Positions 1 to 64,000 of a stretch of 64,000 nucleotides of DNA are shown piece by piece. The DNA is from Candidatus Staskawiczbacteria bacterium (GTDB lineage: Bacteria; Patescibacteriota; Minisyncoccia; Minisyncoccales; Staskawiczbacteraceae). The notes under the pieces are model-generated. The model saw only the letters and a program-made list of their open reading frames with translations, was not told the origin of the DNA and did no database searches. Both the position numbers and the translations under genes were made by a program. The stretch spans positions 65,299-129,298 of the forward strand of contig JAPLYZ010000012.1 in NCBI GenBank assembly GCA_026395295.1, written 5' to 3'. Numbering within the stretch: position 1 is the first letter of the stretch; every line of letters begins with the position of its first letter.

Positions 1-308
1 CGGTAACATTTGACCCAAAGACAATTTCAGAAAATTTGCAGAGAATGGGAGGGTTTATCCCAGGGGTGAGACCGGGGAAATCAACTTCTGACTTTATGAA
101 ACACATTTTAAACAGAGTTTTGTTTACAGGAGCTATATTTTTGGGATTGATAGCCATATTGCCTTCAATTGTTGCAGGTTTGACAGGTGTAACAGGATTT
201 GCATTCTTGGTTGGAGGCACCTCGCTTCTGATCGTTGTCAGCGTTGTTTTGGACACAGTAAGGCAAATTAACGCGCAACTCCAAATGCGCGAGTACGATA
301 CATTTTAA
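1..308 (+). CDS. secY: Preprotein translocase subunit SecY, C-terminal end (5' partial at window edge)
   Basis: Frame open to position 1; hydrophobic C-terminal helices (FTGAIFLGLIAILPSIV, FLVGGTSLLIVVSVVLDT); secY-adk-map synteny as at the end of the spc operon. Confidence 0.8.
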   Translation, partial: VTFDPKTISENLQRMGGFIPGVRPGKSTSDFMKHILNRVLFTGAIFLGLIAILPSIVAGLTGVTGFAFLVGGTSLLIVVSVVLDTVRQINAQLQMREYDTF

Positions 309-309
309 T

Positions 310-999
310 ATGAAGAAGGTTATTATGTTATTTGGGCCTCCTGGGGCAGGCAAAGGCACTCAGGCAGAACTTTTAGCCGAGAAAACCGGGTATTATCATT
401 TTGAGTCCAGCAAAGCCATAGAAACTTGTTTCAGAAAAGAGAGTCCTGAGAAAATTTTTAAAATTGAAGGCAAGGAATATAAGGTTAGCGATGAAAAAAA
501 ACTATGGGAATCTGGGGAATTGAACAGCCCGGCTTTTGTTGTTAACTTGATGAAAAAGAGGATAAAAGAACTTGCCGAAGAAGGGGAGTCGATTATTTTT
601 TCCGGCTCGCCCAGAACTGTTTACGAGGCGGAAAAAGAAATACCTCTTTTAAAAGAACTTTACGGCATAAAGAATATCAGATTTGTGTTGCTTGAAATAG
701 AACCTGAAACCACAATTATTAGAAATTCCCACAGAAGAATTTGCGAATTGGTCAGGCACTCAATTTTGTTCAGCCCCGAAACTGAAAAACTTACAAAATG
801 CCCATTAGACGGCTCAAATTTGGTGCGGAGGAAATTTTTAGATGATGTTGAAACCATCAAAAACCGTTTGGAGGTTTTTAAAAAAGAAACTTATCCTGTT
901 ATTGAGGTTATTAAAAACCAAGGTTTGCAATTGCAAAAAGTAAACGGCGAGCAAACTATTGCCGATGTTCACAAAGATGTTCTGAAGGCAGTATTATGA
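310..999 (+). CDS. adk: Adenylate kinase
   Basis: N-terminal P-loop GPPGAGKGTQ, 229 aa, 1-nt gap after secY, stop overlaps map start (ATGA). Confidence 0.9.
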   Translation: MKKVIMLFGPPGAGKGTQAELLAEKTGYYHFESSKAIETCFRKESPEKIFKIEGKEYKVSDEKKLWESGELNSPAFVVNLMKKRIKELAEEGESIIFSGSPRTVYEAEKEIPLLKELYGIKNIRFVLLEIEPETTIIRNSHRRICELVRHSILFSPETEKLTKCPLDGSNLVRRKFLDDVETIKNRLEVFKKETYPVIEVIKNQGLQLQKVNGEQTIADVHKDVLKAVL

Positions 1000-1742
1000 T
1001 AAATTTAAAAACACAAGAGGAAATACAAATAATAAGGGAAGGCGGGAAAATTTTGGCAACTGTCATAAAAGAATTGGAGAAAATGGCAAAGTCGGGAATT
1101 ACCACATTGGAATTAGACAGAGCCGCAGAGGCTCTTATTTTGTCTGCGGGCGCAAAGCCGGCTTTTAAGGGGTATTTGGATTTTCCTTTTTCTTTGTGCG
1201 CTTCGGTTAACGAAAACATTGTTCATGGTTATCCTTCAAAATATGTTCTAAAAGAAGGCGATTTATTAAAGTTAGATCTTGGAGTTTTATACAAAGGTTT
1301 TAATACAGACATGGCAATAACAGTTGCGGTTGGAAAAGTTTCATTTGAGGCAAAGAGATTAATTGATGTTACAAAAAAATCTTTAAGGTTGGCGATTAAA
1401 AAAGCAAAAGTTGGCAACACAATTGGAGACATTGGAAACACAGTTCAGAGGTTTGTTGAAGACCAGGGTTTTGGAGTTGTGCGGGAACTGTGCGGACACG
1501 GAATTGGAAAAACTGTTCATGAAGACCCGAAAGTCCCCAATTACGGCAAGCGCCAAGCCGGCGAAAAATTAGTTGAAGGAATGGTGATTTGCATTGAACC
1601 AATGGTAACAATGGGGGACTATAATTTAAGACCGTCTGCTGACGGTTATGGATATGCCTCTAAAGATGGATCTTTGTCCGCTCACTTTGAACACACTATT
1701 GCCATTACTAACTCCGGCCCCAAAGTTTTAACCGAAATTTAG
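996..1742 (+). CDS. map: Methionine aminopeptidase type I
   Basis: MetAP signatures HGYP, LDLGV..GFNTDMA, CGHGIG, ICIEP, FEHT; canonical position after adk. Confidence 0.9.
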   Translation: MINLKTQEEIQIIREGGKILATVIKELEKMAKSGITTLELDRAAEALILSAGAKPAFKGYLDFPFSLCASVNENIVHGYPSKYVLKEGDLLKLDLGVLYKGFNTDMAITVAVGKVSFEAKRLIDVTKKSLRLAIKKAKVGNTIGDIGNTVQRFVEDQGFGVVRELCGHGIGKTVHEDPKVPNYGKRQAGEKLVEGMVICIEPMVTMGDYNLRPSADGYGYASKDGSLSAHFEHTIAITNSGPKVLTEI

Positions 1743-1764
1743 TTAAAGCGAATAAGAAAACAGG

Positions 1765-1784
1765 CCCGCTCTCAGCGGGTTTTT
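1765..1784 (+). terminator. Rho-independent terminator after map
   Basis: Stem CCCGCT/AGCGGG with 3-nt loop followed by TTTTT. Confidence 0.6.
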
Positions 1785-1840
1785 CGGTGAAGCGAGCCAT
1801 TTTCACCATTTGGCTTGCTTCTTGTTTGAGCTTTTTCGAT

Positions 1841-1869
1841 TTGACATTTATCAAAAATGGCGTCAAAAT
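1841..1869 (+). promoter_or_regulatory. Candidate sigma70-type promoter for the OLD-like gene
   Basis: TTGACA (1841-1846), 17-nt spacer, CAAAAT (1864-1869); AT-rich context so chance match possible. Confidence 0.3.
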
Positions 1870-1900
1870 TGAATAAAAACTATTGGTAATTGTAAGGTTT

Positions 1901-3208
1901 ATGTTTATAAAAAAAATAAAATTTGAAAAGCATCCATTGATTGGAGACAGCAAATCTTTTGTTTTTTCCGTGCCTCATAGAAACAACATCGGTAGCGGGA
2001 TTAATTATATTGTTGGCAAATCAGGGTCTGGGAAAACAAAATTTTTGGAAATGTTTTTCCTTATGCCTATCGACCCAACGAAGCCCGGAAATCCAAGAAT
2101 TGATGATAATCAATACAGTATTAAATTGTTTGATGAGTCTTGTACGGAAATAACATCAAACCCTATAGCACAAGAACCTGCACCAGTCAGAAGGTTTAAA
2201 TTGAAGTATAGTTTCATAGACGGCAGAAAAGAGCCAAAAAAACATTATATGTTTAGTTCGGAAGAGACGTTGTCCAGGGATATAAGCGGCCGACAAACAA
2301 AGAGGAAGGAGTCTGTTGATAGATTTAAAAATAAATATGAAAAAGATAGCCGAAACTCCGGAAAAGGCGAGGCAAGATTTGACTCGATCATGTCAGAGAT
2401 AGGAAGCGTTAGAGAGGACACGGGCGTTGTTATCGTGGAAGAGCCAGAAGCATTTTTGGATCCAATTAATCAGAAAATTTTGTTAAAACGTATCTCTGAA
2501 GTAGCGAAGGAAAAACAGGTTTTTATTACTACCCACTCTCCATACATGGTGGATTGGTCTTATCTATGTAATGGAGCTTCAATTTTTAAGGTTAATAGAC
2601 CACCAGAATCTAGTGAGTCTATTGTTGGTGCATTTTGTAATGCTATGGTCGCGGAACAGATTAATAATCCAATGAAAAGACAGCCACACTTGAAAGGCGT
2701 AGAAACGAAAGATATTTTTTTTGCCGATAAAGTTTTTATCGTGGAGGGACAAGAGGATGTTGGGTTAATTTCAAGATATCTTGCGGATAATAATATGGAT
2801 TACGACTTTGTATTCTTTGGTTATGGCGCCGGTGGTGCCGACAAAATTAAAAATGTTTTAAAATTATGCTCTGATTTAAAAATTCTCAAGGTTGCCGCAC
2901 TTTTCGACAAGGAATCAAAAGATGCGGATAGGGTATTGAGATACACGTTTTGTTTTGAAAAGTATGCCCCAGCGTTTCAGATAGAGGAGTTGGTAGCAGA
3001 GGATATTAGAGATAAGTTCAGAGAAGATGAAAAAGGTAAATTAGAGAGGTATAAGGAAGGCGCTTTTACTGAAGACGGCGATTTGAAGCAAGGTAAGTTG
3101 GGAGATGATTTCAAAACAAAGATTAAAAATATATTAGATTATTTTAAAGGCGATATAAATGATTCTATTAGGGATAATTCAATGTCGGAGAATGAGTCTG
3201 CAGTTTAG
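1901..3208 (+). CDS. OLD-family-like ABC-ATPase fused to a Toprim-type nuclease domain (defence candidate)
   Basis: Walker A GKSGSGKT, Walker B-like VVIVEEPEAFLDP, H-loop FITTHSP, then Toprim-like VFIVEGQEDVGL and AALFDKESKD; first ATG (1901) inside track ORF 1883..3208. Confidence 0.6.
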   Translation: MFIKKIKFEKHPLIGDSKSFVFSVPHRNNIGSGINYIVGKSGSGKTKFLEMFFLMPIDPTKPGNPRIDDNQYSIKLFDESCTEITSNPIAQEPAPVRRFKLKYSFIDGRKEPKKHYMFSSEETLSRDISGRQTKRKESVDRFKNKYEKDSRNSGKGEARFDSIMSEIGSVREDTGVVIVEEPEAFLDPINQKILLKRISEVAKEKQVFITTHSPYMVDWSYLCNGASIFKVNRPPESSESIVGAFCNAMVAEQINNPMKRQPHLKGVETKDIFFADKVFIVEGQEDVGLISRYLADNNMDYDFVFFGYGAGGADKIKNVLKLCSDLKILKVAALFDKESKDADRVLRYTFCFEKYAPAFQIEELVAEDIRDKFREDEKGKLERYKEGAFTEDGDLKQGKLGDDFKTKIKNILDYFKGDINDSIRDNSMSENESAV

Positions 3209-3280
3209 AAGGTGGGATAATACACAAGGGAAGATGGCTTGGTTTTATTATTTGGTTCGCTAATATTTTTAATTTGAGGC

Positions 3281-3309
3281 TTGAAACAGTTCATTTTTAG
3301 GAATAGAAT
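3281..3309 (+). promoter_or_regulatory. Sigma70-type promoter of the MTase-fragment/nuclease/vsr operon
   Basis: TTGAAA (3281-3286), 17-nt spacer, TAGAAT (3304-3309), 10 nt before ATG 3319. Confidence 0.5.
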
Positions 3310-3318
3310 AAAGTAAAA

Positions 3319-3663
3319 ATGGAGAACATGTCAGTATCTAATAAAATAAAATTCGTTGATTTTTGCGCAGGCATTGGCGCTGGACGTCTTGGTCTGGAGA
3401 ATTTAGGCATGGAATGCCGAGGCTTTTCCGAAATCGATAAATTTTCTGAATATACCTACAGAAGGTTTTTCGGAAACGAGGAGAAAAATTTCGGTAATTT
3501 GATGAAGATAAATTCAAAAGACTTGCCGGATTTTGATTTACTGATCGCAGGGTTTCCATGTCAGACTTTTTCTGTTGTCGGCAAAAGGAGAGGAATGGAA
3601 GATAAGAGAGGTCAAATAATCTATGGTTTGATTAAGATTATGAAAGAAAAAAATCTAATATGA
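3319..3663 (+). pseudogene. DNA (cytosine-5) methyltransferase, N-terminal fragment only (motifs I-IV/V)
   Basis: Motif I DFCAGIGAG and motif IV GFPCQTFS present. ORF stops at ...IKIMKEKNLI* just before where ENV (motif VI) should be. 114 aa versus 300-450 aa for full enzymes. Confidence 0.7.
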
Positions 3664-4412
3664 AAAAACTTACATTAAGAGAAAAATCAATACTGGCTGG
3701 ATTATATTTGTCAAAATTTGATACCGAAGGGCTAAAATTTTTAGGATTTGATAACTTTACAGAAGCATTTAATGTCATTGGTCTGGCATTGGGAGTTCAA
3801 CCAGCATCGGTAAAAAATTATAGAGACGAGTTTGACCCTTTATTCCCGAATGAAAGGCAGGGTTGGCACAAAAGAGAAATTAGAAAATATTGCAAAGATA
3901 TTTACGATACTTTTCACACTTTAAATTTATCTAATTTTTCAACGTTGCTTAAGGATATTATTTATAGAGACCACGATTTAGATGTTTTAATGGAGGAAAT
4001 TGAAAAAAGTGAGGGTGAGAAGGTTAGTTCGTTCGCAAAACGACTTATTACGGGACAAGCGGCAGAGCAATATTTCAAGGACAACTTTTTAAGCGTTGAC
4101 TTGTTTAGAGGATATAATTTTGAAGACACAACAAAAATTGGATGTGGCTTTGATTTCAAATTAGTGACGGAGGAAAAAGAAAGATATTTTGGCGTTGAAG
4201 TAAAGGGACTTAACGAAGTGAGTGGCAATATTGCTTTAACCAATAAGGAGCACACCGTCGCCGATTTTTTGAAAGAACGATATTTTATATTTGTAGTAAA
4301 AAACTTTAAGGAAAAACCATTTCATCAAATTTATCAAGACCCGATAAAGAATTTGGATTTTAACAGGATTGAAAATAAAATAACTCAAATAAGTTGGAAT
4401 ACAGCCGTTTAA
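3660..4412 (+). CDS. PD-(D/E)xK nuclease-fold protein (DUF3883-like C-terminal domain), putative restriction-type endonuclease
   Basis: C-terminal core GCGFDFKL...FGVEVKG...LTNKEH fits a D...(E/D)xK nuclease motif; ATG overlaps the stop of the MTase fragment (ATATGA). Confidence 0.5.
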   Translation: MKKLTLREKSILAGLYLSKFDTEGLKFLGFDNFTEAFNVIGLALGVQPASVKNYRDEFDPLFPNERQGWHKREIRKYCKDIYDTFHTLNLSNFSTLLKDIIYRDHDLDVLMEEIEKSEGEKVSSFAKRLITGQAAEQYFKDNFLSVDLFRGYNFEDTTKIGCGFDFKLVTEEKERYFGVEVKGLNEVSGNIALTNKEHTVADFLKERYFIFVVKNFKEKPFHQIYQDPIKNLDFNRIENKITQISWNTAV

Positions 4413-4414
4413 TT

Positions 4415-4621
4415 ATGGAAATTTTTACAAAAAATAAAAAATATTCTTTTAACGATATCGCAGAAATTTGCGATAAAAATGGGCTAACTACGGTAGATTG
4501 TTTAAAAGATGAAAATATGATTAGCGTTGAAGGGTATGAAAATGGTGAGCTTTCTGGCAATTGTATTTCTGAATTTCATCAAATAAAAGAAGATGTTTTT
4601 AAATTAACTTGGCAGGAATAA
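4415..4621 (+). CDS. Hypothetical small protein (possibly 5' part of a frameshifted gene)
   Basis: ATG 2 nt after the upstream stop; its 3' end overlaps the next ORF, which is in another frame. Confidence 0.3.
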   Translation: MEIFTKNKKYSFNDIAEICDKNGLTTVDCLKDENMISVEGYENGELSGNCISEFHQIKEDVFKLTWQE

Positions 4622-4869
4622 AGGTGAGAGGAGAATTTTCGGCAGATTGGGTTTTAGTAATTTTGAAAATCGACGGCAAAAGCACATGGACTTTGAAATC
4701 GATTAACGAAGCAATGAACATTTTTGGTTCGGGAGCCGTTAGGATAACTTCTCAAGGAAGTTTAAAGATTGGAAAAATAGGAATGCAAAGGAAGGGCGGA
4801 GATGGCGGCAGGGAAACCGCGAAAATGTTGCAGTTTAAAATAAATCCGGTAGAACTTTTCGAGGTTTAA
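4609..4869 (+). CDS. Hypothetical protein; possible remnant of an m5C-MTase C-terminal region
   Basis: ORF with uncertain start (TTG 4609, GTG 4624 or ATG 4717). GGRETAKMLQF is reminiscent of m5C-MTase motif IX (RExARLQgF), but no motif X follows. Confidence 0.3.
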   Translation: MAGIKVRGEFSADWVLVILKIDGKSTWTLKSINEAMNIFGSGAVRITSQGSLKIGKIGMQRKGGDGGRETAKMLQFKINPVELFEV

Positions 4870-4871
4870 TT

Positions 4872-5279
4872 ATGACGGATATTTTTTCTAAAAAGAAGAG
4901 AAGCGAAATCATGCGGGCGGTGAAAAGCAAAGATACAAAAATCGAAGTCGCATTTAGGAGGGCACTTTGGAAAAGCGGATTTAGATATAGAAAAAATTCC
5001 TCAAAATATTTTGGAAAACCAGATGTAGTTTTGGAAAAATATAAAATTGTGATTTTTATCGATTCTTGTTTTTGGCACGGTTGTAAAAATCATTGCAGGA
5101 TGCCGATAACGAATAGAAAATACTGGTTGAACAAAATCAAACGGAACAAGGATAGAGACAAGGAGGTGAATAAGTATTATAAAAAGTTAGGTTGGAAACT
5201 TATCAGAATTTGGGAACATAAAGTTAAAAATAGTTTACCGAAAGCCCTAAATAAAATACAAAAATTAATCGATGAATAA
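4872..5279 (+). CDS. vsr: Very-short-patch repair endonuclease Vsr
   Basis: RSEIMRAVKSKDT, KPDVVL, IFIDSCFWHGC, YW.NKI.RN..RD, IRIWEH match the Vsr consensus; 135 aa. Confidence 0.85.
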   Translation: MTDIFSKKKRSEIMRAVKSKDTKIEVAFRRALWKSGFRYRKNSSKYFGKPDVVLEKYKIVIFIDSCFWHGCKNHCRMPITNRKYWLNKIKRNKDRDKEVNKYYKKLGWKLIRIWEHKVKNSLPKALNKIQKLIDE

Positions 5280-6132
5280 AAATATGGAAAATTTAATTGT
5301 AGCGAATTGGAAAATGAATCCAACTTCGCAAAAAGAAGCTAAAAATATTTTTGATGCAATAAGAGACGGCGTCCGGGGAGCTAAGGCAGAAGTTGTTATA
5401 TGTCCTCCGTCTGTTTATTTATATGCTTCTGTATTCGGAGAGGGCGTAGTCTCGATGGGGGCGCAGAATGTATATTTTGAGGATAAGGGAGCCTTTACAG
5501 GAGAAATATCCGTGGCCATGTTGAAAGATTTGGGGGTTGAGTATGTGATAATTGGACATTCAGAAAGGCGGAAATATTTTGGCGAGACAGACGAAATTGT
5601 AAACAAAAAAATAAAGAAAGCGCTGGAAGCAGGGTTGAAGGTTATATTTTGCGTCGGTGAAACAGCAGAAGAAAGAGACGCCGGAAACCCGACAAAAGCC
5701 CAGAAGGGCATTTTGACGGGCCCGTCACAATTCCCGCAGAGCGGGATTTGGTCGGGAAAGTACAAAGTGTTGGAGAACCAAATAAAAACCGGGTTATCTG
5801 GAATTTCAAATTTCAAATTGGACCCTACGGGGAGCCATGGCAATCAAATTTCAAATTTGTCGGTGGCTTATGAGCCTGTTTGGGCAATTGGAACCGGAAA
5901 CAATTGCGGAGTCGCCGAAACAAAAGAGTCAATCGATTTTATCAGAGGTATTGTTGGCGGTACCACTGACGGGTCCGTGGTACCAGAAAAGTTTAGAGTG
6001 CTTTATGGTGGAAGTGTGAAAAGCGAGAATTCCGGCGCTTATGTGAAAGACGCAGGAGCAAATGGTTTGTTGGTTGGGGGAGCATCTTTGAATGCCGAAG
6101 AATTTGTGAAAATAGTAAAATCTGCTGAATAG
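5272..6132 (+). CDS. tpiA: Triosephosphate isomerase (with two in-frame insertions)
   Basis: NWKMN, IIGHSERR, VAYEPVWAIGTG, LYGGSV, LLVGGASL. It is 286 aa versus ~250; the excess of 38 aa equals the 23-aa plus 15-aa insertions. Confidence 0.85.
   Translation: MNKNMENLIVANWKMNPTSQKEAKNIFDAIRDGVRGAKAEVVICPPSVYLYASVFGEGVVSMGAQNVYFEDKGAFTGEISVAMLKDLGVEYVIIGHSERRKYFGETDEIVNKKIKKALEAGLKVIFCVGETAEERDAGNPTKAQKGILTGPSQFPQSGIWSGKYKVLENQIKTGLSGISNFKLDPTGSHGNQISNLSVAYEPVWAIGTGNNCGVAETKESIDFIRGIVGGTTDGSVVPEKFRVLYGGSVKSENSGAYVKDAGANGLLVGGASLNAEEFVKIVKSAE
5688..5756 (+). repeat. 69-nt GC-rich palindromic insertion, in frame inside tpiA
   Basis: Termini CCCGAC/GTCGGG are reverse complements; internal 14-bp palindrome TGACGGGCCCGTCA (5714-5727) and hairpin CCCGC-aga-GCGGG; flanked by GGAAA/GGGAAA; length is 23 codons. 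Confidence 0.5.
5803..5858 (+). repeat. 11-bp direct repeats bounding a 45-nt in-frame insertion in tpiA
   Basis: ATTTCAAATTT at 5803-5813 and 5848-5858, exactly 45 nt (15 codons) apart; encodes ISNFKLDPTGSHGNQ|ISNL just before the conserved AYEPVWAIGTG. Confidence 0.55.
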
Positions 6133-6178
6133 AGATACTCGGCAGTGAAAACTCACTGCCAAGTATCCAAATTCGTAT

Positions 6179-6715
6179 ATGACCGAAGATAGTATTATAA
6201 GTAATGGAAAATTTTTCAGCCCCAGCAAGGGTGATTTAAGCTTTGACCAAGTTATCAAAGAAATTTTTAGTTATATGCAGGAAGCTCCGGAATTGGTTTA
6301 TGAAATTGTGGTTGGGTGCGATTCGCCATCTTCTGACAAGCCATTTTTTCCAATTGCCATAGTTGTTTTACGAACCGGGTTTGGCGGAAGGTTTTTTTTG
6401 AAAAAAATGCATTACGATGACAATTTTTTAAAAAGATTTGTTAATTGGAAAAACAGAATTTTGCAGGAAGTTTATTTGTCTTGCGAATTGGCGCTTTCAC
6501 TGAGGGAAGTGTTGGAAAAAGAAAATACCATTCGACAAGCTCAGGGCAAGAGCTTGAAATATCAGTTTGAATATATACACGCCGATGTGGGCGAGCGGGG
6601 CAAAACAAAAGAAATGGTTAAGGAAGTTGTTGGACTAATCAAAAGCAATGGTTTTGAGCCAAAAATTAAACCCTACTCTTTTGCCGCAACTGTGGTTGCA
6701 GACAGATATACATAG
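6179..6715 (+). CDS. DUF458/YkuK-like (RNase H-like fold) protein
   Basis: EIVVGCDS...FFPIAIVVLR pattern recalled from the YkuK/DUF458 family; assignment by recollection only. Confidence 0.4.
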   Translation: MTEDSIISNGKFFSPSKGDLSFDQVIKEIFSYMQEAPELVYEIVVGCDSPSSDKPFFPIAIVVLRTGFGGRFFLKKMHYDDNFLKRFVNWKNRILQEVYLSCELALSLREVLEKENTIRQAQGKSLKYQFEYIHADVGERGKTKEMVKEVVGLIKSNGFEPKIKPYSFAATVVADRYT

Positions 6716-6752
6716 TATTGTAAAGGGTAACCAGTAATGGATAAAATATGAC

Positions 6753-6773
6753 GCCACCTCCGGGTGGCTTTTT
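6753..6773 (+). terminator. Rho-independent terminator
   Basis: GCCACC-tccg-GGTGGC followed by TTTTT. Confidence 0.7.
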
Positions 6774-6785
6774 GCTAGCAAATCA

Positions 6786-6813
6786 TTGACAAAACATATA
6801 AAACTGGTAGACT
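6786..6813 (+). promoter_or_regulatory. Candidate promoter driving the high-GC block
   Basis: TTGACA (6786-6791), 16-nt spacer ending TGG, TAGACT (6808-6813). Confidence 0.35.
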
Positions 6814-6917
6814 TAGAAACAATTCGCACTTTCACAATTCTAACAGAATAAACTAATTCTTACCTGGCGGTAGGAAGCTGAAAGAACAAAAGCGCGATAG
6901 GAAGAAAGAGACAAGTT

Positions 6918-8537
6918 ATGCCGAAAAAAGTATTGATAGTAATTCCCAACGATTTTCGTGGACCTCCGCGGGAACGTTTCAAAAAGGCCCAATGGCAGGA
7001 CGCTCGGGACTTCGCCGGCAAGGTGGAGTCGCTCGGGTACCAAGCCGTGGTGTTGGAAGAAGATCTCATCGAGCCCAGGGCTACGTATGAGTCTGTCAGC
7101 TCGGCCATTGAAACCCACAAGCCTGTGGCGGTTGTGTCGCGCAGCTACCTTTGGGCAGACCCGCCCATTGGTCACGCAATTCAGCTCGCCACCCCGTCAG
7201 ACGTTTTCCTGGGCAATTCTGCCTATACTGCTCCGGTTGGCGCCAAATTGGGTGAAGCGCCGGGCGAAGTATTCATGTTGCACGACACCTGTGTCGCGCG
7301 CATGACCGGCAGACACCAAGAACGCCTGATTGGTCCGCTGTCGGGCAATGGCGAAGAGCAACTCATGAGTGACCTGACCGAATTCCTGAGTAATGGCAGG
7401 ATTACCTCCAACGTGGACTTTCCCAACTTCAAACTGCCAATCCAGCGGAGCCACACGGCCATGGCTCGGACAATTCTCGCCGGGATGCGTGGTAATGTTA
7501 TGGCAACCACCGGCGGTCACTGCATGGGAATGTTGCCCTGCCACATTAATGTGCCGTATCACTGCGGCCAGAACGGCTGGGGAATGAACATCCCCATAAT
7601 CTCGCCCGACCTCTTTGACTGGAACAAGAGATTCGAGGCAAAGCGAGACCACTACATGATGTTGGGCTTTGCCTATGTGCAATGGCTCATTGCCAAGGGC
7701 GTCAAGTTCCTGTTCCAAAACGACTGGGACGGCAATTCTCTGCCGGCCGATGAACAAGACTACGACCTTGGTGTGGCAGCCAAGCAGATGGGATTTTACG
7801 CCGCAATGCTGGACATTGCGGCCGAGCGGAAAATCAAGATTCTGGGCATTCCTGCCCAGCTTATTATGACCGAGGGCCTGTTTTGCGGCGACCTTATCAA
7901 AGGCGTTGCCATGTCCTCAGAAGGTCCGGAAGGTCGCAAACATCCGCTTTTCTGGATGACCGAGGGCGACATGGACGGCGGGATTTCCCACTTTGTTTTG
8001 AACGCTGTCACCAAGGAAGCCCCGATCTTCTGCGACGTCCGCTGCCCGATTACCGAGTTGGGTCAAGGCGTGTGGATGATGTGCAACTTCGGTGCCGCGG
8101 GAATGGATGGAGCAGGTGGTTGGGATAAGTGCTATTCTGTTCGGCAATACAAAGGCTACTTTGGCGCCGGCGGAGGCACCTTCTCGTTCCTCAACCCGAA
8201 GAAGTCTTATGTGGTTGGTTTGCGCACGGGCGTTGACCAGCAAGGCATTTTTGGCACTGTTGCCATTGGCGAGACCGTGCAGTCTACCGACTACAATCAC
8301 GTTGTGGACGGCAGGTGGCCTCAATATAAGGTCCATCTCTTCGCCCAAGGTGGCAATCGGGAGATCTACCGGAAGATGGTAACAAATCACAAACACTTCG
8401 CGGCCTCTGCCACTCCGTTGGGCGACGCCTGTATTCTCGCCGAGACCGTCAGGCTTGCCGCGGGTGGAAAGCCTGATGACCCGACCGACAAGGCCGACCG
8501 CGTCAGCATTATCTACGACGGTCGCCCGACGAGTTAA
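6918..8537 (+). CDS. L-fucose/L-arabinose isomerase-family protein (sugar isomerase-like)
   Basis: 539 aa. The C-terminal half is patterned like FucI (FCDVR, NFGAAGMDG, YFGAGGGTFSF, RWPQ, TNHKHF). ~58-60% GC versus ~37% in the flanks. Confidence 0.5.
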   Translation: MPKKVLIVIPNDFRGPPRERFKKAQWQDARDFAGKVESLGYQAVVLEEDLIEPRATYESVSSAIETHKPVAVVSRSYLWADPPIGHAIQLATPSDVFLGNSAYTAPVGAKLGEAPGEVFMLHDTCVARMTGRHQERLIGPLSGNGEEQLMSDLTEFLSNGRITSNVDFPNFKLPIQRSHTAMARTILAGMRGNVMATTGGHCMGMLPCHINVPYHCGQNGWGMNIPIISPDLFDWNKRFEAKRDHYMMLGFAYVQWLIAKGVKFLFQNDWDGNSLPADEQDYDLGVAAKQMGFYAAMLDIAAERKIKILGIPAQLIMTEGLFCGDLIKGVAMSSEGPEGRKHPLFWMTEGDMDGGISHFVLNAVTKEAPIFCDVRCPITELGQGVWMMCNFGAAGMDGAGGWDKCYSVRQYKGYFGAGGGTFSFLNPKKSYVVGLRTGVDQQGIFGTVAIGETVQSTDYNHVVDGRWPQYKVHLFAQGGNREIYRKMVTNHKHFAASATPLGDACILAETVRLAAGGKPDDPTDKADRVSIIYDGRPTS

Positions 8538-8860
8538 GTCGGCATTACTGGTGAATTATATGTTTGCATGTCCCTTGCAGCGAAAGTTGCTCGGGACTTT
8601 TTATTGTGCGACCATATACAGATGTCGGGCTTCTGTAAAGTGCAAAACACGGATACTTTTAATTCTGCGGTCGCAGAATTCAGCGTATCTGACGCGTAAG
8701 GAGCATACACAGACTAAGTGAATACAAGGCAGGGCTTGATGTTTTTTTGCATATGTGATAAAATAATAATGCTCTTTTACAATTTACAGTATTAACCACA
8801 ACATCCGCCCGATAGGTCGGAGACTGACAAAATGAAAAGAACTCAATACGGAAAAGGACT

Positions 8861-9907
8861 ATGAAGACGACAATGAAACTGCTTTGGACCATTATTTTTA
8901 CGGTCACAGTGGCAATCAGCAACAGCGCCCAGGCTCAGTCGGAGCCTAAAACCCTGGAGCAGAAACTCGATAGCATTTTGACTATCTGGCCATCGGGGTG
9001 TCCGCTGACTCAGGAGAAACTGGACACTATGTTGGGTTATCCTGAGGCGGGTCACAAAAAGAAACCCGCAACATCCTCCATGTCTCTGATGAACGCCGCT
9101 CCGCCTCCGACACCGGGTGATCCCCCGAATACGACAAATTCAGAGTCGGTATTGCCGGAATTGGTGTCGTTGGAGAATAGTCTCTCCCCGTATGTTTTTT
9201 ACGGGTTCCCGGACTTTAGTTCGGGAAGTTGGCTGACCATCACTTTGCCCAACACCTATTTCCCGTGGCACCTCAACTCTTCTTACAAAGTGAACACAAA
9301 CGGTGTTCCCTCTGCCCAGAGTTATGCCCTGTCGGTGCAATACTCCAGATCGACCATCTATATCACGATGCTTTTGAACGATACCAATAAGTACGGGAAC
9401 AACGTTCCCTATTGGGTCAACTTTTGGAGTTACAATAGTATGACTTCGTCAGACCAGTCGACGTTCAGCGTCAATGACATAATCAAATTACAGCTGCCAT
9501 ACACGGAATCCGGCTGGACGCGTCATTCATATTACCTGCCAGCAACCAGGGATATAACGAACAAGTTTTCGTGGACAATCCAGAAGTACTACTCTGGCAC
9601 CTATTTTACCCCATATATGGGGTTGGATGCGGTGCAACTTGTTCCTGTTCTCCCCGCAGGCAACGACCCGGATTTCAATATATCCCTGTCCGGGACAAAC
9701 GTGGTCGTCAAATGGTTGCAAAATCTGTTTCCGCCAAGCCAATGGAAACTTGCAGTGGCGACGAATGTCGTGGGACCATATTTGGTTGACACCAACTTGG
9801 TTCCAACAACGCTTGTCGTCACGAATAGTTTGGGTTCCAACTATTTTTCTGCAGTCACTTTGCCGGCGGTAGGTCCGCAGAAGTTCTTTCGGCTCGATAA
9901 GCCATAA
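8861..9907 (+). CDS. Secreted protein of unknown function
   Basis: Signal peptide KLLWTIIFTVTVAISNSAQA; ~50% GC; ends ...QKFFRLDKP. Confidence 0.6.
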   Translation: MKTTMKLLWTIIFTVTVAISNSAQAQSEPKTLEQKLDSILTIWPSGCPLTQEKLDTMLGYPEAGHKKKPATSSMSLMNAAPPPTPGDPPNTTNSESVLPELVSLENSLSPYVFYGFPDFSSGSWLTITLPNTYFPWHLNSSYKVNTNGVPSAQSYALSVQYSRSTIYITMLLNDTNKYGNNVPYWVNFWSYNSMTSSDQSTFSVNDIIKLQLPYTESGWTRHSYYLPATRDITNKFSWTIQKYYSGTYFTPYMGLDAVQLVPVLPAGNDPDFNISLSGTNVVVKWLQNLFPPSQWKLAVATNVVGPYLVDTNLVPTTLVVTNSLGSNYFSAVTLPAVGPQKFFRLDKP

Positions 9908-9931
9908 TCGGCTGTAGTGGTTACCATCATA

Positions 9932-9959
9932 CCCTCTCGAAAGAGCGGGCCCTTTTTTT
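9932..9959 (+). terminator. Probable terminator at the right edge of the high-GC block
   Basis: CCCTCT-cgaa-AGAG(c)GGG stem followed by CCTTTTTTT. Confidence 0.45.
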
Positions 9960-9968
9960 ACTTGCACT

Positions 9969-9996
9969 TTGAACAAATTTATTTTTGTAGTATAAT
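9969..9996 (+). promoter_or_regulatory. alaS promoter
   Basis: TTGAAC (9969-9974), 16-nt spacer, TATAAT (9991-9996), 10 nt before ATG 10007. Confidence 0.55.
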
Positions 9997-10006
9997 AATA
10001 AAATAC

Positions 10007-11746
10007 ATGAAATCATCTGAACTGCGTCAGAAGTTTTTGGAATTTTTTAAGAGCAGGGGACACGCGATAATTCCCAGCGCTTCTTTGATTCCGGAAAACG
10101 ACCCGACTGTTTTATTTACAACCGCAGGAATGCATCCGTTAGTTCCTTATTTGCTTGGAGAAAAACATCCTGAAGGGAAAAGATTGACCAGCTGTCAAAA
10201 ATGTATACGAACCGGAGATATTGATGACGTGGGTGATGACACTCACTTAACATTTTTTGAAATGCTGGGAAATTGGTCGCTAGGAGATTACTGGAAAGAA
10301 GATGCAATAAAATTTAGTTTTGAATTTTTGACAAAGGAACTGAAGTTGCCTTTGGAAAGATTGGCCGTGTCTTGCTTCGCAGGTGACAAAGACGCGCCAA
10401 AAGATGAAGAGTCGGCAAAAATTTGGGAATCGCTTGGGGTGAAAAAAGAAAGAATTGCATTCTTGCCAAAAGAAGATAATTGGTGGGGTCCGGCAGGAAA
10501 AACCGGTCCTTGCGGGCCGGACACAGAAATGTTTTATTGGAAATTAAACGACAAACCGACTCCAAAAATTTTTGACTCGAAAAATAAAAATTGGGTGGAA
10601 ATTTGGAACGATGTTTTTATGCAATACGTGAGGGATGAGAATGGAAACTATAATCCGGCAAAGCAAAAAAATGTTGACACTGGAATGGGCTTGGAAAGGA
10701 CGTTGGCTGTTATCAACGGCGCTGAAAATATTTATCATACCGATATGTTTGATGTCGCACATAAGAAATTACACGAGCTTTTAAAAAAAGAAAATCCTGC
10801 AAGTGAGAGAATAATTTTAGACCATATTAGGGCGGCAACATTTCTTTTGGCCGAGCATATTGAGCCATCGAATCTTGAGAGAGGTTACGTTTTGAGGAGA
10901 CTAATTCGCAGGGCAGTAAGACACGGAAAGCAAATTGGCATTGAGGGGCAGTTTTGCTCTAAAATTGCCAAAGCTGTAATAGAGATTATTGGTAATATTT
11001 ATCCTGAGATACAAAAAAATGAGAAATTTATTTTTGGACAATTAGACAAAGAAGAAAAAAAATTTGAAGGGACTTTGGAAAATGGATTAAGGGAATTTGA
11101 GAAGTTAGGAAAAATTTCTGGGAAAGATGCGTTTAATTTGTACCAGAGCTATGGTTTTCCAATTGAAATTACTTTAGAGTTGGCGAAAGAAAAAGGGGTT
11201 AATGTTAATTTGGCAGACTTTAAAAAAGAATTGGAAAAACATCAGGAGTTGTCGAGGACGGCAAGCGCAGGAATGTTTAAAGGGGGATTGGCCGATAATT
11301 CCGAGGAAACTACAAAGTTACATACAGCCGCGCACTTAATGCTGGCTGGTTTGAGGAAAGTTTTGGGAGAAGATGTTTTTCAAAAAGGAAGCAACATTAC
11401 AGCCGAAAGATTAAGGTTTGACTTTTCGCACAAAGAAAAAATGACCGGTGGACAAATAAAAGATGTGGAAAATTTTGTAAATGGTATAATAGAGAAAGAC
11501 CTCCCTGTGGCTTGCGAAGAGATGACAATAGAGAAAGCCAGAGAACTAAATGCCATGGGCGTTTTTGAGTCAAAGTATGGCCAAATTGTAAAAGTTTATA
11601 CTGTAGGAACAGGTGATAATGTGGCGAGCAGGGAAATATGCGGAGGGCCTCATGTGCAAAGAACAGGAATTTTAGGACACTTTAAAATACAGAAAGAGGA
11701 GAGTTCATCCGCCGGAGTGCGGAGAATTAAAGCTGTGTTAGAATAA
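10007..11746 (+). CDS. alaS: Alanine--tRNA ligase, short form (no C-Ala domain)
   Basis: FFKSRGH, FTTAGMHP, editing-domain HTAAHLMLAGL and CGGPHV. The internal ATG 10007 sits behind the promoter; track ORF start 9917 would read through the terminator and promoter. Confidence 0.85.
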   Translation: MKSSELRQKFLEFFKSRGHAIIPSASLIPENDPTVLFTTAGMHPLVPYLLGEKHPEGKRLTSCQKCIRTGDIDDVGDDTHLTFFEMLGNWSLGDYWKEDAIKFSFEFLTKELKLPLERLAVSCFAGDKDAPKDEESAKIWESLGVKKERIAFLPKEDNWWGPAGKTGPCGPDTEMFYWKLNDKPTPKIFDSKNKNWVEIWNDVFMQYVRDENGNYNPAKQKNVDTGMGLERTLAVINGAENIYHTDMFDVAHKKLHELLKKENPASERIILDHIRAATFLLAEHIEPSNLERGYVLRRLIRRAVRHGKQIGIEGQFCSKIAKAVIEIIGNIYPEIQKNEKFIFGQLDKEEKKFEGTLENGLREFEKLGKISGKDAFNLYQSYGFPIEITLELAKEKGVNVNLADFKKELEKHQELSRTASAGMFKGGLADNSEETTKLHTAAHLMLAGLRKVLGEDVFQKGSNITAERLRFDFSHKEKMTGGQIKDVENFVNGIIEKDLPVACEEMTIEKARELNAMGVFESKYGQIVKVYTVGTGDNVASREICGGPHVQRTGILGHFKIQKEESSSAGVRRIKAVLE

Positions 11747-11772
11747 AATTATAAATAATAAAATTTAAAATT

Positions 11773-13080
11773 ATGCCAAAAAAGATTTACGACATTAAAC
11801 CCCCTAAGGAAGTTTCTAAAACAGGAAAAGAATCTAAGAAAGAAATTTCCGGCGCTGTTAAAATTAAAAGACGCGCCAGCGCCACTCCTCATAGGCAGAA
11901 AAAAGAAAACCATTCGTCTAAGACCGGTTTTTGGCTGTATTTTTGGGTTGGCATTTCAATAATTATAATTGGAGTTGGAATTTATTTATTTTTTAGTTTG
12001 CCAAAGGCAAATATTGTTATTTGGCCAAGAGTGGAAACAATGAGCTTTAAGCAAACCATAACAGCCGATAAATCAGCTCAATCAGTTGACCTTGCCAAAG
12101 CAGTTATCCCTGTTCAATATCTTCAAGTTGCAAAAACAAACTCGCAGAATTTTCCGGCTACCGGTAACGGAGCGGATGTTGGGCAGGCTTCCGGTACCAT
12201 AACAATATACAACAAATACAATCCGCCAATGCCTTTTAATTTCAAAGCAGGCACGCACTTTATGTCCGACTCAGGAAAACTTTTTGTTGCTTCGCAGAAA
12301 ATCACAATTCCAGCCGCCACAAAATCTGGTAGCAAAATTATACCCGGGACAGTTCAAGTGTCGGTTCAGGCAGTTGAAGGAGGAAGCAGTTATAACATAG
12401 CTCCTTCTAATTTTTCAATACCCGGATTAAAAGGCACGGCATATTATTATGGAGTTAGCGCCACATCGGAAAGCCCGATGACCGGCGGATATTCCGGTAA
12501 AGTAAAAAAAGTAACAGCCGACGACATTCAGGGAGCTAAAGATGTTTTGACTAAAAAAACCACATCCGACGCAGTAACCGCCTTGAAAAATCAGCTTTCT
12601 TCTGATTATATATTATTAGACAAGGCTATATTATCTAACACCACCAGCGCTTCAACTCAGACAAAGCCGGGAACAATTGCTGATAGTTTCAATTATCAGG
12701 TTGCCATTACCGCCAGCGCTTTGGCTTTCAAAAAATCTGACTTAGACAAGTTTGCCAAAAATTATATTATTTCCCAAATACCGGACGGGAAAACCTTACT
12801 TGATAAGAATTTTACGGCGAGCTACTTAACCGGAACAGTGGATGTTTCCGGAGGCAAAGCGGTTTTAAATTTAGATTTTTCATCGGGAGTGTATCAGAAC
12901 ATTAATAAAAATTCTATGGCGCTGTCCCTGCTTGGAGAAAATACAGACCAGATAAAAGCGACCATAAGCAGCAGCTTAGGAGGTCAGATTTCCAAGACGG
13001 AAATAAACTTTTGGCCGTTCTGGGTTTTTTCAGCGCCAAACAATCAGAACAAAGTTAACATAGAGCTAAAATTCCAGTAG
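11773..13080 (+). CDS. Membrane-anchored protein of unknown function
   Basis: 435-aa ORF; basic N-terminus then one TM helix (FWLYFWVGISIIIIGVGIYLFF); Ser/Thr-rich extracytoplasmic part. Confidence 0.6.
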   Translation: MPKKIYDIKPPKEVSKTGKESKKEISGAVKIKRRASATPHRQKKENHSSKTGFWLYFWVGISIIIIGVGIYLFFSLPKANIVIWPRVETMSFKQTITADKSAQSVDLAKAVIPVQYLQVAKTNSQNFPATGNGADVGQASGTITIYNKYNPPMPFNFKAGTHFMSDSGKLFVASQKITIPAATKSGSKIIPGTVQVSVQAVEGGSSYNIAPSNFSIPGLKGTAYYYGVSATSESPMTGGYSGKVKKVTADDIQGAKDVLTKKTTSDAVTALKNQLSSDYILLDKAILSNTTSASTQTKPGTIADSFNYQVAITASALAFKKSDLDKFAKNYIISQIPDGKTLLDKNFTASYLTGTVDVSGGKAVLNLDFSSGVYQNINKNSMALSLLGENTDQIKATISSSLGGQISKTEINFWPFWVFSAPNNQNKVNIELKFQ

Positions 13081-13130
13081 CTATTGACCTTTTAAAGTTA
13101 ATTTGCTAACATTATAAATTGTATATAGAG

Positions 13131-13364
13131 ATGTCATCAAACGAAGGAAAAAAAGAACAGATTATAAAAAAAGAAGGAAGAGTCATAGAGGCTTTACCAA
13201 ACGCCTTTTTTAAGGTAGTATTAAGCGACGGGAAAGAAATTATGGGATTTTTGTCGGGCAAGATGCGGATGAACAGAATAACTATTTTGCCGGGAGACAG
13301 AGTTACCTTGGAAGTGAGCCCTTACGACGAAGGAAAAGGGAGAATCGTTTATAGGTTAAAATAA
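13131..13364 (+). CDS. infA: Translation initiation factor IF-1
   Basis: GRVIEALPNAFFKVVL..G....FLSGKMR.NRI.ILPGD.V..E.SPYD..KGRI.YR; first ATG in track ORF 13119..13364. Confidence 0.9.
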   Translation: MSSNEGKKEQIIKKEGRVIEALPNAFFKVVLSDGKEIMGFLSGKMRMNRITILPGDRVTLEVSPYDEGKGRIVYRLK

Positions 13365-13379
13365 TTTTTTTTTACAAAA

Positions 13380-13496
13380 ATGAAGGTAAGACCATCAATC
13401 AAGAAAATTTGTAACGACTGTAAAATCGTCAGGAGAGAGGGGAGACTTTATGTTATTTGTAAAAAAAATCCCAAGCACAAGCAACGCCAAGGATAA
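13380..13496 (+). CDS. rpmJ: 50S ribosomal protein L36
   Basis: Read by eye (below the track cutoff): [38 protein letters not shown]. Confidence 0.9.
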
Positions 13497-13523
13497 AGCA
13501 TATTTAAATATTTAAATTTTTTC

Positions 13524-13913
13524 ATGCCACGTATAGCAGGGGTAAATATACCCGAAAACAAAAGAATAGAAATTTCATTGACCTACATTTATGGAGTAGG
13601 CAGGTCTTTGAGTAAGAAAATTTTGGATGAATTAAAAATAGATATAAATAAAAAAGCATCTGACTTGTCACCGAAAGAAGTCAACGATTTGAAAGACTTT
13701 ATTGAAAAAACTTATAAAATTGAGGGAGATTTGAGAAGACAAGTTATGATAAATGTTAAAAGATTAAAAGACGTAGGAGCATGGAGGGGTTTGAGACACA
13801 TGAAAGGATTGCCGGTAAGAGGTCAAAGGACCAAAACAAACAACAGAACAGTCAGAGGAAACGTTAGGAAAACAATGGGTTCGGGCAGGAAACCACCGGC
13901 AGCGCCAACCTAA
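13524..13913 (+). CDS. rpsM: 30S ribosomal protein S13
   Basis: MPRIAGVNIPENKRIEISLTYIYGVG ... GLPVRGQRTKTN. Confidence 0.95.
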   Translation: MPRIAGVNIPENKRIEISLTYIYGVGRSLSKKILDELKIDINKKASDLSPKEVNDLKDFIEKTYKIEGDLRRQVMINVKRLKDVGAWRGLRHMKGLPVRGQRTKTNNRTVRGNVRKTMGSGRKPPAAPT

Positions 13914-13942
13914 CGAAAATTTAAATATTTAAAAATTTAAAG

Positions 13943-14434
13943 ATGGGAAAAAAACACGTTATAGAAACAAATCAAGAAGAATTAATAAAAGAGCAGGAGA
14001 AAATCAATAAAGCGGTTGGGAAGGATGCCAAGGCCTCTGCAACTCCTTCTGCAAAGCCAGAAGATAAGCCAGTTAGAGTGGCAGGTTCAGGGTCGGGAAA
14101 AATTTATATTGCTTCTTCTTACAATAATACAATATTAACTCTTACAAATTCAAAGGGGCAAGTTTTAGCCTGGAAATCGGCGGGATCAGTAGGATTTAAA
14201 GGAACAAAAAAATCAACATCTTTCGCCGCGTCAAGAGTTGCCGAAGCTATAGCTAATATCTGCAAGAAGACAGGCGTTGTTGATAAGATAGAGGTGTTAG
14301 TAAAAGGCATAGGAGCAGGACGCGAGTCAGCTGTGAGAGCATTAATAACACAAGGGCTGAATGTTGTTTCCATAAAGGATATAACACCGATTCCGCACAA
14401 CGGATGCCGGCCAAAAAAAGTAAGACGAGTATAA
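13943..14434 (+). CDS. rpsK: 30S ribosomal protein S11 (N-terminally extended)
   Basis: IYIASSYNNTILTLTN..G....WKSAGSVGFKGTKKST.FAA, GIGAGRESA.RAL, ITPIPHNGCRP.K.RR; ~45-aa extra N-terminus. Confidence 0.9.
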   Translation: MGKKHVIETNQEELIKEQEKINKAVGKDAKASATPSAKPEDKPVRVAGSGSGKIYIASSYNNTILTLTNSKGQVLAWKSAGSVGFKGTKKSTSFAASRVAEAIANICKKTGVVDKIEVLVKGIGAGRESAVRALITQGLNVVSIKDITPIPHNGCRPKKVRRV

Positions 14435-14441
14435 AATAATT

Positions 14442-15071
14442 ATGCGATACGATCAATGTAAAACTTGCAGACGGTTGGGACAAAAACTCTTTTTGAAGGG
14501 CGAGCGTTGTCTTTCACCGAAATGCGCCATGATGAAGAGGGCATTTGCTCCAGGACCTCAGAAAAAAAGAAGAGGAGGATCTCCGTCAGAGTATAAAAAG
14601 TCATTGGATGAAAAACAGACCCTGAAAAAATGGTATGGACTTTCTGAAAGGCAATTTAAAAGATATGTGAAGGAAACCCTTGAGAAAATGGATAAAGTTG
14701 ACGATGTTTCAGCAGAACTTATCAGAAGGCTGGAAAAAAGACTGGACAATGTTATTTTCAGGCTTGGGTTTGCCAAATCCAGAGTACAGGCAAGGCAAAT
14801 GGTTTCTCACGGCTATTTTTTAATAAATGGAAAACCGGTTAACATACCGTCATATAAAGTGGAGAAAGACGACTTAATCGCCGTAAAAGAAAATAAAAAA
14901 GCAAAAGGCACGTTTAAGAATTTGGCGGAAGAATTGAAAAGAAAAGAAATACCTGTATGGTTATCCCTGAACAAAGAAAAATTAGAAGCAAAAACTATCG
15001 GAGAGCCAAACTTAGATGAAGTTAAGCCTCCGGCAGAAATTTCATTAATATTCGAGTTTTATTCACGCTAA
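14442..15071 (+). CDS. rpsD: 30S ribosomal protein S4
   Basis: CK.CRRLGQKLFLKGERC zinc-ribbon-like N-terminus and S4 domain RLDNVIFRLGFA.SR.QARQMVSHG. Confidence 0.95.
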   Translation: MRYDQCKTCRRLGQKLFLKGERCLSPKCAMMKRAFAPGPQKKRRGGSPSEYKKSLDEKQTLKKWYGLSERQFKRYVKETLEKMDKVDDVSAELIRRLEKRLDNVIFRLGFAKSRVQARQMVSHGYFLINGKPVNIPSYKVEKDDLIAVKENKKAKGTFKNLAEELKRKEIPVWLSLNKEKLEAKTIGEPNLDEVKPPAEISLIFEFYSR

Positions 15072-15145
15072 ACTACTAATTTACTAATTTTTACGAATAT
15101 ACTAACACGTATTCGTATATTAGTAGTTATTAGTAATTTAGTAGT
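15072..15145. promoter_or_regulatory. Nested AT-rich inverted repeats filling the rpsD-rpoA spacer
   Basis: ACTACTAATTTACTAAT (15072-15088) versus ATTAGTAATTTAGTAGT (15129-15145), 15/17 complementary; inner ACGAATA/TATTCGT (15093-15099 / 15110-15116). Confidence 0.3.
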
Positions 15146-15150
15146 AACAA

Positions 15151-16113
15151 ATGATTCCTCTTCCATTGCCACCAAAAGTAATTCAAAAGAAGAAAAATCA
15201 GGCGGTTTTTGAAGTAGAAGGATTATATCCAGGATACGGCGTGACTATTGGAAACGCCCTGAGAAGGGTTTTAATGTCATCTTTGCAGGGAGCGGCAATA
15301 ACAGAAGTTAAGATAAAAGGAGCCTCGCATGAATTTTCAACAATGCCCGGAATTTTGGAAGACACCATAATGATACTTTTGAATATAAAGAATTTAAGGT
15401 TTAAAATTTTTGAAGGAGAGTCGCAAAAAATTCAATTAAAAGCAAAAGGAGATGGCAAGGTAACGGGGGCAGATTTTAAGTGTCCTCCGCAGGTAAAGCT
15501 GGTAAACCCCGAATTGCATATTGCCACAATCACAGATAAAAAAACAGAATTGGAAATTGAAATTCAAGTTGAAAAAGGAATTGGATATGTTCAAAAAGAT
15601 CAATTGAAAATTGGAAAACCGGCATCTAAGCCGGAAATTGGAGCTATTGCAGTGGATGCCATTTTTACTCCGATAAGAAACGTTAATTTTCAAATTGAAA
15701 ATATGCGTGTGGGAGACAGAACTGACTTTGACAGGCTTAGTTTGGAAATTGAGACAGACGGCACAATTACCCCGGAAGAAGCATTTTTTGAAGCTTGTGA
15801 CATTTTGATAAAACATTTCAACATTATTTTCGAAGGAAAAACTCCTGAAAAAGAAGCCAAAGAGAAAAAAGAAGCTTTGGTTGAAAAGTCATCGGAGGAA
15901 GGAGGAGATATAACCAAAACAGCGGTTGAAGATTTAAAATTAACCGGCAGAACCCTTAACGCTTTGCTGAATAACGGCGTTAAAACAGTTGGAGGAATTT
16001 TGAAGAAATCAGAGAAGAGCTTAGGCGAGTTAGAAGGCATGGGTGACAAGGCTCTTTCAGAAATAAAGAGAAAAATAAAAAAATTAGGATTAGAATTAAA
16101 AGGAGAGGAATAA
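15151..16113 (+). CDS. rpoA: DNA-directed RNA polymerase subunit alpha
   Basis: GYGVTIGNALRRVLMSSL N-terminal domain; C-terminal HhH domain (DLKLTGRTLNALLNNGVKTVGGIL); canonical position. Confidence 0.95.
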   Translation: MIPLPLPPKVIQKKKNQAVFEVEGLYPGYGVTIGNALRRVLMSSLQGAAITEVKIKGASHEFSTMPGILEDTIMILLNIKNLRFKIFEGESQKIQLKAKGDGKVTGADFKCPPQVKLVNPELHIATITDKKTELEIEIQVEKGIGYVQKDQLKIGKPASKPEIGAIAVDAIFTPIRNVNFQIENMRVGDRTDFDRLSLEIETDGTITPEEAFFEACDILIKHFNIIFEGKTPEKEAKEKKEALVEKSSEEGGDITKTAVEDLKLTGRTLNALLNNGVKTVGGILKKSEKSLGELEGMGDKALSEIKRKIKKLGLELKGEE

Positions 16114-16114
16114 A

Positions 16115-16465
16115 ATGCGAAAGTTAAACAAAGGCAGAAAATTATCAATGAGGGTTGGGCCAAGAAAGATGCTCTTTAGGGTATTGGTTAATAATTTTTT
16201 ATTACATGAAAAAATAAAAACCACCGAGGCTAAGGCAAAAGAGTTAAGATCTATTGCCGAGAAAATGATTACAAGGGCCAAAAATGTAAATTTGGCTAAT
16301 CGCAGGTTGCTGGCGCGAGAGTTGACGCCGGATCTTACAAAAAAAATAATTGACGAAATAGCGCCCCGATATAAAGAAAGACAGGGCGGGTACACAAGAA
16401 TAATGAAATTGGGGCCTCGCAATTCCGACGGAGCGCACATGGTAATAATAGAGCTTGTGAAATAA
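16115..16465 (+). CDS. rplQ: 50S ribosomal protein L17
   Basis: KTTEAKAKELR ... GGYTRIMKLGPR.SD; follows rpoA. Confidence 0.9.
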   Translation: MRKLNKGRKLSMRVGPRKMLFRVLVNNFLLHEKIKTTEAKAKELRSIAEKMITRAKNVNLANRRLLARELTPDLTKKIIDEIAPRYKERQGGYTRIMKLGPRNSDGAHMVIIELVK

Positions 16466-16470
16466 ATAAA

Positions 16471-16851
16471 ATGCAAACTAAAAAAAATATACAAAATAAT
16501 CCGCCGAGAAAAATTATAACAATAGATGCGGAAAACAAATCCTTGGGCAGAGTGGCTGTTGAGGTGGCTGTTTTACTGCGCGGAAAAAACAAACCCGACT
16601 ACGTGCCTTATAAAGATGTCGGCGATACAGTTGTTGTTATAAATATAGACAAGATGAAATTTACCGGAAATAAGCTGGAAAATAAAAACTATTTTCATTA
16701 CACAGGATACTTGGGAAATTTAAAAAAGAAAACCCTGAAAGAATTTTTGATAAAAAGAGGTCCAAAAGAAGTTTTAAGGGTGGCCGTAATGGGAATGCTT
16801 CAAAAAAATAAGTTAAGAGCTAAACAAATTAAACGTTTAAGATTCCAATAA
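16471..16851 (+). CDS. rplM: 50S ribosomal protein L13
   Basis: IDAENKSLGRVAVEVAVLLRGK.KP.Y.P..D.GD.VVVIN, HYTGY.G, GMLQKN.L. Confidence 0.9.
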   Translation: MQTKKNIQNNPPRKIITIDAENKSLGRVAVEVAVLLRGKNKPDYVPYKDVGDTVVVINIDKMKFTGNKLENKNYFHYTGYLGNLKKKTLKEFLIKRGPKEVLRVAVMGMLQKNKLRAKQIKRLRFQ

Positions 16852-16855
16852 AAGC

Positions 16856-17413
16856 ATGGTTGAGAAAAAAATTACTAAAAAAACAATTGAAAAAGTTGAA
16901 GAAATAAAGGAAGAGGTAAAAACTCCGACTGTTGAGGTTTCGTCAGTTTCGGCAGAAGATGTGGCAGAAGATGACATTTCAGAGGAAATTGCTAAGTCTA
17001 TTAAAGAAACATCCGGTAAAGCAGATCGTTATTTTGAGGCAATTGGCAGAAGGAAAACCGCGGTTGCAAGAGTGCGCCTTTTTACAAAAGGGGACAAAGA
17101 ATTTATTGTAAACAATCAGCCATACCAGCAATATTTTCAAACAGAAGAAGACAAAGAGTCGTCTGTTGCTTCAATGAAAAAAATGAAATGTCTGGACAAG
17201 TTTAGGGTAACAGTAAAAGTGAAAGGCGGGGGACACAGGGCTCAGGCCGAGGCTATAAGGCACGGCACAGCCAGGGTGTTGGTGGATTTTAATGCAAATT
17301 TCAGAAAGCGCTTAAGAAAGGCAGGATTTTTAACAAGAGATCCAAGAATGAGAGAAAGGAAGAAATTTGGCTTAAAGCGCGCCAGAAAATCTCCACAGTG
17401 GGCAAAGAGGTAA
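16856..17413 (+). CDS. rpsI: 30S ribosomal protein S9 (acidic N-terminal extension); the last 7 nt (end of Lys codon, Arg codon, stop) are supplied by prophage DNA
   Basis: GRRKTAVARVRL, GGGHRAQAEAIRHGTARVL, LTRDPRMRERKKFGLKRARKSPQWAKR*. The attL core lies in codons PQWAK. Confidence 0.9.
   Translation: MVEKKITKKTIEKVEEIKEEVKTPTVEVSSVSAEDVAEDDISEEIAKSIKETSGKADRYFEAIGRRKTAVARVRLFTKGDKEFIVNNQPYQQYFQTEEDKESSVASMKKMKCLDKFRVTVKVKGGGHRAQAEAIRHGTARVLVDFNANFRKRLRKAGFLTRDPRMRERKKFGLKRARKSPQWAKR
17393..17406 (+). repeat. attL core (shared with attR 60688-60701)
   Basis: CCACAGTGGGCAAA is identical at both prophage ends. Both copies are in frame as P-Q-W-A-K and are followed by R-stop with different codons (AAG AGG TAA versus AAA CGT TAA). 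Confidence 0.7.
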
Positions 17414-17448
17414 TGGGGAACGGTTAACGGCCTGTAAAACGATTTAAA

Positions 17449-17479
17449 AGTAACAGTTTGACGACTGCTACTTTTTTTT
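17449..17479 (+). terminator. Phage-borne rho-independent terminator now serving rpsI
   Basis: AGTAACAG/CTGCTACT stem (1 mismatch), 8-nt loop, then TTTTTTT. Confidence 0.6.
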
Positions 17480-17524
17480 CGTTGGAAAAAGGTCGAAAGT
17501 GGCAGAAATCACAATAAAACCATT

Positions 17525-17692
17525 ATGTCACCCGAATTAAAACAAAAATTAAACCAGCAATATTACGTGCCGTTTTTTGATTATCTTCCAAAAAAAGAAA
17601 ACGGAACGATTGATTGGATTGAAACAATCGGCGCACCAATCGCAGTCGCTGGTATCGCGTTGTTTGGGTATCTTTGGTTCCGATATTTATGA
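17525..17692 (+). CDS. Small membrane protein (55 aa)
   Basis: Read by eye: MSPELKQKLNQQYYVPFFDYLPKKENGTIDWIETIGAPIAVAGIALFGYLWFRYL*; one TM helix; stop overlaps the next start (ATGA). Confidence 0.4.
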   Translation: MSPELKQKLNQQYYVPFFDYLPKKENGTIDWIETIGAPIAVAGIALFGYLWFRYL

Positions 17693-17871
17693 GAACATCT
17701 AACGACGAATATATTTTGCCAGACGGTAAAATAATATCGCTCGGTCAAGACCAACAACCACCAAAAGAAGCAAGAATATGGAACGGATACGACTACCAAA
17801 ATCAGTACTGGGTATATCAAGGAAAAAGAGATACCCGGACGTTGACCGAGTTGAGAGCGTCAAAAATATAA
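17689..17871 (+). CDS. Hypothetical phage protein
   Basis: ATG overlapping the upstream stop; within track ORF 17674..17871. Confidence 0.4.
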   Translation: MRTSNDEYILPDGKIISLGQDQQPPKEARIWNGYDYQNQYWVYQGKRDTRTLTELRASKI

Positions 17872-17889
17872 ATTATAAATCTAATTAAA

Positions 17890-18459
17890 ATGGACACTAT
17901 AAAAAGATATTTAGCTCAATATCCGGATAGGGTAACAAAAAATGACTATCTGGAATTGGCTAAAAAGAATGAGAAAGGAGTGCCGATGTCAACAGGAGTC
18001 CACATTGTTACATTATTAAAGTGTGAAAATGCCACAAGAGATACTGAATATCGTGGCGAAGAAAAAGGAATTAACTTAATTGTTGACGAAGACGGTGTTG
18101 AAAAGAAATATTTTGTTCCGATGTTTGTAACAGATAAAAATTCTCCTAACTACGGAAAATTTCATTATTTGTTTCAAAAGTTTGAGGATATTGAAGAGGA
18201 CACAATGCTTGAAATGGAATTTGTCAGAAAAGGGGCCAGAGGATATGTAGATGTGAGAATACACGATGTTGGAAATAATATAAAAGATAACAAAGCAGAC
18301 ACGAACGATATACCAGTGATTGAAGAAACAAAAGACGGACACTACAAGGGAGAAGTAAGGGGAGTGACTCCGTCAGTGCAAGCAAGGAGAACAGAGGGAG
18401 TGAAATTTCCAAAAGAAAACTTGGAGAAAGAGATCGACGTTCGCGATATTCCGTTTTAA
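17890..18459 (+). CDS. Hypothetical phage early protein
   Basis: 189-aa ORF in the co-oriented early block. Confidence 0.55.
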   Translation: MDTIKRYLAQYPDRVTKNDYLELAKKNEKGVPMSTGVHIVTLLKCENATRDTEYRGEEKGINLIVDEDGVEKKYFVPMFVTDKNSPNYGKFHYLFQKFEDIEEDTMLEMEFVRKGARGYVDVRIHDVGNNIKDNKADTNDIPVIEETKDGHYKGEVRGVTPSVQARRTEGVKFPKENLEKEIDVRDIPF

Positions 18460-18592
18460 CAAATGTGACGGTGTACCGAAATTTAGACCTTTTCTGCATC
18501 GTTGAAGCCGGCGACAACAGGTTGTTCACACCTTAAAACGCCGGCACCAAAAATTATGATAAAAGATTTAAGAAAACCTACAACCAAAATCT

Positions 18593-19225
18593 ATGGAACA
18601 CAAATATAAGATAAAGGACGAGAGTGGAGATAAAAAATACTTTACTCAAATTCCTAATATGATTGTTAATCACTCGACTGCCTACGAGCAAAGTTTATAT
18701 CTTATAATGAAAAGATTGGCTGGAGAGGGCGGACAATGTTATGCTTCTCTTAATTTTTTGGCTTCTAAAATGGGAATACATAAAACGACCGTAACCAAAA
18801 CAATAGCCAAGCTTTTAAAAAGAAAATGGATAGAAGAGACCTCTAAAACAAAAGTCCCGGGAGGGTTCACGAGAACCTTTATAATAATAGATTTATGGAA
18901 GTTAAATATAGACAATTATGGAGGTGGTGCTGAAATGACCACTGGACAACCACTGGACGACCAGTGCATAACTCCGGGAGGTGGAGCTATAAAAAACGGA
19001 GGTGGAGCTGTGGTAGACGGAGGTGGTGCCCAAACCGATACAAGTAAGATTAAGAATAAGATTAAAGAAGAAGAGACGGCGAATTCTTCTTCTTTTAAAA
19101 GAAAACGGTATTACGGGAGACTCGAAATGCGCTTTGCACAAGGTAAGTGGTGGGTCATACCAGAGGACGGGGGAGATTGGTTAGAGTTTGATATGAGGTT
19201 TTTTAAGGACACCGTAGAAAAATAA
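18593..19225 (+). CDS. Winged-helix/HTH protein, putative replication initiator (DnaD/O-like)
   Basis: YFTQIPNMIV...LYLIMKRLAG..GQCYASLNFLASKMGIHKTTVTKTIAKLLKRKWI HTH region, then a Gly-repeat linker carrying iteron-like DNA repeats. Confidence 0.45.
   Translation: MEHKYKIKDESGDKKYFTQIPNMIVNHSTAYEQSLYLIMKRLAGEGGQCYASLNFLASKMGIHKTTVTKTIAKLLKRKWIEETSKTKVPGGFTRTFIIIDLWKLNIDNYGGGAEMTTGQPLDDQCITPGGGAIKNGGGAVVDGGGAQTDTSKIKNKIKEEETANSSSFKRKRYYGRLEMRFAQGKWWVIPEDGGDWLEFDMRFFKDTVEK
18920..19029 (+). repeat. Iteron-like 11-mers inside the initiator gene (candidate ori)
   Basis: GGAGGTGG(T/A)GC at 18920, 18977, 18998 and 19019; the last three are spaced exactly 21 bp. CCACTGGAC occurs at 18939 and 18950, followed by CCAGTG. 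Confidence 0.4.
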
Positions 19226-19227
19226 TT

Positions 19228-19662
19228 ATGTGGAACAGAAATCAAGTCGATGAAAATTTAAAGACAGGGAGGGGAATATTGGAGTCTGCTTTTTACACCT
19301 ATAAATCAATGATGATGTCTTATAGGTTTCCGAGTGTTTTTTACAAGAAGTACGTGAACGACAAAACAATACACGTTGGAATAAACACTGGCAATTATGT
19401 TTTAGCGGCCACTCCGGTGATTTTTGGGAATATAGTGTCGGTCAACAAGAAAGTGTGGAAGTGCCGTAAACCTATAATCCTTTATGTGGGAGAAGCGCAC
19501 GCCTTTTATCTGATAAAACAAAAAGAAGTTAAGGACGCAAAAGAAATTAGTTTTCCAAACTGCACACTGATAAATTTTGATATTCACGCCGGTGTTAATC
19601 TTACCAAGATTTTTCCTGAATACACCGAAGAGGAAAAAGAAAAAAAGTTAATGGGGTTTTAA
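19228..19662 (+). CDS. Hypothetical phage protein
   Basis: 144-aa ORF, 2-nt gap from the upstream gene. Confidence 0.55.
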   Translation: MWNRNQVDENLKTGRGILESAFYTYKSMMMSYRFPSVFYKKYVNDKTIHVGINTGNYVLAATPVIFGNIVSVNKKVWKCRKPIILYVGEAHAFYLIKQKEVKDAKEISFPNCTLINFDIHAGVNLTKIFPEYTEEEKEKKLMGF

Positions 19663-19666
19663 AAAT

Positions 19667-20095
19667 ATGCCACTTAAAAATTATACAACAACAGTGCCAG
19701 CAGACAGGAGCATTCAAGAGATCCAAAATTCGCTCGTGAAGAACGGGGCTGTGGGAGTGATGTATCAGTACGAAAAGGGAACCGGGAGAATATCTGCATT
19801 GGTTTTTAGACTGCCGGTTAAAGAAAGATTGGTTTCATTTTCCTTACCGGTTAATTGGCGTAATTTTCAAGAGGTTTTGAAACAACAAGAAGTTAGACGC
19901 TGGGACGATGAAGATTATTGCTACCGAGTGGCGTGGAGAGATATTCGTGATTGGGTGCTGGCTCAAATGGCTCTCTATGAAACAACGATTGTAGAATTGC
20001 CGCAGGTTTTCTTGCCGTTTGCCACAGATGATAAGGGTAAAACGGTGTACGACAAATTATTAAATAATAAATTTCTCTTGGGAGAGGGAAATTAA
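19667..20095 (+). CDS. Hypothetical phage protein
   Basis: 142-aa ORF in an operon-like array. Confidence 0.55.
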   Translation: MPLKNYTTTVPADRSIQEIQNSLVKNGAVGVMYQYEKGTGRISALVFRLPVKERLVSFSLPVNWRNFQEVLKQQEVRRWDDEDYCYRVAWRDIRDWVLAQMALYETTIVELPQVFLPFATDDKGKTVYDKLLNNKFLLGEGN

Positions 20096-20102
20096 AAATC
20101 AA

Positions 20103-20276
20103 ATGAAAGGGCCAATGTTACCAAAGTGGATGTGGGTTAAGGGAAAAAGCAAAAACTTTTACCCAAGACTTAAACAGGAGGGGATAGCTTTTGGAGTTAA
20201 TCCCTGGCTGGGACAAATGATCGATAGTCCTATGAGCCAACTGATTAGAAAATTAAAAAAAGAATTGAAAAAATAA
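20103..20276 (+). CDS. Hypothetical small phage protein (57 aa)
   Basis: Read by eye: MKGPMLPKWMWVKGKSKNFYPRLKQEG...KLKKELKK*. Confidence 0.35.
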   Translation: MKGPMLPKWMWVKGKSKNFYPRLKQEGIAFGVNPWLGQMIDSPMSQLIRKLKKELKK

Positions 20277-20280
20277 ATTT

Positions 20281-20457
20281 ATGGAATTAGATAAAGGTTC
20301 AAAAATTTTAATTCAGCATTTAAAAGATTTATTGGCAGAAGCCGAAGCCGGAGCGTTTGGTGATTTCACTAATAGTGAATACGCCGCTCCAAAAATGATG
20401 TTGGCAGAGAAGTTTAATCAATTAAGGTTGAATGTTATTAGTGGTAAATATGATTAA
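20281..20457 (+). CDS. Hypothetical small phage protein (58 aa)
   Basis: Read by eye: MELDKGSKILIQHLKDLLAEAEAGAFGDFTNSEYAAPKMMLAEKFNQLRLNVISGKYD*. Confidence 0.4.
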   Translation: MELDKGSKILIQHLKDLLAEAEAGAFGDFTNSEYAAPKMMLAEKFNQLRLNVISGKYD

Positions 20458-20460
20458 ACA

Positions 20461-20928
20461 ATGGAAAATATTATAAACGTCCCAATTTACTTCTTAAAGG
20501 ATTTGCCGAAACTCCCTTTGATGGATATTCAGGAGAGAGAGTTAAGGCTCTACGTTATGATAACTTGGCCACAGGGGTACATACTCCCTATGGAGATACC
20601 GCTGGGAGTCGCTCTGATAGCCTCCTACGACTTGGACGATGCCATTGTGAAGAGCAACACGGTAGTGCCGCAATTCAATATGTTAAAGAATATTGGGTAT
20701 AAGCCGGTTAAAGATATTTTGGGAGTTGTAGATGTGGGAGGGGCGACTGTTGTGAGACCGGAGACGACACCGCCAGAGGTGCAGGCGGAAATATCCTTTG
20801 AGCAGTTCCGCCAAAGATTGCTTTTAGCGCGGGATCAGTTCTGTCCATTAGAGGATAGGAAAACTCTGACAGAAATTATCCAGCGATTAAAATTAAAGGT
20901 CGAGGAAAAAATAGAAAATAATAATTAA
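20461..20928 (+). CDS. Hypothetical phage protein
   Basis: 155-aa ORF. Confidence 0.55.
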   Translation: MENIINVPIYFLKDLPKLPLMDIQERELRLYVMITWPQGYILPMEIPLGVALIASYDLDDAIVKSNTVVPQFNMLKNIGYKPVKDILGVVDVGGATVVRPETTPPEVQAEISFEQFRQRLLLARDQFCPLEDRKTLTEIIQRLKLKVEEKIENNN

Positions 20929-20932
20929 ATTT

Positions 20933-21286
20933 ATGGCTGAAAAATATTGTCATATTTTCGCCCACTGGTTCAACTCGTTAGGATTTGCATCACACAGGGC
21001 AAGCCATAGAAGAAAAAATAAAATGGAAAATTCAAATACAGGTTCAGTACCCGGAGGACAAACAACCCCTTTAACGTTCGGACAAAAAGCCGTAGGGATA
21101 ACATTCAATCCGGGCGGGGATCTTAATGTTGCAAAAGCAAAACAACTTTGTGCGGAGGCGATTGATTTACTTATTGCTACTCCGTTTGATGTCGGAAGCG
21201 AAGGAGCGGCAATGAAAGAAGAAGCTATTAGGCAACTTCAAACAGCTCAAATGTGGGCTGTAAAAGTTATTACGTGGAAAGAATAA
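20933..21286 (+). CDS. Hypothetical phage protein (start may be ATG 21023)
   Basis: 117-aa ORF; an internal Met (MENSNTG) is an alternative start. Confidence 0.45.
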   Translation: MAEKYCHIFAHWFNSLGFASHRASHRRKNKMENSNTGSVPGGQTTPLTFGQKAVGITFNPGGDLNVAKAKQLCAEAIDLLIATPFDVGSEGAAMKEEAIRQLQTAQMWAVKVITWKE

Positions 21287-21302
21287 AAGTCGAATTATAA
21301 AA
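21286..21302 (+). promoter_or_regulatory. Copy 1 of the phage intergenic motif AA(A/G)GTCG(A/C)ATTATAAA
   Basis: AAAGTCGAATTATAAAA directly after a stop codon, 19 nt before ATG 21321. Confidence 0.35.
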
Positions 21303-21320
21303 AGCAATAATTAAATAAAA

Positions 21321-21518
21321 ATGTCAGACTTAAATTTAAAGTGTGCTGACTGCAAAGGGGATTTCGTTTTTACAGAGGGCGAACAAAAATTCTTTACCCA
21401 AAAGGGTTTTACTCCTCCGCGAAGATGTCCGGGTTGCAGAGCAATAAATAAGCGAAAGAAACAGGAGAGAGAACAAGGGGGCAACGACAAGGGTTGGGAT
21501 AGAGGAAATAATTGGTAA
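21321..21518 (+). CDS. Zinc-ribbon protein
   Basis: CADCKGDFVFTEGEQKFFTQKGFTPPRRCPGCR: two CxxC pairs with the conserved F.F...EQ.F...GF..P.RC..CR pattern. Confidence 0.55.
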   Translation: MSDLNLKCADCKGDFVFTEGEQKFFTQKGFTPPRRCPGCRAINKRKKQEREQGGNDKGWDRGNNW

Positions 21519-21560
21519 TTAAAAGGTCGGCCAATAATATTAACCATAATATATTTTAAA

Positions 21561-21659
21561 ATGAACTTTGAAGATGATGACGATTTCGAAGACGACGATG
21601 AGGAGGACGAGTCGGATGACCCGGATGGAGATGCAGAAGATGAGGGCTCCGACGATTAA
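21561..21659 (+). CDS. Hyper-acidic 32-aa peptide
   Basis: Read by eye: MNFEDDDDFEDDDEEDESDDPDGDAEDEGSDD*; 23 of 32 residues are D or E. Confidence 0.35.
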   Translation: MNFEDDDDFEDDDEEDESDDPDGDAEDEGSDD

Positions 21660-21669
21660 CAATTAAAAA

Positions 21670-21886
21670 TGCTGGGGTGCTTAATTCCGGGCTTTCCGCA
21701 ACTTCCCTCGCCACATAAAGTAAGCAACTTCTTCCAACACAAAGAGTTGATCCGTGAATGGGAAGAAATTATCGGATTACATTCTGAAATATGTATTTAG
21801 GAGGGTATGATTCACAATTTTACCCGAAGCTATAATCGGGTTTATAGCAATCAGATGAGTTGTCCCCGGAGCTAAGCACCCCAGCA
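21670..21886. repeat. 22-nt terminal inverted repeats bracketing a 217-bp segment (MITE-like or structured RNA)
   Basis: TGCTGGGGTGCTTAATTCCGGG (21670-21691) versus CCCGGAGCTAAGCACCCCAGCA (21865-21886): 20/22 complementary; A-runs on both outer flanks. Confidence 0.4.
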
Positions 21887-21897
21887 AAAATAGTCGA

Positions 21898-22092
21898 ATG
21901 GGTTTAACTCCAAGACCAGAGTATGCTGGCAAATCAAAATATATACAGACCACAAAGATTTTAGTTGAATGCTCGAAGTGCAAGCACGAGTACTGGATTA
22001 AGCAGGACGATTTTGATGTTTCGCATATGCAAAATTGCCACTGGTGCAAAGAGTTGGCCGAAGCAACAAGAGTTATAAGCGATAACACTTAA
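21898..22092 (+). CDS. Small CxxC...CxxC protein
   Basis: ECSKCKHEYW...NCHWCKE; 64 aa. Confidence 0.45.
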   Translation: MGLTPRPEYAGKSKYIQTTKILVECSKCKHEYWIKQDDFDVSHMQNCHWCKELAEATRVISDNT

Positions 22093-22096
22093 TTTT

Positions 22097-22270
22097 ATGC
22101 CTATTTTAACTATCAAAATTATAGTGGAGGCAGACACACCGGCGAGCAAACATCTTCTTAACAATGAGAATTACGCAGTGTTTGAAACAAAGGAAGATGA
22201 CGCAACGTTCGCAATGGTGCAAAGGCGTGTAGGTTCGGGGTTAGAGGAAGATAATAAAAAAGATAAATAA
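22097..22270 (+). CDS. Hypothetical small phage protein (57 aa)
   Basis: Read by eye: MPILTIKIIVEADTPASKHLLNNENYAVFETKEDDATFAMVQRRVGSGLEEDNKKDK*. Confidence 0.35.
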   Translation: MPILTIKIIVEADTPASKHLLNNENYAVFETKEDDATFAMVQRRVGSGLEEDNKKDK

Positions 22271-22275
22271 AACTT

Positions 22276-22422
22276 ATGGCAAACAAAAAAGCATTACAAA
22301 GAGAAATGAAATTAGTTGCGAGAATGGTGGCTCTTAATATTGAAAGCATTGTGGTTCAAAGGGACGAGAAAGGAAATTACGTGGGGGCAATAATAACAAA
22401 AAAAGACGATGCCAGCAAATGA
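22276..22422 (+). CDS. Hypothetical small phage protein (48 aa)
   Basis: Read by eye: MANKKALQREMKLVARMVALNIESIVVQRDEKGNYVGAIITKKDDASK*. Confidence 0.35.
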   Translation: MANKKALQREMKLVARMVALNIESIVVQRDEKGNYVGAIITKKDDASK

Positions 22423-22543
22423 TATTATACACGCCGTTGAGGACTGCCCGGATTTAGATTTTACTGATCCGATTGTTTGCGATACGTGGGTTAAGGTCAA
22501 AAGAATAATTATTGAAAAACAATTAGAAGAAAATGAAGATTAA
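22409..22543 (+). CDS. Hypothetical small phage protein (44 aa)
   Basis: Read by eye: MPANDIIHAVEDCPDLDFTDPIVCDTWVKVKRIIIEKQLEENED*; overlaps both neighbours. Confidence 0.3.
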   Translation: MPANDIIHAVEDCPDLDFTDPIVCDTWVKVKRIIIEKQLEENED

Positions 22544-22940
22544 AATATTTTACGAACCAATTTATAACACTCATTTGTTGCTTTTGTATGAATGCAATTA
22601 TATTGAGGCAGAACATTATTTTTCAAAAAATAAAATTAGAACTGATTTGATAAAATGTTCTGGACAGACCGGAACTTATCGCGTGGAGAAGCCAGACGGC
22701 TCCAGCCAAAAAAGATATTATATTTATATTGAAAAAACTGACAAAGGTTGGATTGAGGATATATCTACGATTTTGCACGAGATTTCGCATTTGGTTTTTA
22801 TGTCTTTGTTTGATTGCGGAATAGAAATAAATCCGAAAACGGACGAAACATTTTCTTATTATTTTGAGTGGTGGTTTAAAACCTTAATAAATTCTTTGAC
22901 TCCGAAAAAGAGGGCAAAACGGAAAAAACGACGCAATTAA
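22533..22940 (+). CDS. Small HExxH zinc-metallopeptidase-like protein
   Basis: STILHEISHLVF motif; basic tail KKRAKRKKRRN; 135 aa. Confidence 0.45.
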   Translation: MKIKIFYEPIYNTHLLLLYECNYIEAEHYFSKNKIRTDLIKCSGQTGTYRVEKPDGSSQKRYYIYIEKTDKGWIEDISTILHEISHLVFMSLFDCGIEINPKTDETFSYYFEWWFKTLINSLTPKKRAKRKKRRN

Positions 22941-23029
22941 ATCGCATTACACGCACGATAATTTGTCAAGTTGAGTTATAGGTCGTCTAATTTTAGCCTA
23001 TGTAAGATATGTAAGATATTACATAAAAT

Positions 23030-23458
23030 ATGGTATTTAAACCCGGAGATAAAAGACCAAAAGGAGCAGGTATTAAGCGAGGTCAGAAGACAAAGAAAAC
23101 TCTCGAACAAGAGGCGGCTTTGGATTTGTATAAAAAAAGAATACTTGATAATTTAGTTCCCTTTATTCGTGCGCAATTTAATCAGGCAGAGGGAATGACT
23201 GTAATGTTTCAGCGGCGAAAGCAGAAAAATAAAAAGACGGGGAAATTTGAACGCACAGGTGAACTTGTTAGGGTTATGGATATAAACAGAGTTGAGCAGT
23301 TGTTAAAGAGCGATGGGCAAGGAGAGAATTATTATTACATCACAACTAAAGATCCGAATGTAAAAGCGCTTGAGAATTTGTTTAACAGGGTTTTTGGTAA
23401 GCCGAAAGAAAGTATTGAGGTAGAACACAAAGGCAGTAAGGTTATAATTCTTGATTAA
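23030..23458 (+). CDS. Putative terminase small subunit
   Basis: 142-aa basic protein immediately upstream of terminase large subunit; called by position and size only. Confidence 0.4.
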   Translation: MVFKPGDKRPKGAGIKRGQKTKKTLEQEAALDLYKKRILDNLVPFIRAQFNQAEGMTVMFQRRKQKNKKTGKFERTGELVRVMDINRVEQLLKSDGQGENYYYITTKDPNVKALENLFNRVFGKPKESIEVEHKGSKVIILD

Positions 23459-23461
23459 AAA

Positions 23462-24868
23462 ATGGAAGAATCTGAAAAAGTAAATTTCTCTGATTTTGTT
23501 AAGTGGACTCCCAAACAACGAGAGGCAGATTTGGCAACAAAGAATTACAAATATATTTTATATGGCGGAGCTATGGGAGGAGGCAAGAGTTATTGGTTGC
23601 GCTGGGAGGGAATAAAATTGTTAATGTATTATTGGGGAAAATATAAATTAAGCGGTGTGATGGTTGGTTTATTTTGCGAAGATTATCCGGCATTGAAAGA
23701 TAGGCATTTGAGCAAAGTTAAATTTGAGTTTCCAACTTGGCTTGGCACATATTCAGCGCAAGACCATAATTTTATTTTATCCTCTGATTACGGCGGAGGG
23801 ATATTGGGATTTAGAAACCTTGACGATGTTTCAAAATATCAGTCGTCAGAGTTTGCGGCCGAATTGGTTGATGAGCTTACAAAAAACGATAAAGAGACGT
23901 TTGATTTTTTAAGAACCCGATTAAGGTGGCCCGGAATTGAAGATACAAAGTTTCTTGCCGGAACCAACCCGGGAGGAATCGGACACGTGTGGGTTAAAAA
24001 TATGTGGATTGATAAAAAGTTTGACGACAACGAGCAAGAGAAAGATAAGTTTGCTTTTATACAAGCAAAGGCCGCGGATAATCCGCATATCGCACAGAGT
24101 TATTATAAATCGCTTGAGAGTTTGCCTGAGGGGCTACGCAAGGCTTTTCTTGAGGGAGATTGGGATTTATTCAAAGGGCAGTTTTTTGGTGAATGGAGAC
24201 GCAATATACACGTCTGCAAGCCCTTTCAGATACCGAGCGACTGGAAGAAATTTGTTTGCGGAGATTATGGATTTGCTAAACCTGCGGCAGTTTATTGGAA
24301 CGCAGTCAGTCCGGACGGAGTAATTTATATCTATCGAGAACTTTATTGCATAGAGCATACTTTTTCAGATTTAGCCAAAAAGATTATTGCAATGACTCCC
24401 GAATCAGAAGAACTTAAGTATTGGGTGTTTGATCCGAGCATTTGGTCAAAGAAAGGAGAATCGGAGTTATCCGGAGCTGAAATAATGCAAAGTGTTTATC
24501 GGGAGATAATGAAAAAGTCATTGATGCTTTTGCAGGGAAACAATGACAGGATTAACGGCGCGCGGGTGTTTAGGGAATACTTGAAACCATATTTGCAAGA
24601 GGAAATGATTACGGCCAAGTTGCAGGTGTTTGAGAATTGTATGGAGTTTATAAGAACCGTGCCGGCATTAGTTTATGACGCAACAAAAGTTGAGGATTGC
24701 GACACCGACGGAGAAGATCATTCATATGACAGCGAAAGATATGGTTTAATGTCGGCTCCGACTCCGGCCATTACTTCTGATAAGTTGAAACAAAAATTAT
24801 TTAACGAAAGAATGAGAAGAAATAAAGAACGCAACAAATCAAAGAATAAATTTTTTAGAATGGTATGA
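23462..24868 (+). CDS. terL: Terminase large subunit
   Basis: Walker A ILYGGAMGGGKSYW, Walker B-like AAELVDELT, C-terminal nuclease region with acidic motifs (CGDYGF, DTDGEDHSYD); 468 aa. Confidence 0.9.
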   Translation: MEESEKVNFSDFVKWTPKQREADLATKNYKYILYGGAMGGGKSYWLRWEGIKLLMYYWGKYKLSGVMVGLFCEDYPALKDRHLSKVKFEFPTWLGTYSAQDHNFILSSDYGGGILGFRNLDDVSKYQSSEFAAELVDELTKNDKETFDFLRTRLRWPGIEDTKFLAGTNPGGIGHVWVKNMWIDKKFDDNEQEKDKFAFIQAKAADNPHIAQSYYKSLESLPEGLRKAFLEGDWDLFKGQFFGEWRRNIHVCKPFQIPSDWKKFVCGDYGFAKPAAVYWNAVSPDGVIYIYRELYCIEHTFSDLAKKIIAMTPESEELKYWVFDPSIWSKKGESELSGAEIMQSVYREIMKKSLMLLQGNNDRINGARVFREYLKPYLQEEMITAKLQVFENCMEFIRTVPALVYDATKVEDCDTDGEDHSYDSERYGLMSAPTPAITSDKLKQKLFNERMRRNKERNKSKNKFFRMV

Positions 24869-25089
24869 AAAATTATAAACCAACAAAAAAAGAAACATTT
24901 ATTGTCGGAAAAATATTTGCTGATTTGAAACGCGCAAAGTCAGTTAAGTGTAAAAACAAAATAAAAGAAATTTATTGTAATTTAGATTTTGAAAAATTAA
25001 CGGAGACACAGCAAAAGGTTGTAGATAAACTTTATAATATGCTTTTAGATCAAAGATATTTAACTTACTTGCTACCATTTAAAAAATGA
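24865..25089 (+). CDS. Hypothetical phage protein
   Basis: 74-aa ORF; start overlaps the terL stop (ATGA). Confidence 0.45.
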   Translation: MKNYKPTKKETFIVGKIFADLKRAKSVKCKNKIKEIYCNLDFEKLTETQQKVVDKLYNMLLDQRYLTYLLPFKK

Positions 25090-25313
25090 TAAGCATAGAT
25101 TTTAATGACAAAGAAGCACAGCAACTTCTCGCATTGTTTGCGGCGAAGTTCTTTGAATTAGAGGGAGAAGTTTTAATTTATAAAGAAAAACAAACCGGCG
25201 TAATTAGATTTATAAAACAACCGCGACCAAAAAAAGAAGATATTATTTTGTATGACAAAAGCAGAGTAACAAAGGGAAATAAAAAAACAGCACTTGACAA
25301 GATTGTTGGATAA
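25086..25313 (+). CDS. Hypothetical phage protein
   Basis: 75-aa ORF; start overlaps the upstream stop. Confidence 0.45.
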   Translation: MISIDFNDKEAQQLLALFAAKFFELEGEVLIYKEKQTGVIRFIKQPRPKKEDIILYDKSRVTKGNKKTALDKIVG

Positions 25314-25323
25314 GAAGTAAAAT
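25294..25323 (+). promoter_or_regulatory. Near-consensus sigma70 promoter inside the 3' end of ORF 25086..25313
   Basis: TTGACA (25294-25299), 18-nt spacer, TAAAAT (25318-25323). Confidence 0.45.
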
Positions 25324-25329
25324 AAGATA

Positions 25330-25434
25330 ATTTAATAAAATTGTTTGCCTCCGCTTGGAAGAGCCACTCGGCTCTCGCCCAAAGGGGCTTCGAAAGACAC
25401 TGAAGTAATCGGTGCTTTTCGAAGCCCCTTTTTT
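25330..25434 (+). ncRNA. Candidate ~105-nt terminated transcript (sRNA, or antitermination-controlled leader of the portal/head operon)
   Basis: Lies between the promoter above and a strong intrinsic terminator; contains hairpin AGAGCC-actc-GGCTCT; no plausible ORF. Confidence 0.35.
25384..25434 (+). terminator. Strong intrinsic terminator 15 nt upstream of the portal start
   Basis: 12-bp stem GGGGCTTCGAAA/TTTCGAAGCCCC (25384-25395 / 25417-25428) followed by TTTTTT. Confidence 0.7.
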
Positions 25435-25449
25435 GTTTGTATAAAACTT

Positions 25450-27495
25450 ATGCAAAACTATAAAAAGGTAAAAAAACAAAAACCACAACAGCAACAAAAG
25501 GCTCCGGCGAAAACGCAGGAACAGATTGAGGCCGAAGAAATAAGGATAGCGGCGATGTACAAACCATCAGACACCGAAAAAGAAAAGGTGTCTTTTATTT
25601 ATAAAGAATTTGAAGAGATGATTTCTGTCCGGAATGAAAACTATACTCAATTTAATAATATGGGTTTGTTAGAGTTTATTGAAAACTCACGATTGAGAGT
25701 GCAAGGATTTGTGCCGGGCAAAGAAGAACAGGGCAAAGAGGACTGGCAGGCCAATGTTTTTAATCAAGGCACAAGAAATAAATTAAAAGCGTTTGTTGCC
25801 GCAGTTGCCAGCACGCCTCCCCAAACACCAATTCGCGCGAGAAATATCAAAGACGGAAGTTATGACGAAGCAAGGTCAGAGTATATGGAAAATCTTGTGA
25901 ACTACGCAAGGTCTCATTCCAATCCGGAAGTAGAAATCTTTTGGGAAGCGTGGCAAGGAGCAACGGAGGGAACAATTATAAAATACAATGGTTATTTAAA
26001 ATCAACACAGAAAAGAAAGTTTATAAAATCATACAACTTCAACACTGGAGAGATGACCTTTGACGAAAAGGAAGTTGTAGTCAATGACGAATGCGTTGAT
26101 GCGTTTGTTCCGTTGAGGGAATTATTTATAAAAAATATTTACATTCACGATATTCAGGCACAGCCGGCAATTGCTTGGGCAAGGAATGTTGACAGAGCAA
26201 CAGCCGAATTGGAATTTGGCAGATACCCGAATTGGAAAAATGTTCACGGCAAAAACTCTGAACGTATTTCAAACGAGATGGCGGACTTCTTCCGCGATAG
26301 AGTTGATGACGAAGAGTACGAGATTTTAAAATACTACAACAAGGCAAGGGATCAGTACAGCGTTGTGATTAACGGAGTTTTGGTTTTAGACACGCCATTG
26401 CTTTGGGGTCTTTATAAAAAGTATTATCCTTTTGCAAAATCAATCTGCGAACCGTTTAATGGCAGAGAATTCTTTTATGGCAACTCGATACCGAACGCCA
26501 ATATGGACGTTCAGGACACTATAAACAAGCTTTATAATATGTCGCTCGACAAAACCTATCGCTCGCTTTCTCCGCAAAGATTGATTGGAAATGTAAACAA
26601 AGATTTGCTGGAAATGGAGAACGAGGAAATGGGTATGGATAAAGACGTTTATGTTGCTGATGTCGCGCAAGTTAAGTGGCAGGAAGCCCCGGGCATAAAT
26701 AATTCTGAAATGGCAATGATTAAATGGGTTGGCCAGCAATTCGACTTGGGCATTGTTGATTCAACACAGCAAGGTGTTGCCGGAAGAGGCGTAACAGCGA
26801 GGGAAATTGTCATTGCAAACGAGAATGCAAAGAAAATAAAAGGAATGTTCTTTGTGTTCTTGGCTGATTTGTGGAGGCAGAAAACACAACTTACGGTTTT
26901 GAATATTTTAATGCACTATCCTGTTGCCAAGATTAAAGATGTTATCGGGGCAGAAGGAGCAAAATCAGTTCAAGAAACCTACCCGACTTATTATGTCCGC
27001 AACTCAAAGTTTCCAAACGGGCAGAGAGGCACTCTTGCAATTCAGATCGTCAAAGACAAGGCTTCTCTCCCAACCAAAAATGAATTAGACATCGAGGAAG
27101 AACTAATGAAGCTCAAAGGAATGAGTTATACAAAGGTGGCAATCACCAAAGATTATTTTGCCGACTACGAATATGAACCGGAAGTTGTAACAGACACTCT
27201 ATACCAGCAGGATTTGGCAGAAATGCAGGCCACATTCACAGAGAAGTTGAGAATAATGATGCTGGCTTTCCCTGATATTTATCAGCAGAATATAAAGGTT
27301 TTGTTCCAAGATTTCTTGAAAGCATACAAAGATAAGGAGGGTAAATACAATTTAGAACCCTTACCACAAGCACCAGTTGCCCCTACAACGCCAGTCGGCC
27401 CCGGTCAACCAGTAGGAATGAAGACAGGACAGGCAACAGCCTCACCAATCGCAAATCCTGCCCTTACTGGGCCAACAAAAGTCGGAGGAGGGTAA
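25450..27495 (+). CDS. Putative portal protein
   Basis: 681 aa. It is the first large gene after the terminase. Internal ATG 25450 chosen because track start 25345 reads through the terminator hairpin. Pro/Gly-rich C-terminal tail. Confidence 0.6.
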   Translation: MQNYKKVKKQKPQQQQKAPAKTQEQIEAEEIRIAAMYKPSDTEKEKVSFIYKEFEEMISVRNENYTQFNNMGLLEFIENSRLRVQGFVPGKEEQGKEDWQANVFNQGTRNKLKAFVAAVASTPPQTPIRARNIKDGSYDEARSEYMENLVNYARSHSNPEVEIFWEAWQGATEGTIIKYNGYLKSTQKRKFIKSYNFNTGEMTFDEKEVVVNDECVDAFVPLRELFIKNIYIHDIQAQPAIAWARNVDRATAELEFGRYPNWKNVHGKNSERISNEMADFFRDRVDDEEYEILKYYNKARDQYSVVINGVLVLDTPLLWGLYKKYYPFAKSICEPFNGREFFYGNSIPNANMDVQDTINKLYNMSLDKTYRSLSPQRLIGNVNKDLLEMENEEMGMDKDVYVADVAQVKWQEAPGINNSEMAMIKWVGQQFDLGIVDSTQQGVAGRGVTAREIVIANENAKKIKGMFFVFLADLWRQKTQLTVLNILMHYPVAKIKDVIGAEGAKSVQETYPTYYVRNSKFPNGQRGTLAIQIVKDKASLPTKNELDIEEELMKLKGMSYTKVAITKDYFADYEYEPEVVTDTLYQQDLAEMQATFTEKLRIMMLAFPDIYQQNIKVLFQDFLKAYKDKEGKYNLEPLPQAPVAPTTPVGPGQPVGMKTGQATASPIANPALTGPTKVGGG

Positions 27496-27513
27496 ATATA
27501 ATTAAAACAATTT

Positions 27514-27888
27514 ATGAAGCTATTTATAATTCGCGTTCTTTTGCGGCTTCTCCACATTGAGTTAAGTCCGATAGACGCAAAGAGGGTAAAGATGTTTTTA
27601 TGGACAGCTTACCCCCAACAAGGCTTTCAGGATTATATCAAAGAGCGTGATATGTCGATCCTGCAAGAAATGGGGAATGGGCTTACCCGTGAAGATTATC
27701 TTATCAAATTAGGGCAGAGGATAGAGATTGGAATGTTAAAATCTCAATCCAAAGTGTCCTTTGAAAGAATTGAACGGGAGAGACAGGACAAAATTGAGGC
27801 AATGAAAATTCAGGCAGAGAAGAGAGCAAAGGAAGCGAAGAAAGAACAGCTCAAAAAAGGTGAAGACACTGAAAACAAAACAGATTAA
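27514..27888 (+). CDS. Hypothetical head-module protein
   Basis: 124-aa ORF with a charged coiled-coil-like C-terminus. Confidence 0.45.
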   Translation: MKLFIIRVLLRLLHIELSPIDAKRVKMFLWTAYPQQGFQDYIKERDMSILQEMGNGLTREDYLIKLGQRIEIGMLKSQSKVSFERIERERQDKIEAMKIQAEKRAKEAKKEQLKKGEDTENKTD

Positions 27889-28336
27889 CTTCGCAGTCGC
27901 TTGGTCTTTCTTAAAATCAATTCCGCCCAAAGAGTATGACTCAATGATGGATATTGAAAGGTCAGTGGAGATTGTAAACAAACTGGCTGAAGCAATACCG
28001 GAATTCGTTGAGCATAAGAAAGCCGGAGAAGATTTTAACAAAAAGATTATAAGAGACGAGATTAAGGACGAAACAGAGGGAGACAAGGTTATTAAGACTG
28101 CCGGACAACAGATTCAAGAATGGCACGAAGCATACGATAAAAAGACAGACCAGCTTGGGGATAAACAGGGAAACGAGGTTGCAGAGGTAGAGTTTGATGA
28201 TGCGGTATTCAACACATTCTTCCAATTCTGCAACAACAAAAAATGGGGAGCAAAGACTTGGTTTAATGCGGTGCCGGATTATCTCGGGTTCTTACAGGAC
28301 TTGAACAAGGCAAACCAACAGCCAAAAGACAGATAG
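27860..28336 (+). CDS. Phage protein, paralogue A of 32717..33142
   Basis: The GTG start is supported by the paralogue alignment (MKTLKTKQINFAVAW versus MKSLTSKTINFFICW). Both share VEF.(D/N)..FNTFFQ..W.(K)(T/D)WF. Confidence 0.6.
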   Translation: MKTLKTKQINFAVAWSFLKSIPPKEYDSMMDIERSVEIVNKLAEAIPEFVEHKKAGEDFNKKIIRDEIKDETEGDKVIKTAGQQIQEWHEAYDKKTDQLGDKQGNEVAEVEFDDAVFNTFFQFCNNKKWGAKTWFNAVPDYLGFLQDLNKANQQPKDR

Positions 28337-28368
28337 AAGTTCATTACAATTAAATGGAAAGTTGCTCG

Positions 28369-28434
28369 GGAGCTTATACCTCTGCATAGATATTACAGAA
28401 TCTTGCATAGATATAAGCTCCTTAAGAGGAGCTT
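28369..28434 (+). promoter_or_regulatory. Attenuator-like alternative hairpins plus 21-bp-spaced direct repeats upstream of the scaffold-like gene
   Basis: GGAGCTTATA (28369-28378) pairs with TATAAGCTCC (28412-28421). The overlapping AAGCTCCT (28415-28422) pairs with AGGAGCTT (28427-28434) through loop TAAG. TGCATAGATAT occurs at 28383 and 28404. Confidence 0.4.
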
Positions 28435-28480
28435 TTCTCATAAGAAGGTGAGCGGCCTTTTAAAAAACGCTTTAAAACCT

Positions 28481-29113
28481 ATGAGTGAAGAAAAAAAAGA
28501 CTTAAAACCGGGTGGAGAACAACCACCTGCCGGCTCTGGTCAAGACGATAAAGATAAAAAATCAACCGAGCAGTCGAAAGACGACACGGTACAAATATCC
28601 AAGTCCGAACTGGAACAGATCAAGAAAGATAGAGATAACTATCGCGAGGGAGTAATAGCTTCTAAGCGTAAGGGTCGAACTATCCCTGGGTCTGAACCCC
28701 AAGTCAAAAAGGACAAACCTGCCAACGACGGCGGAGATGCCGGTGACGATGACGACTCGCAAGAGTTTGTCACCAAAAAAGACTTTACCAAAAATATTGA
28801 GAAGTCTGCAATCAAGGAAGCGCAAAAGGATTCTGAAGTTGATGAGAACTGGGACTCTATAATGGAGTTTTACCAACCTCGTCACGGAAAGGATACTGTT
28901 GACGATATTCTTGCTGATATACAGACTGCCAAAAAAGTTTGGAAAGCCGAAAATCCGACGGCACCCAAAACCGATAAGGGAGAGGGTGATTCCAAAGTAG
29001 CCGCAGATTTAGCCGCTGACAAGGGTATAGGAGAGGGCAAGGATAAAAAACCAACTCCGGAAAAGAAATCTATTCTTAGAAATAAGAAAGTTCCTATGAA
29101 GGATTGGTATTAG
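28481..29113 (+). CDS. Putative scaffolding protein
   Basis: Highly charged, low-complexity 210-aa protein (K/D/E-rich) between portal and capsid genes; ATG 28481 inside track ORF 28403..29113. Confidence 0.45.
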   Translation: MSEEKKDLKPGGEQPPAGSGQDDKDKKSTEQSKDDTVQISKSELEQIKKDRDNYREGVIASKRKGRTIPGSEPQVKKDKPANDGGDAGDDDDSQEFVTKKDFTKNIEKSAIKEAQKDSEVDENWDSIMEFYQPRHGKDTVDDILADIQTAKKVWKAENPTAPKTDKGEGDSKVAADLAADKGIGEGKDKKPTPEKKSILRNKKVPMKDWY

Positions 29114-29131
29114 TAATTAAACAAAATACAA

Positions 29132-29536
29132 ATGTTCAAACCGATACAATTCGATTCAGGTAAACTTTTGTCGTGTCCAGTTGGATCAACCCAAACAATC
29201 GCCAAGGGTGATGCTTTGATTTGGTCTTCTGGTTTATTGGTTGTAGCAACCAACACTTCGTTAGATATTTTCGCTATCGCTATGCAAGATTCTGCCTCTC
29301 AAGCTTCAGGAACACTTATTTTAGTGTTGCCAGTTGCCGGAGTTAGATTTGAAGCAGACACCGATGACGTAGTTTCTACCGTTGATAGAGGATGTTACGC
29401 CGATTTAGCAACACTCGCAACCGTTAATCCGGATGCAACAACCTATAAGGTTTTCTTAATTGACGAGATTGTTGGCACAGTAGAAGTTACCAAAATTGTT
29501 AGAGGAACATTTTGTAGGTTAAAAGCCGCCACATAA
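29132..29536 (+). CDS. Small head protein (possible decoration/cement protein)
   Basis: 134-aa beta-rich protein directly upstream of the capsid gene; positional inference. Confidence 0.35.
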   Translation: MFKPIQFDSGKLLSCPVGSTQTIAKGDALIWSSGLLVVATNTSLDIFAIAMQDSASQASGTLILVLPVAGVRFEADTDDVVSTVDRGCYADLATLATVNPDATTYKVFLIDEIVGTVEVTKIVRGTFCRLKAAT

Positions 29537-29538
29537 CT

Positions 29539-30507
29539 ATGATTACAGCAAAAGATTTTCCATCTTTAACCGATGACTTGCAGTCCATTTTTAATGAGAC
29601 AGCAAAATCAAAGGTTGCCAATATGCAGTCAAGTAAGATTTTTAATGTGTTTGACACAGATCGTTTAACATACGACCATCTTATTTTGCACGGCGTATCG
29701 GGTATTCAACGTGTTGCGGACGGCGCAGACCTACCGAGGATAAATAGTGAAGAGGGAGACACAGTAACTTGGACACAAGATTACTATGGCGCAATCTTTG
29801 GCGTAACCAAAAAAATGAGGAAATTTGATTTGCACGATCAAATCTCACAACTTCCAAAAACTTTGGTTGAAGACGCTTTCGACAAGATTGAGCAGAGTTT
29901 AGCAGATGTTCTGTTAAATGGTTTCTCCGCCAGCAACTATGCTGATGTCTATGGTGCCTCAGTTGCGGCAGTCGGCCCGGATGGGCTTGCACTGTTCAGC
30001 ACTGTCCACTCCAACAACATCAACTCCAACACGTTCTCTAACATAATTACTTCGAATCCTGCTTTATCAAGGCAGGCCGTTATAACCGCAAGAACACAGG
30101 GTAGAACACACAAAGACCCGAATGGTATTAAAAGACCAATCAATCTCGACACTCTCATTGTGCCAGTAGCACTTGAAGATTTAGCCGAGAGGATACTGAA
30201 CTCCGACTTAATGCCGGGTTCCTCTTACAACGATATAAATTCGTTGAAAGGAAAAGTAACCACATTGATTGTTTGGGAGTGTTTAGACACTCGTACCGAC
30301 GGGACTGACACATCAGCATATTGGTTTATGGCAGATTCAAGCAAAGTAGGCGAGAGCTTGCAATGTTTGTTTGCAGAAAGACCAACGCTCGATGCACCCG
30401 ATGAAATTTATAGTAATAAAAACTGGGATTATTCCTGTGATTTTTATTACGCAATCGGGAGAGGTTACCCAGCGTACATCTTCGGTTCCAACGCTTCAGG
30501 TAGTTAA
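29539..30507 (+). CDS. Putative major capsid protein
   Basis: 322 aa; follows the scaffold and small head protein; followed by a long hairpin, as is typical for a highly expressed capsid gene. Confidence 0.55.
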   Translation: MITAKDFPSLTDDLQSIFNETAKSKVANMQSSKIFNVFDTDRLTYDHLILHGVSGIQRVADGADLPRINSEEGDTVTWTQDYYGAIFGVTKKMRKFDLHDQISQLPKTLVEDAFDKIEQSLADVLLNGFSASNYADVYGASVAAVGPDGLALFSTVHSNNINSNTFSNIITSNPALSRQAVITARTQGRTHKDPNGIKRPINLDTLIVPVALEDLAERILNSDLMPGSSYNDINSLKGKVTTLIVWECLDTRTDGTDTSAYWFMADSSKVGESLQCLFAERPTLDAPDEIYSNKNWDYSCDFYYAIGRGYPAYIFGSNASGS

Positions 30508-30514
30508 TAACTAA

Positions 30515-30565
30515 CTTGTGATTAGTCGTCTGCCGGATTTATGTCCGGCAACGATTAACCACAAG
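30515..30565 (+). terminator. Long imperfect hairpin after the capsid gene
   Basis: CTTGTGATTAGTCGTCTGCCGGA ... TCCGGCAACGATTAACCACAAG, ~20 bp paired with 3 mismatches or bulges; no U-tract. Confidence 0.4.
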
Positions 30566-30566
30566 T

Positions 30567-30584
30567 AAAGGTCGCATTATAAAC
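30567..30584 (+). promoter_or_regulatory. Copy 2 of the phage intergenic motif
   Basis: AAAGGTCGCATTATAAAC, 18 nt before ATG 30602. Confidence 0.35.
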
Positions 30585-30601
30585 CAATTAAAAATAAAAT
30601 T

Positions 30602-30838
30602 ATGTCAATAAATTGGCCCAAATTAGTAAATCAAGGTAGAGCAAAAGCAATCGGGGTGTCTTGGACAGAGGAAGAGGCTGTTGCGATTTCAAAATGCGCT
30701 CCCGCAGAAAGGGAAGCATTGATTGCGGAATTGAGAGGTCAACCATCCGGAAAAGTTGAGGGACAAGTGGCACAACCAACAAGTGTGCCTGCGACTCCAG
30801 CACCGGTCAAGGTTAAAAAACCTCGAGTAAAGAAATAA
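30602..30838 (+). CDS. Hypothetical phage structural-module protein
   Basis: 78-aa ORF. Confidence 0.45.
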   Translation: MSINWPKLVNQGRAKAIGVSWTEEEAVAISKCAPAEREALIAELRGQPSGKVEGQVAQPTSVPATPAPVKVKKPRVKK

Positions 30839-30991
30839 ACCAGTGAGGTGGCCAACCTCGTTAAAAACCAAGTTTTATAAAATAACATTTCAAATCGGCG
30901 ATACCAAGAAAGGACATCAACGGCGCAAGTTGATTCTTGCACAACCTGATATATGTTCATTCCGTTAAACCGAGATTGAAATAAAAACAAA

Positions 30992-31963
30992 ATGGATAAT
31001 TTTCCATATGGAGTAGCCAGTCAGGGCATACCGCTTATGGGCGGAGGAATGCCAACAACATCTGGCAAATATATTTTCGTTGATGCCTCCAATGGTTCAG
31101 ACGGAAATGATGGTCTGTCGCAAGACCAAGCCTTTAAGACCGTTGCAAAAGCATATTCGATTGCAAGGTCAAACAAGGACGACGTTATTGTGTTAAGCAC
31201 TTATGCTGACCACAATTTAACAGCAATGGTAAACATCACAAAGAACAGAGTTCACTTTTGTTCCTACGATGTCTATGGCCGATTATACGGTCAAAGAGCC
31301 AAAGTTATATTGCCGGTTTTGACAACGGCATTGGCGGCAAATGTGTTTGCTGTTAAAAATACCGGAATTGGTAATACTTTTACCGGTATTAAATTTATAA
31401 GCAACAATACCGAAGCGGCAACTGTTGCCGTTTTAGGAGAGGGTGGGGAATACGCATCTTACAGGAATTGTGAATTTTACAGTCCAGTAAGATTAAATTC
31501 TGATACCCAAGCTGAAATGGTGTTGAATGGAGATTCAACGCAATTTTTCAACTGCACATTCGGTTCGTTAGCCGATGCAGTTGTGGGAGATAAAGTCAGA
31601 CCTGCAATTTTATTAACCGCAGGAACGGTTGATGCAGGGAAAGTTTGCAGAGATGTTTATTTCGACAACTGCAGATTTTGGAAACAAGCCGGTGGAACAA
31701 CCACTGCTATGGTTAAAGCGACCACTGCCGTTGATGTAGAAAGAGTTATGGAGTTCCACGATTGTCACTTTATTGCCAATCCATTGGGTTCTACTCCAGC
31801 AGTTGCTATTGCTTGCGCCGCTTCTTTGACGGTTGGAATTATTTACTTAACAGGAGATACTGCCGCAGTCAAATGCACTGCTTTGGCTACTGCAACAGGA
31901 ATATTTGCCGCATTGAATGTTAAGGCCGCCGCAACTCATATAGCATTACAGTCAACCAATTAA
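30992..31963 (+). CDS. Right-handed beta-helix (pectin-lyase-fold-like) structural protein
   Basis: N-terminus IFVDASNGSDGNDGLSQDQAFKTVAKAYSIARSNKDDVIVL resembles the cap of pectate-lyase-fold proteins; repetitive N/G/T/V-rich body. Confidence 0.4.
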   Translation: MDNFPYGVASQGIPLMGGGMPTTSGKYIFVDASNGSDGNDGLSQDQAFKTVAKAYSIARSNKDDVIVLSTYADHNLTAMVNITKNRVHFCSYDVYGRLYGQRAKVILPVLTTALAANVFAVKNTGIGNTFTGIKFISNNTEAATVAVLGEGGEYASYRNCEFYSPVRLNSDTQAEMVLNGDSTQFFNCTFGSLADAVVGDKVRPAILLTAGTVDAGKVCRDVYFDNCRFWKQAGGTTTAMVKATTAVDVERVMEFHDCHFIANPLGSTPAVAIACAASLTVGIIYLTGDTAAVKCTALATATGIFAALNVKAAATHIALQSTN

Positions 31964-32038
31964 TCCTTGTGAGATTACAGTTCTCTCCGGCTCTCTGTAA
32001 AAGAGCCGGATAAGCAAAATAAATTTAACAACAAATCT

Positions 32039-32245
32039 ATGCCAAAAGCATTTGACGATTGTGTAGCCAATGGCGGTTCGGTCAAAACCATTGTGCCTGA
32101 ACCCGGAAAATATTTGCACGTTTGCTATCCAAAAGGTGGCGGAGCGTCTATTGCCGGGGATGTTAAGACCGTAAAGGCTGGGTCTATGCCAAAACCAGCT
32201 CAAAAGTCGAAGTCAAAAATGAAATTCTTAAAGAAAGGAAAATAA
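32039..32245 (+). CDS. Hypothetical small basic protein
   Basis: 68-aa ORF. Confidence 0.4.
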   Translation: MPKAFDDCVANGGSVKTIVPEPGKYLHVCYPKGGGASIAGDVKTVKAGSMPKPAQKSKSKMKFLKKGK

Positions 32246-32246
32246 A

Positions 32247-32684
32247 ATGACAGATACACTTATTCAAGTTTCTCGCCAACACGCCGAGCCGGAAGGAATT
32301 GTTGAGGTTGTAAAACCAGTAAATGCAATTACTGCAACAAATACACCGGTTGCTGTGCCTTGCGCGGGAGCCAAAAAAATTGCCATTCAGTTGACAGAAG
32401 CCGGGTCTGTAAATAATAGGTCTGGCGTTTTGACAATTACGGTTTCTTTGGACGGTGGAACAACTTTTCAAGCATATTCAATGCTTGTGAGCAACGCCGC
32501 CAATACAAACGGACAAACTCTTACAAGAGTTGCGTCGATTACAAGAGCGTCAGCAGGAACAGATATTTGTTTTTTAACGCCGGAGACTCTTGGTGCAATA
32601 ACTCACATTAAAACGACCGTGACGATTACCGACGGCGCAACACCGGCCGGAATATTTACGGTTATAGCGGCAATTCAATATTAA
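32247..32684 (+). CDS. Hypothetical beta-rich structural protein
   Basis: 145-aa ORF, 1-nt gap from the upstream gene. Confidence 0.5.
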   Translation: MTDTLIQVSRQHAEPEGIVEVVKPVNAITATNTPVAVPCAGAKKIAIQLTEAGSVNNRSGVLTITVSLDGGTTFQAYSMLVSNAANTNGQTLTRVASITRASAGTDICFLTPETLGAITHIKTTVTITDGATPAGIFTVIAAIQY

Positions 32685-32700
32685 AGGTCGAATTATAAAC
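32683..32700 (+). promoter_or_regulatory. Copy 3 of the phage intergenic motif
   Basis: AAAGGTCGAATTATAAAC overlapping the upstream stop codon, 17 nt before ATG 32717. Confidence 0.35.
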
Positions 32701-32716
32701 AGTAAAAACTAAAAAA

Positions 32717-33142
32717 ATGAAAAGTTTAACGAGCAAGACCATCAATTTTTTTATTTGTTGGAATAATCTTCGCATAGTTCCTCCCAAATTATTTCCAACG
32801 ATTCAAGAAATTGAGAAAACCTCTGAAATTTTAGAAATTTTAGAAAAGGAGATACCTAATTTTGTTAAGTTAGTAATGGAGGGAGAAGAAATGAGAAAAG
32901 AATCACCAATATCTCCGGAAAAACAAGAGGATTGGAACAACCGCACGAAAATATTGGGCAATAAAGAGGGTGGAAAGATATTGACAGTTGAATTTGAGAA
33001 CGACCAGTTTAATACATTTTTCCAACAATTTGAAAGATGGGGCAAGGACTGGTTCAGCAACATAAAAGAATTTCTTGAATTCAGGAGGGATATGAATGCT
33101 ACCAATTCTCAATCAAAAGAAGTCGTTAAAAGTAAAAAATAA
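32717..33142 (+). CDS. Phage protein, paralogue B of 27860..28336
   Basis: Collinear similarity to 27860..28336 over the full length (see paralogue A). Confidence 0.6.
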   Translation: MKSLTSKTINFFICWNNLRIVPPKLFPTIQEIEKTSEILEILEKEIPNFVKLVMEGEEMRKESPISPEKQEDWNNRTKILGNKEGGKILTVEFENDQFNTFFQQFERWGKDWFSNIKEFLEFRRDMNATNSQSKEVVKSKK

Positions 33143-33144
33143 TT

Positions 33145-34563
33145 ATGCCAAAACCAATAAAGTTAATAGTCAAAACTATCGAAGGTCTTTTTAGCCATAA
33201 AACCTATATTGTTTCTACGGCACTGGCTGGCGTGGGAACTTTAACGGTAAAAGATATTGGCGGTTTTGCTATAAATCAAATTCTTTTAATTGGAGAATTG
33301 GGAGCGGAAAACTCGGAGATTATAAAAACTCACGCATCCACAGCTCCCACGGGGTCAACAGTAACACTGGCCGCAAACTTGGTTTATCCTCATCCAATTG
33401 ATACTCCGGTTACTGTGTTAATTTACGATCAGTTTGAAATCTCCCACTCGGCAACATCTGACGGGACCAAAACAACTTTAACCACGACTATTGGAAGTGG
33501 AATTGTTGCATTGCCGGCAGACGAAGTCCAGTTGAGGTATGACGACTCCCAATTCACTTCCGGATATTATTTTATAAGGTATAAAAACTCTATTCTAAGC
33601 ACGTTTTCAGCTTATTACGGCCCGATTCCTTATGTCGGGTATGCAGATAACACGGTTGGAAAAGTTATCGCAAAGGCAATGAAGAGGTGTCATATGGACG
33701 ACTACACGGACTATATTGATAACGAGTTCTGCCTTGATGAAATAAACGAATGTCTGCGATTTATTTCCGGTAAATTGAAGAAATGGGCGAAACTTCAAAA
33801 CTTTGATTATGTTTTAGGGCAGACCTCCCGGGGAGTTTACAAATATGCCCTGCCTGATGATATTGCAGAAAACGAAAACAACAAATCTATTTTTAATATT
33901 CATATTGGCAAGGACAAACCTTTGAAATTTAAGACGATAGGGGAATGGAATGAGAATGTATTGAGGGGAGTCAAGAGATCCGAGGTAAGAACACAGGCAG
34001 TTGCCGGACAAACAACATTGGAAATAAACAACTCATACGACTTCGCAGATACCTCTACAGTAAATATTTATGTGGCAGGTGAGATTTACACCATTTCATA
34101 CACTGGAGTCACTCGTAGTGCCACCGCAGGAGTTTTAACGGGCATACCAGCAAGCGGAGACGGTGCAATAACCGTCACAATCCCGGTTGATACCAATGTT
34201 TGGCAGGACGAGAATGAAACAAAGCCAAGATTCTATACAATTTTTGGCGGAGATCTATACATTGAACTTCCGCAAGATGTTTATTGTAATCAAAACATTT
34301 ATTTAGACTACGAAACAAAGCCGGATACGGTGAGTTCGGACGAAGATGCTTTAGACACATTCAGGTTCGATGCTGTCTTGCATTGGCTCATTTGGGTTAT
34401 AAACGCGCAACAGAAAAATAAAGGGAAAAGAGATATGACTGACGCTGATTATACGCAGTTTTTGCAAATTTTGTCGGATTATATCCGGAATGAATCATTG
34501 GCTCACGGGAGAAAAAATAAACCAAAAATGAACGGAATAACATTTAGAAGTTCAAGAAAATAA
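33145..34563 (+). CDS. Phage structural protein (neck/tail module)
   Basis: 472-aa ORF in the late operon. Confidence 0.5.
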   Translation: MPKPIKLIVKTIEGLFSHKTYIVSTALAGVGTLTVKDIGGFAINQILLIGELGAENSEIIKTHASTAPTGSTVTLAANLVYPHPIDTPVTVLIYDQFEISHSATSDGTKTTLTTTIGSGIVALPADEVQLRYDDSQFTSGYYFIRYKNSILSTFSAYYGPIPYVGYADNTVGKVIAKAMKRCHMDDYTDYIDNEFCLDEINECLRFISGKLKKWAKLQNFDYVLGQTSRGVYKYALPDDIAENENNKSIFNIHIGKDKPLKFKTIGEWNENVLRGVKRSEVRTQAVAGQTTLEINNSYDFADTSTVNIYVAGEIYTISYTGVTRSATAGVLTGIPASGDGAITVTIPVDTNVWQDENETKPRFYTIFGGDLYIELPQDVYCNQNIYLDYETKPDTVSSDEDALDTFRFDAVLHWLIWVINAQQKNKGKRDMTDADYTQFLQILSDYIRNESLAHGRKNKPKMNGITFRSSRK

Positions 34564-34564
34564 T

Positions 34565-36028
34565 ATGCCGGAAACATTAGCCACATCACAAGTTAGAGAT
34601 TTATCCAACGGGGTAATACAGGGAGTGGATGATAGACTTGCGCCAAAAAACAGCGTGTCTTTTGCTTTGAATTTAAGATTTGACAAGATACTTGGCCGGG
34701 CAGTGTTGAGAGAGGGGACGGCTATTGTAGGGGCGCAGATAACGGATGCAAAAAATATTCTCGGATTACATCAGTTCATTCTATCTTCCGGAACAAAACA
34801 TTTACTCTCTGTAATAGACGGAGCCAGTAATTCTGCTCTTTATAGGTTGATTACTGCAACTTGGACTTCAGAAAGTGTTAGCGGAGTTAAGACAGTAAAA
34901 CACAGATTTTTGACATATTTAGATACCTGTATGGTTTTGGATGGCACAAATGCAACATCTTCAGCTGACGGAGATACTTGGGTTACGACCGGTGGAAATC
35001 TTGATATAGGAAATTGCCCAAAAGGAAAATTCGCAGTTGTTTGGCACGATCAGGTATTCGTTGCCGGTGTCAGTTCTTACCTTGATAGATTGTTTTACTC
35101 CAGTACGCCAACCGCTGGCGCGATTGCTTGGACTGGTGATGAATCAGGGCATTTAGATATTGAACCATATCACGGACAAGGAGACATAACGGCTTTGTCT
35201 AAAGTCCCGAACTATCTTCTTATTTTCAAAGATAGAGCGTTAAAACGATGGGATGGAAGTTCAACCTTTCCCGATGATTTGTGCAATATAGGCACACCCT
35301 CGCACGAAAGTGTTGTACTTGGAAACAAAACAGTTCTTTATTTTTCAGCTTCTTACAAAGAAAGTTTGGGCATATACGAAACCGACGGGAATACCACAAG
35401 AAAAATATCAAGACCGATTCAAGATATTATAGAGGCGATTGATTCTGCAAATTATACCAGCATTGCAGGGTTTAGCAACGCGGAGATTGCTATGTGGTCT
35501 GTTGGAGATATGACATATGACGGAAAATCTTATTCCAATGTTGTAATTTTATACAATATCTCTTCGCAAAATTGGACTTGTCTTGGTTTTCCGACAAAAT
35601 TTACCGTATTTACTCCCTACATCGATTCCACAACTTTGAAAATAATCGCGGGAAACAATGACGGAGAGGTGATAGAACTATTTGTGGGAGTGAATGATAA
35701 TATCACTGGAAATTCTGATATTGGCATTCAATATGCGCTTCAATATCCTGTAATTGATTTTGGGGCTCGAGGGAATACGAAAGAGGTTTCCAGTGTTGTT
35801 CCTTATACAAAAAACGGAAAAGATACACAGGTACTTTGCAGAATTAACGAAAAAAACAATTTTAAGCCAGTGGGAGTGGTTGATGATGATTTTGAATCTG
35901 AAATGTCAAAGGTTTTAAAGGGTCACACCTTTGAGTTTAAATTAACCGGAGAAAAGAAAGGCGGGGGATTACAGATTATAGGACTTGATATTATTTATCC
36001 GGAAATGGAGGAAACAATAAAAAAATGA
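34565..36028 (+). CDS. Phage structural protein (tail module)
   Basis: 487-aa ORF, 1-nt gap upstream, 4-nt overlap downstream. Confidence 0.5.
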   Translation: MPETLATSQVRDLSNGVIQGVDDRLAPKNSVSFALNLRFDKILGRAVLREGTAIVGAQITDAKNILGLHQFILSSGTKHLLSVIDGASNSALYRLITATWTSESVSGVKTVKHRFLTYLDTCMVLDGTNATSSADGDTWVTTGGNLDIGNCPKGKFAVVWHDQVFVAGVSSYLDRLFYSSTPTAGAIAWTGDESGHLDIEPYHGQGDITALSKVPNYLLIFKDRALKRWDGSSTFPDDLCNIGTPSHESVVLGNKTVLYFSASYKESLGIYETDGNTTRKISRPIQDIIEAIDSANYTSIAGFSNAEIAMWSVGDMTYDGKSYSNVVILYNISSQNWTCLGFPTKFTVFTPYIDSTTLKIIAGNNDGEVIELFVGVNDNITGNSDIGIQYALQYPVIDFGARGNTKEVSSVVPYTKNGKDTQVLCRINEKNNFKPVGVVDDDFESEMSKVLKGHTFEFKLTGEKKGGGLQIIGLDIIYPEMEETIKK

Positions 36029-38067
36029 CAGACGACATATCAATTTTTGATTTGGGATTTGATAAATTTTTGGCAAAGAGTTCCCAGAACTCGGATAGTT
36101 TTCCGTTGCCCGCGTTCGTGCCAACTCTTCCCTCGAGTATTGCTTCCGGAGAAATAATTGGAAACTTAACCCTTGTTGATGGATTTATAAAAAGCGACAA
36201 CTATGTTCAAAATGCTTCCGGTTGGAAATTAAGCCCGGACGGAGGAGAGTTTAACTTCGCCGTTTCAGTTGATAGTTTGGATATTCCTGATGCCACTACG
36301 GCTAATTCTTTTCACGTTAATACGGCCGGAGATGTATGGTGGGGATGCAATAATGCAGATTTTAACGCAAATATAGAAAATGCGATAGCATATATTTTGA
36401 AAACTGGCATAACCAAATTTGCCACGAGTTTAAGCGGGGCAAGCATAGCGGCAAGCGGATCATCTTTTACTTTATCTGATGATTCGGCTTTCAATGCCGG
36501 TACGCTTCCCGCCGCAGAAGATTTTTATAACACTTTTACAATAGTTGGTTATAATATCACGGCTTCAGGAACTCCAACCCAACATTTAGCTTTTGACCAA
36601 ATTCAAACGAGGGGAAATACAGGTTATGCCTATAAAGATTACGGAGCAGGGCATTTTAACAGCAGTTTTACGCAATATTTGACGGTTTGCACAACACTTT
36701 TGGGAGCATCACGCACTTACGCTTACTGGGCATTGTCTAACTCTGTGGGGGATATGCACGATCATTCTGCCGGCGGACCGCTTCCGGGAATATTTTTATA
36801 CATTAGTGTCCAAAATTCTTATCCAACAATTAACGGAATAGAATATGGAGGAGGAGGAACTTTTTCCGAGGGGAATTATGATATGACACTTGGGACTCCC
36901 TATTATCTAACAATATATTTTAATTCGACAGTAGGCACTCACGGAACACTCTATACAAAAATCTATTCAGACTCAGCAAGGATTCATTTATTAGCAACAC
37001 GAACAATGGCGCTTGGAGCCACTATGTCCTATAGATATTTATATGCCTATTCTTCCTACAATGACGGAAACAACTCAAATCTTTCCAGTGGGTATATAGA
37101 CACATTGAGACTGGGAGTGGTTGAACCTTCTGTAACCGGAAACTCCGCGCAATTTTTATTGCCGGAAAGTTCGGATATGACAGAGAGATTTATTATAAAC
37201 CGGAGGAAAAGCAAGTTTTCAAATGATGATGGTGTATTGGAGATTTTTTCTGATAAAGCCCCGGCTGGGTCGGGTTTGGATTATATATTTATAGGAAGGC
37301 AAGGATACGGTGATAGTTCTACTTGGAATATATCTTGTGTGGATATTACAACAACAGCAAGATTTCAGTTGGTCCACAAAGATTCTATCGGTCCAGCATT
37401 TCAAGTTTTTAAAACCGCTGATAGTTCAAATGTAGGGGATGGTTTTGGGGGATTGGGAACCGCTGGCGCGATAAGAGAAATAATGGCCTATCAACCAAGC
37501 AATAGTTTTAATCCTTCAAATCGTCCCACGGATATATGGAATATATTAACTGATAATAGCGGGGGTGGAGGAATAGCTTTTGGATACTGGGATCGCGTCT
37601 CTCCTTTTTGGCTTCAAATGTGGATAGATGCCGCCGGAATTCATTTTGGAGATAATTTAGATTTTACATATGCTGGCACTATAACGGGAGGAAATTTTAC
37701 CGGCTGGCAAGCTGGAAGTGTTTTGTATAAATCAGCTGACACTTCACGAGATGTTAGTTTGTCCGCCTCTAATGTGAAATACAAAGACATATCAACAACT
37801 AAAAGTGGAACGATAAGAGTTGAATTTAATTTACTGTATGTCAACAGGACTATTACGGCGCAAATTTATAAGAATGGCGTTGCTTATGGAACAGTGAGGA
37901 CAGTTAGTTCCGGTAACCAAACATTTACGGAAGATTTGAGTTTTTCTGCCGGTGATTCAATACAATTATATGCTTATCCTTCATCTACGGGAACCGGAGG
38001 GTGTTATGTTAGATATTTTAGATTATATGTTGCGGGATATGAATCTGCAACGGTTGTATTAGATTAA
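36025..38067 (+). CDS. Putative tail fibre / receptor-binding protein
   Basis: 680 aa, Gly/Ser/Thr/Asn-rich, beta-sandwich-like C-terminus (GTIRVEFNLLYVNRTITAQIYKNGVAYG...YVRYFRLYV). Confidence 0.45.
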   Translation: MTDDISIFDLGFDKFLAKSSQNSDSFPLPAFVPTLPSSIASGEIIGNLTLVDGFIKSDNYVQNASGWKLSPDGGEFNFAVSVDSLDIPDATTANSFHVNTAGDVWWGCNNADFNANIENAIAYILKTGITKFATSLSGASIAASGSSFTLSDDSAFNAGTLPAAEDFYNTFTIVGYNITASGTPTQHLAFDQIQTRGNTGYAYKDYGAGHFNSSFTQYLTVCTTLLGASRTYAYWALSNSVGDMHDHSAGGPLPGIFLYISVQNSYPTINGIEYGGGGTFSEGNYDMTLGTPYYLTIYFNSTVGTHGTLYTKIYSDSARIHLLATRTMALGATMSYRYLYAYSSYNDGNNSNLSSGYIDTLRLGVVEPSVTGNSAQFLLPESSDMTERFIINRRKSKFSNDDGVLEIFSDKAPAGSGLDYIFIGRQGYGDSSTWNISCVDITTTARFQLVHKDSIGPAFQVFKTADSSNVGDGFGGLGTAGAIREIMAYQPSNSFNPSNRPTDIWNILTDNSGGGGIAFGYWDRVSPFWLQMWIDAAGIHFGDNLDFTYAGTITGGNFTGWQAGSVLYKSADTSRDVSLSASNVKYKDISTTKSGTIRVEFNLLYVNRTITAQIYKNGVAYGTVRTVSSGNQTFTEDLSFSAGDSIQLYAYPSSTGTGGCYVRYFRLYVAGYESATVVLD

Positions 38068-38113
38068 AATAAATAAAAAAGATTATGCCGCCAATACAAA
38101 TACCAACAGGAGT

Positions 38114-38446
38114 TTAAACGCCCATTGGGACAACAATCGATTGAGGATGATGTTGTATTTCATTTGGAATCGTTGTCCCATTGATTGGAGTTTCAGGAGG
38201 AGTAGGATTCACGATTTGCGCCTGATTAACAGTATCCTGTAACTGATTGAAATTGTTTTGCAGAGTTGCTTGCGAAGCCAAAATATCGTTAATCTGCTGT
38301 TGAAGTTGCGCAATTAATTGGGTGAGTAAAGCAATCAGCTCGGTTTTCACGGAATCAATATCAGAGGAATTGTCAGCTTTTACTACAACTGGAATGAAAA
38401 ATAAAGAACATAATAATAACAAAACGATGAGATATTTTTTAAACAT
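38114..38446 (-). CDS. Secreted or anchored coiled-coil protein on the opposite strand (moron)
   Basis: Signal/TM sequence MFKKYLIVLLLLCSLFFIPVVVKA, then Q/L heptads (LIALLTQLIAQLQQQINDILASQATLQNNFNQLQ). One of only two minus-strand genes in the prophage (with 58740..59156); the only one inside the late operon. Confidence 0.6.
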   Translation of the reverse strand: MFKKYLIVLLLLCSLFFIPVVVKADNSSDIDSVKTELIALLTQLIAQLQQQINDILASQATLQNNFNQLQDTVNQAQIVNPTPPETPINGTTIPNEIQHHPQSIVVPMGV

Positions 38447-38457
38447 ATGATTATAAA

Positions 38458-38528
38458 CGAAATCCCTATATCATTTTTGAAACTTTGGCAAGAAACAAAA
38501 AAAGAGTATAGGGATTTCGCCAAAGTTT
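38458..38528. promoter_or_regulatory. Two interleaved inverted repeats in the divergent intergenic region
   Basis: CGAAATCCCTATA (38458-38470) / TATAGGGATTTCG (38507-38519), 13 bp perfect. AAACTTTGGC (38480-38489) / GCCAAAGTTT (38519-38528), 10 bp perfect. Order is A-B-A'-B'. Confidence 0.45.
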
Positions 38529-38574
38529 TTTATCCAAATTAAGCATATAAAAATTAAGAAATAATGTCAATACT

Positions 38575-39816
38575 ATGGCACAATATCCAACAATAGCATT
38601 ACAACCGGGATCGACAAACACTGCGGCCGTCAAACAGTTGCAGGATTATTTAGTGTCCATTGGATTAATGACTCAGGCACAAGTGAATACCGGATACGGA
38701 ATTTATGGTCCACAAACGACTGCGGCAGTGTTATCATTGCAGAAATCTTTGGGAATTGATTATTCTTCCGGCCCGGGATATTGGGGGCCAAAAACTTTGA
38801 CGGCAGTTCAAGCCAAAGCACCTGCGCAGAATAACCAACAAAATCAAAACCAAAACAGCCCGGTTGCAGACCCAAAAACTCAAACCTATACTTATAACCA
38901 AACTTCTTACGCATACGGAACGGGTCCATATGCCTCTACATACCCAAAAAGTGCAACCCCAGCCAATAATAATCCACCGGCGAATAATAATCCTACTGTA
39001 ACGACTACACCCCCGGTAACTACAACTCCTCCTCAATCTTCAACTCCCTCTTCTACGGATTTATCTTGGCTTTATAACGATGCGAATTATAAGGCACTCC
39101 CATCAGATATGCAGAATTATCTTGTGCAATATTACGGGATTTTGAAATTGAATGATAAACAATCGCAACAAAAACTTTTAGACGCTTTAAGCACAGCTCA
39201 ATCTCAAGCAGACCCTTACTGGGCAGAGGTTTTGAATGTTGCCAAAGACCAACTGACAAGAAACATTTCCGGATATGAGGCTGATTTTGCCACACACGAG
39301 AAACAATTAACTGATAGCATTTCAAGAATACAAAGCGATTTAGCCACCAAGAACGCTGATATGAGCATTGACCAGCAGGCAGAATTGGCAAGACAATCAA
39401 CAAAATATAAAAATGATTTAAGTTCTTTAAGGACGAATGCGGCGAACACCGGATTGACTTTTTCAAGCAAGAGAAGTATTGCTGAAAGCCAGTTGGCTAC
39501 CAGCAACACCGACATTGTGGAAAGTACAAAAAGAGATTATATGCGACAGGCAAGAGATTTGCAAATAGCCGCAGATAGAGGACAGGCAGACGCAATCGCA
39601 AAACTGGCGGATTATAAGCGAATTTTGGGAGAAACAGAAATGAACGCAATCAGAAATACAGAAGCGCAAATTGGAACCGCAAATCTGCCAGCCTTGAATA
39701 CGACTACGGGAGCCAGCGGGGCAGGAAATATAAACGGAACAATAGTCGATCAAAAGACCAAAGATATATTCAACAGGGCAACAGCTCTGGCTTCTTTGGG
39801 AAATCCTTTTTCATAA
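38575..39816 (+). CDS. Peptidoglycan-binding-domain protein with Q/N/P-rich linker and coiled-coil C-terminus
   Basis: N-terminal PG_binding_1-like repeat (AAVKQLQDYLVSIG....YGIYGPQTTAAVLSLQKSLGI...GPKTL). Confidence 0.6.
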   Translation: MAQYPTIALQPGSTNTAAVKQLQDYLVSIGLMTQAQVNTGYGIYGPQTTAAVLSLQKSLGIDYSSGPGYWGPKTLTAVQAKAPAQNNQQNQNQNSPVADPKTQTYTYNQTSYAYGTGPYASTYPKSATPANNNPPANNNPTVTTTPPVTTTPPQSSTPSSTDLSWLYNDANYKALPSDMQNYLVQYYGILKLNDKQSQQKLLDALSTAQSQADPYWAEVLNVAKDQLTRNISGYEADFATHEKQLTDSISRIQSDLATKNADMSIDQQAELARQSTKYKNDLSSLRTNAANTGLTFSSKRSIAESQLATSNTDIVESTKRDYMRQARDLQIAADRGQADAIAKLADYKRILGETEMNAIRNTEAQIGTANLPALNTTTGASGAGNINGTIVDQKTKDIFNRATALASLGNPFS

Positions 39817-39833
39817 ATTAAAAAAATAAAACT

Positions 39834-40754
39834 ATGCCTATAATCACAATAAAACAAGGAGATAATTTGTCAAAATTAGCTTCTCAATACGGAGTAACCG
39901 TTGCTGATTTAATGAAAGCAAACCCGACGATAAGTAATCCTAATTTGATTTATGCAGGAAAGACGTTGAATATTCCCGGTGCCGAACCGACTTTGGATAA
40001 AACATTACCGGCCGGAGACCAGACCGGCGGAGTGAACGCGGGAACTGCTGTTGACAAAACATTGCCGGCTTCTGCTCCGGATAATTTAACCATATTCGGA
40101 AATCTTTTAAAGACCGTTTCTGAAAGAGCGGCAAACGAAGCCAACGCAAGCGGAATGTCTGTTACGGGAATTAATCCATCAGCAATAAGCGGAGGAACGC
40201 TTGCCGGAGTTGTGGACTTTATAAAGAACCAAAAAGGTGGCGGGATTCAAGATATTTATAAATCTACTGCCGACTTTTTAGATAATCAGCAAAAATCAGC
40301 TCAAGACCAATTAAAGACATTGGTTGATTCTGGAGCCATTGCAAACTTAACTGATAGTGCTTTGGCAAAATTGGCGACTGCGGCAGGAATGAGTTATGAC
40401 ACACTGGACGCTGTGAGAAAAGCAAAAGCAACGGACAATACAAAACCAGTCAGTTTTTCAGAGGTAACGAGGAATGGAAAGAAAATAAGACTGGGATTTG
40501 ATAAAAATGGTCAAGTTGTAAGTGAAACTGATTTGCACGCCGATGCCAGTTCGGGAGATGGAACAGGCTTTTCCGGATTATCTTCGGCGGACAAGAGCAA
40601 GGTTATCGGCTGGGCGGCCAATCAGGCTGGCTTCGCACAATCGGACATCAATAAAATGAATGAGGATTCGGGTTTTGCAGATTTTATTCTTTCAAAATAT
40701 TATCAGTCAGATGAGTATAAAACCGCTCAAAATATAACATCGGGCGGAGAATAA
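39834..40754 (+). CDS. LysM-domain protein
   Basis: [28 protein letters not shown]...[12 protein letters not shown] is a canonical LysM motif. Confidence 0.7.
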
Positions 40755-40757
40755 ATT

Positions 40758-43700
40758 ATGTCATTATTTGATGATTATAAGAACAATCAAGGACTGGCGG
40801 TACCAGTTGAAACACCAACTCTGGTGGCAAAAACAGAGAACCCGTTTCAAAAAGCGTGGGATTTTGTAACTCAAAAAAAATTAGCACAGATTCCCGCACC
40901 AAAATCAACAGGGACTCTCTTTGACCAGTATCAAGCAGAAAAGAATGCTGTACCGATTGAAACTACACCCGGTAAGACGCCAATGTTGCAGGATTATTTC
41001 AATGCCAACAATATTGAACAAGTTGGCTGGGTTGATTTGGAGAGTAAGGGATTGATGACTCCGGACTTAGAAAAGTTAAAGAAGGCCGGATTTGCTCCTC
41101 CAGTTTCGGAAACTCCTGTAACCAAACCAACACCAGCACCTGTTTATAAAGGATTGACAACTGATCAGTCGCAGAAATTAAACGAAAATATAGACCTTGC
41201 AAAAAACCCTCCAAAAATAGACACTAGTCTTAAAATATCTGCTCCGGCAATAGGTGAGTGGGTTGATACTCCGTCTATGAGCTGGACACCGGAAGAAACA
41301 AAAAAAGCATTGGATAAAGCCTTTGTGCATCCCGACACGGGAAGTCCACGAGACCTGCAAATGAGACAGATAGCTTACGACACGATGAAGGCAAAGATAG
41401 ACCCTGTTTCTTCTTTATTTTTTGATAATTTTCTCCCGACAAAGGTTATTTTTGCATTAGACAGAGACGGAGCTTTGGTAAATGAAGCAAGGCAGAAAAT
41501 TAACGATGAGTTTTCAAACGCCCATCCTTTCCTTTCTATATTGCCGGTGGCAGTTGCTCAACTCGCCAACCTTGCTCTTATAGGAAAGTCAGGCGGGGGA
41601 TTTGGTTTGGCCGAAAAAACAACTGCAACAGCAGGCAGACTATCAAACTGGATGCCGAATGTAGTGAGGATGATCGGTTTGGGAGCTGAAAGCGGTAGCA
41701 TTTTTGGTATTGTATCAGGTATTTCAGAGGCATTAAATCAAGCCGAACAACAGAATTTTCAACCGAAGAAATTATTAACCGAAACATTAAAGGGAGTTGG
41801 CACAGGTTCAACATTGGGAATTGCCGGAGGTGCGCCTCAACTATGGCAGAGAGTTTTGGGAAGCGGTGGAACATTGGTTTCTTTGTCGGCTTTGCAAGGA
41901 TATATGCAGGACGGAAAAATAGATGCCAAAGACATTGCCAACATTACCATAAACGGCATATTGGGAGCAGGTTTTGAATTGATTGGAGGCAGGGCAAAAA
42001 CAAATATATTCTCAACAAAAGAACAAATAAGATTAGGGAGAGATGTAACCACAGCAAAGTTAATGGAAAACCCTGCCGGAACGGCACCCAAGACGTGGAC
42101 AGAGGCACAAGGCGAGTTGGTGGCGCTGGAACAGTTGCCAAAAATGATTTACGACTTGGGCCGGGAGGAAACGATTAAAGGAATGATTGCAAAGCACCCT
42201 GATATGACAGTTCAGCAAGCCAACAAAATGTATGACGATATAACCGCTCTGCCGCGCGCATTGGCTACCGGATACGGAGCAAAGATGGCTCCTTATTACC
42301 AGCAAATTCCAAAGGACTTTTACGGTGCAGACGTTCAAATCCAAAAAGATTATTTCACTACAGTAAGAAAGGGAGTAATGGAAGATGGTTTGACAATCCC
42401 TCAATCCATTGATGTTGCTAACCAAACTTTTACTCCCAAGATATTTTATTCACATCCGGAAGCGACAACGCCGGTGGACATTCACGCTGAAAATCAGGCA
42501 ACACAGGCAGAGGCAAATAAAATGTTGCAGGCAAAAACCGGCACTCCAATAGAGTTGACGGGTTGGAATACAAGCGTGGGAGGCAAAGACAGCGGGTTTC
42601 GAAGTCCGGACAGGTATGAATCGCAGGCATACTCGGCCAGCAAGATGCAGTTTTCCAACAAGGGAGAAGTCAATGTAAATAAAACAACGGACAAACTTAA
42701 CAATCCTTATGTCGCAAACGACCAGACAGAGGTTTTAAAGTTTTTGGGAAACACTGATTTGGTTAAGAGAACGGCAGAGGAACTTAAAAACACCAGTTCA
42801 CTTTCTCCAAATAAACCAATCGTTGTGGAAGCCGACAATTATATCCGCACTGAATTATTAAAACAAGGTTATGACGGAGTAATTTATAAAAACAACGGGA
42901 GACGACCGGAGTATCAGGTTTTCAATGTTAAAAAGCAGTTGGGTGTGGGAGAAACCAAAGCATTGATTGCTTCCGGAGACCAACAGGCAATTTCAGACGA
43001 GGTAAATAAGAGACTGGAAGATTTCAGACAGAAAGCTGATTTAATGGCAAGCAATGAGGGAGCCGGAGTGAGGCAATATAGTTCAGACCAGTCAGTTGGA
43101 GAAACCAAGATTTATAATTACTTCAAACTCGACCGGGCAAAGTCGGATATGTTTAAGCAGGCCAAGCAGTTGAAACAATACGCCCACGAATTGCTTTATG
43201 AGAATGATCCGTTGTATAAAGAATTATACGACAAAAAGGTATCATTGGAAGAAAGCAATTTGAACGCCGCAACAGACGAAATAGACGTTCAAAAGATGTT
43301 CGAGGACATCAGCAAAGAGGAAAAAATATTAACCAATAATTTAAACAAATATGAAACTTCCAAAGACACACCAACTTTTGCTCCGTCTGAGGGCGTTAAA
43401 GCAAAAGGCACTGGACAAACTCAACCAGCTCAAGAAAAACAAACCCCAACCAGTGAAGTAAAGTCACAGGTTCAGAAACCACAAGAGGGACAGAAGCTTC
43501 CAACCAGTGAAGTTATTACACCGGAAGCATTGTCGGCCATTGAAAGCAAGGTTACCGGTATTGTTGAAGAAATAAAAAAGGGCAGACCGACACCGGCCGA
43601 GATGTTAGAAAAAACTCCCAGCGATTACTCCGAAATATGGAGTAATGGTTTTGATTATTACAGAGAAAACATCTCAACTCCGGCAGAGAATGAAATAAAA

Positions 43701-46700
43701 ACAGCGAAGAAAGAGTTGGCAACATTGAAAGGAAACAGAACCCCCGAAGTTAAAACAAGGAAAGCAGAGTTAGAAGCAATTATAAGCAAATTGGAAAAGG
43801 CGAAAAACGATGGAGAGAACAGGATGATAGAAGAAACGCAAAAATATAGTTTAGATTTGGCTGACCTTGCAGTTAAACAGGCTCAAGCTCAAGGACTTGA
43901 TTTGGGAGAATACAATAAGGAAAGTGATGTTTCAGAATGGAACTCATTTAAGGACGATTTTATAACTCAAATATCTGAAAGACCTTACATTGAAAGCAAC
44001 TGGAATGACAAAATTTCAACGATTTTGGACGGAATAATTGCTGATTTTAAAGAACAATTTAAAGGTAGAGTATTAACTCCAACTCCCATTGAAGAGTCGG
44101 CAACAGATATTATAAACTCTTTGTTTGGTGAAGAGCCAGCAAAGCCCGTTTCTCCCTCTATAAATAAGGCAAAACAAGCCACCAGTGAGGCGAATATAGA
44201 GGAGTTGGTAAATACATCAACTCCCGTAGAAATCCCTGTTTTTGAGGAGTCTGGCGCGGTTTATCAAAAGAACGAAAAGAACATTAAAACCGCCAAAGAA
44301 GCGGCAACTGATTTAATCAGAGGATATGTGGAAAGGGGAGATACAATGCAAAGTTTGTCGGAGGGACAAATGGGAAAATACGGAAGCGATTATCAGGCAT
44401 CAGTTGGCGGTTATTTGAATGGCAAGAATGTTGGCAATAAAAAAATAATTGTATTTTCAGTCAACGGAAAGGAGGTTAACGAAACATTTTCATTGAAAAC
44501 AATCTTTGACGAAATAAAGAAAGGCCAACCTGCTCAAAAGAAAACTCAACCTACTCAAGAATTATTCTCCGGATTAAAAACAATTCCAAAAGACACAGTT
44601 TTATTTCACGGAACATCGGGAGAAAATGCAAAGAATATAAAACAGGACGGAGTTTATCAGACTGACGATGTTTATGCTTCTTATGGCAGAGGATTTTATT
44701 TAACAGACGACAAAGCAGTCGCGCAGGATTATGCAGACGAATTGGATAATGGGCAAGTGCTTGAATTTTCAGCAAAGAAAGATTTAAAACTTTTAACTCC
44801 GACAAAAACAGAAAGAGAAGACATCGTTGACCTTACCGGAGAATCGCAGGATGAAATGATACAGCAGTTGTTGGGAGATAATTATGACGGATTTTATCTT
44901 CCGGATATTGGAATTGGCGACGGCTCGCCGCAAGTTGTTTTATATAATAAAACCGGCTTGAATTTTGAACGCAACGACATCAATGATTTGATTTCTTTGA
45001 CACAAAATCTTGATAACGGTATAATTAAATCGTATGGACAACCAAACGAACAATCAAATGACGTTCTTGGGAGTTCACCTGTCGCAGGAACACTTCCCGA
45101 AGCTTTACCAGTGGGCGAAAGACAACCCAGCGACACTGGCGGAGCAGTTGCAGAGCATAGCGGACAAGTGGCACAACGGGGATTGCGTGTCGGCGGCGCA
45201 AGCGCTCGAATCGGATCTCAAGTAAGCAAGACAGAGCAGTTTGCAATAAATAATCAAATTGAAAGTTTAGTTGCAGAAAAGGGCGACAATCCTGACGCTT
45301 ACAGCGAAGAACAAAAAAATCTACTCTCCCAATATTCCGGTTCAGGAGGGCTTGAAGAAGCCGGGGCCAACAACAGAGGTTTATTGGATGAATACTTTAC
45401 CCCACAGAAAGTTGTATCTTTTATTTGGAGTAAATTAAAAGACAGGTTGCCAATTCTCGGCGACTATACAATAGTTGAACCTTCTGTTGGAACGGGAAAT
45501 TTCATTGATGAAGCTCCGGAGGGTACAAACATCGAAGCGTTTGAGATAAATAAAACATCGGCAACAATCGCAAAGGTTCTATATCCCAATGCCGGTGTAG
45601 AGAACGCACCATTTGAAAGTTTATTTATTGACGACAGGGGAAATAAAAAGACGGTCAAGCCGTTTGCTCGTTTGGTTATAGGAAATCCGCCATACGGAGA
45701 ACACAGAGGCATTTATAAAGGGCTTGGCGAAGAACCGCGCATTAATCGCTACGAAGATTATTTTATAAAGCGTGGTTTGGATATTACGCAGGACAAAGGA
45801 TTTGCGGCAATGGTTGTGCCATCGGGATTTTTAAGGACAGCCAGCGATTATGCAAAAAATGAAATTGCAAAACTCGGATATTTGGACTCTGCTTACAGGT
45901 TGCCGAATAATGTTTTTGACAACACCGATATTGGAACGGACATTGTAATTTTACGCAAAGAAGCAGTAACGCCCGAATTTGCATACTCTCTCGCCAACAG
46001 AACACAAACACTTTCAGACGACAATTATTTTAAAGAACATCCCGAAAACATCTTGGGTGTAGAGAAAGAAAGAAAAGGCAGGTTTGGAATGGAGAAATAT
46101 GTGGAGGGGAGCCTTGACTTCACTCCGGCAGAGGAAACCCAGCTCAAAAACGTCGCAAAGAGCAATTCTCCGCAGGGTTCTCTGTTCGATCAGAAAGAAA
46201 TTGTTAAAGAAATTGAAAATGAAATAGACAAGGGAGCAATCAGCAATGAAAAAGAGTTTGTAAAGAATTGGAGCAAGGACGTAAATAAACTGGAATTGTC
46301 GACCCAACCGAAAGTAAATAAGGGAGGCATAACAATTTCTTCTCCAAAGAAAAGCGAAACGCGTTTGGATTTATCAGAATACTATTCTGATATGTCGGAC
46401 GCAGAATTAAGAACCTACACGGAAATAAAACCAACAGGAGAGGGCAACGAAGCGTTGCTCAATGGGGAATTAAGCCCGGAAGATGTAATCAATTACCTCA
46501 ACCTTGAAAATGGCAAATGGTTTAACAACCTTAATTATTTCACTGGCGATATTTATGAGCGATTAGACCAACTCGAAGTAAATAAATCCAAGATGTCGCA
46601 AGGTCAGTATAAAAAGCAGTATGACGGATTGATTAAAGTCCTGCCGGAAAAATACAATGTTGACAGAATAAACATTTCTCCGAACACTCCTTTTGCGGAT

Positions 46701-49700
46701 ATGACTTTAAAGTATGACGGGAAAGATCAGACATTAAAACAATCATTCAAAAACTTTCTATCAACGCTCCCGCGCGATACTTTTGCCGACACTTCGAGAT
46801 ATGAGATTAACGAATATGTGGACGAGCAGTCAGTCAGAGGAAATGACAAGGTCAGAAACCAGACCGTCAGAGTTCAGAGAAGAGAAATTGGCAATCGATT
46901 ATTCTCAAGATTTTTAAGGGAGGCATTAACTCCGGAACAAACAAAGGCAGTTGAGGACAGGTACAACAGGTCTTTCAATAGTTATGTCAGACCGGATTAT
47001 AGGCAGGTTCCGCTTTTGGGAAAAATACACGGAACATTCAAAGGAAATCCTTTGACGATTAAAGACTACCAGTTGCAGGGTATTGGATTTTTGGTGAACA
47101 AAGGATTGGGTTTGATAGCTCACGATGTAGGACTGGGAAAAACAATGCAGTCTATAATTGCCATAAACGAAATGTTAAAACGCGGTTGGGCCAAGAAACC
47201 TTTGATTGTTGTTCCGTCCGGCAATGTTTATACCCAATGGATTAAAGAGGTGCAAGAAATTATACCCGGCATTGAAATCAATGGATTAACCAATTTGGGA
47301 GGCGCATTTGCCGGCGACCTTTCAACACTGGAAATCAAACCCGGCACAATTTCTATAATCACTTACGAGGGATTTAAGAAACTGGGATTTAAACAGGAAA
47401 CCTATAACGACCTTACCTCTGAATTACAAGACACAATAGAAGCTCCCACAGGCCTTACAACCGCACGAGCGAAACAAGCCGAGCAAGCTAAGGTGCAAGA
47501 GACCATAGGCAAAGGAATCAAGGGAACACTCGGGGCAAAGACCTTTGAGGATTTGGGCTTTGACTTAATGATGATTGACGAGGTGCAGAACGCAAACCAT
47601 ATCATTAAGGGAGCCAAGTTGCAGGAAGCCGGCAAAGCCAGTGAGTTCAGGGGTTTGAATATCAGACCGTCAGAATTGGGAATTAAAGCGTGGCTTGCTT
47701 CGCAATATATTTTGAAAAATAACAACAACAGAAATGTCTTTTTGGCATCGGCAACTCCTTTCACAAATAATCCAATGGAGTATTATTCGGTTTTATCTTT
47801 GTTGGCCCGGGAGAGAATGAAGAAGTCCGGATTAAAGAACGTCAACGAGTTTATGAATACCTTTATGGACATCTCGTTTGATTTTGAAATTACAGCGGAC
47901 GGGAAATACAAAGAGAGAAATAATATAAAGGGATTTAAAAATTATCAGCAATTCCAAAAAATACTCACAGAGTTTATTGATTTTAGGGACGGAGAGGAGG
48001 TTGGCATACAGAGACCGAACAGATTGTCTTTGCAGACAACCTTGAAAGCAACCAAAAACCAAGTGGACTTAATGACTTCCGCGCAGGAATTGTTTAACGA
48101 CAAGAATAAAAACAAAGGCGGGGCATTGAAAGGCGTGGGAGAAATGAGAGCGATTACATTCAGCCCTTATGCCTCTTCGTATTATAAAGGTGCTCGCCCA
48201 ACATACGAGAGTTTTGTAAATAACAGCCCAAAGGTTAAAGCCGTTGTAGAAATGGTGATACAGAACCATTCCGACAACAAAGACGCGAACCAAGTCATTT
48301 ATTCTCCAATCGGCGTGGAATATCTGCCGATGATTAAAGATTACCTTGTTCAGAAAGGCGGTTTTAAGGCAGACCAAGTCGGTATTATAACCGGATCGGT
48401 TAAGGGAGACGAAAGAGTGGTTATCCAAGACCGATTTAACGAGGGCAAGGTAAAGGTTCTTATAGGCTCTGATGCAATTCAGGAGGGAGTTAATCTGCAA
48501 CGCAAGTCCACTGATTTATATATTATGGCATTGCCGTGGAACTTCACTGAATTAAAGCAGGTAACGGGCAGGATTTGGAGGCAGGGCAACGAATGGAAAA
48601 ATATCAGGGTTCACAATGTCTTTATAGAAAACAGCGTTGACGTTTTCCAGTCGCAGAAATTGGAAACGAAACAGAACCGCTACGAAAACTCCTTGAAATT
48701 CAAAGGGGATTATCTTGATGTAGGAGACATCGACTTTGACGAATTGAAAATGGATTTAATCAGCAGTCCGGTAATGAGAGTTGCCATAGAAAAATCTATG
48801 GAACAGAGGACAAGAGAAAGAACATTAAACGAGGCAAAATCCAATTTGGGATTTTATTCGAGAAAAGCCGACAAACTTTTAAACGCTCAAGAGGATTTGG
48901 ACAGTGCAAGACAAAATGTCGTTCAATATACAGAATGGGCAAAAGGAGAAAAAGACGAATACTGGTCAAAGAGAATTGCAGAGGCCGAATCCGCCTATGC
49001 CAAAAAACAAAAAGACTACGAAGCCGTTAAAAAAGATGTTGAGGATAAAGGACTGATTGATTTAAACCAGCTCAAGAGTTTAGAAAATAATGTCGCAAAC
49101 GGACAGAAGAGTTTGGACGCATTAAATAAAGATTTCAAAACCAAAGAAGATGCGGCAGTCAAGCAGGAAACAGCAAGGGTTCAGGAAATTACAACCACCG
49201 GTAATGATTATAAACAGATTAGGGGTAATTTGGCAGAGCAAAATAAAACATTCTTTATAAAGAACGAAGCCCCGGCCAATGTTAAGAGAAGTCCGGCTGG
49301 TTTGGCTTCTGCCGGTGGCAGTAAAATAGGGAACTTCGAGCAGATAACTTCTCCGGACGAGGCAGACAAATTGAAAATCTATGACGAGGTTAAGGCGTTG
49401 ATTCAAAAATACGCTCAATCTATCGGTGAAAGTTATCTTCCGCGTGGAGCCGCAGGCGTGTTATACCAGTCAGGCAACATCAGAGTAACGGGAATGAATG
49501 CTTTGTCTGTGGCAACCCACGAAATAACACACTTTTTAGATAAGGCGTTTAAGATTTCAGATCAGATTATGGGAGTTCAGGGAGTGAGCAGAAGCGGCAG
49601 ACCGGTGTATGAAAAGACCACAGCAAAATTAAGAAAGGAAATGACGGATTTATACAATAAGTATTATCCGACAGCCAAAAAATCTCACAAATTAAGCAAG

Positions 49701-52469
49701 AGAATGCTTGAGGGTTTTGCAACCTTGCTGGAAAAATACATTGAACAGCCGACAATGATTTCGGGAGAATTTCCAAACCTTGTCAGAGAGTTTTTAACTC
49801 CGGACGGTTCTTTCTATGAACCGGTGATTGGAGACATTATAAAAGATGTCAAAGGAATCATTGGGAGATACCAAAAATTAAGTCCGTTGGATAAAATCGG
49901 AGCAAGAATTATAAACGACAAGGTCAATGTAAATAAAGAGAGTTTTTTAAATCTCTATGAAAAGATTAAGACCTTTATTTTCCACAACATTTATCCGATT
50001 GAGGTTTTGTCAAAGAAGTCCGGCACGCACTTTACAGCCAACGCTCCGGATTTGTGGCTTACCCAGTACAACAATTCCAACGCTATAATCACAAACAACC
50101 TTATGGGAAAGAAAGGATATTGGGCTTGGAAAGACGGCGTGATTACAAAGATGTTTGATTTTAACTGGAAAACTCTTGTCGATAAAATGCGAAAGGACAA
50201 AGTAGATGTGCCTTTTGGAAATTATTTAATCGCAAGAGACCAGTACTACAATTATCAGGAACTCAAAAGAATAAAACAAGAAATCGACGCGCTGGAAAAA
50301 CAGCAAGAAAACGGCGACGACTTAACCAAAATAATATCTGACACTGGCATAACCGCCGCAGACCAGTTGGCTTTGTTGCAGGATAAATATGCAAAAGAAG
50401 CAAAAGTTTTGGAAAACAACGGCTTTACAGAGCAGGAAGTAACCGATGCTTATTTGGCCGGACAAGATAAATTTACTGAACTGGAACAAATGCACGACAC
50501 GCTGACAAAAGCGGACTTGGCGTTTTTGCACCAGCCATTCATTCAATTATTAAATGACGAGGAATACTCCAACTTAACTGATAAGGTGGGCTATGCCTCT
50601 ATGAAACGCGCGTTCTACGACGAAATAGCAGGAGAGGAAGGGGGTGTGGTAATGGCAAAACGTCCGGGAGGGGTTAAAGCATCTTCCTTAATGCACAGAA
50701 AGGGATCAGAGAGGGCTATATTGCACCCTGTCTATTCCGGTATGATGAACCACGCTGAAATTACGCGCAAAGGATTAAAACAAATTGTCTATAACAAAAT
50801 TGGAGATGTAGCCGAGAAGTTCCCGGAGTTAATGCAAAGGTTGCAATTAAAGGTTATTCCCGATGTGGACGGAGCTTTGCATTTCCCTCAGGAAAAAGAC
50901 AGCAATATTATAATGGCTCGCAAAGATTATAAACGAAGCCCGATTTTGGTTGACGAACAAATTAAAAGAGTTGTGGACGAGGTTTTGACTTTCCAAAATA
51001 TCAACATATTTGAAAAGTTGGTTGTGTCCGTAAATAGGATTTTCGTTAAAGGAACAACCGGACTATATACTCCTTTCGCTATTGCAAACTGGACGGTTGA
51101 CCAATCATCTGCAACAGCACAGACAAGAAATAAATATCTACCAGTGTACGACCAACTCACGAAATTGGAAAAGGCACTCAATCCGCGCAATATAGAACAC
51201 ACTTACGCTTTGGAATATATGATTGCCGGAGGCGAACGACAAACCTTTGCCGGACATCAGGACGCTTCGCCGAATGAATTGTTTGACATTATACAAAAAA
51301 ATAGAAAAGGAGTTTTAAAAATGCTTGACCTCGTCAATGGAGGTTTCAGTTTGCTGGCTGTGCCGTCTCAATACTCTGAACTCTCAACAAGAATGACGGA
51401 ATATATTAAGTCGAGGCTTGCTGGCAAGCCGTCTATTGTTGCTTTGGAAGAAGCAGGCAGGGTTTCGGCTCCGTTTCACCACATTGGGAGTTGGGGAGGA
51501 GGCAGATTTTGGAAGACGTGGATTAAATCCATTCCTTTCGCCAATGCTTCTTTTCAGGTTTTGGCTCAAGAGTTGGAAACATTGGAAACACCGGAGGGCA
51601 GAAAGAGATATTTATTCGTTATGTTAGCGACCATTGCCGCCGCCATTGCCGGAATGCTATATACTTTCAGTGCGGCAACCGAAGAGCAAAAGCAATTATA
51701 CACGGACTTAAACCCCGATGACCTTTCAAGATACATTTATCTGCCGAATCCGAACGGCAAGAGTTTGATTAAAATAAGGGTTCCGCAAGAAATGGTTTTT
51801 ATCGGCACGATTATAAATATGACGATTATGGACAGAATGGCGAACGCAAATTACACCGCAGGAGAGTATGTGAATGCTGGCACAGCTTGGCTTCCACAGC
51901 AGTTGAATATAACACAGCCGATCAGAATGTTCTTAAATTGGGTTCCTCAATTTATCAAGCCGGCATTTGAGACAATCGCCAATGTTAAAGACTATCCAAA
52001 AGTTATGCCTCTCGAGAGCCAATCACAGACGGCAAAGCAACCGGAGAACAGATTTACACCAGCGACTTCGCCTGTGGCAAAGTGGCTCGGCCAGACATTT
52101 AAACTTTCTCCGATTAAGATTGATTATTTATTGACCGGATATGTGGGCAGAGCTTCGGGAATGGTAACCGGCAAGATACAAAACTACAATCCTTTCAGCT
52201 CAATGAACCAAGATTATTATTTTGATTCGGGCCGAAAATTGCAGACCTACTACGATTTGAGAGACAAGAATAACCAACTTTACAGCGATTACAAAAACAA
52301 GAGAACGGTTTTAAGTAACAAAGAGATTTCAGCAATGATTGTGCAAAAAGCCAAACTGAAAGCCATTGATAATTTGATTCAGACCTACGGAACGCTTAAC
52401 CCGGACAAACAACCAAAGACATTGCAGATTTTCAGAAACAAAATAATTAACTCAATCAACAAACTATGA
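40758..52469 (+). CDS. Giant polyvalent virion/effector protein (3,903 aa): membrane-active N-region, ART-like domain, N6-adenine MTase, SNF2 helicase, HExxH peptidase, C-terminal TM
   Basis: LFH(1284)GTS..YGRGFYLTDD..PQVVLYN; VEPSVGTGNF and N(1643)PPY; GLGK(2128)T, D(2274)EVQ, SATP, GSDAIQEGVNLQ, QVTGRIWRQGN; H(2921)EITH; TM helix YLFVMLATIAAAIAGMLYTF. Confidence 0.75.
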   Translation: MSLFDDYKNNQGLAVPVETPTLVAKTENPFQKAWDFVTQKKLAQIPAPKSTGTLFDQYQAEKNAVPIETTPGKTPMLQDYFNANNIEQVGWVDLESKGLMTPDLEKLKKAGFAPPVSETPVTKPTPAPVYKGLTTDQSQKLNENIDLAKNPPKIDTSLKISAPAIGEWVDTPSMSWTPEETKKALDKAFVHPDTGSPRDLQMRQIAYDTMKAKIDPVSSLFFDNFLPTKVIFALDRDGALVNEARQKINDEFSNAHPFLSILPVAVAQLANLALIGKSGGGFGLAEKTTATAGRLSNWMPNVVRMIGLGAESGSIFGIVSGISEALNQAEQQNFQPKKLLTETLKGVGTGSTLGIAGGAPQLWQRVLGSGGTLVSLSALQGYMQDGKIDAKDIANITINGILGAGFELIGGRAKTNIFSTKEQIRLGRDVTTAKLMENPAGTAPKTWTEAQGELVALEQLPKMIYDLGREETIKGMIAKHPDMTVQQANKMYDDITALPRALATGYGAKMAPYYQQIPKDFYGADVQIQKDYFTTVRKGVMEDGLTIPQSIDVANQTFTPKIFYSHPEATTPVDIHAENQATQAEANKMLQAKTGTPIELTGWNTSVGGKDSGFRSPDRYESQAYSASKMQFSNKGEVNVNKTTDKLNNPYVANDQTEVLKFLGNTDLVKRTAEELKNTSSLSPNKPIVVEADNYIRTELLKQGYDGVIYKNNGRRPEYQVFNVKKQLGVGETKALIASGDQQAISDEVNKRLEDFRQKADLMASNEGAGVRQYSSDQSVGETKIYNYFKLDRAKSDMFKQAKQLKQYAHELLYENDPLYKELYDKKVSLEESNLNAATDEIDVQKMFEDISKEEKILTNNLNKYETSKDTPTFAPSEGVKAKGTGQTQPAQEKQTPTSEVKSQVQKPQEGQKLPTSEVITPEALSAIESKVTGIVEEIKKGRPTPAEMLEKTPSDYSEIWSNGFDYYRENISTPAENEIKTAKKELATLKGNRTPEVKTRKAELEAIISKLEKAKNDGENRMIEETQKYSLDLADLAVKQAQAQGLDLGEYNKESDVSEWNSFKDDFITQISERPYIESNWNDKISTILDGIIADFKEQFKGRVLTPTPIEESATDIINSLFGEEPAKPVSPSINKAKQATSEANIEELVNTSTPVEIPVFEESGAVYQKNEKNIKTAKEAATDLIRGYVERGDTMQSLSEGQMGKYGSDYQASVGGYLNGKNVGNKKIIVFSVNGKEVNETFSLKTIFDEIKKGQPAQKKTQPTQELFSGLKTIPKDTVLFHGTSGENAKNIKQDGVYQTDDVYASYGRGFYLTDDKAVAQDYADELDNGQVLEFSAKKDLKLLTPTKTEREDIVDLTGESQDEMIQQLLGDNYDGFYLPDIGIGDGSPQVVLYNKTGLNFERNDINDLISLTQNLDNGIIKSYGQPNEQSNDVLGSSPVAGTLPEALPVGERQPSDTGGAVAEHSGQVAQRGLRVGGASARIGSQVSKTEQFAINNQIESLVAEKGDNPDAYSEEQKNLLSQYSGSGGLEEAGANNRGLLDEYFTPQKVVSFIWSKLKDRLPILGDYTIVEPSVGTGNFIDEAPEGTNIEAFEINKTSATIAKVLYPNAGVENAPFESLFIDDRGNKKTVKPFARLVIGNPPYGEHRGIYKGLGEEPRINRYEDYFIKRGLDITQDKGFAAMVVPSGFLRTASDYAKNEIAKLGYLDSAYRLPNNVFDNTDIGTDIVILRKEAVTPEFAYSLANRTQTLSDDNYFKEHPENILGVEKERKGRFGMEKYVEGSLDFTPAEETQLKNVAKSNSPQGSLFDQKEIVKEIENEIDKGAISNEKEFVKNWSKDVNKLELSTQPKVNKGGITISSPKKSETRLDLSEYYSDMSDAELRTYTEIKPTGEGNEALLNGELSPEDVINYLNLENGKWFNNLNYFTGDIYERLDQLEVNKSKMSQGQYKKQYDGLIKVLPEKYNVDRINISPNTPFADMTLKYDGKDQTLKQSFKNFLSTLPRDTFADTSRYEINEYVDEQSVRGNDKVRNQTVRVQRREIGNRLFSRFLREALTPEQTKAVEDRYNRSFNSYVRPDYRQVPLLGKIHGTFKGNPLTIKDYQLQGIGFLVNKGLGLIAHDVGLGKTMQSIIAINEMLKRGWAKKPLIVVPSGNVYTQWIKEVQEIIPGIEINGLTNLGGAFAGDLSTLEIKPGTISIITYEGFKKLGFKQETYNDLTSELQDTIEAPTGLTTARAKQAEQAKVQETIGKGIKGTLGAKTFEDLGFDLMMIDEVQNANHIIKGAKLQEAGKASEFRGLNIRPSELGIKAWLASQYILKNNNNRNVFLASATPFTNNPMEYYSVLSLLARERMKKSGLKNVNEFMNTFMDISFDFEITADGKYKERNNIKGFKNYQQFQKILTEFIDFRDGEEVGIQRPNRLSLQTTLKATKNQVDLMTSAQELFNDKNKNKGGALKGVGEMRAITFSPYASSYYKGARPTYESFVNNSPKVKAVVEMVIQNHSDNKDANQVIYSPIGVEYLPMIKDYLVQKGGFKADQVGIITGSVKGDERVVIQDRFNEGKVKVLIGSDAIQEGVNLQRKSTDLYIMALPWNFTELKQVTGRIWRQGNEWKNIRVHNVFIENSVDVFQSQKLETKQNRYENSLKFKGDYLDVGDIDFDELKMDLISSPVMRVAIEKSMEQRTRERTLNEAKSNLGFYSRKADKLLNAQEDLDSARQNVVQYTEWAKGEKDEYWSKRIAEAESAYAKKQKDYEAVKKDVEDKGLIDLNQLKSLENNVANGQKSLDALNKDFKTKEDAAVKQETARVQEITTTGNDYKQIRGNLAEQNKTFFIKNEAPANVKRSPAGLASAGGSKIGNFEQITSPDEADKLKIYDEVKALIQKYAQSIGESYLPRGAAGVLYQSGNIRVTGMNALSVATHEITHFLDKAFKISDQIMGVQGVSRSGRPVYEKTTAKLRKEMTDLYNKYYPTAKKSHKLSKRMLEGFATLLEKYIEQPTMISGEFPNLVREFLTPDGSFYEPVIGDIIKDVKGIIGRYQKLSPLDKIGARIINDKVNVNKESFLNLYEKIKTFIFHNIYPIEVLSKKSGTHFTANAPDLWLTQYNNSNAIITNNLMGKKGYWAWKDGVITKMFDFNWKTLVDKMRKDKVDVPFGNYLIARDQYYNYQELKRIKQEIDALEKQQENGDDLTKIISDTGITAADQLALLQDKYAKEAKVLENNGFTEQEVTDAYLAGQDKFTELEQMHDTLTKADLAFLHQPFIQLLNDEEYSNLTDKVGYASMKRAFYDEIAGEEGGVVMAKRPGGVKASSLMHRKGSERAILHPVYSGMMNHAEITRKGLKQIVYNKIGDVAEKFPELMQRLQLKVIPDVDGALHFPQEKDSNIIMARKDYKRSPILVDEQIKRVVDEVLTFQNINIFEKLVVSVNRIFVKGTTGLYTPFAIANWTVDQSSATAQTRNKYLPVYDQLTKLEKALNPRNIEHTYALEYMIAGGERQTFAGHQDASPNELFDIIQKNRKGVLKMLDLVNGGFSLLAVPSQYSELSTRMTEYIKSRLAGKPSIVALEEAGRVSAPFHHIGSWGGGRFWKTWIKSIPFANASFQVLAQELETLETPEGRKRYLFVMLATIAAAIAGMLYTFSAATEEQKQLYTDLNPDDLSRYIYLPNPNGKSLIKIRVPQEMVFIGTIINMTIMDRMANANYTAGEYVNAGTAWLPQQLNITQPIRMFLNWVPQFIKPAFETIANVKDYPKVMPLESQSQTAKQPENRFTPATSPVAKWLGQTFKLSPIKIDYLLTGYVGRASGMVTGKIQNYNPFSSMNQDYYFDSGRKLQTYYDLRDKNNQLYSDYKNKRTVLSNKEISAMIVQKAKLKAIDNLIQTYGTLNPDKQPKTLQIFRNKIINSINKL

Positions 52470-52612
52470 TTAAGTGGTTTTTCACTGCTATCCCTCTGCT
52501 CTTCCTTGCTTATTTGATTGGGTACTTGTTGCTTTGGGTGATGTGGCAGTTTATATGGCTTTGGCCGATTGGCTATATATTCTGCTGGTGGGTTCGTAAA
52601 AAATTAAATTAG
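52466..52612 (+). CDS. 48-aa Trp-rich hydrophobic peptide
   Basis: Read by eye: MIKWFFTAIPLLFLAYLIGYLLLWVMWQFIWLWPIGYIFCWWVRKKLN*; ATG overlaps the stop of the giant gene (ATGA). Confidence 0.4.
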   Translation: MIKWFFTAIPLLFLAYLIGYLLLWVMWQFIWLWPIGYIFCWWVRKKLN

Positions 52613-52644
52613 ACGGCGCGCTTTTAAAAGGCGACAAAAAATAT

Positions 52645-53580
52645 ATGGACAAAATAAATAAAATGATGATGGATTCTTTTAAGAATATCTTTGAGATTAT
52701 CTTAAAAGAAGCCGAAACAAAGGTTCAGGCGTCCGGCATAGACCCGGTCTCTAAAAGGGGCAAGGCGTTGGTTTCCGTTATTTATAAGAAAGTTTTGTCG
52801 AAACTCGGCATTGATTTGGAGCAATACACCACAGAAGAGTTTAAATTGTTTTGGGAAAAAAACAAGGCAGAATTGATGAGTGAATTATCTTTAAAAATAG
52901 ACAATGCATTATCTCGCGATAACAAAAAACAACAGGAATTAGAAAATAAAATTGAAGAAATTGGGATCCGTTCTATTAAATGGGAAAAAATTAAAAATAT
53001 TCCGCCCGATCTATTTACCAAGATTACCGAGGACACAAAAGCAAGGGGAGATATTGCCTTACTTTTCAAAAATGTAATGTCGGTTAGGGAGAATTTAACC
53101 AATTATATCAACACAAAAATTGCTAGTCTTAAAATTTGGCATAAGGATTTGCAGGGAGTTGGCCCGGATGACCATCACAAGGAAAAACACACGCTGGAAA
53201 GCCACCTTGATTCAAAATTACTGAATGAGATCAAAAATTTGATAAATAATCCTCCTGTGGCGAAGTACTTTCGTGGAGGTGGAGATACAGTGAAAGCCGG
53301 AAGTGGTGTGACTATCACGGAGAATGCCGATGGCACGAAAATTATCTCAACAGGGACCACAACAAATATTGTAGATGATGAAACTCCGACAGGCGACATA
53401 GACGGAGCGAATCAAATTTATACATTAGCCCATACTCCTATTACCGGCTCGTTAAAATTATATGTGAACGGCCAGAGGATGACGGCTGGTGGAGTCGATT
53501 ATACATTAACAGGTAATTCAATTTCAATGGTGACTGCGCCTATGACCGGCTCAATACTGTTGGCTGATTACCGCTTCTAA
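52645..53580 (+). CDS. Phage fibre/structural protein
   Basis: C-terminal beta-sandwich pattern (PTGDIDGANQIYTLAHTPITGSLKLYVNGQRMTAGGVDYTLTGNSISM) common in fibre and collar proteins. Confidence 0.45.
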   Translation: MDKINKMMMDSFKNIFEIILKEAETKVQASGIDPVSKRGKALVSVIYKKVLSKLGIDLEQYTTEEFKLFWEKNKAELMSELSLKIDNALSRDNKKQQELENKIEEIGIRSIKWEKIKNIPPDLFTKITEDTKARGDIALLFKNVMSVRENLTNYINTKIASLKIWHKDLQGVGPDDHHKEKHTLESHLDSKLLNEIKNLINNPPVAKYFRGGGDTVKAGSGVTITENADGTKIISTGTTTNIVDDETPTGDIDGANQIYTLAHTPITGSLKLYVNGQRMTAGGVDYTLTGNSISMVTAPMTGSILLADYRF

Positions 53581-55922
53581 TGAGAAAAATAACGAAAACA
53601 ATTATAGGAATTGTGATGGGACTGTCGCTTGCGATAAACGCATACGCAGTTACAGTCTTCGCCCCATATCAATTAGGGACTGGCACAGCAACCACTGGTA
53701 AAGTTTTGACAGCCAACGGAGTTAACTATCCGGCGAGTTGGCAGACTGCTACCGGTGGTGGTCATATCATTCAAGACGAAGGCACATCTCTCACTCAACG
53801 AGCAAAACTTAATTTTGTCGGTGCTGGAGTAACTGTAACTGACGGCGGAGGAACTTCAAATGACACGATTGTAACTATTCCTGGTGGTGGCGGTGGTATG
53901 TCCATCGGCGACCCTGTAACCTCTGGCGTAGCCACCAATCTTCTTTTTATCAACCCTACAGCCACACTGGCACAAGATACGGCGCTTCAATTCGTAACCG
54001 ACTATGTAATAAATAACACTTCATATTTACAGGTAGGAAATAATGGAAATGTTATAAAAAGCCGATTTTCACTTTGGGACGGAGATGGAATAGAAAAGTT
54101 TTACATAGAAAATGGTGACTTATTAGGTGACCCGACAGTCACTTTAATGGCTCACTATGCTGATAAAATTAAGATAGGGAATTTAGATACAACATCAATT
54201 GAAATATCTACAGGCGGATTTATTGGGTTAAACGGATACGCTCCAACATATCCACTTACAACAGGATATAAGACAGCGAACACAACACTTACACCCGCTG
54301 TTTTTATAGATAATCCTTCAGGTGGAAATCAGACAGTCTTTGGACTTGGAATAAATGGAGTATTGAAAGGATACTTTAGAGGTGATAGTTCTGGTAACTT
54401 TATTTTCGCTTCAAACACTGCTACTGGAGATATTGATTTAAGGACAAATGGAGTGGGTGGAGAAACTAATATCGCCCACTTATCTGGCACAGATTTATCT
54501 TCTACTTTTTATGGAACGATAAAAATACCAGTTTCAACAGCAATGATATTGGGAGCAGGTGACGGAGCAACACCTTCCGCAACGACTATTCGTGGAGCAG
54601 TAGCTTCGGGAGTTTCAGTAGCAGGTACGAATATAACTTTTGACGGGAGTGTAGGGACAGGTCTAGGTGGTGGAGGTGATTTTATATTTAGGACAGCTCC
54701 GGTAACAAACGCAACAGCAGTTGCTTATGCAAATTCAGCACAATCTGTTTATGATATTGGGAACACACTTAGTATTACAAATCCCGGGGGTGCAAATTCT
54801 GTCTTAATTGTATGGATATATAGTGATAGTGCTCCAAGTTCTATTACTTACAATACACAAACAATGACTTTATATGCGACAAATAGTCCTTTTAGAGTTT
54901 ATTATCTTGTTAATCCCCTAGTCGCAAGTAACACAATTACAGTCAATGGTGGAGTTCATTCTATACAAGCAATTATTCTTGATAATGTAAATCAAACCGC
55001 ACCAATTCGCGGGACAGCATACAATAACGGGAATGGGACTTCATCATCAGTAGCAGTTTCAAGTGCAACAAATGACTTGGTTTTGAGTTTTAATTATCTT
55101 CAACAAGGACACACGGCAGCGGCTCCAGGTGGTTCGCAGACTCAACGGCTTGGAAGCGGAACGACTCCGTCAGTAGCAAGTACACAAGCGGGTGCTTCTA
55201 CTGTCACAGATACTTGGTCATGGACTAGCACATCAAACTGGTATCAATTCGAGGTTTCAGTCAAACAATTAGACAACACCGCCACAAACACCCTCACCGA
55301 AGCAACAAGAATAACAAAAAATCAAAATCTTGTTATTGGAGGAGCGGATGATACAGCAAGGATACACTTACCCGCAGGAACAGCAACGGCAAACACAGCT
55401 CCTTTGAAATTTACATCAGGAACATTACTTACAACACCCGAAGCTGGAGCAACAGAATTTTTGACAGATGACTTATATTTCACACAAACTAATTCAACCA
55501 TAAGAAAAAAGATTGTTGGAGTGGTAGCAGTTGCAAACTTAACAGGACAAACTGCCACCAAGACAGCAACAACAATTCATACGCCAGGGGCAAGTAGATT
55601 ATTCAAAGTAAATATAGCATTGCAAGTAACAACCGCCGCCTCAACCTCTTCAATTCTGGGAGGTACTACTGGTGTAGTAATAACTTACACCGAGCCAGAC
55701 GGAAGTGTGGCTCAAAGCATTGTGCCTTTACTTACTGACCAAGCAGGGGCTGTGATAGTGCCAGCGACAGGTAATGTGGGGAATACAACAACTACTCAAT
55801 CACAAGGTTCAGCAACAATTTACGCGAAGGCTGGCGTGGCAATACAGTATGCAATCGGATATACAAGTGTAGGAGCAACAAGTATGGCTTACAGTGCCCA
55901 TATTTCTATTGAGGCACTTTAA
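53580..55922 (+). CDS. Putative tail fibre / receptor-binding protein
   Basis: 780 aa, Gly/Thr/Ala/Ser-rich, hydrophobic N-terminus, repetitive beta-rich body. Confidence 0.5.
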   Translation: MRKITKTIIGIVMGLSLAINAYAVTVFAPYQLGTGTATTGKVLTANGVNYPASWQTATGGGHIIQDEGTSLTQRAKLNFVGAGVTVTDGGGTSNDTIVTIPGGGGGMSIGDPVTSGVATNLLFINPTATLAQDTALQFVTDYVINNTSYLQVGNNGNVIKSRFSLWDGDGIEKFYIENGDLLGDPTVTLMAHYADKIKIGNLDTTSIEISTGGFIGLNGYAPTYPLTTGYKTANTTLTPAVFIDNPSGGNQTVFGLGINGVLKGYFRGDSSGNFIFASNTATGDIDLRTNGVGGETNIAHLSGTDLSSTFYGTIKIPVSTAMILGAGDGATPSATTIRGAVASGVSVAGTNITFDGSVGTGLGGGGDFIFRTAPVTNATAVAYANSAQSVYDIGNTLSITNPGGANSVLIVWIYSDSAPSSITYNTQTMTLYATNSPFRVYYLVNPLVASNTITVNGGVHSIQAIILDNVNQTAPIRGTAYNNGNGTSSSVAVSSATNDLVLSFNYLQQGHTAAAPGGSQTQRLGSGTTPSVASTQAGASTVTDTWSWTSTSNWYQFEVSVKQLDNTATNTLTEATRITKNQNLVIGGADDTARIHLPAGTATANTAPLKFTSGTLLTTPEAGATEFLTDDLYFTQTNSTIRKKIVGVVAVANLTGQTATKTATTIHTPGASRLFKVNIALQVTTAASTSSILGGTTGVVITYTEPDGSVAQSIVPLLTDQAGAVIVPATGNVGNTTTTQSQGSATIYAKAGVAIQYAIGYTSVGATSMAYSAHISIEAL

Positions 55923-55943
55923 TTATTAAATAACAAAAAAACT

Positions 55944-56291
55944 ATGGAAACAACAATTTTAAAAGTTAGTGATACAGAAATTAAAAGAGTGAGAATAATC
56001 CCCGAGAAAGTTATCCCCGAGCAGAGGACAGAGGAAACTATCTCTTTATCGGAAGTTAGAACTCAATTAAATACAGTTTTGAAACAAATAGAAGTTATGG
56101 AAATTGAGAGAGCAAATTACTTGAAACCAGTAGACGCTTCGCTTGCGATTAAATATGCAGAGAGGGACGCATTGCAAGATGAGATGTCGCAAGCAGAGGA
56201 ACTTGGAGTGAAGATTGAGTTGCCAAAGGTTGAACCAACTCCAGACGAGAAATTGCCAGAGGAACAATTAAACGACACTACACCAAAATAA
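55944..56291 (+). CDS. Hypothetical coiled-coil protein
   Basis: 115-aa ORF. Confidence 0.45.
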   Translation: METTILKVSDTEIKRVRIIPEKVIPEQRTEETISLSEVRTQLNTVLKQIEVMEIERANYLKPVDASLAIKYAERDALQDEMSQAEELGVKIELPKVEPTPDEKLPEEQLNDTTPK

Positions 56292-56575
56292 TGGAACAAG
56301 AAACCAAAATTGAAAAGTGGTATGAAACTAAAATCACATTCCTAATAGCCACACTTACCCCTTTGGTTATAATTATGGCTTTCCTTTTTGGTATGCAGAA
56401 AGATATTGCAGTCATTCAGACAAACATTACGAACATAAATACCAATCACGAAGTTCACATTCAGGATATTGAGGAGAGCATAAAAGATTTGCAGAACCAG
56501 CAAGTGATTCAAAATAACACAATGACTGATTTGCAAAAACAGATTATTGCTTTATTGCAATCAATGAAAAAATAG
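56291..56575 (+). CDS. Single-pass membrane coiled-coil protein (lysis-associated candidate)
   Basis: TM helix ITFLIATLTPLVIIMAFLFG followed by a coiled coil; start overlaps the upstream stop. Confidence 0.45.
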   Translation: MEQETKIEKWYETKITFLIATLTPLVIIMAFLFGMQKDIAVIQTNITNINTNHEVHIQDIEESIKDLQNQQVIQNNTMTDLQKQIIALLQSMKK

Positions 56576-56924
56576 CTCTTTGAGAAAGTTAGATAACAAA
56601 TAAACCAAAAAAGAAAGAAATGAATGAATACACAATACTGTAAACCCAACCAAAATGCTCAACCTGTGGTGCATTTTTTCCAAGAGCGTGGTTCGCGAAT
56701 GGACAAGCATCATCGCAAGGCACAACACTCTGCTGGTGTTCAGGAAAGTGCAGAACAAACTTTGCCGAAAAGGCAAAACGCGAGGAACGTAATGCCATCT
56801 GCATTGCACAACAGGTTCATCTTGCATACAGGCATTCGGTAAAAACTGGAATACCCATCAGAGTGATGGGATAGACTACTAAGAATTACTTAGTAGTTCG
56901 GAAAGGAGGTGGATTATCTCCCGT

Positions 56925-58031
56925 ATGAGAACTGCGGGTTATCAGTTCTCAACATTTTTAGAAGCAATTTTATTATCAGAGGGGATTGATAATAAAAAAA
57001 TTAGAAGCAATTATAAGCAATTACAATTAAACAATAAAAATATGTGGTTCAAAAATTTAATAAAATATCTAATGGGCAAAGTTGAAGAAACCCCAATACC
57101 AGACGGATTTATTTCCAGTCCTCCAGATTTTAGGGATGTTAAAGCATCAGATATTTTAGGCGATGTAAGCACGGCGGAAAATCCAACACCGGACAACGTA
57201 TCTTGCCCTTATGTTTTGACGCAAAAGAATCAAGGTTTGCTTCCTATTTGCGTTGGAGAAAGCGGGGCCACAATAAACGAATACGAAAAACGAAGGCAGG
57301 AAATAGCCGTAGAATTTGACGGCCAATGGTTATATGACGAATGCAAGAAGATTGACGGATTGCCGGCAGGAACGCAGGGGACTTACTTTAGAGCTGTATT
57401 ATCGGTCTTAAAGAATAAGGGAGCCAAGCCAGTGGGCGGAAAGGAGGAAGACGCAGGAAACTACAAAATAGCAGGATATGTGCAGGTAGAACCCAATTTT
57501 GACGCTATAAAGCGGGCTATATGGAAATGGGGGACTGTTCTTATGGGTTTTAGGGTTTATACTGGCGGAAGTTGGAATGCGTCTCCGATAAAAATTCCGT
57601 CCGGGAGTAAAGTATCTGGCGGACACGCGACAGTTGGAAAGGCTTTTACAAAAGAATTTATCCGGGGACAGAATAGTTTTGGCGCCGGGTGGGGAAGTAA
57701 TGGAGATTTTGATTTTGGGTCAGAATTTCTTCCTTATGAATGCTGGGCGGTTGTCCAAGATATTCCGACAACTCTTTTGCCAGATCAGAACAATAAGCCA
57801 AAACATACATTCACTGTTAATTTGTTGCCCGGGTACAACAGCGATGAAGTAAAGATTTTGCAGGATTGCTTGAAGTGGTTAGGCTGTATGGCAAAAACAC
57901 AGGCAAGCACCGGATTATATGGACAGATTACGATTGACGCAGTTAAAAATTTTCAAGGTCGCTACGGGATAACAACCACGGGAAACGTGGGACCGTTGAC
58001 TATATTACAATTAAATAAATTATTCCAATGA
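56925..58031 (+). CDS. Endolysin candidate: papain-like (C1-type) cysteine peptidase plus C-terminal peptidoglycan-binding domain
   Basis: DFRD..., NQGLLPICVGES (Cys), SGGHATVG (His), GQNSFGAGWGSNGDF. C-terminal LYGQITIDAVKNFQGRYGITTTGNVGPLT. AAAGGAGGTG lies upstream of ATG 56925; ATG 57042 is an alternative start. Confidence 0.6.
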   Translation: MRTAGYQFSTFLEAILLSEGIDNKKIRSNYKQLQLNNKNMWFKNLIKYLMGKVEETPIPDGFISSPPDFRDVKASDILGDVSTAENPTPDNVSCPYVLTQKNQGLLPICVGESGATINEYEKRRQEIAVEFDGQWLYDECKKIDGLPAGTQGTYFRAVLSVLKNKGAKPVGGKEEDAGNYKIAGYVQVEPNFDAIKRAIWKWGTVLMGFRVYTGGSWNASPIKIPSGSKVSGGHATVGKAFTKEFIRGQNSFGAGWGSNGDFDFGSEFLPYECWAVVQDIPTTLLPDQNNKPKHTFTVNLLPGYNSDEVKILQDCLKWLGCMAKTQASTGLYGQITIDAVKNFQGRYGITTTGNVGPLTILQLNKLFQ

Positions 58032-58246
58032 ACAAAATTATAAGAAGCATTTTGATAGTTTTAGCAGTTTTAGCAATCGTAGCTTCAATCGCCGGCAATG
58101 TATATTATTTCGGCTGGTTGAACTTGCAAAATTCCTTAATGCAGAAAGGATACAACACGGCCCTGCAACAAGTGATTCAGGCGGTTCAGGCACAAGGGTT
58201 GGTTAAAATAGGGGATTATACTTTGATTTTGCAACCTAAAAAATAA
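58028..58246 (+). CDS. Small membrane protein (lysis cassette)
   Basis: N-terminal TM helix IIRSILIVLAVLAIVASIAGNVYYFGW; overlaps the endolysin stop. Confidence 0.45.
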   Translation: MNKIIRSILIVLAVLAIVASIAGNVYYFGWLNLQNSLMQKGYNTALQQVIQAVQAQGLVKIGDYTLILQPKK

Positions 58247-58347
58247 TGACAGACCATACAATAGCAATAATAATTTCTGGGGTATTTTGTCTCCTCATCC
58301 TATGTGTTATAGGAGTAGGTTTAATTTGCCGCAGAGATTGCGAATAA
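58246..58347 (+). CDS. 33-aa membrane peptide (lysis cassette)
   Basis: Read by eye: MTDHTIAIIISGVFCLLILCVIGVGLICRRDCE*. Confidence 0.35.
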   Translation: MTDHTIAIIISGVFCLLILCVIGVGLICRRDCE

Positions 58348-58348
58348 A

Positions 58349-58621
58349 ATGACAATGCCAAAATTTTTAACAAGTAGCGTAGACCCCGAGAAAATATCGC
58401 TGACTGTAAAAGGAGTTATAGTTGCGATTGTGCCAATCGTGATAACGATTGCCGGCTTAACTCATTTAAATTTGGGACAGGCAGATATAACCGCGCTGGG
58501 CGATGGGTTGATTAACTTGGTAAATTTAATAGCTCAGCTGACCGCCGCGATTATGGTTGTGTGGGGTATAGCAAGAAAAATAGGAGTTGGACTGGGTTTA
58601 ATAAATCCGGTGCAGAAATAA
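58349..58621 (+). CDS. Holin-like membrane protein
   Basis: 90 aa with 2-3 hydrophobic helices (GVIVAIVPIVITIAGL, LINLVNLIAQLTAAIMVVWGIA). Confidence 0.45.
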   Translation: MTMPKFLTSSVDPEKISLTVKGVIVAIVPIVITIAGLTHLNLGQADITALGDGLINLVNLIAQLTAAIMVVWGIARKIGVGLGLINPVQK

Positions 58622-58626
58622 AACAC

Positions 58627-58668
58627 CAAAAAAAAGACCGGCGTCCTGAATTTGGATATACGCCGGCC
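58627..58668 (-). terminator. Terminator for the minus-strand membrane-protein gene
   Basis: On the minus strand, stem CCGGCG/CGCCGG (58638-58643 / 58661-58666) is followed by T9 (complement of A-run 58627-58635). Confidence 0.5.
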
Positions 58669-58739
58669 GAGCTCAATTTCTCTTTTATATTGATTTTATA
58701 ACAAGAGTGTTTTTCTGTCAACGAAGAAAGCGTCTTTTA

Positions 58740-59156
58740 TTATAAAGTTTCGTTCCAACTGTCCGTCAATGATTTTTTATAGAATATCCGGTATCCGACA
58801 TATCCAAAAGATAAAATTGTCGAAATAAAATAAACAAAAGGAGCGGATATTTCTATTAAAATTATCGTCTGCCATATCAACAGGACAATAAATGTGTTTT
58901 TATAATAGGTTTTTCCCATAAATTCGAGTACTATCTGCAATCCTACGAAAACAGCCACAGCATAAAAGAAAAAGTATAAAAACATCATCCAAAATAATGA
59001 CTGGTTAACTTGGGAACAATCAATCCAGCGATTATTCTCGCAATTATTTATTATATTCATTATAAAATTTAAAAATAAATTTGTTAAAAATACTACTGCA
59101 GTAAACAGTAATATTGATATTGCCCACTTAAATATGTGTTTTGTTTTTTCCTCCAT
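58740..59156 (-). CDS. Four-TM membrane protein, opposite strand (lysogeny-expressed candidate)
   Basis: 138 aa with about four hydrophobic helices. Sits between the lysis cassette and integrase, with its own terminator. Confidence 0.6.
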   Translation of the reverse strand: MEEKTKHIFKWAISILLFTAVVFLTNLFLNFIMNIINNCENNRWIDCSQVNQSLFWMMFLYFFFYAVAVFVGLQIVLEFMGKTYYKNTFIVLLIWQTIILIEISAPFVYFISTILSFGYVGYRIFYKKSLTDSWNETL

Positions 59157-59309
59157 ATATGTTATTTAAATTTTAATAATATAGTATTGCTTTAATGGTA
59201 ACTTTTTTTAAGAAATTGACAAGGGTTTTTGAAAGGAATAATGTGAAACCACAAAATTAAAAAATAATTAATAACACGTTGTGTCCGAAAGGACAAGGCG
59301 AGAAAAATC

Positions 59310-59337
59310 TTGCCTGACACTACCAACGTGGTATAAT
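59310..59337 (+). promoter_or_regulatory. Candidate promoter upstream of the integrase leader
   Basis: TTGCCT (59310-59315), 16-nt spacer ending TGG, TATAAT (59332-59337). A second match is TTGACA-17-TAATGT at 59216-59244. Confidence 0.45.
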
Positions 59338-59343
59338 AAAAAA

Positions 59344-59445
59344 TGCAGGAGCAATCCTGCAACCACACGTGTGGTTTACGCCCAACCGAGCAATCGGCTG
59401 GAACGAGCATTATACCCGGGAGTAGTGTCCCGGGTTTTGCTTTCT
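59344..59445 (+). promoter_or_regulatory. Highly structured ~100-nt leader ending in a terminator-like hairpin directly before the int start codon
   Basis: TGCAGGA-GCAA-TCCTGCA (59344-59361). 14-bp palindrome ACCACACGTGTGGT (59362-59375). CCAACCGA-GCAA-TCGGCTGG (59382-59401). ACCCGGGA-gtagtg-TCCCGGGT (59414-59435), then TTTGCTTTCT and ATG. Confidence 0.5.
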
Positions 59446-60357
59446 ATGAAAGTAAAAGAACAGTTTGAACCGTTCGTTCAGTACAAGGTAAAACAGGGAT
59501 GCGCCCAGCATACTATCACAGAGTATAGGCGTTTCATTTCTGAAACCTTATCGTGCATTGCTGAGAAAAAACTCAGCCAGTTAAGAGTTATAGATCGTGT
59601 TGATATTATGGAGTTGGGTCGACAACACGGTTATTGGGGAGAACAAAGAGCGGTCAGCACATTCAGGCAGTTTTGCCAGTATCTTAATGATAAAGGCGAG
59701 AAACTGCCTTTTCGTTTTCAAGACATATTGGTGCCGTCAGTTATTGAGCGCGAGCAGGATTATTTATTGCCCGAAGAGTTTGAGGACTTTATGAATAAAA
59801 TCCCGTTGGACTTTTACGGATTAAGAGACAGATGTTTGTATGAATTGTTATGGTCAACCGGTTGTAGAATAGGAGAGGCATTGGCAATAAATATAGACGA
59901 CATAAATTTCAAAGAGAAAGAAATAAAGGTCAAAACATTCAAAGGGGGAGAGGGGACACGGGTTTTCATTTCAGAGCGTATGGAGGGGTGGCTGAAAGAA
60001 TGGCTGGCAAAAAGAGGCGATAATTGTCCGGCATTATTCATTGTATATTTTGGCGACATTGTGCGACTTAAAAGGAGTATGTCAAACAAACGATTGCTGG
60101 CTTACAGAAAAGCATTCAGGATTACAAAAAAGATTTCACACAAAGCATTCAGGACAGGGTTTGCAACTTATTTAATGGAGCAGGGAGCCAACATAAAAGA
60201 AGTGCAGGTTTTATGCAGACATCGTTCTCCGCGCACGACATTAAAGAGTTATCTGAAATATCAGAAAACAAAAGTCAAAGACGTTCACCAGAATATATTT
60301 AACAACCTCACTTCGAAGTTTAAAAATATAATTCGGGAGACGGCAGAAGTCTGGTAA
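59446..60357 (+). CDS. int: Tyrosine recombinase / phage integrase
   Basis: Catalytic pattern TGCRIGEAL (Arg), HKAFRTGFAT (H..R), LCRHRS...TLKSYL (H...Y). ATG 59446 is used because track start 59281 reads through the promoter and leader hairpins. Confidence 0.9.
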   Translation: MKVKEQFEPFVQYKVKQGCAQHTITEYRRFISETLSCIAEKKLSQLRVIDRVDIMELGRQHGYWGEQRAVSTFRQFCQYLNDKGEKLPFRFQDILVPSVIEREQDYLLPEEFEDFMNKIPLDFYGLRDRCLYELLWSTGCRIGEALAINIDDINFKEKEIKVKTFKGGEGTRVFISERMEGWLKEWLAKRGDNCPALFIVYFGDIVRLKRSMSNKRLLAYRKAFRITKKISHKAFRTGFATYLMEQGANIKEVQVLCRHRSPRTTLKSYLKYQKTKVKDVHQNIFNNLTSKFKNIIRETAEVW

Positions 60358-60429
60358 AAAAGTTATCCACACCCTCAAAATGTTAGGTGGGCTTGACACG
60401 CTTCTTTGATATGATAAAATTAAAATTGT

Positions 60430-60582
60430 ATGAAAAAAGATAATCTTAAAAAACCTATCTACAAAAAGATTGAAGCTCAAAAACTTCGTCGGCTTTATCG
60501 TAAAGATGAACAACTGGTCAGAGTCGCAAGAGTAGCCCGGGAATTGTGGAATATCTTAAAAGAAGTTAAGGAAACAAAATAG
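60430..60582 (+). CDS. Small basic protein (50 aa) between int and attR
   Basis: Read by eye: MKKDNLKKPIYKKIEAQKLRRLYRKDEQLVRVARVARELWNILKEVKETK*. Confidence 0.3.
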   Translation: MKKDNLKKPIYKKIEAQKLRRLYRKDEQLVRVARVARELWNILKEVKETK

Positions 60583-60687
60583 ATATTTGAAAGTTCAAAG
60601 AGGTAATTTTATCGCCAAACTGCCAAAATCGTAAGCATTTAACCGTTCTACAGCGCGTCTTTCGTCCCAAAGTGGTACTTTATACCA

Positions 60688-60743
60688 CCACAGTGGGCAA
60701 AACGTTAATAATTACAAGAGCCGCCTTTGGGCGGTTTTTGGTT
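60688..60743 (+). repeat. attR core plus native rpsI 3' end and terminator; left copy of the 50-bp direct repeat
   Basis: CCACAGTGGGCAAA (60688-60701) equals attL. 60694-60743 is identical to 61730-61779. It contains ...TGG GCA AAA CGT TAA and the hairpin CCGCC-tttg-GGCGG followed by TTTTT. Confidence 0.75.
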
Positions 60744-60772
60744 TTTATCCACAGGTTGGGGTATTTACTTCA

Positions 60773-60794
60773 TATGGTAACATATGTTACCATA
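60773..60794. promoter_or_regulatory. 22-bp perfect palindrome (operator candidate) just upstream of the HTH gene
   Basis: TATGGTAACATATGTTACCATA, ending 5 nt before ATG 60800. Confidence 0.55.
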
Positions 60795-60799
60795 CAAAT

Positions 60800-61054
60800 A
60801 TGAATAAAGAATATTACTCAACAACAGAGGTTGCGAACATATTTAAGGTTAGTCGTAAGACAATTTTTATTTGGATAAAAAACGGGAAAATGAAAGCCGA
60901 AAAAGTCGGTCGTAATTATGTTGTTCCACATTCCAGCATTGTAGAAAAAATGGGTAGCACTCTTGGAATAGAAAAAAAGGCGGAAATTGAAAAGACAATA
61001 GATAGGGCAATTGGGGAATACGAGCAAACATTTAGAAAACTTGGTAAAGAATAA
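60800..61054 (+). CDS. Excisionase/MerR-type HTH DNA-binding protein (putative antitoxin)
   Basis: YSTTEVANIFKVSRKTIFIWIKNGKMKAEKVGRNYVV is a typical HTH_17/excisionase-family pattern; 2-nt gap to the Doc gene. Confidence 0.6.
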   Translation: MNKEYYSTTEVANIFKVSRKTIFIWIKNGKMKAEKVGRNYVVPHSSIVEKMGSTLGIEKKAEIEKTIDRAIGEYEQTFRKLGKE

Positions 61055-61056
61055 GA

Positions 61057-61485
61057 ATGAGACCAAAATCAATAAATGTAGCAGAAATCGAGTTTATTGC
61101 ATTTAGACTTGCAGAGAAGTTAATGACTTGGAATGAGCCGATTCCAGATTTTGGCACTAGATTCCCGAATATCTTGGAAAGTTGTATAAACCAGCCATTT
61201 ATGCAATTTAGCAGGAAAGATTTGTATAGAGGGTTAGTTGGGAAGGCGAGTATTTTATTTTATTTAATGATCAAAAATCATCCCTTCCAGAATGGCAATA
61301 AAAGAATTGCAATTATGACTTTGTTTCATTTTTTGGGGAAAAATGATAAATGGCTTGGCATTTCCAACGAAGCTTTGTATAAATTTGCAAAAGATGTCGC
61401 AAGCAGCAAGCCACGTTCTCGGGAAAAGGTAATCGCGCACATACAAGAAGTAATCAAAAGAAATTTAATCGATTTACCCAAATAA
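61057..61485 (+). CDS. doc: Doc/Fic-family toxin (death-on-curing-like)
   Basis: Fic/Doc core motif HPFQNGNKR (HxFx[DN]GNKR); 142 aa. Confidence 0.75.
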   Translation: MRPKSINVAEIEFIAFRLAEKLMTWNEPIPDFGTRFPNILESCINQPFMQFSRKDLYRGLVGKASILFYLMIKNHPFQNGNKRIAIMTLFHFLGKNDKWLGISNEALYKFAKDVASSKPRSREKVIAHIQEVIKRNLIDLPK

Positions 61486-61512
61486 TAAATAAAGTAATTA
61501 AAAATAAAAATT

Positions 61513-61707
61513 ATGAAGCCTACAACTAAAGTTAGAATATTTTACTGGGTTGGTTTGTTATTTTTTGGATGGATAATATATAACACAGATGATGTGTTAG
61601 AATTATTAAAATGGGTTACTGTGGGGGTCGCCATTATCCTTGTAGAAATATTTACACGAAGAGAGTGGAAACAGGCGACGAAGGAAGAAAAGTTAATTGA
61701 GGAATAA
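61513..61707 (+). CDS. Small two-TM membrane protein
   Basis: VRIFYWVGLLFFGWIIY and WVTVGVAIILVEIF helices; 64 aa. Confidence 0.4.
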   Translation: MKPTTKVRIFYWVGLLFFGWIIYNTDDVLELLKWVTVGVAIILVEIFTRREWKQATKEEKLIEE

Positions 61708-61729
61708 AAATGACAGAAGGGGAACTTGG

Positions 61730-61779
61730 ATGGGCAAAACGTTAATAATTACAAGAGCCGCCTTTGGGCGGTTTTTGGT
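61730..61779 (+). repeat. Right copy of the 50-bp direct repeat (rpsI 3' remnant plus terminator)
   Basis: Identical to 60694-60743. Similarity resumes after a ~15-bp indel (GGTTGGGTATTTC versus GGTTGGGGTATTTAC at 60753-60767). Confidence 0.75.
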
Positions 61780-61802
61780 TGGGTATTTCTATCGCAAAAA
61801 GC

Positions 61803-61832
61803 TTGACAGCGTATGTTGATATATGGTATAAT
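61803..61832 (+). promoter_or_regulatory. Strong sigma70-type promoter with extended -10
   Basis: TTGACA (61803-61808), 18-nt spacer ending TGG, TATAAT (61827-61832). Confidence 0.55.
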
Positions 61833-61986
61833 TAATAATAGGGTAGGTTCTTTAAAAGAGAGTGTTCACAACAGCGCGCTTCGGTGTTTAAAGCACGGGA
61901 TTGGGCTGTTATGAACACTGAACAAAACATGCAGGAGGTTGCGTGCGTAAGGGTGCGGAAAGAAAGAGCCTGTTCTTGTTGAAGAA

Positions 61987-62118
61987 ATGCCCGAAGGCAT
62001 AGTGCTAGATACTAAACAGGCGGAAAGGTCCCTAATGGAAGGGGAGCCGACGCTGGTTTACGTCTGCGACAAGTGCGAGAAATTACTGGACGCCCTCCGC
62101 GCCCAGCAGAAGAATTAA
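61987..62118 (+). CDS. Possible 43-aa CxxC peptide
   Basis: Read by eye: MPEGIVLDTKQAERSLMEGEPTLVYVCDKCEKLLDALRAQQKN*; no clear RBS. Confidence 0.25.
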   Translation: MPEGIVLDTKQAERSLMEGEPTLVYVCDKCEKLLDALRAQQKN

Positions 62119-62148
62119 ACAAGTATGCGGTTCTACTAAAAACCGCAG

Positions 62149-62177
62149 AGCTAGGTCAGACCTAGCTTCTTTTTTTT
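62149..62177 (+). terminator. Rho-independent terminator
   Basis: 8-bp stem AGCTAGGT/ACCTAGCT with loop CAG, followed by TCTTTTTTTT. It is preceded by a second hairpin GCGGTT...AACCGC (62127-62146). Confidence 0.7.
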
Positions 62178-62198
62178 GTTTTGAGCTTGCCAAAAAAT

Positions 62199-62226
62199 TT
62201 GACAATTTCTTGTTAGTTGATAATAT
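62199..62226 (+). promoter_or_regulatory. Promoter of the PurM-like gene
   Basis: TTGACA (62199-62204), 16-nt spacer, TAATAT (62221-62226). Confidence 0.5.
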
Positions 62227-62261
62227 CACATTAGCACCTAAAAAACTTAACTTCCGAAATT

Positions 62262-63170
62262 ATGAAAAGCAAGACAATGACTTATGCTGATGTTGGCGTT
62301 GATTACGAAGCCATGGATCCATTCAAGCGCATGGCGCAATTGGCCGGGCGTGAAACCTCGGGCAATATCGCTCGGCTGAACGGCGGGGAATTCCATGAGC
62401 GCAGAGATAGTCGCGGAGACAGCGTTTACCTTATTGAGACGCAGGACAGCTATTTAGCGCACGTTGAAGAAGGTCTCGGCACAAAGAACCTCGTCGCTGA
62501 CGCAATGTACAAGCTTACGGGAAAGTCGTACTACGACCAAATAGCCCAGGATGCAGTGGCAATGATAGTCAATGACATGATTACGCTCGGCGCTTTACCG
62601 CTTTCGGTGGCGATGCACCTTGCGGTTGGCGATTCCAATTGGTTCGAAGATGAAGAGCGTTGCCACGACCTTGTTGCTGGTTGGAGAGGGGCCTGTGATT
62701 TGGCTCGATGCGTCTGGGGCGGGGGCGAAACACCAACACTTAAAGACATCGTGGCGCCGGGCACAGTTGTTCTTTCCGGTTCGGCGATGGGTATTGTGAA
62801 GCCTAAAAATCGGCTGATTAGAGGAAATATCAAGCCTGGCGATGCAATTATTCTTGTTCAGAGTTCTGGTATTCATGCCAATGGACTCACCCTTGCGCGG
62901 AGGATTGCCGATAAATTGCCAAACGGGTACAACACGGAATTGAGTGGTGGTACTTATGGACAGGCTTTGCTTTCTCCGACGCACATCTATGTCGGGCTTG
63001 TGGAGGATTGCCTCAATGCCGGCATAGATATTCACTATGCTGTTAACATCACCGGTCATGGCTGGCGCAAGCTCATGCGTTCGATGAGATCATTTACTTA
63101 CGTGATTGAGCGCTTGCCAGCCCAGTTCCCGATATTTGATTTCATTCAGAGGCATGGGAGTATTTTCTAA
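62262..63170 (+). CDS. AIR-synthase (PurM)-related protein, 3'-truncated by IS insertion
   Basis: YADVGVDYEAMD N-terminus and GLGTKNL, GGGETP, GIHANGLTLAR resemble the PurM superfamily. ...FPIFDFIQRHGSI aligns with PurM WP.VF.WLQ..G.V, but the following EM..TFN.G region is missing. ~52% GC. Confidence 0.55.
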   Translation: MKSKTMTYADVGVDYEAMDPFKRMAQLAGRETSGNIARLNGGEFHERRDSRGDSVYLIETQDSYLAHVEEGLGTKNLVADAMYKLTGKSYYDQIAQDAVAMIVNDMITLGALPLSVAMHLAVGDSNWFEDEERCHDLVAGWRGACDLARCVWGGGETPTLKDIVAPGTVVLSGSAMGIVKPKNRLIRGNIKPGDAIILVQSSGIHANGLTLARRIADKLPNGYNTELSGGTYGQALLSPTHIYVGLVEDCLNAGIDIHYAVNITGHGWRKLMRSMRSFTYVIERLPAQFPIFDFIQRHGSIF

Positions 63171-64000
63171 TCAAGAAAGGATCCTGAAATCTCGGACATG
63201 ACTTTGTTGGAAAAGGTTGTCGGGAATTGGAGCTTTTGACCTTTAAAATTATTGAATAATTTCTCTTTTTCTTTTTGCATAAACCCGGCGAATTCGTTGT
63301 CGGAGGATGAAAGAGCTATCTTGTCTAAATCTGTAAAAGTGACATTGGGTTTTAAATATTGTTTTGCGTTTTTCAGTGATTTTAATTTTGCATATGGCGT
63401 CAGATATGTTTTGTAAATCTTTTTCTCTTTTCCGCGTTTGTCGGTTGTGATTGTTGGATATCCGCACGGCCTGTGAAAATTAAGGTAATCGTTAAAGCAA
63501 CTTTTGTAAAATTCATTGAAGTGTTTGGCATATCCCTTGGCAATAAATCTGTATCCGATATGTTTCCTGATGATAAAGTTGTTCTTGCCCTCAACCAAAC
63601 CATTGTCGTTTGAATGTCGGGGTCTCGATTTGGTCTGCGAAATCAATAGTTTGTTCAACAATTCAGCCACCACCTTGTTGATGTATTCGGAACCGTTGTC
63701 GGAATGGAAATTGATTATTGAAAAAGGAAACTGACTTAACAAGTCTTCTAATAGCGGCAAAAGATATTCTTCTGAGATTCTCTCAACGCATCCGATGATT
63801 TCCCACTGAGTGACTTCGTCAACAATGTTAATGTGATAAATTCCTTTTTCCTTGTCCAAATCCCCTTGGTGAACCGTATCCACCCGCAGGAATCCGGGCA
63901 GACCATTGTTCTCGGGCTTTGTTCTTCTGCCAATTAGAATCTTTACAGGGTTGGTTTTCTTGACAGTCACGCTATGTGAAACATATTGCCTTGTCGCGCG
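63160..64000 (-). mobile_element. Insertion sequence (partial in window) disrupting the PurM-like gene
   Basis: rve transposase, an abrupt GC drop at ~63130-63165 and loss of the PurM-like C-terminus. The exact IS end cannot be set without the other terminus. Confidence 0.55.
63167..64000 (-). CDS. DDE transposase with rve (integrase-core) domain, 5' end beyond the window
   Basis: D (LRVDTVHQGD), D (FHSDNGSEY), E (NGLVEGKN). The frame stays open upstream of GTG 63970 to the window edge. Its stop overlaps the PurM-like stop (CTAA). Confidence 0.8.
   Translation of the reverse strand, partial: RATRQYVSHSVTVKKTNPVKILIGRRTKPENNGLPGFLRVDTVHQGDLDKEKGIYHINIVDEVTQWEIIGCVERISEEYLLPLLEDLLSQFPFSIINFHSDNGSEYINKVVAELLNKLLISQTKSRPRHSNDNGLVEGKNNFIIRKHIGYRFIAKGYAKHFNEFYKSCFNDYLNFHRPCGYPTITTDKRGKEKKIYKTYLTPYAKLKSLKNAKQYLKPNVTFTDLDKIALSSSDNEFAGFMQKEKEKLFNNFKGQKLQFPTTFSNKVMSEISGSFLD

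Follow-up and report, generated by a model that had tools for sequence, protein, structure and literature searches.

From its family and its genomic context, we infer that the gene ending at position 3208 of the window (the whole stretch of DNA analysed, 64,000 nucleotides long) is a stand-alone, minimal OLD-family enzyme and most likely a single-gene, ATP-dependent defence nuclease, a reading to which we assign a probability of roughly 65%. OLD nucleases underlie defence by P2 Old, Gabija, retron Eco8 and PARIS. In fold and domain order the protein corresponds to Class 1 OLDs, with an N-terminal ABC-type ATPase and a C-terminal OLD-type Toprim domain. The features of the gene and its immediate surroundings are given below, where 'clade' refers to the family of compact homologs described further on.

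1765–1785, plus strand: G+C-rich hairpin GCCCGC-TCTCA-GCGGG followed by TTTTT, just past the map stop codon (read directly)
1841–1869, plus strand: promoter-like site TTGACA-17 nt-CAAAAT, with 10 of 12 consensus matches
1901–3208, plus strand: coding sequence of the compact OLD-family ATPase-Toprim protein, stop codon included (open reading frame, Pfam, homologs, metagenome gene calls)
2015–2038, plus strand: Walker A/P-loop GKSGSGKT, residues 39–46; G44 and K45 invariant in the clade
2039–2356, plus strand: shortened segment between Walker A and signature motif, residues 47–152; beta strands and loops only in the model
2357–2371, plus strand: signature-like motif SGKGE, a degenerate ABC signature, residues 153–157; G156 invariant
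2426–2464, plus strand: Walker B VVIVEEPE and D-loop AFLDP, with E181 as the catalytic Glu and D187 in the D-loop
2531–2542, plus strand: H-loop THSP; H212 invariant
2717–2920, plus strand: OLD-type Toprim core, residues 273–340, with the glycine motif FGYGAGG (PF20469 and profile alignment to 6P74)
2744–2758, plus strand: EGQED motif in the Toprim domain (read in the sequence)
2906–2914, plus strand: D-K-E motif in the Toprim domain (read in the sequence)
2996–3016, plus strand: clade-specific C-terminal motif AEDIRDK, residues 366–372; D368 and K372 invariant, R370 conserved in 96%
3146–3205, plus strand: acidic/polar C-terminal tail of about 20 aa, GDINDSIRDNSMSENESAV (model and alignment)

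The open reading frame is intact on the plus strand from the ATG at 1901 to the stop codon at 3208 and specifies 435 aa, exactly the length given in the first-pass annotation. In the list of open reading frames it had been entered as 1883–3208 (plus strand, TTG start, 441 aa), with its first ATG at 1901. Start of translation at this ATG is favoured by homologs, whose sequences start with MFIK, by an AAGG Shine–Dalgarno-like sequence 5 nt upstream, and by independent gene calls that yield the identical 435-aa protein on 19 metagenome contigs. The extent of 1841–3208 originally assigned to the gene is correct at its end, but 1841 is not the start of the coding sequence; it marks the −35 element TTGACA of the promoter-like site. 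This site is weak evidence for a promoter, since shuffled sequences contain at least as many such sites as the region does. Judged from its sequence, the hairpin at 1765–1785 is a likely terminator between the secY-adk-map unit and the OLD-like gene; the terminator scan reported it on the opposite strand. The acidic C-terminal tail is missing from relatives and was modelled with low confidence.

The OLD-type ATPase-Toprim architecture first proposed for the protein was confirmed by Pfam, where AAA_15 (42.9 bits, cut-off 32.1), AAA_21 (41.5 bits, cut-off 27) and, at residues 273–336, OLD-like_TOPRIM PF20469 (28.3 bits, cut-off 23.2) all passed their curated cut-offs. An AF2 model of the protein (pLDDT 88.7, pTM 0.89) was compared with the PDB using Foldseek. 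The first match was 6P74, the Class 1 OLD of Thermus scotoductus (Ts OLD; E = 1.8e-11), followed by GajA and the retron-Eco8 OLD, and only then by SMC/Rad50 heads. A clade profile search gave the same picture (6P74, E = 3e-29; GajA, 2e-15), and hhalign against 32 classical Class-1-like OLDs aligned residues 1–346 at a probability of 100% (E = 1.4e-43). The kinship with OLD and GajA proteins suspected from the motifs is therefore also that of the model, and the best profile and fold matches are OLD nucleases rather than housekeeping ABC or RecF-like ATPases. With regard to the nuclease half, for which either an OLD-type Toprim or DUF4435 had been considered, the OLD-type PF20469 was found and DUF4435 gave no Pfam match in the 435-aa protein at E ≤ 1. 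A Toprim of the DUF4435/AbiL/PARIS-AriB type was rejected for this reason.

Models of known defence systems recognized the protein in part. PADLOC, NCBIfam and P2-Old models covered approximately residues 125–345, and no match was full length or at the curated cut-off. These partial PADLOC and NCBIfam matches comprise GajA (the best PADLOC model, 3.9e-14), AriA, Old, PtuA and MAD3 and lie mostly around the Walker B, D-loop and H-loop; the NCBIfam model of the retron Eco8 effector scored 22.5 bits against a cut-off of 250. OLD-related models do match, but partially and below cut-off, so that the protein is not assignable to any named system.

The quoted motifs, among them GKSGSGKT and THSP, were all found at verified coordinates. 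Walker A, the Walker B Glu and the H-loop His identify the N-terminal part as an OLD-family ABC/SMC-type ATPase. Positions G44, K45, G156, P182, E183 and H212 are invariant in the 89–113 clade sequences, and E181, the Walker B Glu, is conserved in 99% of the clade. G156 of the SGKGE motif aligns with the GLGIQ motif of Ts OLD, and the Q-loop-like position of the protein is occupied by Arg, as in many Class 1 proteins. The D-loop residue of Ts OLD is H283 (PMC7049728). This His, which is characteristic of OLD ATPases, is not present in the query, where the corresponding residue is D187, as in canonical ABC proteins; the position is His in 81% and Asp in 9% of the clade.

For the Toprim domain and the C-terminus, the invariant positions (89–113 sequences) are E282, G283, D286, D336, D368 and K372. 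In Ts OLD, metal A is liganded by E377, D431 and D433 and metal B by D381, S478 and E480, with R487 as the catalytic Arg (PMC7049728). Profile alignment to 6P74 places E282 and D336 at the metal-A residues E377 and D431 of Ts OLD, respectively, and D286 at the metal-B residue D381. Judging from this alignment, E282, D286 and D336 appear to be intact as metal ligands of the Toprim domain, and they do not vary within the clade. Where Ts OLD has D433 as the second Asp of the DxD motif, the query has E338 and the clade has Asp (40%), Gly (34%) or Asn (20%). As this residue is variable, the geometry of metal A may differ from that of characterised OLDs. HMMER and hhalign alignments to Ts OLD and the other solved OLDs end just past the DxD motif and do not reach their C-terminal catalytic elements. 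In place of the classical C-terminus the clade has a motif of the form (T/A)xDIRDK. The metal-B/catalytic set of P2 Old consists of E402, D541, E543 and K550, and by motif analogy (A/T)366-x-D368 and R370/K372 are the candidates in the query. AEDIRDK is therefore proposed as the putative counterpart of S478-x-E480 plus R487 in Ts OLD and of D541-x-E543 plus K550 in P2 Old.

The protein is indeed shorter than classical OLD proteins and GajA, as had been noted at first sight (435 aa compared with 525 for Ts OLD and 578 for GajA). The term 'minimal' also proved apt, because model, alignment and motif spacing all point to a missing dimerization-domain insertion. According to the model, the helical dimerization domain of Ts OLD and GajA is absent from the query protein: DSSP assigned no helix between residues 51 and 153. 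The distance from the Walker A Lys (K45) to the signature Gly (G156) is 111 residues in the query, 156 in P0011, a relative of 461 aa, and 216 in Ts OLD. The distances from the Walker B Glu to the Toprim Glu (101) and from the Toprim Glu to the Asp (54) are the same in the query and Ts OLD. P0011 has only three short helices in the dimerization-domain slot, and alignment of the query with its 460-aa relatives opens a gap in the same Walker A-to-signature segment. All shortening of the proteins of 389–435 aa falls into the slot of the Ts OLD helical domain, and the missing insertion accounts for the small size of the query. To our knowledge, every solved OLD is held together by an inserted dimerization domain.

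The compact clade to which the protein belongs comprises at least 553 clusters at 50% identity, with typical lengths of 455–480 aa. It is well separated by its own profile, on which clade members score 320–561 bits and classical OLDs of 550–650 aa no more than 117 bits. Its smallest members are the query and about a dozen relatives (389–435 aa), the one named source being a Candidatus Nomurabacteria MAG. A search of 5.8 billion clusters yielded only about a dozen close relatives of the query (41–51% identity). Distribution of the clade is patchy and extends over both prokaryotic domains, including Patescibacteria, Legionella, Photobacterium, Clostridia, Methanothrix and Actinomycetota. It was found in none of 50,697 phage records and in 1 of 72,556 plasmids, and this near absence makes the clade less obviously mobile than P2 Old. 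Except for the second Asp of the DxD motif, the catalytic positions are invariant across 113 sequences sharing 25–50% identity, which indicates purifying selection on the ATPase and Toprim sites. Some members carry N-terminal extensions of about 190 aa, in which a Pfam scan detected no domain, and one has a C-terminal NUDIX domain. Domain fusions were dismissed as functional clues, since the extensions contain no Pfam domain and the NUDIX fusion is uninformative.

This compact OLD branch is apparently previously undescribed. A full-text literature search brought up no description of OLDs that are compact or embedded in R-M loci. The OLD dataset of Yang et al. (2025), 169 kb in size, lacks the hallmark VEGQED, a result that is no more than suggestive given that the stored sequences end at about 400 residues. 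In NCBI, clade members are named merely 'AAA family ATPase' or 'ATP-binding protein'.

The C-terminal part of secY lies at the start of the window and is followed by adk and map. The first-pass annotation had placed the gene next to the ribosomal operon; secY-adk-map is found directly upstream, but there is no ribosomal protein gene in the window. Downstream follow a 114-aa Dcm fragment, a NOV_C protein, fragments of R.HinP1I and Vsr, with tpiA beyond them. As had been stated, none of these is an adjacent GajB- or AriB-like partner. The NOV_C protein (3660–4412) was tried as a partner and rejected, as the 25 Pfam families most frequent beside relatives do not include NOV_C. The insert between map and tpiA is not flanked by meaningful repeats, direct or inverted, and the window contains no tRNA genes. 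The hyper-acidic peptide of the prophage (21561–21659) does exist, with nothing to tie it to the OLD-like gene.

Among 115 neighbours at 43 related loci, examined with Pfam and PADLOC, no family occurs in more than 4 of the 115, which bears out the description of the gene as a single-gene system and renders it Class-1-like by gene context. The neighbours of the closest homologs differ each time and are housekeeping genes. Other members were found near HsdR, HsdS, Mrr, AlwI, EcoO109I, type ISP, Fic, integrase and RES toxin genes. One member (L005/L006) is inserted between hsdS and hsdR, overlapping hsdS by 4 nt and separated from hsdR by 10 nt.

Taken with the gene context, the closest resemblance is to the Class 1 OLDs Ts OLD, P2 Old and Vc OLD. 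Like these, the query combines ATPase and Toprim in one polypeptide, has no conserved partner and is devoid of the Class 2 C-terminal helical domain. It differs from them in its length (435 compared with 525–586 aa), in the missing four-helix dimerization domain within the ATPase, in D187 of the D-loop (H283 in Ts OLD) and in the Glu at the second DxD Asp, a position variable in the clade. Furthermore, S/D-x-E...R/K is replaced by (T/A)-x-D-I-R-D-K with another spacing, and the C-termini cannot be aligned. GajA, the Class 2 OLD of Gabija, shares the ATPase-Toprim architecture and provides the second-best set of fold and profile matches. However, the query is about 140 aa shorter and has neither the dimerization/tetramerization insertion nor the C-terminal helical domain. 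A UvrD/GajB-like helicase is found neither beside the gene nor recurrently at the 43 related loci; the helicase-type domains among the 115 neighbours (DEAD, 3; Helicase_C, 2) overlap type I HsdR matches. In contrast to Class 3 OLDs of retrons, the query has no reverse transcriptase among its neighbours in the window and no msr-msd ncRNA match beside it. Rfam gave no match in the 64 kb, and a retron or other ncRNA was rejected on this ground. To the Class 4 OLDs of PARIS there is a likeness in restriction contexts and in the Walker B/D-loop/H-loop region of AriA (profile E = 1.1e-16, PADLOC 2.6e-13), a match that spans only residues ~170–217. PARIS encodes AriA and AriB by two genes, whereas ATPase and Toprim are fused in the query, which has no DUF4435 match.

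Single-gene Class 1 OLDs confer phage defence, for which both ATPase and nuclease residues are required (PMC12392090; PMC7049728). The query may work as follows. Devoid of a constitutive dimer interface, protomers would pair only through ATP-sandwiched heads, as in RecF, Rad50 and the NBDs of transporters, and binding and hydrolysis of ATP would gate or position the Toprim sites. Nucleic acid would then be cut by metal-ion catalysis, with E282 and D336 forming site A, D286 and (A/T)366-x-D368 forming site B, and K372 or R370 acting as general acid or charge stabiliser. The substrate might be DNA, nicked or degraded as by Ts OLD, Vc OLD and GajA, or the stem of tRNAs, as for P2 Old and AriB. 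The biological role would be that of a single-gene nuclease against phages or mobile elements, comparable to P2 Old and the OLD of Vibrio cholerae, whose gene would sit in a small islet of defence genes flanked by map and tpiA. Such a role is suggested by the family and by the context, namely the R-M remnants next to the gene, the restriction, toxin and integrase neighbours of its relatives and the patchy distribution of the clade.

The same restriction contexts could also be read in another way, with the protein as a guard similar to PrrC or PARIS that is latent or monitors an R-M system and cuts tRNA or DNA when a phage disables restriction, leading to abortive infection. The member embedded between hsdS and hsdR occupies the slot that prrC holds in EcoprrI, and PrrC and RloC likewise join an ABC-type ATPase to a C-terminal nuclease. 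Further members have HsdR, HsdS or type ISP genes as neighbours, the query gene itself adjoins an R-M remnant, and tRNA is cleaved by two nucleases with an OLD-type Toprim, P2 Old and AriB (PMC12445682; PMC12409363). However, the nucleases are unrelated (Toprim in the query, an ACNase domain in PrrC), and embedding in R-M genes is confined to a minority of clade loci and is absent in the window: type I R-M genes occur within two genes on either side at only about 3 of 43 loci, and the closest homologs have no R-M genes close by. The remnant next to the query is of the HinP1I type, that is type II, decayed, and separated from the gene by 110 bp with a promoter-like site of its own. We therefore regard a guard function of the query as unlikely. 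The housekeeping surroundings, with secY-adk-map upstream and tpiA downstream, would fit a DNA-transaction factor kept by a reduced genome, for instance a nickase in repair, replication or chromatin maintenance that resembles Cran1 or a RecF-like protein with an added nuclease. OLD proteins do not always serve defence, the archaeal Cran1 having a role in the cell cycle (PMC12796447), and the occurrence of the identical protein on 19 metagenome contigs is also in favour of this idea. Yet the Cran1 clade is vertically inherited and syntenic, whereas the query has only about a dozen close relatives in unrelated contexts, its clade is scattered across phyla and both domains, and its direct neighbours are debris of a restriction system. 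This makes a housekeeping function just as improbable as that of a guard.

A slightly smaller chance still is given to an altered or decaying relic, in which the ATPase is kept and the Toprim has become a non-cutting module for nucleic acid binding, or the whole gene is being lost. The unconserved second DxD Asp, the missing dimerization domain and the fragmentary state of the adjoining Dcm and R.HinP1I genes might be taken as signs of such a process, and the phenotype of E. coli YbjD does not depend on its Toprim domain (PMC13261556). On the other hand, the reading frame shows no interruption in its 435 codons and recurs in identical form in several independent samples, the remaining catalytic positions of ATPase and Toprim are invariant in 113 sequences, and the model is folded with confidence. 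An active single-gene defence nuclease is thus the reading that we prefer.

Beyond the single gene, it is conceivable, at somewhat less than even odds, that the compact clade constitutes an undescribed OLD class and that its subfamily of 389–435 aa without dimerization domain represents the minimal functional OLD, a monomer joining only by engagement of the ATP-bound heads and equipped with a re-invented C-terminal nuclease half, (T/A)xDIRDK. If this is true, OLD-type immunity would not need the scaffold that keeps Ts OLD and GajA constitutively dimeric or tetrameric. As a bolder extension, abortive-infection nucleases that guard restriction may exist within the clade, for example the member inserted between hsdS and hsdR. 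The advance is incremental and not conceptual, because the protein shares its domains, fold and probable chemistry with a known family. The clade is relevant to the control of the OLD Toprim nuclease by ATP turnover, which is still debated: with its reduced or absent dimerization domain, it offers a minimal model, 390–460 aa long, well conserved and predicted with confidence, for the contribution of the ATPase heads. It also represents an OLD branch overlooked by present defence-finder models and by NCBI naming, and the gene described here would add a defence-type gene to the sparse immune repertoire of an apparently reduced-genome, Patescibacteria-like organism.

The OLD-like gene lies in one long open reading frame of the six-frame ORF list (1883-3208, + strand). 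Its first ATG, at position 1901, follows an AAGG Shine-Dalgarno-like sequence and gives a protein of 435 amino acids. This start is supported by the closest homologs, whose N-termini also begin with MFIK, and by 19 metagenome contigs encoding the identical protein, on which independently made gene calls use it as well. The first-pass annotation had the 435-residue product right, and all five peptide motifs quoted there were found and their coordinates verified, but its left boundary at 1841 falls 60 nt upstream of the coding sequence. Position 1841 coincides with a -35-like TTGACA.

In the query protein, the Pfam families AAA_15 (42.9 bits, cut-off 32.1), AAA_21 (41.5 bits, cut-off 27) and OLD-like_TOPRIM (PF20469, residues 273-336; 28.3 bits, cut-off 23.2) all passed their curated thresholds. 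Against PDB sequences, the query alone matched the Class 1 OLD of Thermus scotoductus (Ts OLD, PDB 6P74) at E = 1.4e-4. With A1, a profile of the query and 88 homologs, the same search gave 6P74 at 3e-29, GajA at 2e-15 and, over the ATPase only, AriA at 1e-16. The AlphaFold2 model built from A1 was confident (pLDDT 88.7, pTM 0.89). Its best Foldseek match in the PDB was 6P74 (E = 1.8e-11), followed by several GajA entries and the retron-Eco8 OLD, while the heads of SMC, cohesin, Rad50 and RecN ranked below the OLD structures. PADLOC matches were partial (GajA 3.9e-14, AriA, Old 1.5e-12); together with the NCBIfam matches they fell mostly around the region from Walker B to the start of the Toprim domain, and no PADLOC or NCBIfam model came near full length or its curated cut-off on the query. 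From the Pfam, profile and Foldseek results, the OLD-type reading of the first-pass annotation therefore held: a Toprim domain is present, and the best matches are OLD proteins, not a housekeeping ABC/RecF-like ATPase. The query is almost certainly an OLD-family ATPase-Toprim enzyme.

Across the clade of compact relatives, typically of 455-480 residues, G44 and K45 (Walker A), G156 (signature-like), P182 and E183 (Walker B region) and the H-loop T211-H212-S213-P214 are invariant, and the Walker B Glu, E181, is 99% conserved. The query subfamily has Glu (E180) in place of the Walker B Asp. The D-loop residue is Asp in the query (D187) and His in 81% of the clade; in Ts OLD the D-loop H283 is functionally required (PMC7049728). 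At the Q-loop-like position 90% of the clade carry Arg, as do many Class 1 proteins (PMC7049728). In the Toprim domain, E282, G283, D286 and D336 are invariant, and by profile alignment E282 corresponds to Ts E377 (metal A), D286 to Ts D381 (metal B) and D336 to Ts D431 (metal A). At the position of Ts D433 the query has Glu, and the clade lacks conservation there, with Asp in 40%, Gly in 34% and Asn in 20%. Further downstream the clade shares the motif L-(P)-(T/A)-x-D-I-R-D-K (A366-E-D368-I-R370-D-K372 in the query), in which D368 and K372 are invariant. Comparable motifs are VVQP-S478-L-E480...R487 in Ts OLD and D541-x-E543...K550 in P2 Old; no alignment bridges this region of the clade to characterised OLDs. 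By analogy, (T/A)-x-D would supply the remaining metal-B ligands, and K372 or R370 would be the catalytic basic residue.

Inter-motif distances were compared by means of the alignments to 6P74 and the conservation table. The query and Ts OLD agree in the distance from the signature Gly to the Walker B Glu (25 and 26 residues), from the Walker B Glu to the Toprim Glu (101 in both) and from the latter to the first Asp of DxD (54 in both). From the Walker A Lys to the signature-like Gly the distance is 111 in the query (K45-G156), 156 in the 461-residue clade member P0011 (K47-G203) and 216 in Ts OLD (K34-G250). The ATPase of Ts OLD carries, between beta8 and beta9, an inserted four-helix dimerization domain (PMC7049728). 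The dimerization-domain segment therefore accounts for the entire 90-residue shortfall relative to Ts OLD (525 aa). Residues 51-153 of the query model consist of strands and loops only. The model of P0011 (pLDDT 91.8), whose best PDB match is also 6P74 (E = 8.7e-17), has three short helices (127-171) in this slot, and in the clade alignment the query subfamily deletes exactly the dimerization-domain block. Together, the distances, the models and the alignment gap identify the query as an OLD without dimerization domain.

The gene stands between secY-adk-map and the remains of a restriction-modification system:

Features around the OLD-like gene
36-308, C-terminus of secY, upstream
310-999, adk, upstream
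996-1742, map, upstream
1765-1785, GC-rich hairpin and T-run after the map stop codon
1901-3208, + strand, OLD-like gene
3319-3663, 114-aa N-terminal fragment of a C5 cytosine methyltransferase, downstream
3660-4412, NOV_C/DUF3883 protein of 250 aa, overlapping the stop codon of the methyltransferase fragment (ATGA)
4394-4621, 75-aa ORF without Pfam match
4609-4869, C-terminal 81 residues of an R.HinP1I-type endonuclease, downstream
4872-5279, intact, now orphan Vsr mismatch endonuclease, downstream

A promoter-like site is located in the 110-bp gap between the OLD-like gene and the methyltransferase fragment, and Vsr is followed by tpiA and an RNase H-like gene. The stretch 3319-5279 is a decayed HinP1I-type restriction-modification cassette. 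The metagenome contigs L090 and L092 independently show the identical layout, which rules out an assembly artefact. Given these neighbours, the OLD-like gene therefore belongs to a small defence islet whose restriction-modification part has decayed.

Elsewhere in the window, an ORF of 539 aa without Pfam match (6918-8537) has 55-58% G+C within surroundings of 32-40%, which suggests a foreign origin. A prophage-like block spans approximately 23400-55900:

Features of the prophage-like block
23462-24868, large terminase subunit
33145-34563, SU10-adaptor-like protein
40758-52469, polyvalent protein of 3903 aa with Eco57I-type methylase, SNF2 helicase and LPD38 domains

The last has the architecture of large polyvalent proteins, a class described from conflict systems of phages and plasmids (PMC5512222). 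The hyper-acidic peptide noted previously at 21561-21659 exists (MNFEDDDDFEDDDEEDESDDPDGDAEDEGSDD; 32 aa, 22 of them Asp or Glu) and belongs to the phage-like block; its link to the OLD-like gene is pure speculation. The whole 64-kb window contained no tRNA genes.

A word-indexed search of 5.8 billion clusters returned 183 relatives. Close ones number about a dozen (41-51% identity, 389-471 aa), among them one from a Candidatus Nomurabacteria MAG, and the remainder form a broad set, mostly of 450-480 aa. An exhaustive HMMER search with A1 against 1.84 billion 50%-identity representatives gave at least 553 proteins at E ≤ 1e-30, and the best 150 of these are nearly all 450-500 aa long and match A1 end to end. 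When ORFs from 80 loci of GTDB species representatives were scored with A1, two groups appeared: full-length compact proteins at 320-561 bits, and classical OLDs of 550-650 aa at no more than 117 bits, with matches ending at about profile position 400. An alignment of 32 classical Class-1-like OLDs (A4) covered Ts OLD over its whole length (E = 4.3e-57); hhalign aligned A4 with A1 at 100% probability (E = 1.4e-43), but the aligned part starts at the N-terminus and stops shortly after the DxD position. By their sequences, the score split and the alignment extent thus mark the compact proteins as a discrete clade, clearly homologous to Class-1-type OLDs and differing in the C-terminal quarter. 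A minority (P0183, P0191, P0198, P0211, P0230) are extended at the N-terminus by about 190 aa that contain no Pfam domain, and P0056 carries a C-terminal NUDIX domain.

The genes beside three close homologs are mutually unrelated: a LAGLIDADG-like gene and a histidine phosphatase, a GTPase and an uncharacterised protein, and a Mur ligase. We surveyed 43 clade loci, with 115 neighbours at ±2 positions, using Pfam and PADLOC. The commonest family was ResIII (4/115), followed by HSDR_N (3/115), by integrase, Mrr_cat_2, Fic and Methylase_S (two each) and by AlwI, EcoO109I, type ISP and RhuM (once each); the PADLOC scan agreed with this picture. Individual members adjoin DUF2130, a serine recombinase and hsdR, lie near an HSDR_N_2-kinase and an RHS protein, or, on a Hoyosella plasmid, adjoin an integrase and an HTH-RES toxin pair. 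The clade thus tends to sit among restriction and mobile-element genes. Having no obligate partner, it is Class-1-like under the genetic-context definition (PMC10568477). Its members are scattered patchily among Patescibacteria, Legionella/Coxiellaceae, Photobacterium, Clostridia, Bacilli, Actinomycetota, Caldilineaceae and Methanothrix. Of 72,556 plasmids one carries a clade member, and 50,697 phage records contained none.

The query is homologous to Class 1 OLDs, has both family-defining domains and is encoded by a single gene, but it lacks the dimerization domain and the D-loop His of Ts OLD. Other OLD-containing systems were rejected. Gabija does not apply, as GajB and the C-terminal helical domain are missing; for a retron-linked OLD, there is no reverse transcriptase among the neighbours and no ncRNA, no Rfam family reaching its gathering threshold in the 64-kb window. 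In PARIS, ATPase and Toprim are split; here they are fused, and the Pfam scan of the query gave no DUF4435 match.

Most probably, the enzyme works like Class 1 OLD nucleases. For ATP hydrolysis, two ABC ATPase heads must pair head to head with two nucleotides sandwiched between them (PMC7049728). Without a dimerization domain, the protein would most likely alternate between a monomer and an ATP-bound dimer, and the ATP cycle would control access to, or the geometry of, two Toprim sites cutting by metal-ion catalysis. The substrate may be DNA, nicked or degraded exonucleolytically as by Ts OLD, Vibrio cholerae (Vc) OLD and GajA; alternatively, the enzyme may act on tRNA stems, like P2 Old (PMC12445682) and AriB (PMC12409363). 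By analogy with P2 Old and with Vc OLD, which depends on both ATPase and nuclease residues (PMC12392090), the gene would most likely act alone in defence against phages or other mobile DNA. For the full statement, an OLD-family ATPase-Toprim enzyme with this defence role, we estimate a probability of about 0.65.

A role as restriction-linked guard, comparable to PrrC or PARIS, is improbable. It draws on one lineage, in which a 461-aa member (L005 2224-3609, and L006) sits between a split hsdR and hsdS of a type I system, overlapping hsdS by 4 nt, with a NucS_C/DUF8426 protein upstream. In EcoprrI this slot is taken by prrC, but type I restriction genes are neighbours in only about three of the 43 loci. 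A housekeeping role in DNA transactions, like that of archaeal Cran1, is just as doubtful, since the clade is sporadic and non-syntenic. That the query is a catalytically altered or decaying relic is the least probable of these readings, as both active sites are invariant across sequences only 25-50% identical.

The latest phylogeny of the OLD family comprises Classes 1-4 and the 11 uncharacterised clades U1-U11 (PMC12796447). The clade hallmark VEGQED is missing from Dataset EV1 of that study, whose stored sequences are cut off at about 400 residues; this suggests, short of proof, that the compact clade has not been described before. Its annotation is weak because PF20469 scores across the clade (21.9-30.1 bits) hover around the cut-off of 23.2, many at or just below it. 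Some relatives are labelled 'predicted ATP-dependent endonuclease of OLD family' in IMG, but NCBI and RefSeq give only 'AAA family ATPase' or, for the Hoyosella plasmid pAS9A-2 member WP_148262661.1 (L093 5980-7401), 'ATP-binding protein'. The Toprim nuclease of clade members is thus routinely missed in this naming. The most reduced members of the compact clade, including the query, are minimal OLDs; given the known diversity of the family, their missing dimerization domain and altered nuclease motifs are noteworthy rather than astonishing.

Follow-up and report, generated by a model that had tools for sequence, protein, structure and literature searches.

The DNA analysed here, hereafter the window, is a stretch of 64,000 nucleotides from Candidatus Staskawiczbacteria (CPR/Patescibacteria), a groundwater bacterium with a small genome. 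Within its adk-map...infA-S13-S11-S4-rpoA cluster, the ribosomal locus to which the initial annotation had already assigned it, a 3-kb island with two genes separates a gene for an RNaseH-like protein from alaS (Table 1). The two island ORFs are as they had been described: the first codes for a 539-aa protein, which we predict to be a sugar isomerase, and the second for a 348-aa protein that ends in ...KFFRLDKP. Each has its own transcription signals, and the promoters and terminators given for the island are consensus or fold predictions.

Table 1. Coordinates of the island, its signals and its flanking genes in the window.
Feature	Position	Strand	Basis
RNaseH-like gene (PF04308), native left flank	6179..6715	+	Pfam E = 2e-37
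Intrinsic terminator of the RNaseH-like gene, native	6753..6773	+	6-bp GC-rich hairpin + T5; -13 kcal/mol, z -3.4
Cassette-1 promoter-like site, left edge of the transferred unit	6786..6813	+	TTGACA-16-TAGACT, 10/12 consensus
Cassette-1 leader, about 100 nt, 5' end AT-rich	6814..6917	+	59% identical to the L180 leader
Predicted gene for a divergent sugar isomerase of the FucI/AraA superfamily, 539 aa	6918..8537	+	hhalign, Foldseek, conserved residues
Cassette-1 intrinsic terminator	8570..8605	+	hairpin GUCCC..GCAGC-GAAA-GUUGC..GGGAC + U5; -19.4 kcal/mol, z -3.9
Imperfect palindrome, 42 nt, between the cassettes	8650..8691	.	inverted repeat I1; -18.1 kcal/mol, z -5.2, no T-run
Promoter-like sites preceding the 348-aa gene	8736..8783	+	TTGATG-17-TAAAAT, GTGATA-17-TACAAT; 9/12 consensus each
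348-aa ORFan, predicted secreted protein	8861..9907	+	ORF; only a self-hit in the searches
Weak terminator-like hairpin after the 348-aa gene	9932..9959	+	-8.9 kcal/mol, z -1.85, then U7
alaS promoter region, native, right insertion edge	9964..9999	+	TTGAAC-16-TATAAT, 10/12 consensus
alaS (short 579-aa form), native right flank	10007..11746	+	Pfam tRNA-synt_2c E = 4e-135

Both island genes are compositional outliers. The GC content is 0.39 in the window outside the island, 0.56 in the isomerase gene and 0.49 in the 348-aa gene, with 0.40-0.43 in the spacer that separates them. The jump in GC noticed in the initial annotation is therefore real, although its figure of 58-60% for the isomerase gene was slightly high (the sliding-window peak is 0.59). 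Codon usage departs from that of the other window genes in the same direction: GC3 is 0.67 in the isomerase gene and 0.60 in the 348-aa gene, as against 0.371 +/- 0.056 (maximum 0.535) in the 46 other ORFs of the window, which amounts to excesses over the host genes of 5.3 and 4.1 standard deviations. Base use at four-fold degenerate sites also differs from that of host genes in both (chi-square, P = 1e-27 and P = 6e-10, respectively). Long antisense ORFs, which had been called spurious, have lengths that are reached by a fraction of 0.93 and 0.74 of synonymous-codon shuffles, so they are by-products of composition; the shuffling rules out overlapping antisense genes.

The 539-aa protein has no match in Pfam or NCBIfam, not even to the Fucose_iso_N1/N2/C or AraA models at E <= 10, and the proposal that it is a FucI-like isomerase holds at the level of the superfamily. 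By hhalign, residues 4-513 match ten Pfam-positive FucI-like proteins with a probability of 99.9% (E = 3.9e-31), and a profile of the protein's family hits FucI and D-arabinose isomerase in the PDB at E = 2e-4. An AF2 model (pLDDT 83.6, pTM 0.89) has 3a9r, 1fui and 4c2x as its top Foldseek matches (E = 1e-20 to 1e-22; AraA about 1e-13), and all 41 of the 41 matches at E <= 0.001 are FucI, D-arabinose isomerase or AraA chains, at probability 1.00. With TM-scores of only 0.45-0.5, however, the domains are placed differently from those in the FucI/AraA structures. Three residues, E349 (in TEGD), D373 (in DVR) and H491 (in TNH), do not vary within the family, and each is matched in the Pfam-positive proteins by an invariant column (E, D and H, respectively); TEGD and DVR themselves align to TEND and DVR of the PDB FucI sequences. 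We take these residues to be equivalent to Glu337, Asp361 and His528 of E. coli FucI, the Glu, Asp and His that serve catalysis and Mn2+ binding in this superfamily.

On profile comparison and the structural model, the protein is a member of the FucI/AraA superfamily and belongs to a divergent branch of it. Its modelled overall fold, with the three domains of FucI, is common to L-fucose isomerase/D-arabinose isomerase (FucI; PDB 1fui, 3a9r, 4c20-22, 6k1f) and L-arabinose isomerase (AraA), and it keeps the Glu-Asp-His positions of FucI together with a full-length profile match to FucI-like proteins. It differs from the solved FucI structures in being only 14-18% identical to them, from E. coli FucI (591 aa) in being shorter, and from the short FucI-like proteins in having WPQ in place of their near-invariant WPH motif. 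The enzyme probably turns some aldose into its ketose, feeding fermentation.

Homologs of the isomerase are extremely rare. Our searches found about a dozen sequences of the family among 15 billion proteins, 10 clusters among 5.8 billion, and 3 representatives at E < 1e-30 among 1.84 billion, and its motifs had no relative in 185,579 GTDB species representatives. Neither island protein matched any IMG/VR viral contig, which gives no hint that phages carry them. The isomerase gene sits at a different locus in every genome as a one-gene insert, in most cases a GC-rich one, and mostly in AT-rich contexts with compact arrays of housekeeping genes; where we call the hosts of these contigs CPR-like, we judge from gene content and composition. 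As a side observation, two homologs have neighbours with a link to sugars, an AraA gene in one genome (L018) and a gene for a Gfo/Idh/MocA oxidoreductase in another (L016).

One homolog, 76% identical to the isomerase and located in an unrelated context (L180), has homologous signals around it. The promoter-like site at 6786-6813, in which a TG precedes the -10 hexamer, is 75% identical to a site (TTGACA...TAAGCT) upstream of the L180 gene. The two leaders share an outer stem (UCGCACUUU/AAAGCGCGA) that encloses an internal hairpin, with fold z-scores of -0.7 for the window leader and -3.5 for that of L180, and the L180 gene is followed by a homologous hairpin and T-run. Since promoter, leader and the 8570-8605 terminator recur around this homolog, they appear to travel with the gene, and this regulatory DNA is AT-rich (GC 0.28-0.46). 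The initial annotation had read the island as framed by host-like signals. Predicted sites are indeed present at each of the places named (6753, 6786 and 9932), but the promoter at 6786, like the leader and the terminator downstream of the gene, is cargo and not part of a host frame.

The N-terminus of the 348-aa protein (MKTTMKLLWTIIFTVTVAISNSAQAQ) looks, by inspection, like a Sec signal peptide, in agreement with the earlier call of a secreted protein, and we predict that it is an orphan secreted or surface protein. In a word-index search, which is insensitive to remote homologs, the full-length protein and its mature part each matched only the protein itself among 5.8 billion clusters at E <= 10. 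There was no match in Pfam, NCBIfam or viral sequences, or in the PDB by sequence search, and the single-sequence AF2 model is unusable because its pLDDT is 34.6. The hairpin that follows the gene is imperfect and was missed by our consensus scan.

The flanks of the island are native. We collected relatives by a JGI scan with the RNaseH-like protein, which has orthologs (70-88% identical) in 80 related contigs, adjoined by tpiA in every case. The order tpiA–RNaseH-like–alaS–glxA-like–infA is kept in 59 related metagenome contigs, with alaS orthologs of up to 89% identity following the RNaseH-like gene. The terminator of the latter, whose hairpin (6753-6768) and T-run the scan picked up, has an equivalent at the same place in relatives. 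On the other side, the alaS promoter region resembles the DNA immediately upstream of alaS in four relatives, at 88-92% identity over 32-36 nt (L140, L146, L148 and L149), and its architecture is the same in relatives with empty sites. A GTDB scan with alaS gave best matches of only about 61% identity, which are too distant for a comparison of empty sites.

Between these conserved edges, the relatives vary widely. In the 59 contigs, the RNaseH-like gene and alaS are 14 to 2364 nt apart, and in many of them this gap is an empty site of 14-120 nt that holds the terminator and the alaS promoter. The nearest relatives by alaS (88-89% identity) have empty sites of 68-104 nt or different cargo, and neither island gene was found in any of the 59. 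Where the gap is filled, it contains 0.5–2.4 kb of unrelated cargo (for example, a PurD gene, a reverse transcriptase, a receiver domain, and ORFans), so we regard the site as a variable hotspot. Most of this cargo is GC-richer: of the 27 gaps of 450 nt or more, 19 exceed the remainder of their contig in GC by 0.05 or more. In the island itself, none of the ORFs from 6716 to 10006 codes for an integrase or transposase, direct repeats at the flanks are short and at chance level, and there is no tRNA in the window. Rfam had no match in the island, the whole window or 12 hotspot loci. One 16-nt direct repeat at 6859/9858 (D5, 13/16 matches) was rejected as an att site because chance alone would give about 30 pairs of this kind in 3.9 kb.

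Independent assemblies cover both ends of the island. Fourteen Logan contigs, which come from over 10 sequencing runs (ERR153021xx, SRR206986xx), match the outer junctions at 100% identity: six link the RNaseH-like gene with the isomerase gene, and the other eight link the 348-aa gene with alaS. The matches extend over 5658-8691 and 8663-11491 of the window. Every one of the 14 has an end at 8663-8691, within the island, so that none spans this inner join, and a look-up of the 43-aa ORF across it found no record. The outer junctions are not an assembly artefact. Together with the empty sites in relatives, they bear out the view of the initial annotation that the island is a real integration and not a chimeric join.

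The same annotation treated the island as one 3-kb block. Two stacked cassettes are more likely, because each gene has its own terminator and the second has promoter-like sites upstream of it, the two genes use bases differently at four-fold sites (P = 7e-4), and none of the 8 other contexts of the isomerase gene has a neighbour resembling the 348-aa gene. This reading in terms of two events draws on the compositional difference and the separate transcription signals, as opposed to an observed intermediate.

We consider it likely that the 3-kb stretch is genuine horizontally acquired DNA, made up of two self-contained cassettes in a hotspot between the RNaseH-like terminator and the alaS promoter. 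Cassette 1 (about 6786-8605) would consist of the promoter, the leader of about 100 nt, the gene for a metal-dependent aldose-ketose isomerase, and the terminator, and cassette 2 (about 8608-9959) would carry the putative secreted or surface protein. Because its codons are GC-rich, we infer, from composition only, that the isomerase gene arrived recently from a GC-richer donor, too late for amelioration. The AT-rich promoter and leader that it shares with the L180 homolog suggest that its last hops would have been between similar genomes, rather than directly out of a remote phylum. The gap between terminator and promoter may be selectively neutral, and the DNA probably entered it by recombination after being taken up by the cell.

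An unlikely alternative is that the richness in GC is intrinsic to a resident gene of CPR-like genomes and is maintained there, through selection on mRNA or codons or through biased repair, while the family hops within these genomes and is lost from some. The members of the family are 50-76% identical in amino acid sequence and saturated at synonymous (four-fold) sites, and five of the nine are still much GC-richer than their AT-rich hosts, the others being close to host composition. No GC-rich genome carrying the family turned up in any collection searched, including the 15 billion proteins, and the signals that accompany the gene are themselves AT-rich. Saturation at synonymous sites combined with high GC in several AT-rich hosts speaks against a recent arrival and fits maintained GC as well. 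What weighs against maintenance is the behaviour of the gene elsewhere: it forms a GC-rich single-gene island in four genomes (L015, L017, L181 and L183) but is near host composition, with a GC3 equal to the host's, in three others (L016, L018 and L019) whose GC content is 0.46-0.50, as under ordinary amelioration. The gene is also missing from the 59 syntenic relatives, and the unrelated cargo of the hotspot is likewise GC-richer, which fits a general influx of environmental DNA of average GC. A bolder version, in which the isomerase cassette is restricted to ultra-small CPR-like hosts, its GC-rich coding sequence is actively maintained and its leader is a sugar-responsive cis-regulator not described before, seems to us more doubtful still.

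We rate as improbable a transfer of the whole island as a single block straight from a donor of the Verrucomicrobia/Planctomycetes type, inserted between host signals. Such a donor would explain why both genes are GC-richer than the host, and the C-terminus of the 348-aa protein (...QKFFRLDKP) may resemble the endings of PVC secreted proteins. However, no homology to PVC ...F[FY]RL proteins was detected for it among 5.8 billion clusters at E <= 10, in a search insensitive to remote homologs. Neither protein matched any named lineage in homolog searches, which leaves the cross-phylum source suggested by the initial annotation without a homolog to point to; the foreign origin that it also proposed stands on composition, absence from the syntenic relatives and patchy distribution. 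The differing four-fold sites, the separate signals of the two genes, the lack of a shared neighbourhood elsewhere and the promoter and leader held in common with L180 are also contrary to a single block set in a host frame.

That both genes are ancestral, have been lost from the relatives and owe their composition to amino acid content is highly improbable: the isomerase gene does exceed the host at GC1 and GC2 (0.58 and 0.43, compared with about 0.45 and 0.35), but the strongest outliers are GC3 and the four-fold sites, which are independent of the protein sequence, the closest relatives by alaS have empty sites or other cargo, and no two genomes have the isomerase family at the same locus. 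A chimera of assembly or binning, with another organism's GC-rich DNA misjoined into a CPR contig, is scarcely credible in spite of the abrupt change in composition and the break shared by all Logan contigs, because contigs from independent runs cross both outer junctions with perfect identity, the internal break coincides with the 42-nt palindrome, the left and right contig sets overlap by 29 nt and come from the same samples, and each half of the island is anchored to a CPR flank.

As horizontal acquisition into a hotspot, the event is of an ordinary kind and leaves the general picture unchanged: aquifer Patescibacteria are already known to carry genomic islands and to gain genes by transfer, individual transfers being mostly between Patescibacteria (Gios et al. 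2025, PMC12455944). Like the islands of that study, the present one is compositionally deviant, absent from relatives, and carries predicted metabolic and surface functions. It differs from them in being very small (two single-gene cassettes, 3.2 kb in total), in having no integrase, repeats or tRNA at the site, in lying inside the conserved adk-map...infA-S13 cluster, and in that its cargo is GC-richer than the core genome. Its interest lies in an assembly-verified gene gain in a streamlined CPR genome whose empty site is visible in relatives, and in the terminator-promoter gap of a conserved cluster as a place where unrelated cargo lands repeatedly. The isomerase adds a very rare branch of the FucI/AraA superfamily, invisible to Pfam, that appears to be mobile as one gene accompanied by its promoter and terminator, and hints at unrecognised sugar use in these symbionts. 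In contrast to tRNA-adjacent integrative islands, neither the window nor the short contigs of the homologs contain an integrase or an att-like direct repeat, and the window has no tRNA; like them, isomerase homologs lie directly 3' of a tRNA gene in three genomes (tRNA-Ile in L181, tRNA-Glu in L016, and the 3' end of a tRNA in L180).

The island is a genuine gene gain with clear boundaries in a CPR genome. The composition profile of the window gives GC contents of 0.30-0.45 in the flanks, 0.51-0.59 over 6801-8600, 0.47-0.505 over 8801-9800 and about 0.40 again in alaS, with 0.40-0.43 in the spacer separating the two island ORFs and 0.39 in the remainder of the window. Third-position GC content (GC3) is 0.67 in the 539-aa ORF and 0.60 in the 348-aa ORF, compared to 0.371 ± 0.056 (maximum 0.535) for the 46 other ORFs in the window. 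Base use at four-fold sites also differs from that of 17 host genes, both in the isomerase gene (P = 1e-27) and in the 348-aa gene (P = 6e-10). All three measures confirm the GC jump described in the initial annotation, and GC3 and four-fold sites show atypical codon usage in both genes. As it also stated, the long antisense ORFs are spurious: they are no longer than those in synonymous-codon shuffles.

By exact-protein look-ups we retrieved Logan contigs, assembled independently from many sequencing runs. Six of them correspond to the window from 5658, 5875, 5880, 6440, 6448 or 6554 to 8691, and eight from 8663 to end points from 10269 to 11491, all gapless and 100% identical. Both outer junctions (RNaseH-like gene to isomerase, and 348-aa gene to alaS) are therefore real, as the initial annotation had argued, and an assembly chimera is very unlikely. 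The two contig sets come from the same samples and overlap by 29 nt. All 14 contigs terminate or begin at 8663-8691, inside a palindrome with the core AATTCTGCG-GT-CGCAGAATT, and we found no independent contig across this join. We interpret the break as a branch in the assembly graph, due either to a palindrome artefact or to strain variation; the palindrome itself may be an operator or a recombination scar, or may simply break the assembly graph.

Features of the island and its surroundings (window coordinates)
Feature	Position	Detail	Basis
Defence-like accessory block	1883-5279	between map and tpiA
tpiA	5272-6132	286 aa
Terminator	6753-6768		signal scan
Promoter-like TTGACA-16-TAGACT	6786		signal scan
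Leader	6814-6917	shared with L180 (122-228)
539-aa isomerase ORF	6918-8537	GC 0.56
Imperfect palindrome, 42 nt	8650-8691	between the two cassettes; no T-run	-18.1 kcal/mol, z -5.2
348-aa ORF	8861-9907	GC 0.49
Weak hairpin plus U7	9932-9959		fold prediction
Conserved alaS promoter	9964-9999
3903-aa ORF	40758-52469	probable giant surface protein
AIR-synthase-related gene	62262-63170	GC 0.51, GC3 0.53	PF00586/PF02769

The ribosomal-protein supercluster has its distal end here, with the gene order adk, map; OLD-like ATPase/TOPRIM, NOV_C, Vsr; tpiA, RNaseH-like gene; island; alaS, glxA-like gene, infA, S13, S11, S4, rpoA, and with L13 further downstream. Between map and tpiA, the genes for the OLD-like ATPase/TOPRIM protein, the NOV_C-domain protein and the Vsr mismatch endonuclease are a defence-like accessory block that breaks up the adk-map...infA ribosomal cluster. 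A scan of JGI metagenomes with the RNaseH-like protein as query yielded 80 loci (70-88% identity). In tblastn searches with the window's proteins, the order tpiA, RNaseH-like gene, alaS, glxA-like gene, infA is conserved across loci, and the island proteins have no match in any of the 80. The gap between the RNaseH-like gene and alaS, measured in the 59 loci having both flanks (among contigs L100-L179), ranges from 14 to 2364 nt. About half of these gaps are 14-210 nt long and hold just a terminator and, after it, a conserved alaS promoter, which is also identifiable in the window. The longer gaps are unrelated to each other in sequence and carry, for example, a PurD gene (L104), a reverse transcriptase (L111), a receiver domain (L106) and many ORFans; of the 27 gaps of 450 nt or more, 19 exceed the rest of their contig in GC content by 0.05 or more. 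In the closest relatives by alaS (88-89% identity) some sites are empty and others are filled differently, so the island was gained specifically in this lineage, at a hotspot of rapid turnover.

Each island protein has a single NCBI record, as a hypothetical protein of a Candidatus Staskawiczbacteria MAG (NT155_03505 and NT155_03510). The 539-aa protein has no Pfam or NCBIfam match even at E ≤ 10. Its family comprises ten clusters at 90% identity, out of 5.8 billion. An exhaustive scan of 1.84 billion gave no more than three representatives with E < 1e-30, and there was no member in 185,579 GTDB species representatives searched by invariant motifs, or in IMG/VR. The next-best matches (E = 1e-19 to 1e-3) contain the Pfam domains Fucose_iso_N1/N2/C, and a profile-profile comparison with ten Fucose_iso proteins gave 99.9% probability (E = 3.9e-31) across almost the entire protein. 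Against PDB, the family profile matches D-arabinose and L-fucose isomerases (E = 2e-4), and an AF2 model (pLDDT 83.6, pTM 0.89) matches FucI/D-arabinose isomerase structures at E = 1e-20 to 1e-22 and AraA at about 1e-13. Three residues invariant in the family, E349 (TEGD), D373 (DVR) and H491 (TNH), align to the invariant E, D and H of FucI-like proteins; we take them to be Glu337, Asp361 and His528 of E. coli FucI. This agreement in profile, fold and E/D/H residues upholds the earlier FucI-like label at the superfamily level, but the predicted enzyme falls in a divergent subfamily that Pfam misses. Two homologs adjoin sugar genes, encoding AraA (L018) and a Gfo/Idh/MocA oxidoreductase (L016).

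We recovered genomic contexts for nine family members. The gene is at a different locus each time, with neighbors including exonuclease VII, GuaA, RecG/FtsH, L1/NYN and S2/Tsf. It forms a GC-rich single-gene island in the window (GC3 0.67, host 0.37), L015 (0.68, host about 0.30), L183 (0.82, host 0.30-0.49), L181 (0.54, host 0.27-0.43) and the Rifle aquifer contig L017 (0.73-0.88, the family maximum; host about 0.63), and is near its neighbors' composition in L016, L018, L019 and L180 (host GC 0.46-0.52). The L017 homolog (6917-8463) is split into two overlapping ORF calls of 203 and 327 aa, through a sequencing error or because the gene is a frameshifted pseudogene; its 90% cluster (P0066) also contains an intact version of 531 aa. 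In L181 (747-821, tRNA-Ile TAT), L016 (9458-9530, tRNA-Glu TTC) and L180 (1-26, tRNA 3' end) the homolog directly follows a tRNA gene, which suggests tRNA-proximal integration in these other contigs, although we saw no integrase there.

Family members have 50-76% protein identity and essentially saturated four-fold sites. The L180 homolog (76% identical) has flanks unrelated to the window's, and the two share a promoter-like site (75% identity), a leader of about 100 nt (59% identity) and a terminator hairpin (GUCCC...GGGAC) plus U-run. Both leaders have a common outer stem, UCGCACUUU/AAAGCGCGA, around an internal hairpin of differing sequence; there is no Rfam match, and the L180 leader has a fold z-score of -3.5, the window's leader one of -0.7, two sequences being too few to judge covariation. 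Judged from these shared elements, the transferred unit is about 6786-8605. The signal scan recovered the terminator and promoter reported upstream of the isomerase gene, but that promoter, previously read as host-like framing, is cargo instead, and the terminator reported downstream of the 348-aa gene is only a weak hairpin.

The 348-aa protein has a signal-peptide-like N-terminus, then a Pro/Thr/Ser-rich linker, and its remainder is probably beta-rich. It has no homolog at E ≤ 10 in sequence searches, no Pfam or PDB match and no viral relative, and its single-sequence structure model was unusable. The four-fold sites of its gene (G 0.36, C 0.26) differ from those of the isomerase gene (C 0.43, G 0.26; P = 7e-4), and the gene has promoter-like sites and a terminator of its own; in none of the other contexts that we recovered does a similar gene adjoin the isomerase. 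These points make two separate acquisitions, stacked at the hotspot, a more likely history than the single 3-kb block originally proposed, although we saw no intermediate.

We found no support for the suggested Verrucomicrobia/Planctomycetes origin. The isomerase family is known only from contigs, most of them AT-rich, with compact arrays of housekeeping genes. That its coding GC-richness is maintained, rather than derived from a GC-rich donor, seems improbable; if there is a GC-rich donor reservoir, it has not been sampled. The isomerase cassette's promoter is AT-rich and common to different genomes, which fits transfer between Patescibacteria, the source of most individual gene transfers in aquifer Patescibacteria (PMC12455944). 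The window contains no integrase, transposase, significant flanking repeat or tRNA, and neither island nor window has an Rfam match. Taken-up DNA may have recombined into the neutral terminator-promoter gap, where each cassette would be expressed from its own promoter. This kind of event is already known; its cargo here is a predicted rare, divergent FucI-superfamily enzyme and an orphan protein predicted to be secreted.

Elsewhere in the window, Pfam TIM matches the tpiA product in two separate stretches; relatives' tpiA genes have about 235-255 codons for the same query span, so the window's copy has an insert of roughly 30-45 aa, in a region where GC content is locally raised (0.45-0.46 at 5401-6000). 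Giant surface proteins, such as the 3903-aa ORF probably encodes, are common in CPR genomes. The AIR-synthase-related gene, another compositional outlier, has the most atypical synonymous codon use of the 46 non-island ORFs scored and may be a further acquired gene.

Follow-up and report, generated by a model that had tools for sequence, protein, structure and literature searches.

The window analysed here is a stretch of 64,000 nucleotides in which rpsI closes a rpoA-rplQ-rplM-rpsI block and is followed, between two short repeated cores, by approximately 52 genes lying on the plus strand, with two exceptions. In the initial annotation the region 17393-60701 was read as an apparently intact temperate phage in a CPR-like chromosome, with about 60 genes on one strand; the strand packing stands, while the count was too high, and 38114-38446 and 58740-59156 are indeed the only minus-strand genes in the ORF list. 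The proposed gene order, from an early/replication block through TerS/TerL, portal, scaffold and capsid to fibres, a giant protein, lysis genes and integrase, agrees with the Pfam and PHROG assignments. The features are as follows:

16856-17413, +, rpsI (ribosomal protein S9), integration target (Pfam Ribosomal_S9, 1.3e-39)
17393-17406, +, attL core CCACAGTGGGCAAA, within the final rpsI codons
17446-17483, +, AT-rich hairpin (12 pairs, then a T run), terminator-like site
17525-18459, +, left-end early genes: 55-aa membrane protein, 60-aa protein, 189-aa protein ending in DIPF (ORFs, also called in Logan records)
18593-19225, +, replication initiator or helicase-loader-like winged-helix protein (Pfam HTH_36 3e-10, DnaD_N 2e-4)
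19228-22940, +, about 14 small early genes, function not assigned (ORFs, profile searches)
23030-23458, +, small terminase candidate (adjoins TerL upstream, basic N-terminus)
23462-24868, +, large terminase subunit, TerL (PHROG_979 2.7e-21; Pfam Terminase_3 27.3 bits, cutoff 23.2)
25345-27495, +, portal protein candidate, alternative start 25450 (weak Pfam SU10_portal 6.5e-4, 18.7 bits, cutoff 30)
27860-28336, +, 158-aa protein, paralogue of 32717-33142 (BLASTP 34% identity, 1e-28)
28403-29113, +, scaffolding protein candidate (charged, low-complexity, between portal and capsid genes)
29132-29536, +, conserved head-module protein of 134 aa, perhaps a decoration protein (position)
29539-30507, +, major capsid protein, HK97-type (Pfam Phage_capsid_4 4.1e-16, 60.5 bits, cutoff 27)
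33145-34563, +, head-to-tail adaptor (Pfam SU10_adaptor 2.8e-10, 41.4 bits, cutoff 27)
34565-36028, +, tail nozzle (hub) protein (AlphaFold2 model and Foldseek)
36025-38067, +, tail fibre or spike (N-terminal anchor conserved among relatives, C-terminus variable)
38114-38446, -, moron, secreted coiled-coil protein (hydrophobic signal-like N-terminal segment)
38575-39816, +, all-helical, peptidoglycan-binding protein, the first gene of three in ejection-protein position (Pfam PG_binding_1 8.3e-7)
39834-40754, +, LysM-domain protein, second of these three (Pfam LysM 2.8e-15)
40758-52469, +, DarB-like polyvalent protein, 3,903 aa (Pfam domains; PHROG DarB-like antirestriction 2e-68)
52645-55922, +, two proteins of 311 and 780 aa, perhaps fibre or receptor-binding modules (position, partial matches)
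56291-58621, +, putative lysis cassette (endolysin and holin candidates)
56291-56575, 58028-58246 and 58349-58621, +, holin candidates, membrane proteins (transmembrane segments)
56925-58031, +, endolysin (PHROG peptidase 4.6e-11 and endolysin families; Pfam PG_binding_1 5.9e-12)
58740-59156, -, moron, 4-TM membrane protein, superinfection-exclusion candidate (four hydrophobic segments)
59281-60357, +, tyrosine integrase (Pfam Phage_integrase 4.4e-26; PHROG_1 4e-33)
60393-60582, +, segment separating int from attR, with a promoter-like site (TTGACA-16-TAAAAT, with TG) and a basic protein of 50 aa
60688-60701, +, attR core CCACAGTGGGCAAA; next come the native S9 tail (ACGTTAA) and, at 60715-60740, the rpsI terminator

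Integration at the rpsI tail

The 14-bp core CCACAGTGGGCAAA occurs only twice in the whole window, at 17393-17406 and at 60688-60701, the latter 330 bp beyond the integrase stop; the matching att cores that had been proposed are thus exact, a unique pair, and restore the S9 frame. By itself, such a repeat is statistically unremarkable (there are 53 maximal exact direct repeats of at least 14 bp in the window), and the att call is made because of its position, at the end of rpsI, near the integrase and with the S9 tail restored, and not because of the repeat. The attL core continues as GAGGTAA and the attR core as ACGTTAA, directly after which comes a strong terminator hairpin; since each encodes PQWAKR-stop, S9 stays intact. 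The final S9 codons at the left junction are phage-supplied, and the hairpin at 17446-17483 is probably a replacement rpsI terminator, likewise brought by the phage. In the mechanism that we propose, recombination by the integrase at the core would exchange the end of S9, its final two codons plus the stop, for synonymous phage-borne codons, and the insertion would also bring the replacement hairpin, leaving the essential rpsI undisturbed.

The right-end tyrosine integrase was correctly recognised, as Pfam and PHROG_1 agree. Its true start is probably M56 (59446), because the NCBI annotation has 303 aa, and a terminator-like hairpin (59414-59435) lies immediately 5' of this ATG. The segment at 60393-60582 may serve as an early promoter or encode a recombination directionality factor.

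The site is uninterrupted in related species: in L202, rpsI, the terminator and a purM-like gene follow one another, and in L193 the 27-nt S9 tail is identical and the hairpin is the same. Other contigs carry other elements at the rpsI tail, namely a 14-kb restriction-modification island whose integrase is 69% identical to that of the prophage (L195) and the left end of another prophage (L227). Recurrent integration at the rpsI tail in related CPR contigs is a new point. Streptococcal ICEs and IMEs also insert into the 3' end of rpsI via a tyrosine integrase, leaving the gene functional (PMC4701971); here, in contrast, the cargo is a phage (or, in L195, a restriction-modification island) and the host phylum is CPR.

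The host rpoA and the phage proteins share one 129,872-bp NCBI MAG contig of Candidatus Staskawiczbacteria bacterium (Patescibacteria/Parcubacteria group), in agreement with the CPR host first suggested. MAGs may be chimeric and the right-end repeats break short-read assemblies, but we consider it extremely improbable that a free phage contig was misjoined to a CPR contig: the attL junction recurs in independent Logan assemblies (L001, L002, L003, L009 and L010), from at least five runs assembled separately, the attR junction is also present in L005, L007 and L008, and a single Logan contig of 44.6 kb extends from rplQ across the entire prophage as far as the right repeat. Restoration of the S9 reading frame by the phage end, and occupation of the same site by related elements in other CPR contigs, also argue against such a misjoin.

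A third, partial att copy, overlooked in the initial annotation, lies at 61731-61780. Exact 50-nt repeats enclose a 1,037-bp integrase-less unit which abuts the right end of the prophage:

60694-61780, +, mini-element, outside the prophage (bounded by exact 50-nt repeats, 60694-60743 and 61731-61780)
60800-61054, +, HTH_17 gene (Pfam HTH_17 3e-9; PHROG excisionase families)
61057-61485, +, Doc/Fic toxin (Pfam Fic 8.6e-9; PHROG Doc-like toxin 4.1e-16)
61513-61707, +, 64-aa membrane protein (ORF)

This HTH-Doc mini-element adjoining a prophage is new as well. As in P1 Phd-Doc, the gene for a Doc/Fic toxin (motif HPFxxGNKR) has a small DNA-binding protein gene just upstream, but the partner is an HTH_17 (excisionase-family) protein and not Phd. 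We take the layout (att-type repeats, no integrase, tandem with an integrase-bearing element) to be that of a CIME, with putative mobility in trans. Prophage and HTH-Doc unit could also be a single 44.4-kb element ending at 61780, with the HTH_17 protein as the phage excisionase or regulator, considering that the third repeat has TGGGCAAA in common with attL, that 60800-61054 matches excisionase families and that none was found within the 14-bp boundaries. We find this improbable, since the match of attL to the middle copy is 14 bp long and that to the third only 8 bp, the HTH gene is tightly paired with the Doc toxin in a typical toxin-antitoxin layout, and the GC content is 0.33 in the unit versus 0.40 in the prophage. 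Moreover, in another species (L212) the same HTH-Doc unit (84% nucleotide identity) sits at the rpsI tail with no phage adjoining, Doc being directly followed there by a native S9 tail with its terminator.

Early, head and tail genes

The left-end early genes (17525-18459) match no Pfam or PHROG family; the 189-aa protein may be SSB-like, a reading made solely from its C-terminal D-I-P-F tip motif. The 18593-19225 product also matches two PHROG families, replication initiation protein (4.7e-12) and DnaD-like loader (1.2e-7), and, having an initiator but no polymerase among its early genes, the phage would use the host replisome. Among the small early genes, 21321-21518 matches zf_Tbcl (2.1e-13), 22533-22940 matches PHROG_1365 (3.4e-13) and has an HExxH motif, and 20933-21286 gives a weak Acb2/Tad1 hairpin match (18 bits, below threshold).

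The small terminase candidate, without a family match in profile searches, is common to three relatives, and TerL, with 4,755 homologues, is identical to a protein that NCBI names phage terminase large subunit. The portal remains a candidate, called from synteny and a sub-threshold SU10_portal match that recurs in its homologues (L091-L093); its size and position are canonical, and it gives no PDB match by sequence or profile and no detectable match among 50,697 deposited phage genomes. The scaffolding candidate is common to 16 relatives and the 134-aa protein to 24, in all of them immediately 5' of the capsid gene; neither the latter nor the 158-aa protein (27860-28336) has a family match. 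The major capsid protein also matches Mu-like_gpT and PHROG major head families, and its closest deposited phage (Bacillus phage PK1) shows only 27% identity. No prohead protease gene was found, and the combination of TerS, TerL, portal, scaffold and capsid without a protease implies P22/T7-style assembly.

The virion type had been left as podovirus-like or novel, no tail-sheath, tail-tube or tape-measure gene having been recognised, and our Pfam and PHROG searches inside the att boundaries likewise found none of these families. The adaptor is present in 74 of the 78 related loci. The AlphaFold2 model of the nozzle (pLDDT 91.6, pTM 0.90), compared with the PDB using Foldseek, has 9nwi_Y (Pa223 tail) as its best match (5.6e-24, TM 0.76), and its best 29 matches all come from short-tailed phages and are tail nozzles, hubs or muzzles, including those of Pa223, VP1, P22 (gp10), SU10, Sf6, T7 (gp12) and crAss001. 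The model can be superposed on chains of Pa223 and VP1 (TM ~0.76), and also on P22 gp10, SU10 and T7 gp12, although sequence identity to these nozzles is only 7-13%. Because of the SU10_adaptor gene, above threshold, and the nozzle-fold protein, the virion is short-tailed (podovirus-type), and a new morphotype is rejected; the tail machines of P22, T7, SU10, VP1 and Pa223 are alike in that tube, sheath and tape measure are all missing here. We take the order portal-scaffold-capsid-adaptor-nozzle-internal proteins-fibre to resemble that of T7; the prophage belongs to no named genus, Kuravirus included.

Relatives of the fibre align to residues 1-134 only, with a different C-terminal part and a total of 411 to 1,105 aa. 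The 311-aa and 780-aa proteins (the latter with a hydrophobic, signal-like N-terminus) have no family match in Pfam or PHROG, and their C-terminal pieces alone match ORFs of the relative L154, which lie in another position.

Ejection slot, giant protein and morons

In the AlphaFold2 model of the 38575-39816 protein (pLDDT 73), which has no fold match, a disordered linker joins the peptidoglycan-binding domain to a helical C-terminal domain, the latter found at the same position in 37 relatives; the LysM-domain protein has positional homologues too. The following 11.7-kb unbroken ORF takes up 27% of the prophage. Its 3,903-aa product matches LPD38 (3.1e-14), Helicase_C (1.4e-11), SNF2-rel_dom (8e-9) and Eco57I methylase (1.6e-6) in Pfam, besides ART-PolyVal and PARP (each below threshold), and carries the motifs NPPY (1643), DEVQ (2274) and HEITH (2921), while approximately 2,100 residues (1-1270 and ~2780-3650) have no match at all.

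It has been proposed that phages package and inject polyvalent proteins; DarB shields DNA from type I restriction (PMC5512222). Like P1 DarB and other polyvalent proteins (Iyer et al. 2017, PMC5512222), the protein found here fuses an N6-adenine methylase (NPPY) to an SNF2 helicase, has ART-like and LPD domains and is a single huge late-gene product; it differs from P1 DarB in its size and its location in a podovirus ejection slot, its packaging and antirestriction roles being predicted. The order adaptor-nozzle-fibre-g31-g32-large ORF is kept in IMG/VR relatives, where the slot holds a different large ORF (in one case with RelA_SpoT, DNA pol III beta and RadC/JAB domains). These show no detectable similarity to the 3,903-aa protein, whose location in the virion is therefore suggested by position only. 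If packaged in the head and ejected along with the DNA, its methylase and helicase (the DarB dyad), ADP-ribosyltransferase-like domain and LPD38 would blunt host restriction and defence on entry.

The two minus-strand genes (38114-38446 is absent from all 78 related loci, 58740-59156 from relatives) are morons whose expression from the prophage is probable.

State of the prophage and its relatives

Taken together, 17407-60701 is probably a dsDNA phage genome, temperate and short-tailed (podovirus-type), that its own integrase placed in the rpsI 3' end of Candidatus Staskawiczbacteria; the initial reading of a temperate phage in a CPR chromosome is supported by site-specific integration and by a collinear, unbroken tailed-phage genome. 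The circular form would read int, small basic protein, attP, early, packaging/head, tail, ejection slot, fibre-like and lysis genes. As far as the DNA can tell, the prophage appears intact: no core gene is frameshifted or truncated, and the structural genes have the lengths and order of those in uncultivated relatives 41-44 kb long.

Its activity, and inducibility in particular, is presumptive, neither an attP/attB junction nor a repressor having been found. Pfam and PHROG profile searches inside the att boundaries gave no CI/Cro repressor, in line with the initial annotation, and no excisionase family; IMG/VR and JGI scans for the attP junction that it had suggested looking for (60687 joined to 17407), or for an empty attB of this strain, had no match. 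Every assembly carrying the prophage shows integrated junctions only, and no fork occurs at the core, int-carrying Logan contigs continuing beyond it and ending only within the 50-bp repeat. The recovered copies are 100% identical throughout, and there is therefore no population sign of selection or mobility. All this would fit a cryptic prophage, unbroken in sequence and having lost induction or excision, carried as a fixed passenger of the strain. We regard that as rather unlikely, given the perfect att cores, the core genes as long as those of free relatives and the 11.7-kb ORF, whose survival through long neutral decay would be surprising; besides, the search covered whole-community contigs from a single strain, in which rare excision would not show.

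The temperate, integrated phage that we favour has published counterparts. Ten Paceibacteria prophages from groundwater metagenomes have a mean length of 43.7 kb (PMC12455944), and 63.8% of Patescibacteriota viral OTUs were classed as temperate (PMC12911398), both surveys being based on geNomad, CheckV and DRAM-v calls. In these two papers we found no account of att sites, of the type of virion or of giant effector genes. Their prophages are likewise tailed-phage genomes integrated into the ultra-small genomes of CPR bacteria, and the 43-kb prophage is a well-preserved example of this already reported kind.

Integration at the 3' end of rpsI

The prophage sits at the end of a host block (adk and map and, further on, infA, rpmJ, rpsM, rpsK, rpsD, rpoA, rplQ, rplM and rpsI) which ends at 17413 and whose final gene encodes ribosomal protein S9 (Pfam, 1.3e-39). 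The main features, in window positions, are the following:

17393-17406, attL core, in the end of rpsI
17407-60701, prophage
25345-27495, + strand, portal candidate
33145-34563, + strand, adaptor
34565-36028, + strand, nozzle
36025-38067, + strand, fibre
38575-39816, g31, first gene in the ejection-protein position
39834-40754, g32, second gene in this position
40758-52469, giant protein, third gene in this position
59281-60357, + strand, integrase
60688-60701, attR core
60694-61780, mini-element, to the right of the prophage

The 14-mer CCACAGTGGGCAAA occurs exactly twice in the window, at 17393-17406 (within the last rpsI codons and followed by GAGGTAA) and at 60688-60701 (followed by ACGTTAA). 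Repeats of 14 bp are not rare here, the window holding 53 maximal exact direct repeats of at least this length, and the att call rests on context for this reason. Both copies encode ...PQWAKR-stop, and the phage therefore swaps the last two codons of S9 for synonymous ones. The right copy lies 330 bp past the tyrosine integrase (Pfam 4.4e-26; PHROG_1 4e-33) and is closely followed by a strong terminator hairpin (60715-60740), while an AT-rich hairpin with a T run at 17446-17483, carried by the phage, probably stands in for the displaced rpsI terminator. The initial annotation had proposed matching att cores and a right-end tyrosine integrase, and the exact 14-mer, the restored S9 frame and the integrase family match bear this out. 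An integrase and flanking att repeats at a defined target, the hallmarks of a temperate prophage, are both present, and in related species (L202 and L193, two of the related rpsI-tail loci) this site is unoccupied. A tRNA-type att site was rejected, since the whole window has no tRNA gene; it has no match to an Rfam family either.

The attP junction would read ...CTTTATACCACCACAGTGGGCAAAGAGGTAATGGGGAACGG..., and the attB junction without the phage ...AGAAAATCTCCACAGTGGGCAAAACGTTAATAATTAC.... In the reconstructed attP, the 12-nt CAAAGAGGTAAT is present twice and a 10-nt inverted pair surrounds the core, and these repeats could, judging from their sequence and arrangement, be integrase-binding sites. 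At 100% identity, attL was seen in the Logan assemblies of several runs (L001, L002, L003, L009 and L010) and attR in others (L005, L007 and L008), and a single 44.6-kb Logan contig spans rplQ through the entire prophage; chimeric assembly is therefore very unlikely. Because the Logan copies are identical, they represent one strain and hence carry no population evidence. Among the runs that contain this strain are SRR20698638-51, ERR153021xx-22xx and ERR11260133. The attP junction had no match in IMG/VR, the 29-nt att/terminator string had none in the JGI metagenomes, and an empty attB for this strain was not found in either scan. The Logan contigs bearing the integrase gene run 22-30 nt beyond the core and stop only inside a 50-bp repeat, with no fork at the core, which speaks against excised forms being abundant in those samples.

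As to the host, one 129,872-bp NCBI MAG contig of Candidatus Staskawiczbacteria bacterium (Patescibacteria group / Parcubacteria group) encodes host RpoA together with the exact TerL, capsid, giant and integrase proteins, and the chromosome had thus been correctly described as CPR-like. Other insertions are visible in the flanks. Between map and tpiA, within the ribosomal/secY region, a defence-type insert (1883-5279) encodes an OLD-family AAA/TOPRIM nuclease, a NOV_C-domain protein, a Vsr endonuclease and a C5 cytosine methylase fragment (114 aa, covering profile positions 1-101 of 324), which is probably truncated. A 3-kb stretch at 6918-9907, with a GC of 0.52 against about 0.37 in its surroundings, encodes proteins of 539 aa and 348 aa (the latter with a signal peptide), neither with a Pfam family, and is probably a recent foreign acquisition. 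At the right edge, a DDE (rve) transposase gene lies on the minus strand (63167-63970), and short-read contigs break there.

Gene content and a short-tailed virion

The prophage carries about 52 genes (fewer than the roughly 60 of the initial annotation), is 93% coding and has a GC of 0.40, compared with 0.37-0.38 in the host flanks. The early region (17.5-23 kb) contains small ORFs, a 189-aa protein without family match that ends in ...DIPF (a tip which we take to be an SSB-like motif), a winged-helix replication initiator / DnaD-like loader, a zf_Tbcl protein and a PHROG_1365 protein; genes for a polymerase, a primase or a helicase were not found in it. Across about 35 small ORFs, Pfam and PHROG returned only the zf_Tbcl and PHROG_1365 matches, a weak HNH-like match and a sub-threshold Acb2/Tad1 hairpin. 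The last of these falls on an early 117-aa protein (20933-21286; 18 bits, cutoff 27), with the same faint match in the Logan tables, and its product is a possible anti-CBASS or anti-Thoeris sponge.

In the packaging and head module, the TerS candidate is assigned by position, and TerL by PHROG_979 (2.7e-21) and Pfam Terminase_3 (27.3 bits, cutoff 23.2). The portal candidate (716 aa) fits in position and size and matches SU10_portal below threshold (18.7 bits, cutoff 30), as its homologues do equally weakly; it has no match in the PDB or among the 50,697 phage records of INPHARED. A charged scaffold candidate and a conserved 134-aa protein belong to the same module, together with an HK97-type major capsid protein, assigned from sequence (Pfam Phage_capsid_4, 60.5 bits, cutoff 27, and Mu-like_gpT), and no prohead protease was found. 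Two paralogous proteins (34% identity, 1e-28) are encoded at 27860-28336, after the portal gene, and at 32717-33142, before the adaptor gene.

The virion type, which the initial annotation had left as podovirus-like or novel, is decided by the tail genes. The adaptor matches SU10_adaptor (41.4 bits, cutoff 27), and the nozzle, modelled from a 39-sequence alignment with high confidence (pLDDT 91.6, pTM 0.90), has as its 29 best PDB matches exclusively tail nozzle, hub or muzzle proteins of short-tailed phages: the Pa223 tail (5.6e-24, TM 0.76), VP1 (7e-20) and, more weakly, P22 gp10, SU10, Sf6, GP4, T7 gp12 and the crAss001 muzzle (E from 3.7e-16 to 7.4e-10). As had been noticed beforehand, a tail tube, sheath or tape-measure gene is missing: Pfam, PHROG and NCBIfam detect no such family across all ORFs, within the reach of these libraries. 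The virion is short-tailed, of podovirus type, and the podovirus-like option stands while the novel one falls. The resemblance to SU10 and the kuraviruses is at the level of domains and folds only, with no sequence relatedness of core genes. Only the first ~130 residues of the fibre are kept in relatives, as would fit a fibre or spike whose anchor is conserved. Sequence searches of the PDB (adaptor, nozzle, portal, fibre and both unassigned thirds of the giant protein) gave nothing meaningful, profile searches of the PDB with the nozzle and portal alignments gave nothing, and NCBIfam, for ten structural and late proteins, gave only LysM and PG-binding matches.

Scanning IMG/VR with the nozzle alignment retrieved 75 contigs, many of 40-51 kb, whereas single-protein scans with the integrase and the nozzle gave no useful matches. 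TerL homologues are carried by metagenomic contigs of 41-44 kb, on which the head and tail genes keep the same order and have near-identical lengths (here and in the relatives: TerL, 468 and 468/488 aa; capsid, 322 and 322/323; adaptor, 472 and 474; nozzle, 487 and 488). The core genes are all free of truncations and frameshifts, in agreement with the apparently intact phage first described. A gene transfer agent or a phage-inducible island, the other kinds of element considered, were rejected on the presence of its own integrase, a replication initiator, a full head/tail set and lysis genes. Deposited phages are very distant, the best capsid match being 27% (Bacillus phage PK1), with none for the portal among the 50,697 phage records. 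The TerL relatives that a profile scan detects in GTDB genomes (many CPR and non-CPR MAGs) share TerL only, which makes TerL a poor marker for this phage lineage.

The putative ejection-protein slot and the late genes

In T7 and P22, the internal proteins that are ejected are encoded by three genes after the tail genes. Here, three genes (38575-52469) occupy the expected position, which is conserved in relatives: these keep the order adaptor, nozzle, fibre, g31-like, g32-like and a large ORF of 772 to more than 2,045 aa. In the g31 protein, a disordered linker lies between a PG_binding_1 domain and a C-terminal domain that is all-helical (pLDDT 73), and the model has no fold match; g32 begins with LysM. 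The third gene encodes a giant protein of 3,903 aa that takes up 27% of the prophage. Above threshold, it contains an Eco57I-type adenine methylase (NPPY at 1643), an SNF2/Helicase_C region (DEVQ at 2274) and LPD38; it also has a sub-threshold ART-PolyVal/PARP match, a HEITH motif at 2921 and matches to the DarB-like antirestriction PHROG_10089 (2e-68) and to PHROG_11801 (2.1e-112), and about 2,100 of its residues match nothing. It thus unites disparate domains, an LPD among them, in one polypeptide, as polyvalent proteins do, and has the adenine methylase and SNF2 helicase dyad of the P1 DarB type, from which an antirestriction role is predicted.

No similarity was detected between the giant protein and the large ORFs of relatives, and these are also unlike one another. 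In the same slot of the closest IMG/VR relative (L101, 15314-21445), an ORF of more than 2,044 aa has RelA_SpoT, DNA polymerase III beta and RadC/JAB domains, which are polyvalent-type modules too, with a different cargo. The giant gene sits late, between tail and fibre genes. It has been proposed that polyvalent proteins are packaged and injected, the DarB dyad shielding incoming DNA from restriction (PMC5512222). By analogy with this proposal, and given its slot position, the giant protein would be an ejected anti-defence cargo.

Downstream of the giant gene come two proteins with shuffled fibre-like C-termini and a lysis cassette composed of an endolysin (peptidase and PG_binding_1) and three small membrane proteins. 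The two minus-strand genes reported earlier, for a secreted coiled-coil and a 4-TM protein, are confirmed; neither occurs in any relative, and both look like morons. Equally confirmed is the lack of a recognisable CI/Cro-type repressor: apart from the replication initiator, family searches within the att boundaries (17407-60701) gave no match to an HTH regulator family, whether CI, Cro, Xis or another. A 72-aa minus-strand ORF (59192-59410) was rejected as a repressor, having an implausible sequence and lying in the integrase gene leader. The integrase probably starts at 59446, because NCBI annotates 303 aa. Promoter and terminator consensus scans gave counts at chance level, and only individual sites are cited. 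In the leader (59311-59445), two hairpins come after a promoter-like site (TTGCCT-16-TATAAT); the second of them (59414-59435) is terminator-like, ends 10 nt before the likely start codon and is a possible attenuator of integrase expression. Additionally, a strong promoter-like site at 60393-60420 points across attR, and a 50-aa protein is encoded just beyond it, at 60430-60582.

The rpsI tail as a recurrent target

To the right of the prophage, an exact 50-nt repeat (60694-60743 and 61731-61780), which spans the S9 tail and the terminator and breaks short-read assemblies, brackets 1,037 bp. This mini-element forms its own unitig in at least 20 runs and encodes an HTH_17 protein (60800-61054), a Doc/Fic toxin (Pfam Fic 8.6e-9; PHROG Doc-like toxin 4.1e-16; HPFQNGNKR fits HxFx(D/N)GNKR) and a 64-aa membrane protein, none of them a recombinase. 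The Doc toxin motif recalls Phd-Doc, but the upstream gene is HTH_17/MerR-like and not a Phd/YefM-type antitoxin. The same HTH-Doc unit (84% nucleotide and 88-90% amino acid identity) lies, without a phage, at the rpsI tail of another species (L212), where the native S9 tail and terminator return just past Doc; the mini-element is therefore a separate small insert in tandem and not part of the prophage. Its att-type flanking repeats, the lack of a recombinase and the tandem arrangement with an integrase-bearing element make it CIME-like, with putative mobilisation.

A degenerate scan of the JGI metagenomes for the S9 tail KSPQWAKR-stop yielded 80 loci, from related species with 65-78% nucleotide identity over the ribosomal operon. 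In L202, rpsI is followed by a terminator and a purM-like gene, which is the layout expected here without both inserts, and L193 has the same 27-nt S9 tail and hairpin core as the window. At other loci the site is occupied. On JGI contig Ga0265297_10006775 (L195, 243-14345), a 14-kb island at the rpsI tail lies between copies of TCAGTGGGCAAA at 243 and 14331; an integrase 69% identical to that of the prophage is encoded 250 bp before the right core, and the cargo of the island consists of three DNA methylases, an Alw26I-type restriction enzyme and an AAA_13 ATPase. L227 holds, at the same site, the left end of another prophage, with homologues of the products of 19667-20095 (82%), 19228-19662 (38%) and 18593-19225 (31%). 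In these CPR bacteria, this integrase family thus targets the rpsI tail repeatedly. Streptococcal ICEs and IMEs insert at the 3' end of rpsI as well, and the type of site is not itself new (PMC4701971). Past the right att copy of L195 there is sequence like the left end of the L212 mini-element, and tandem accretion at the rpsI tail may thus recur. At three loci (L205, L246 and L216), an inverted copy of the att core (TTTGCCCACTGTGG) lies right after the rpsI terminator, downstream of the S9 stop, and may represent either what is left of an att site or a further S9 tail in inverted orientation. A classifier of occupied and empty sites based on a terminator within 75 nt did not discriminate, because inserted elements carry their own terminators, and was dropped.

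Taken jointly, these data suggest a reading that we put forward tentatively, holding it to be rather doubtful as a whole: that in Parcubacteria one integrase family uses the 3' end of rpsI as its dedicated site of accretion, and that the third ejection-protein gene of this podovirus lineage is a hypervariable slot for injected anti-defence proteins. The cargo moved by these integrases would be very diverse: the present podovirus of 43 kb, another prophage and a restriction-modification island of 14 kb. Integrase-less toxin-antitoxin mini-elements would lodge alongside and might be mobilised in trans, like a satellite or CIME, and the slot would here have reached 3,903 aa, or 27% of the genome. 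If true, such an oversized effector slot would suit hosts that rely on restriction-modification rather than on CRISPR.

Patescibacteria prophages have already been published, including Paceibacteria prophages averaging 43.7 kb (PMC12455944, PMC12911398), as have polyvalent proteins and integrases that target rpsI; existing reports describe lysogeny as common in Patescibacteria, and current views are not overturned. What may be new is the assignment of a CPR prophage lineage to the podoviruses, the recurrent rpsI accretion site and, in the ejection slot, an effector of unusual size. CPR bacteria, whose cells pass through 0.2-um filters, account for much of bacterial diversity, and experimental knowledge of their phages is almost nil. 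The locus is a fully delimited temperate CPR phage and a reference for annotating uncultivated relatives (at least 75 IMG/VR contigs share the nozzle), offering exact att sites and a target gene, a short-tailed architecture and a candidate injected anti-restriction effector. Its testable parts include the methylase-helicase-ART polyprotein and a peptidase/PG-binding endolysin aimed at the CPR cell wall, and the set of integrase, attP and attB is a possible genetic tool for CPR bacteria or their relatives.
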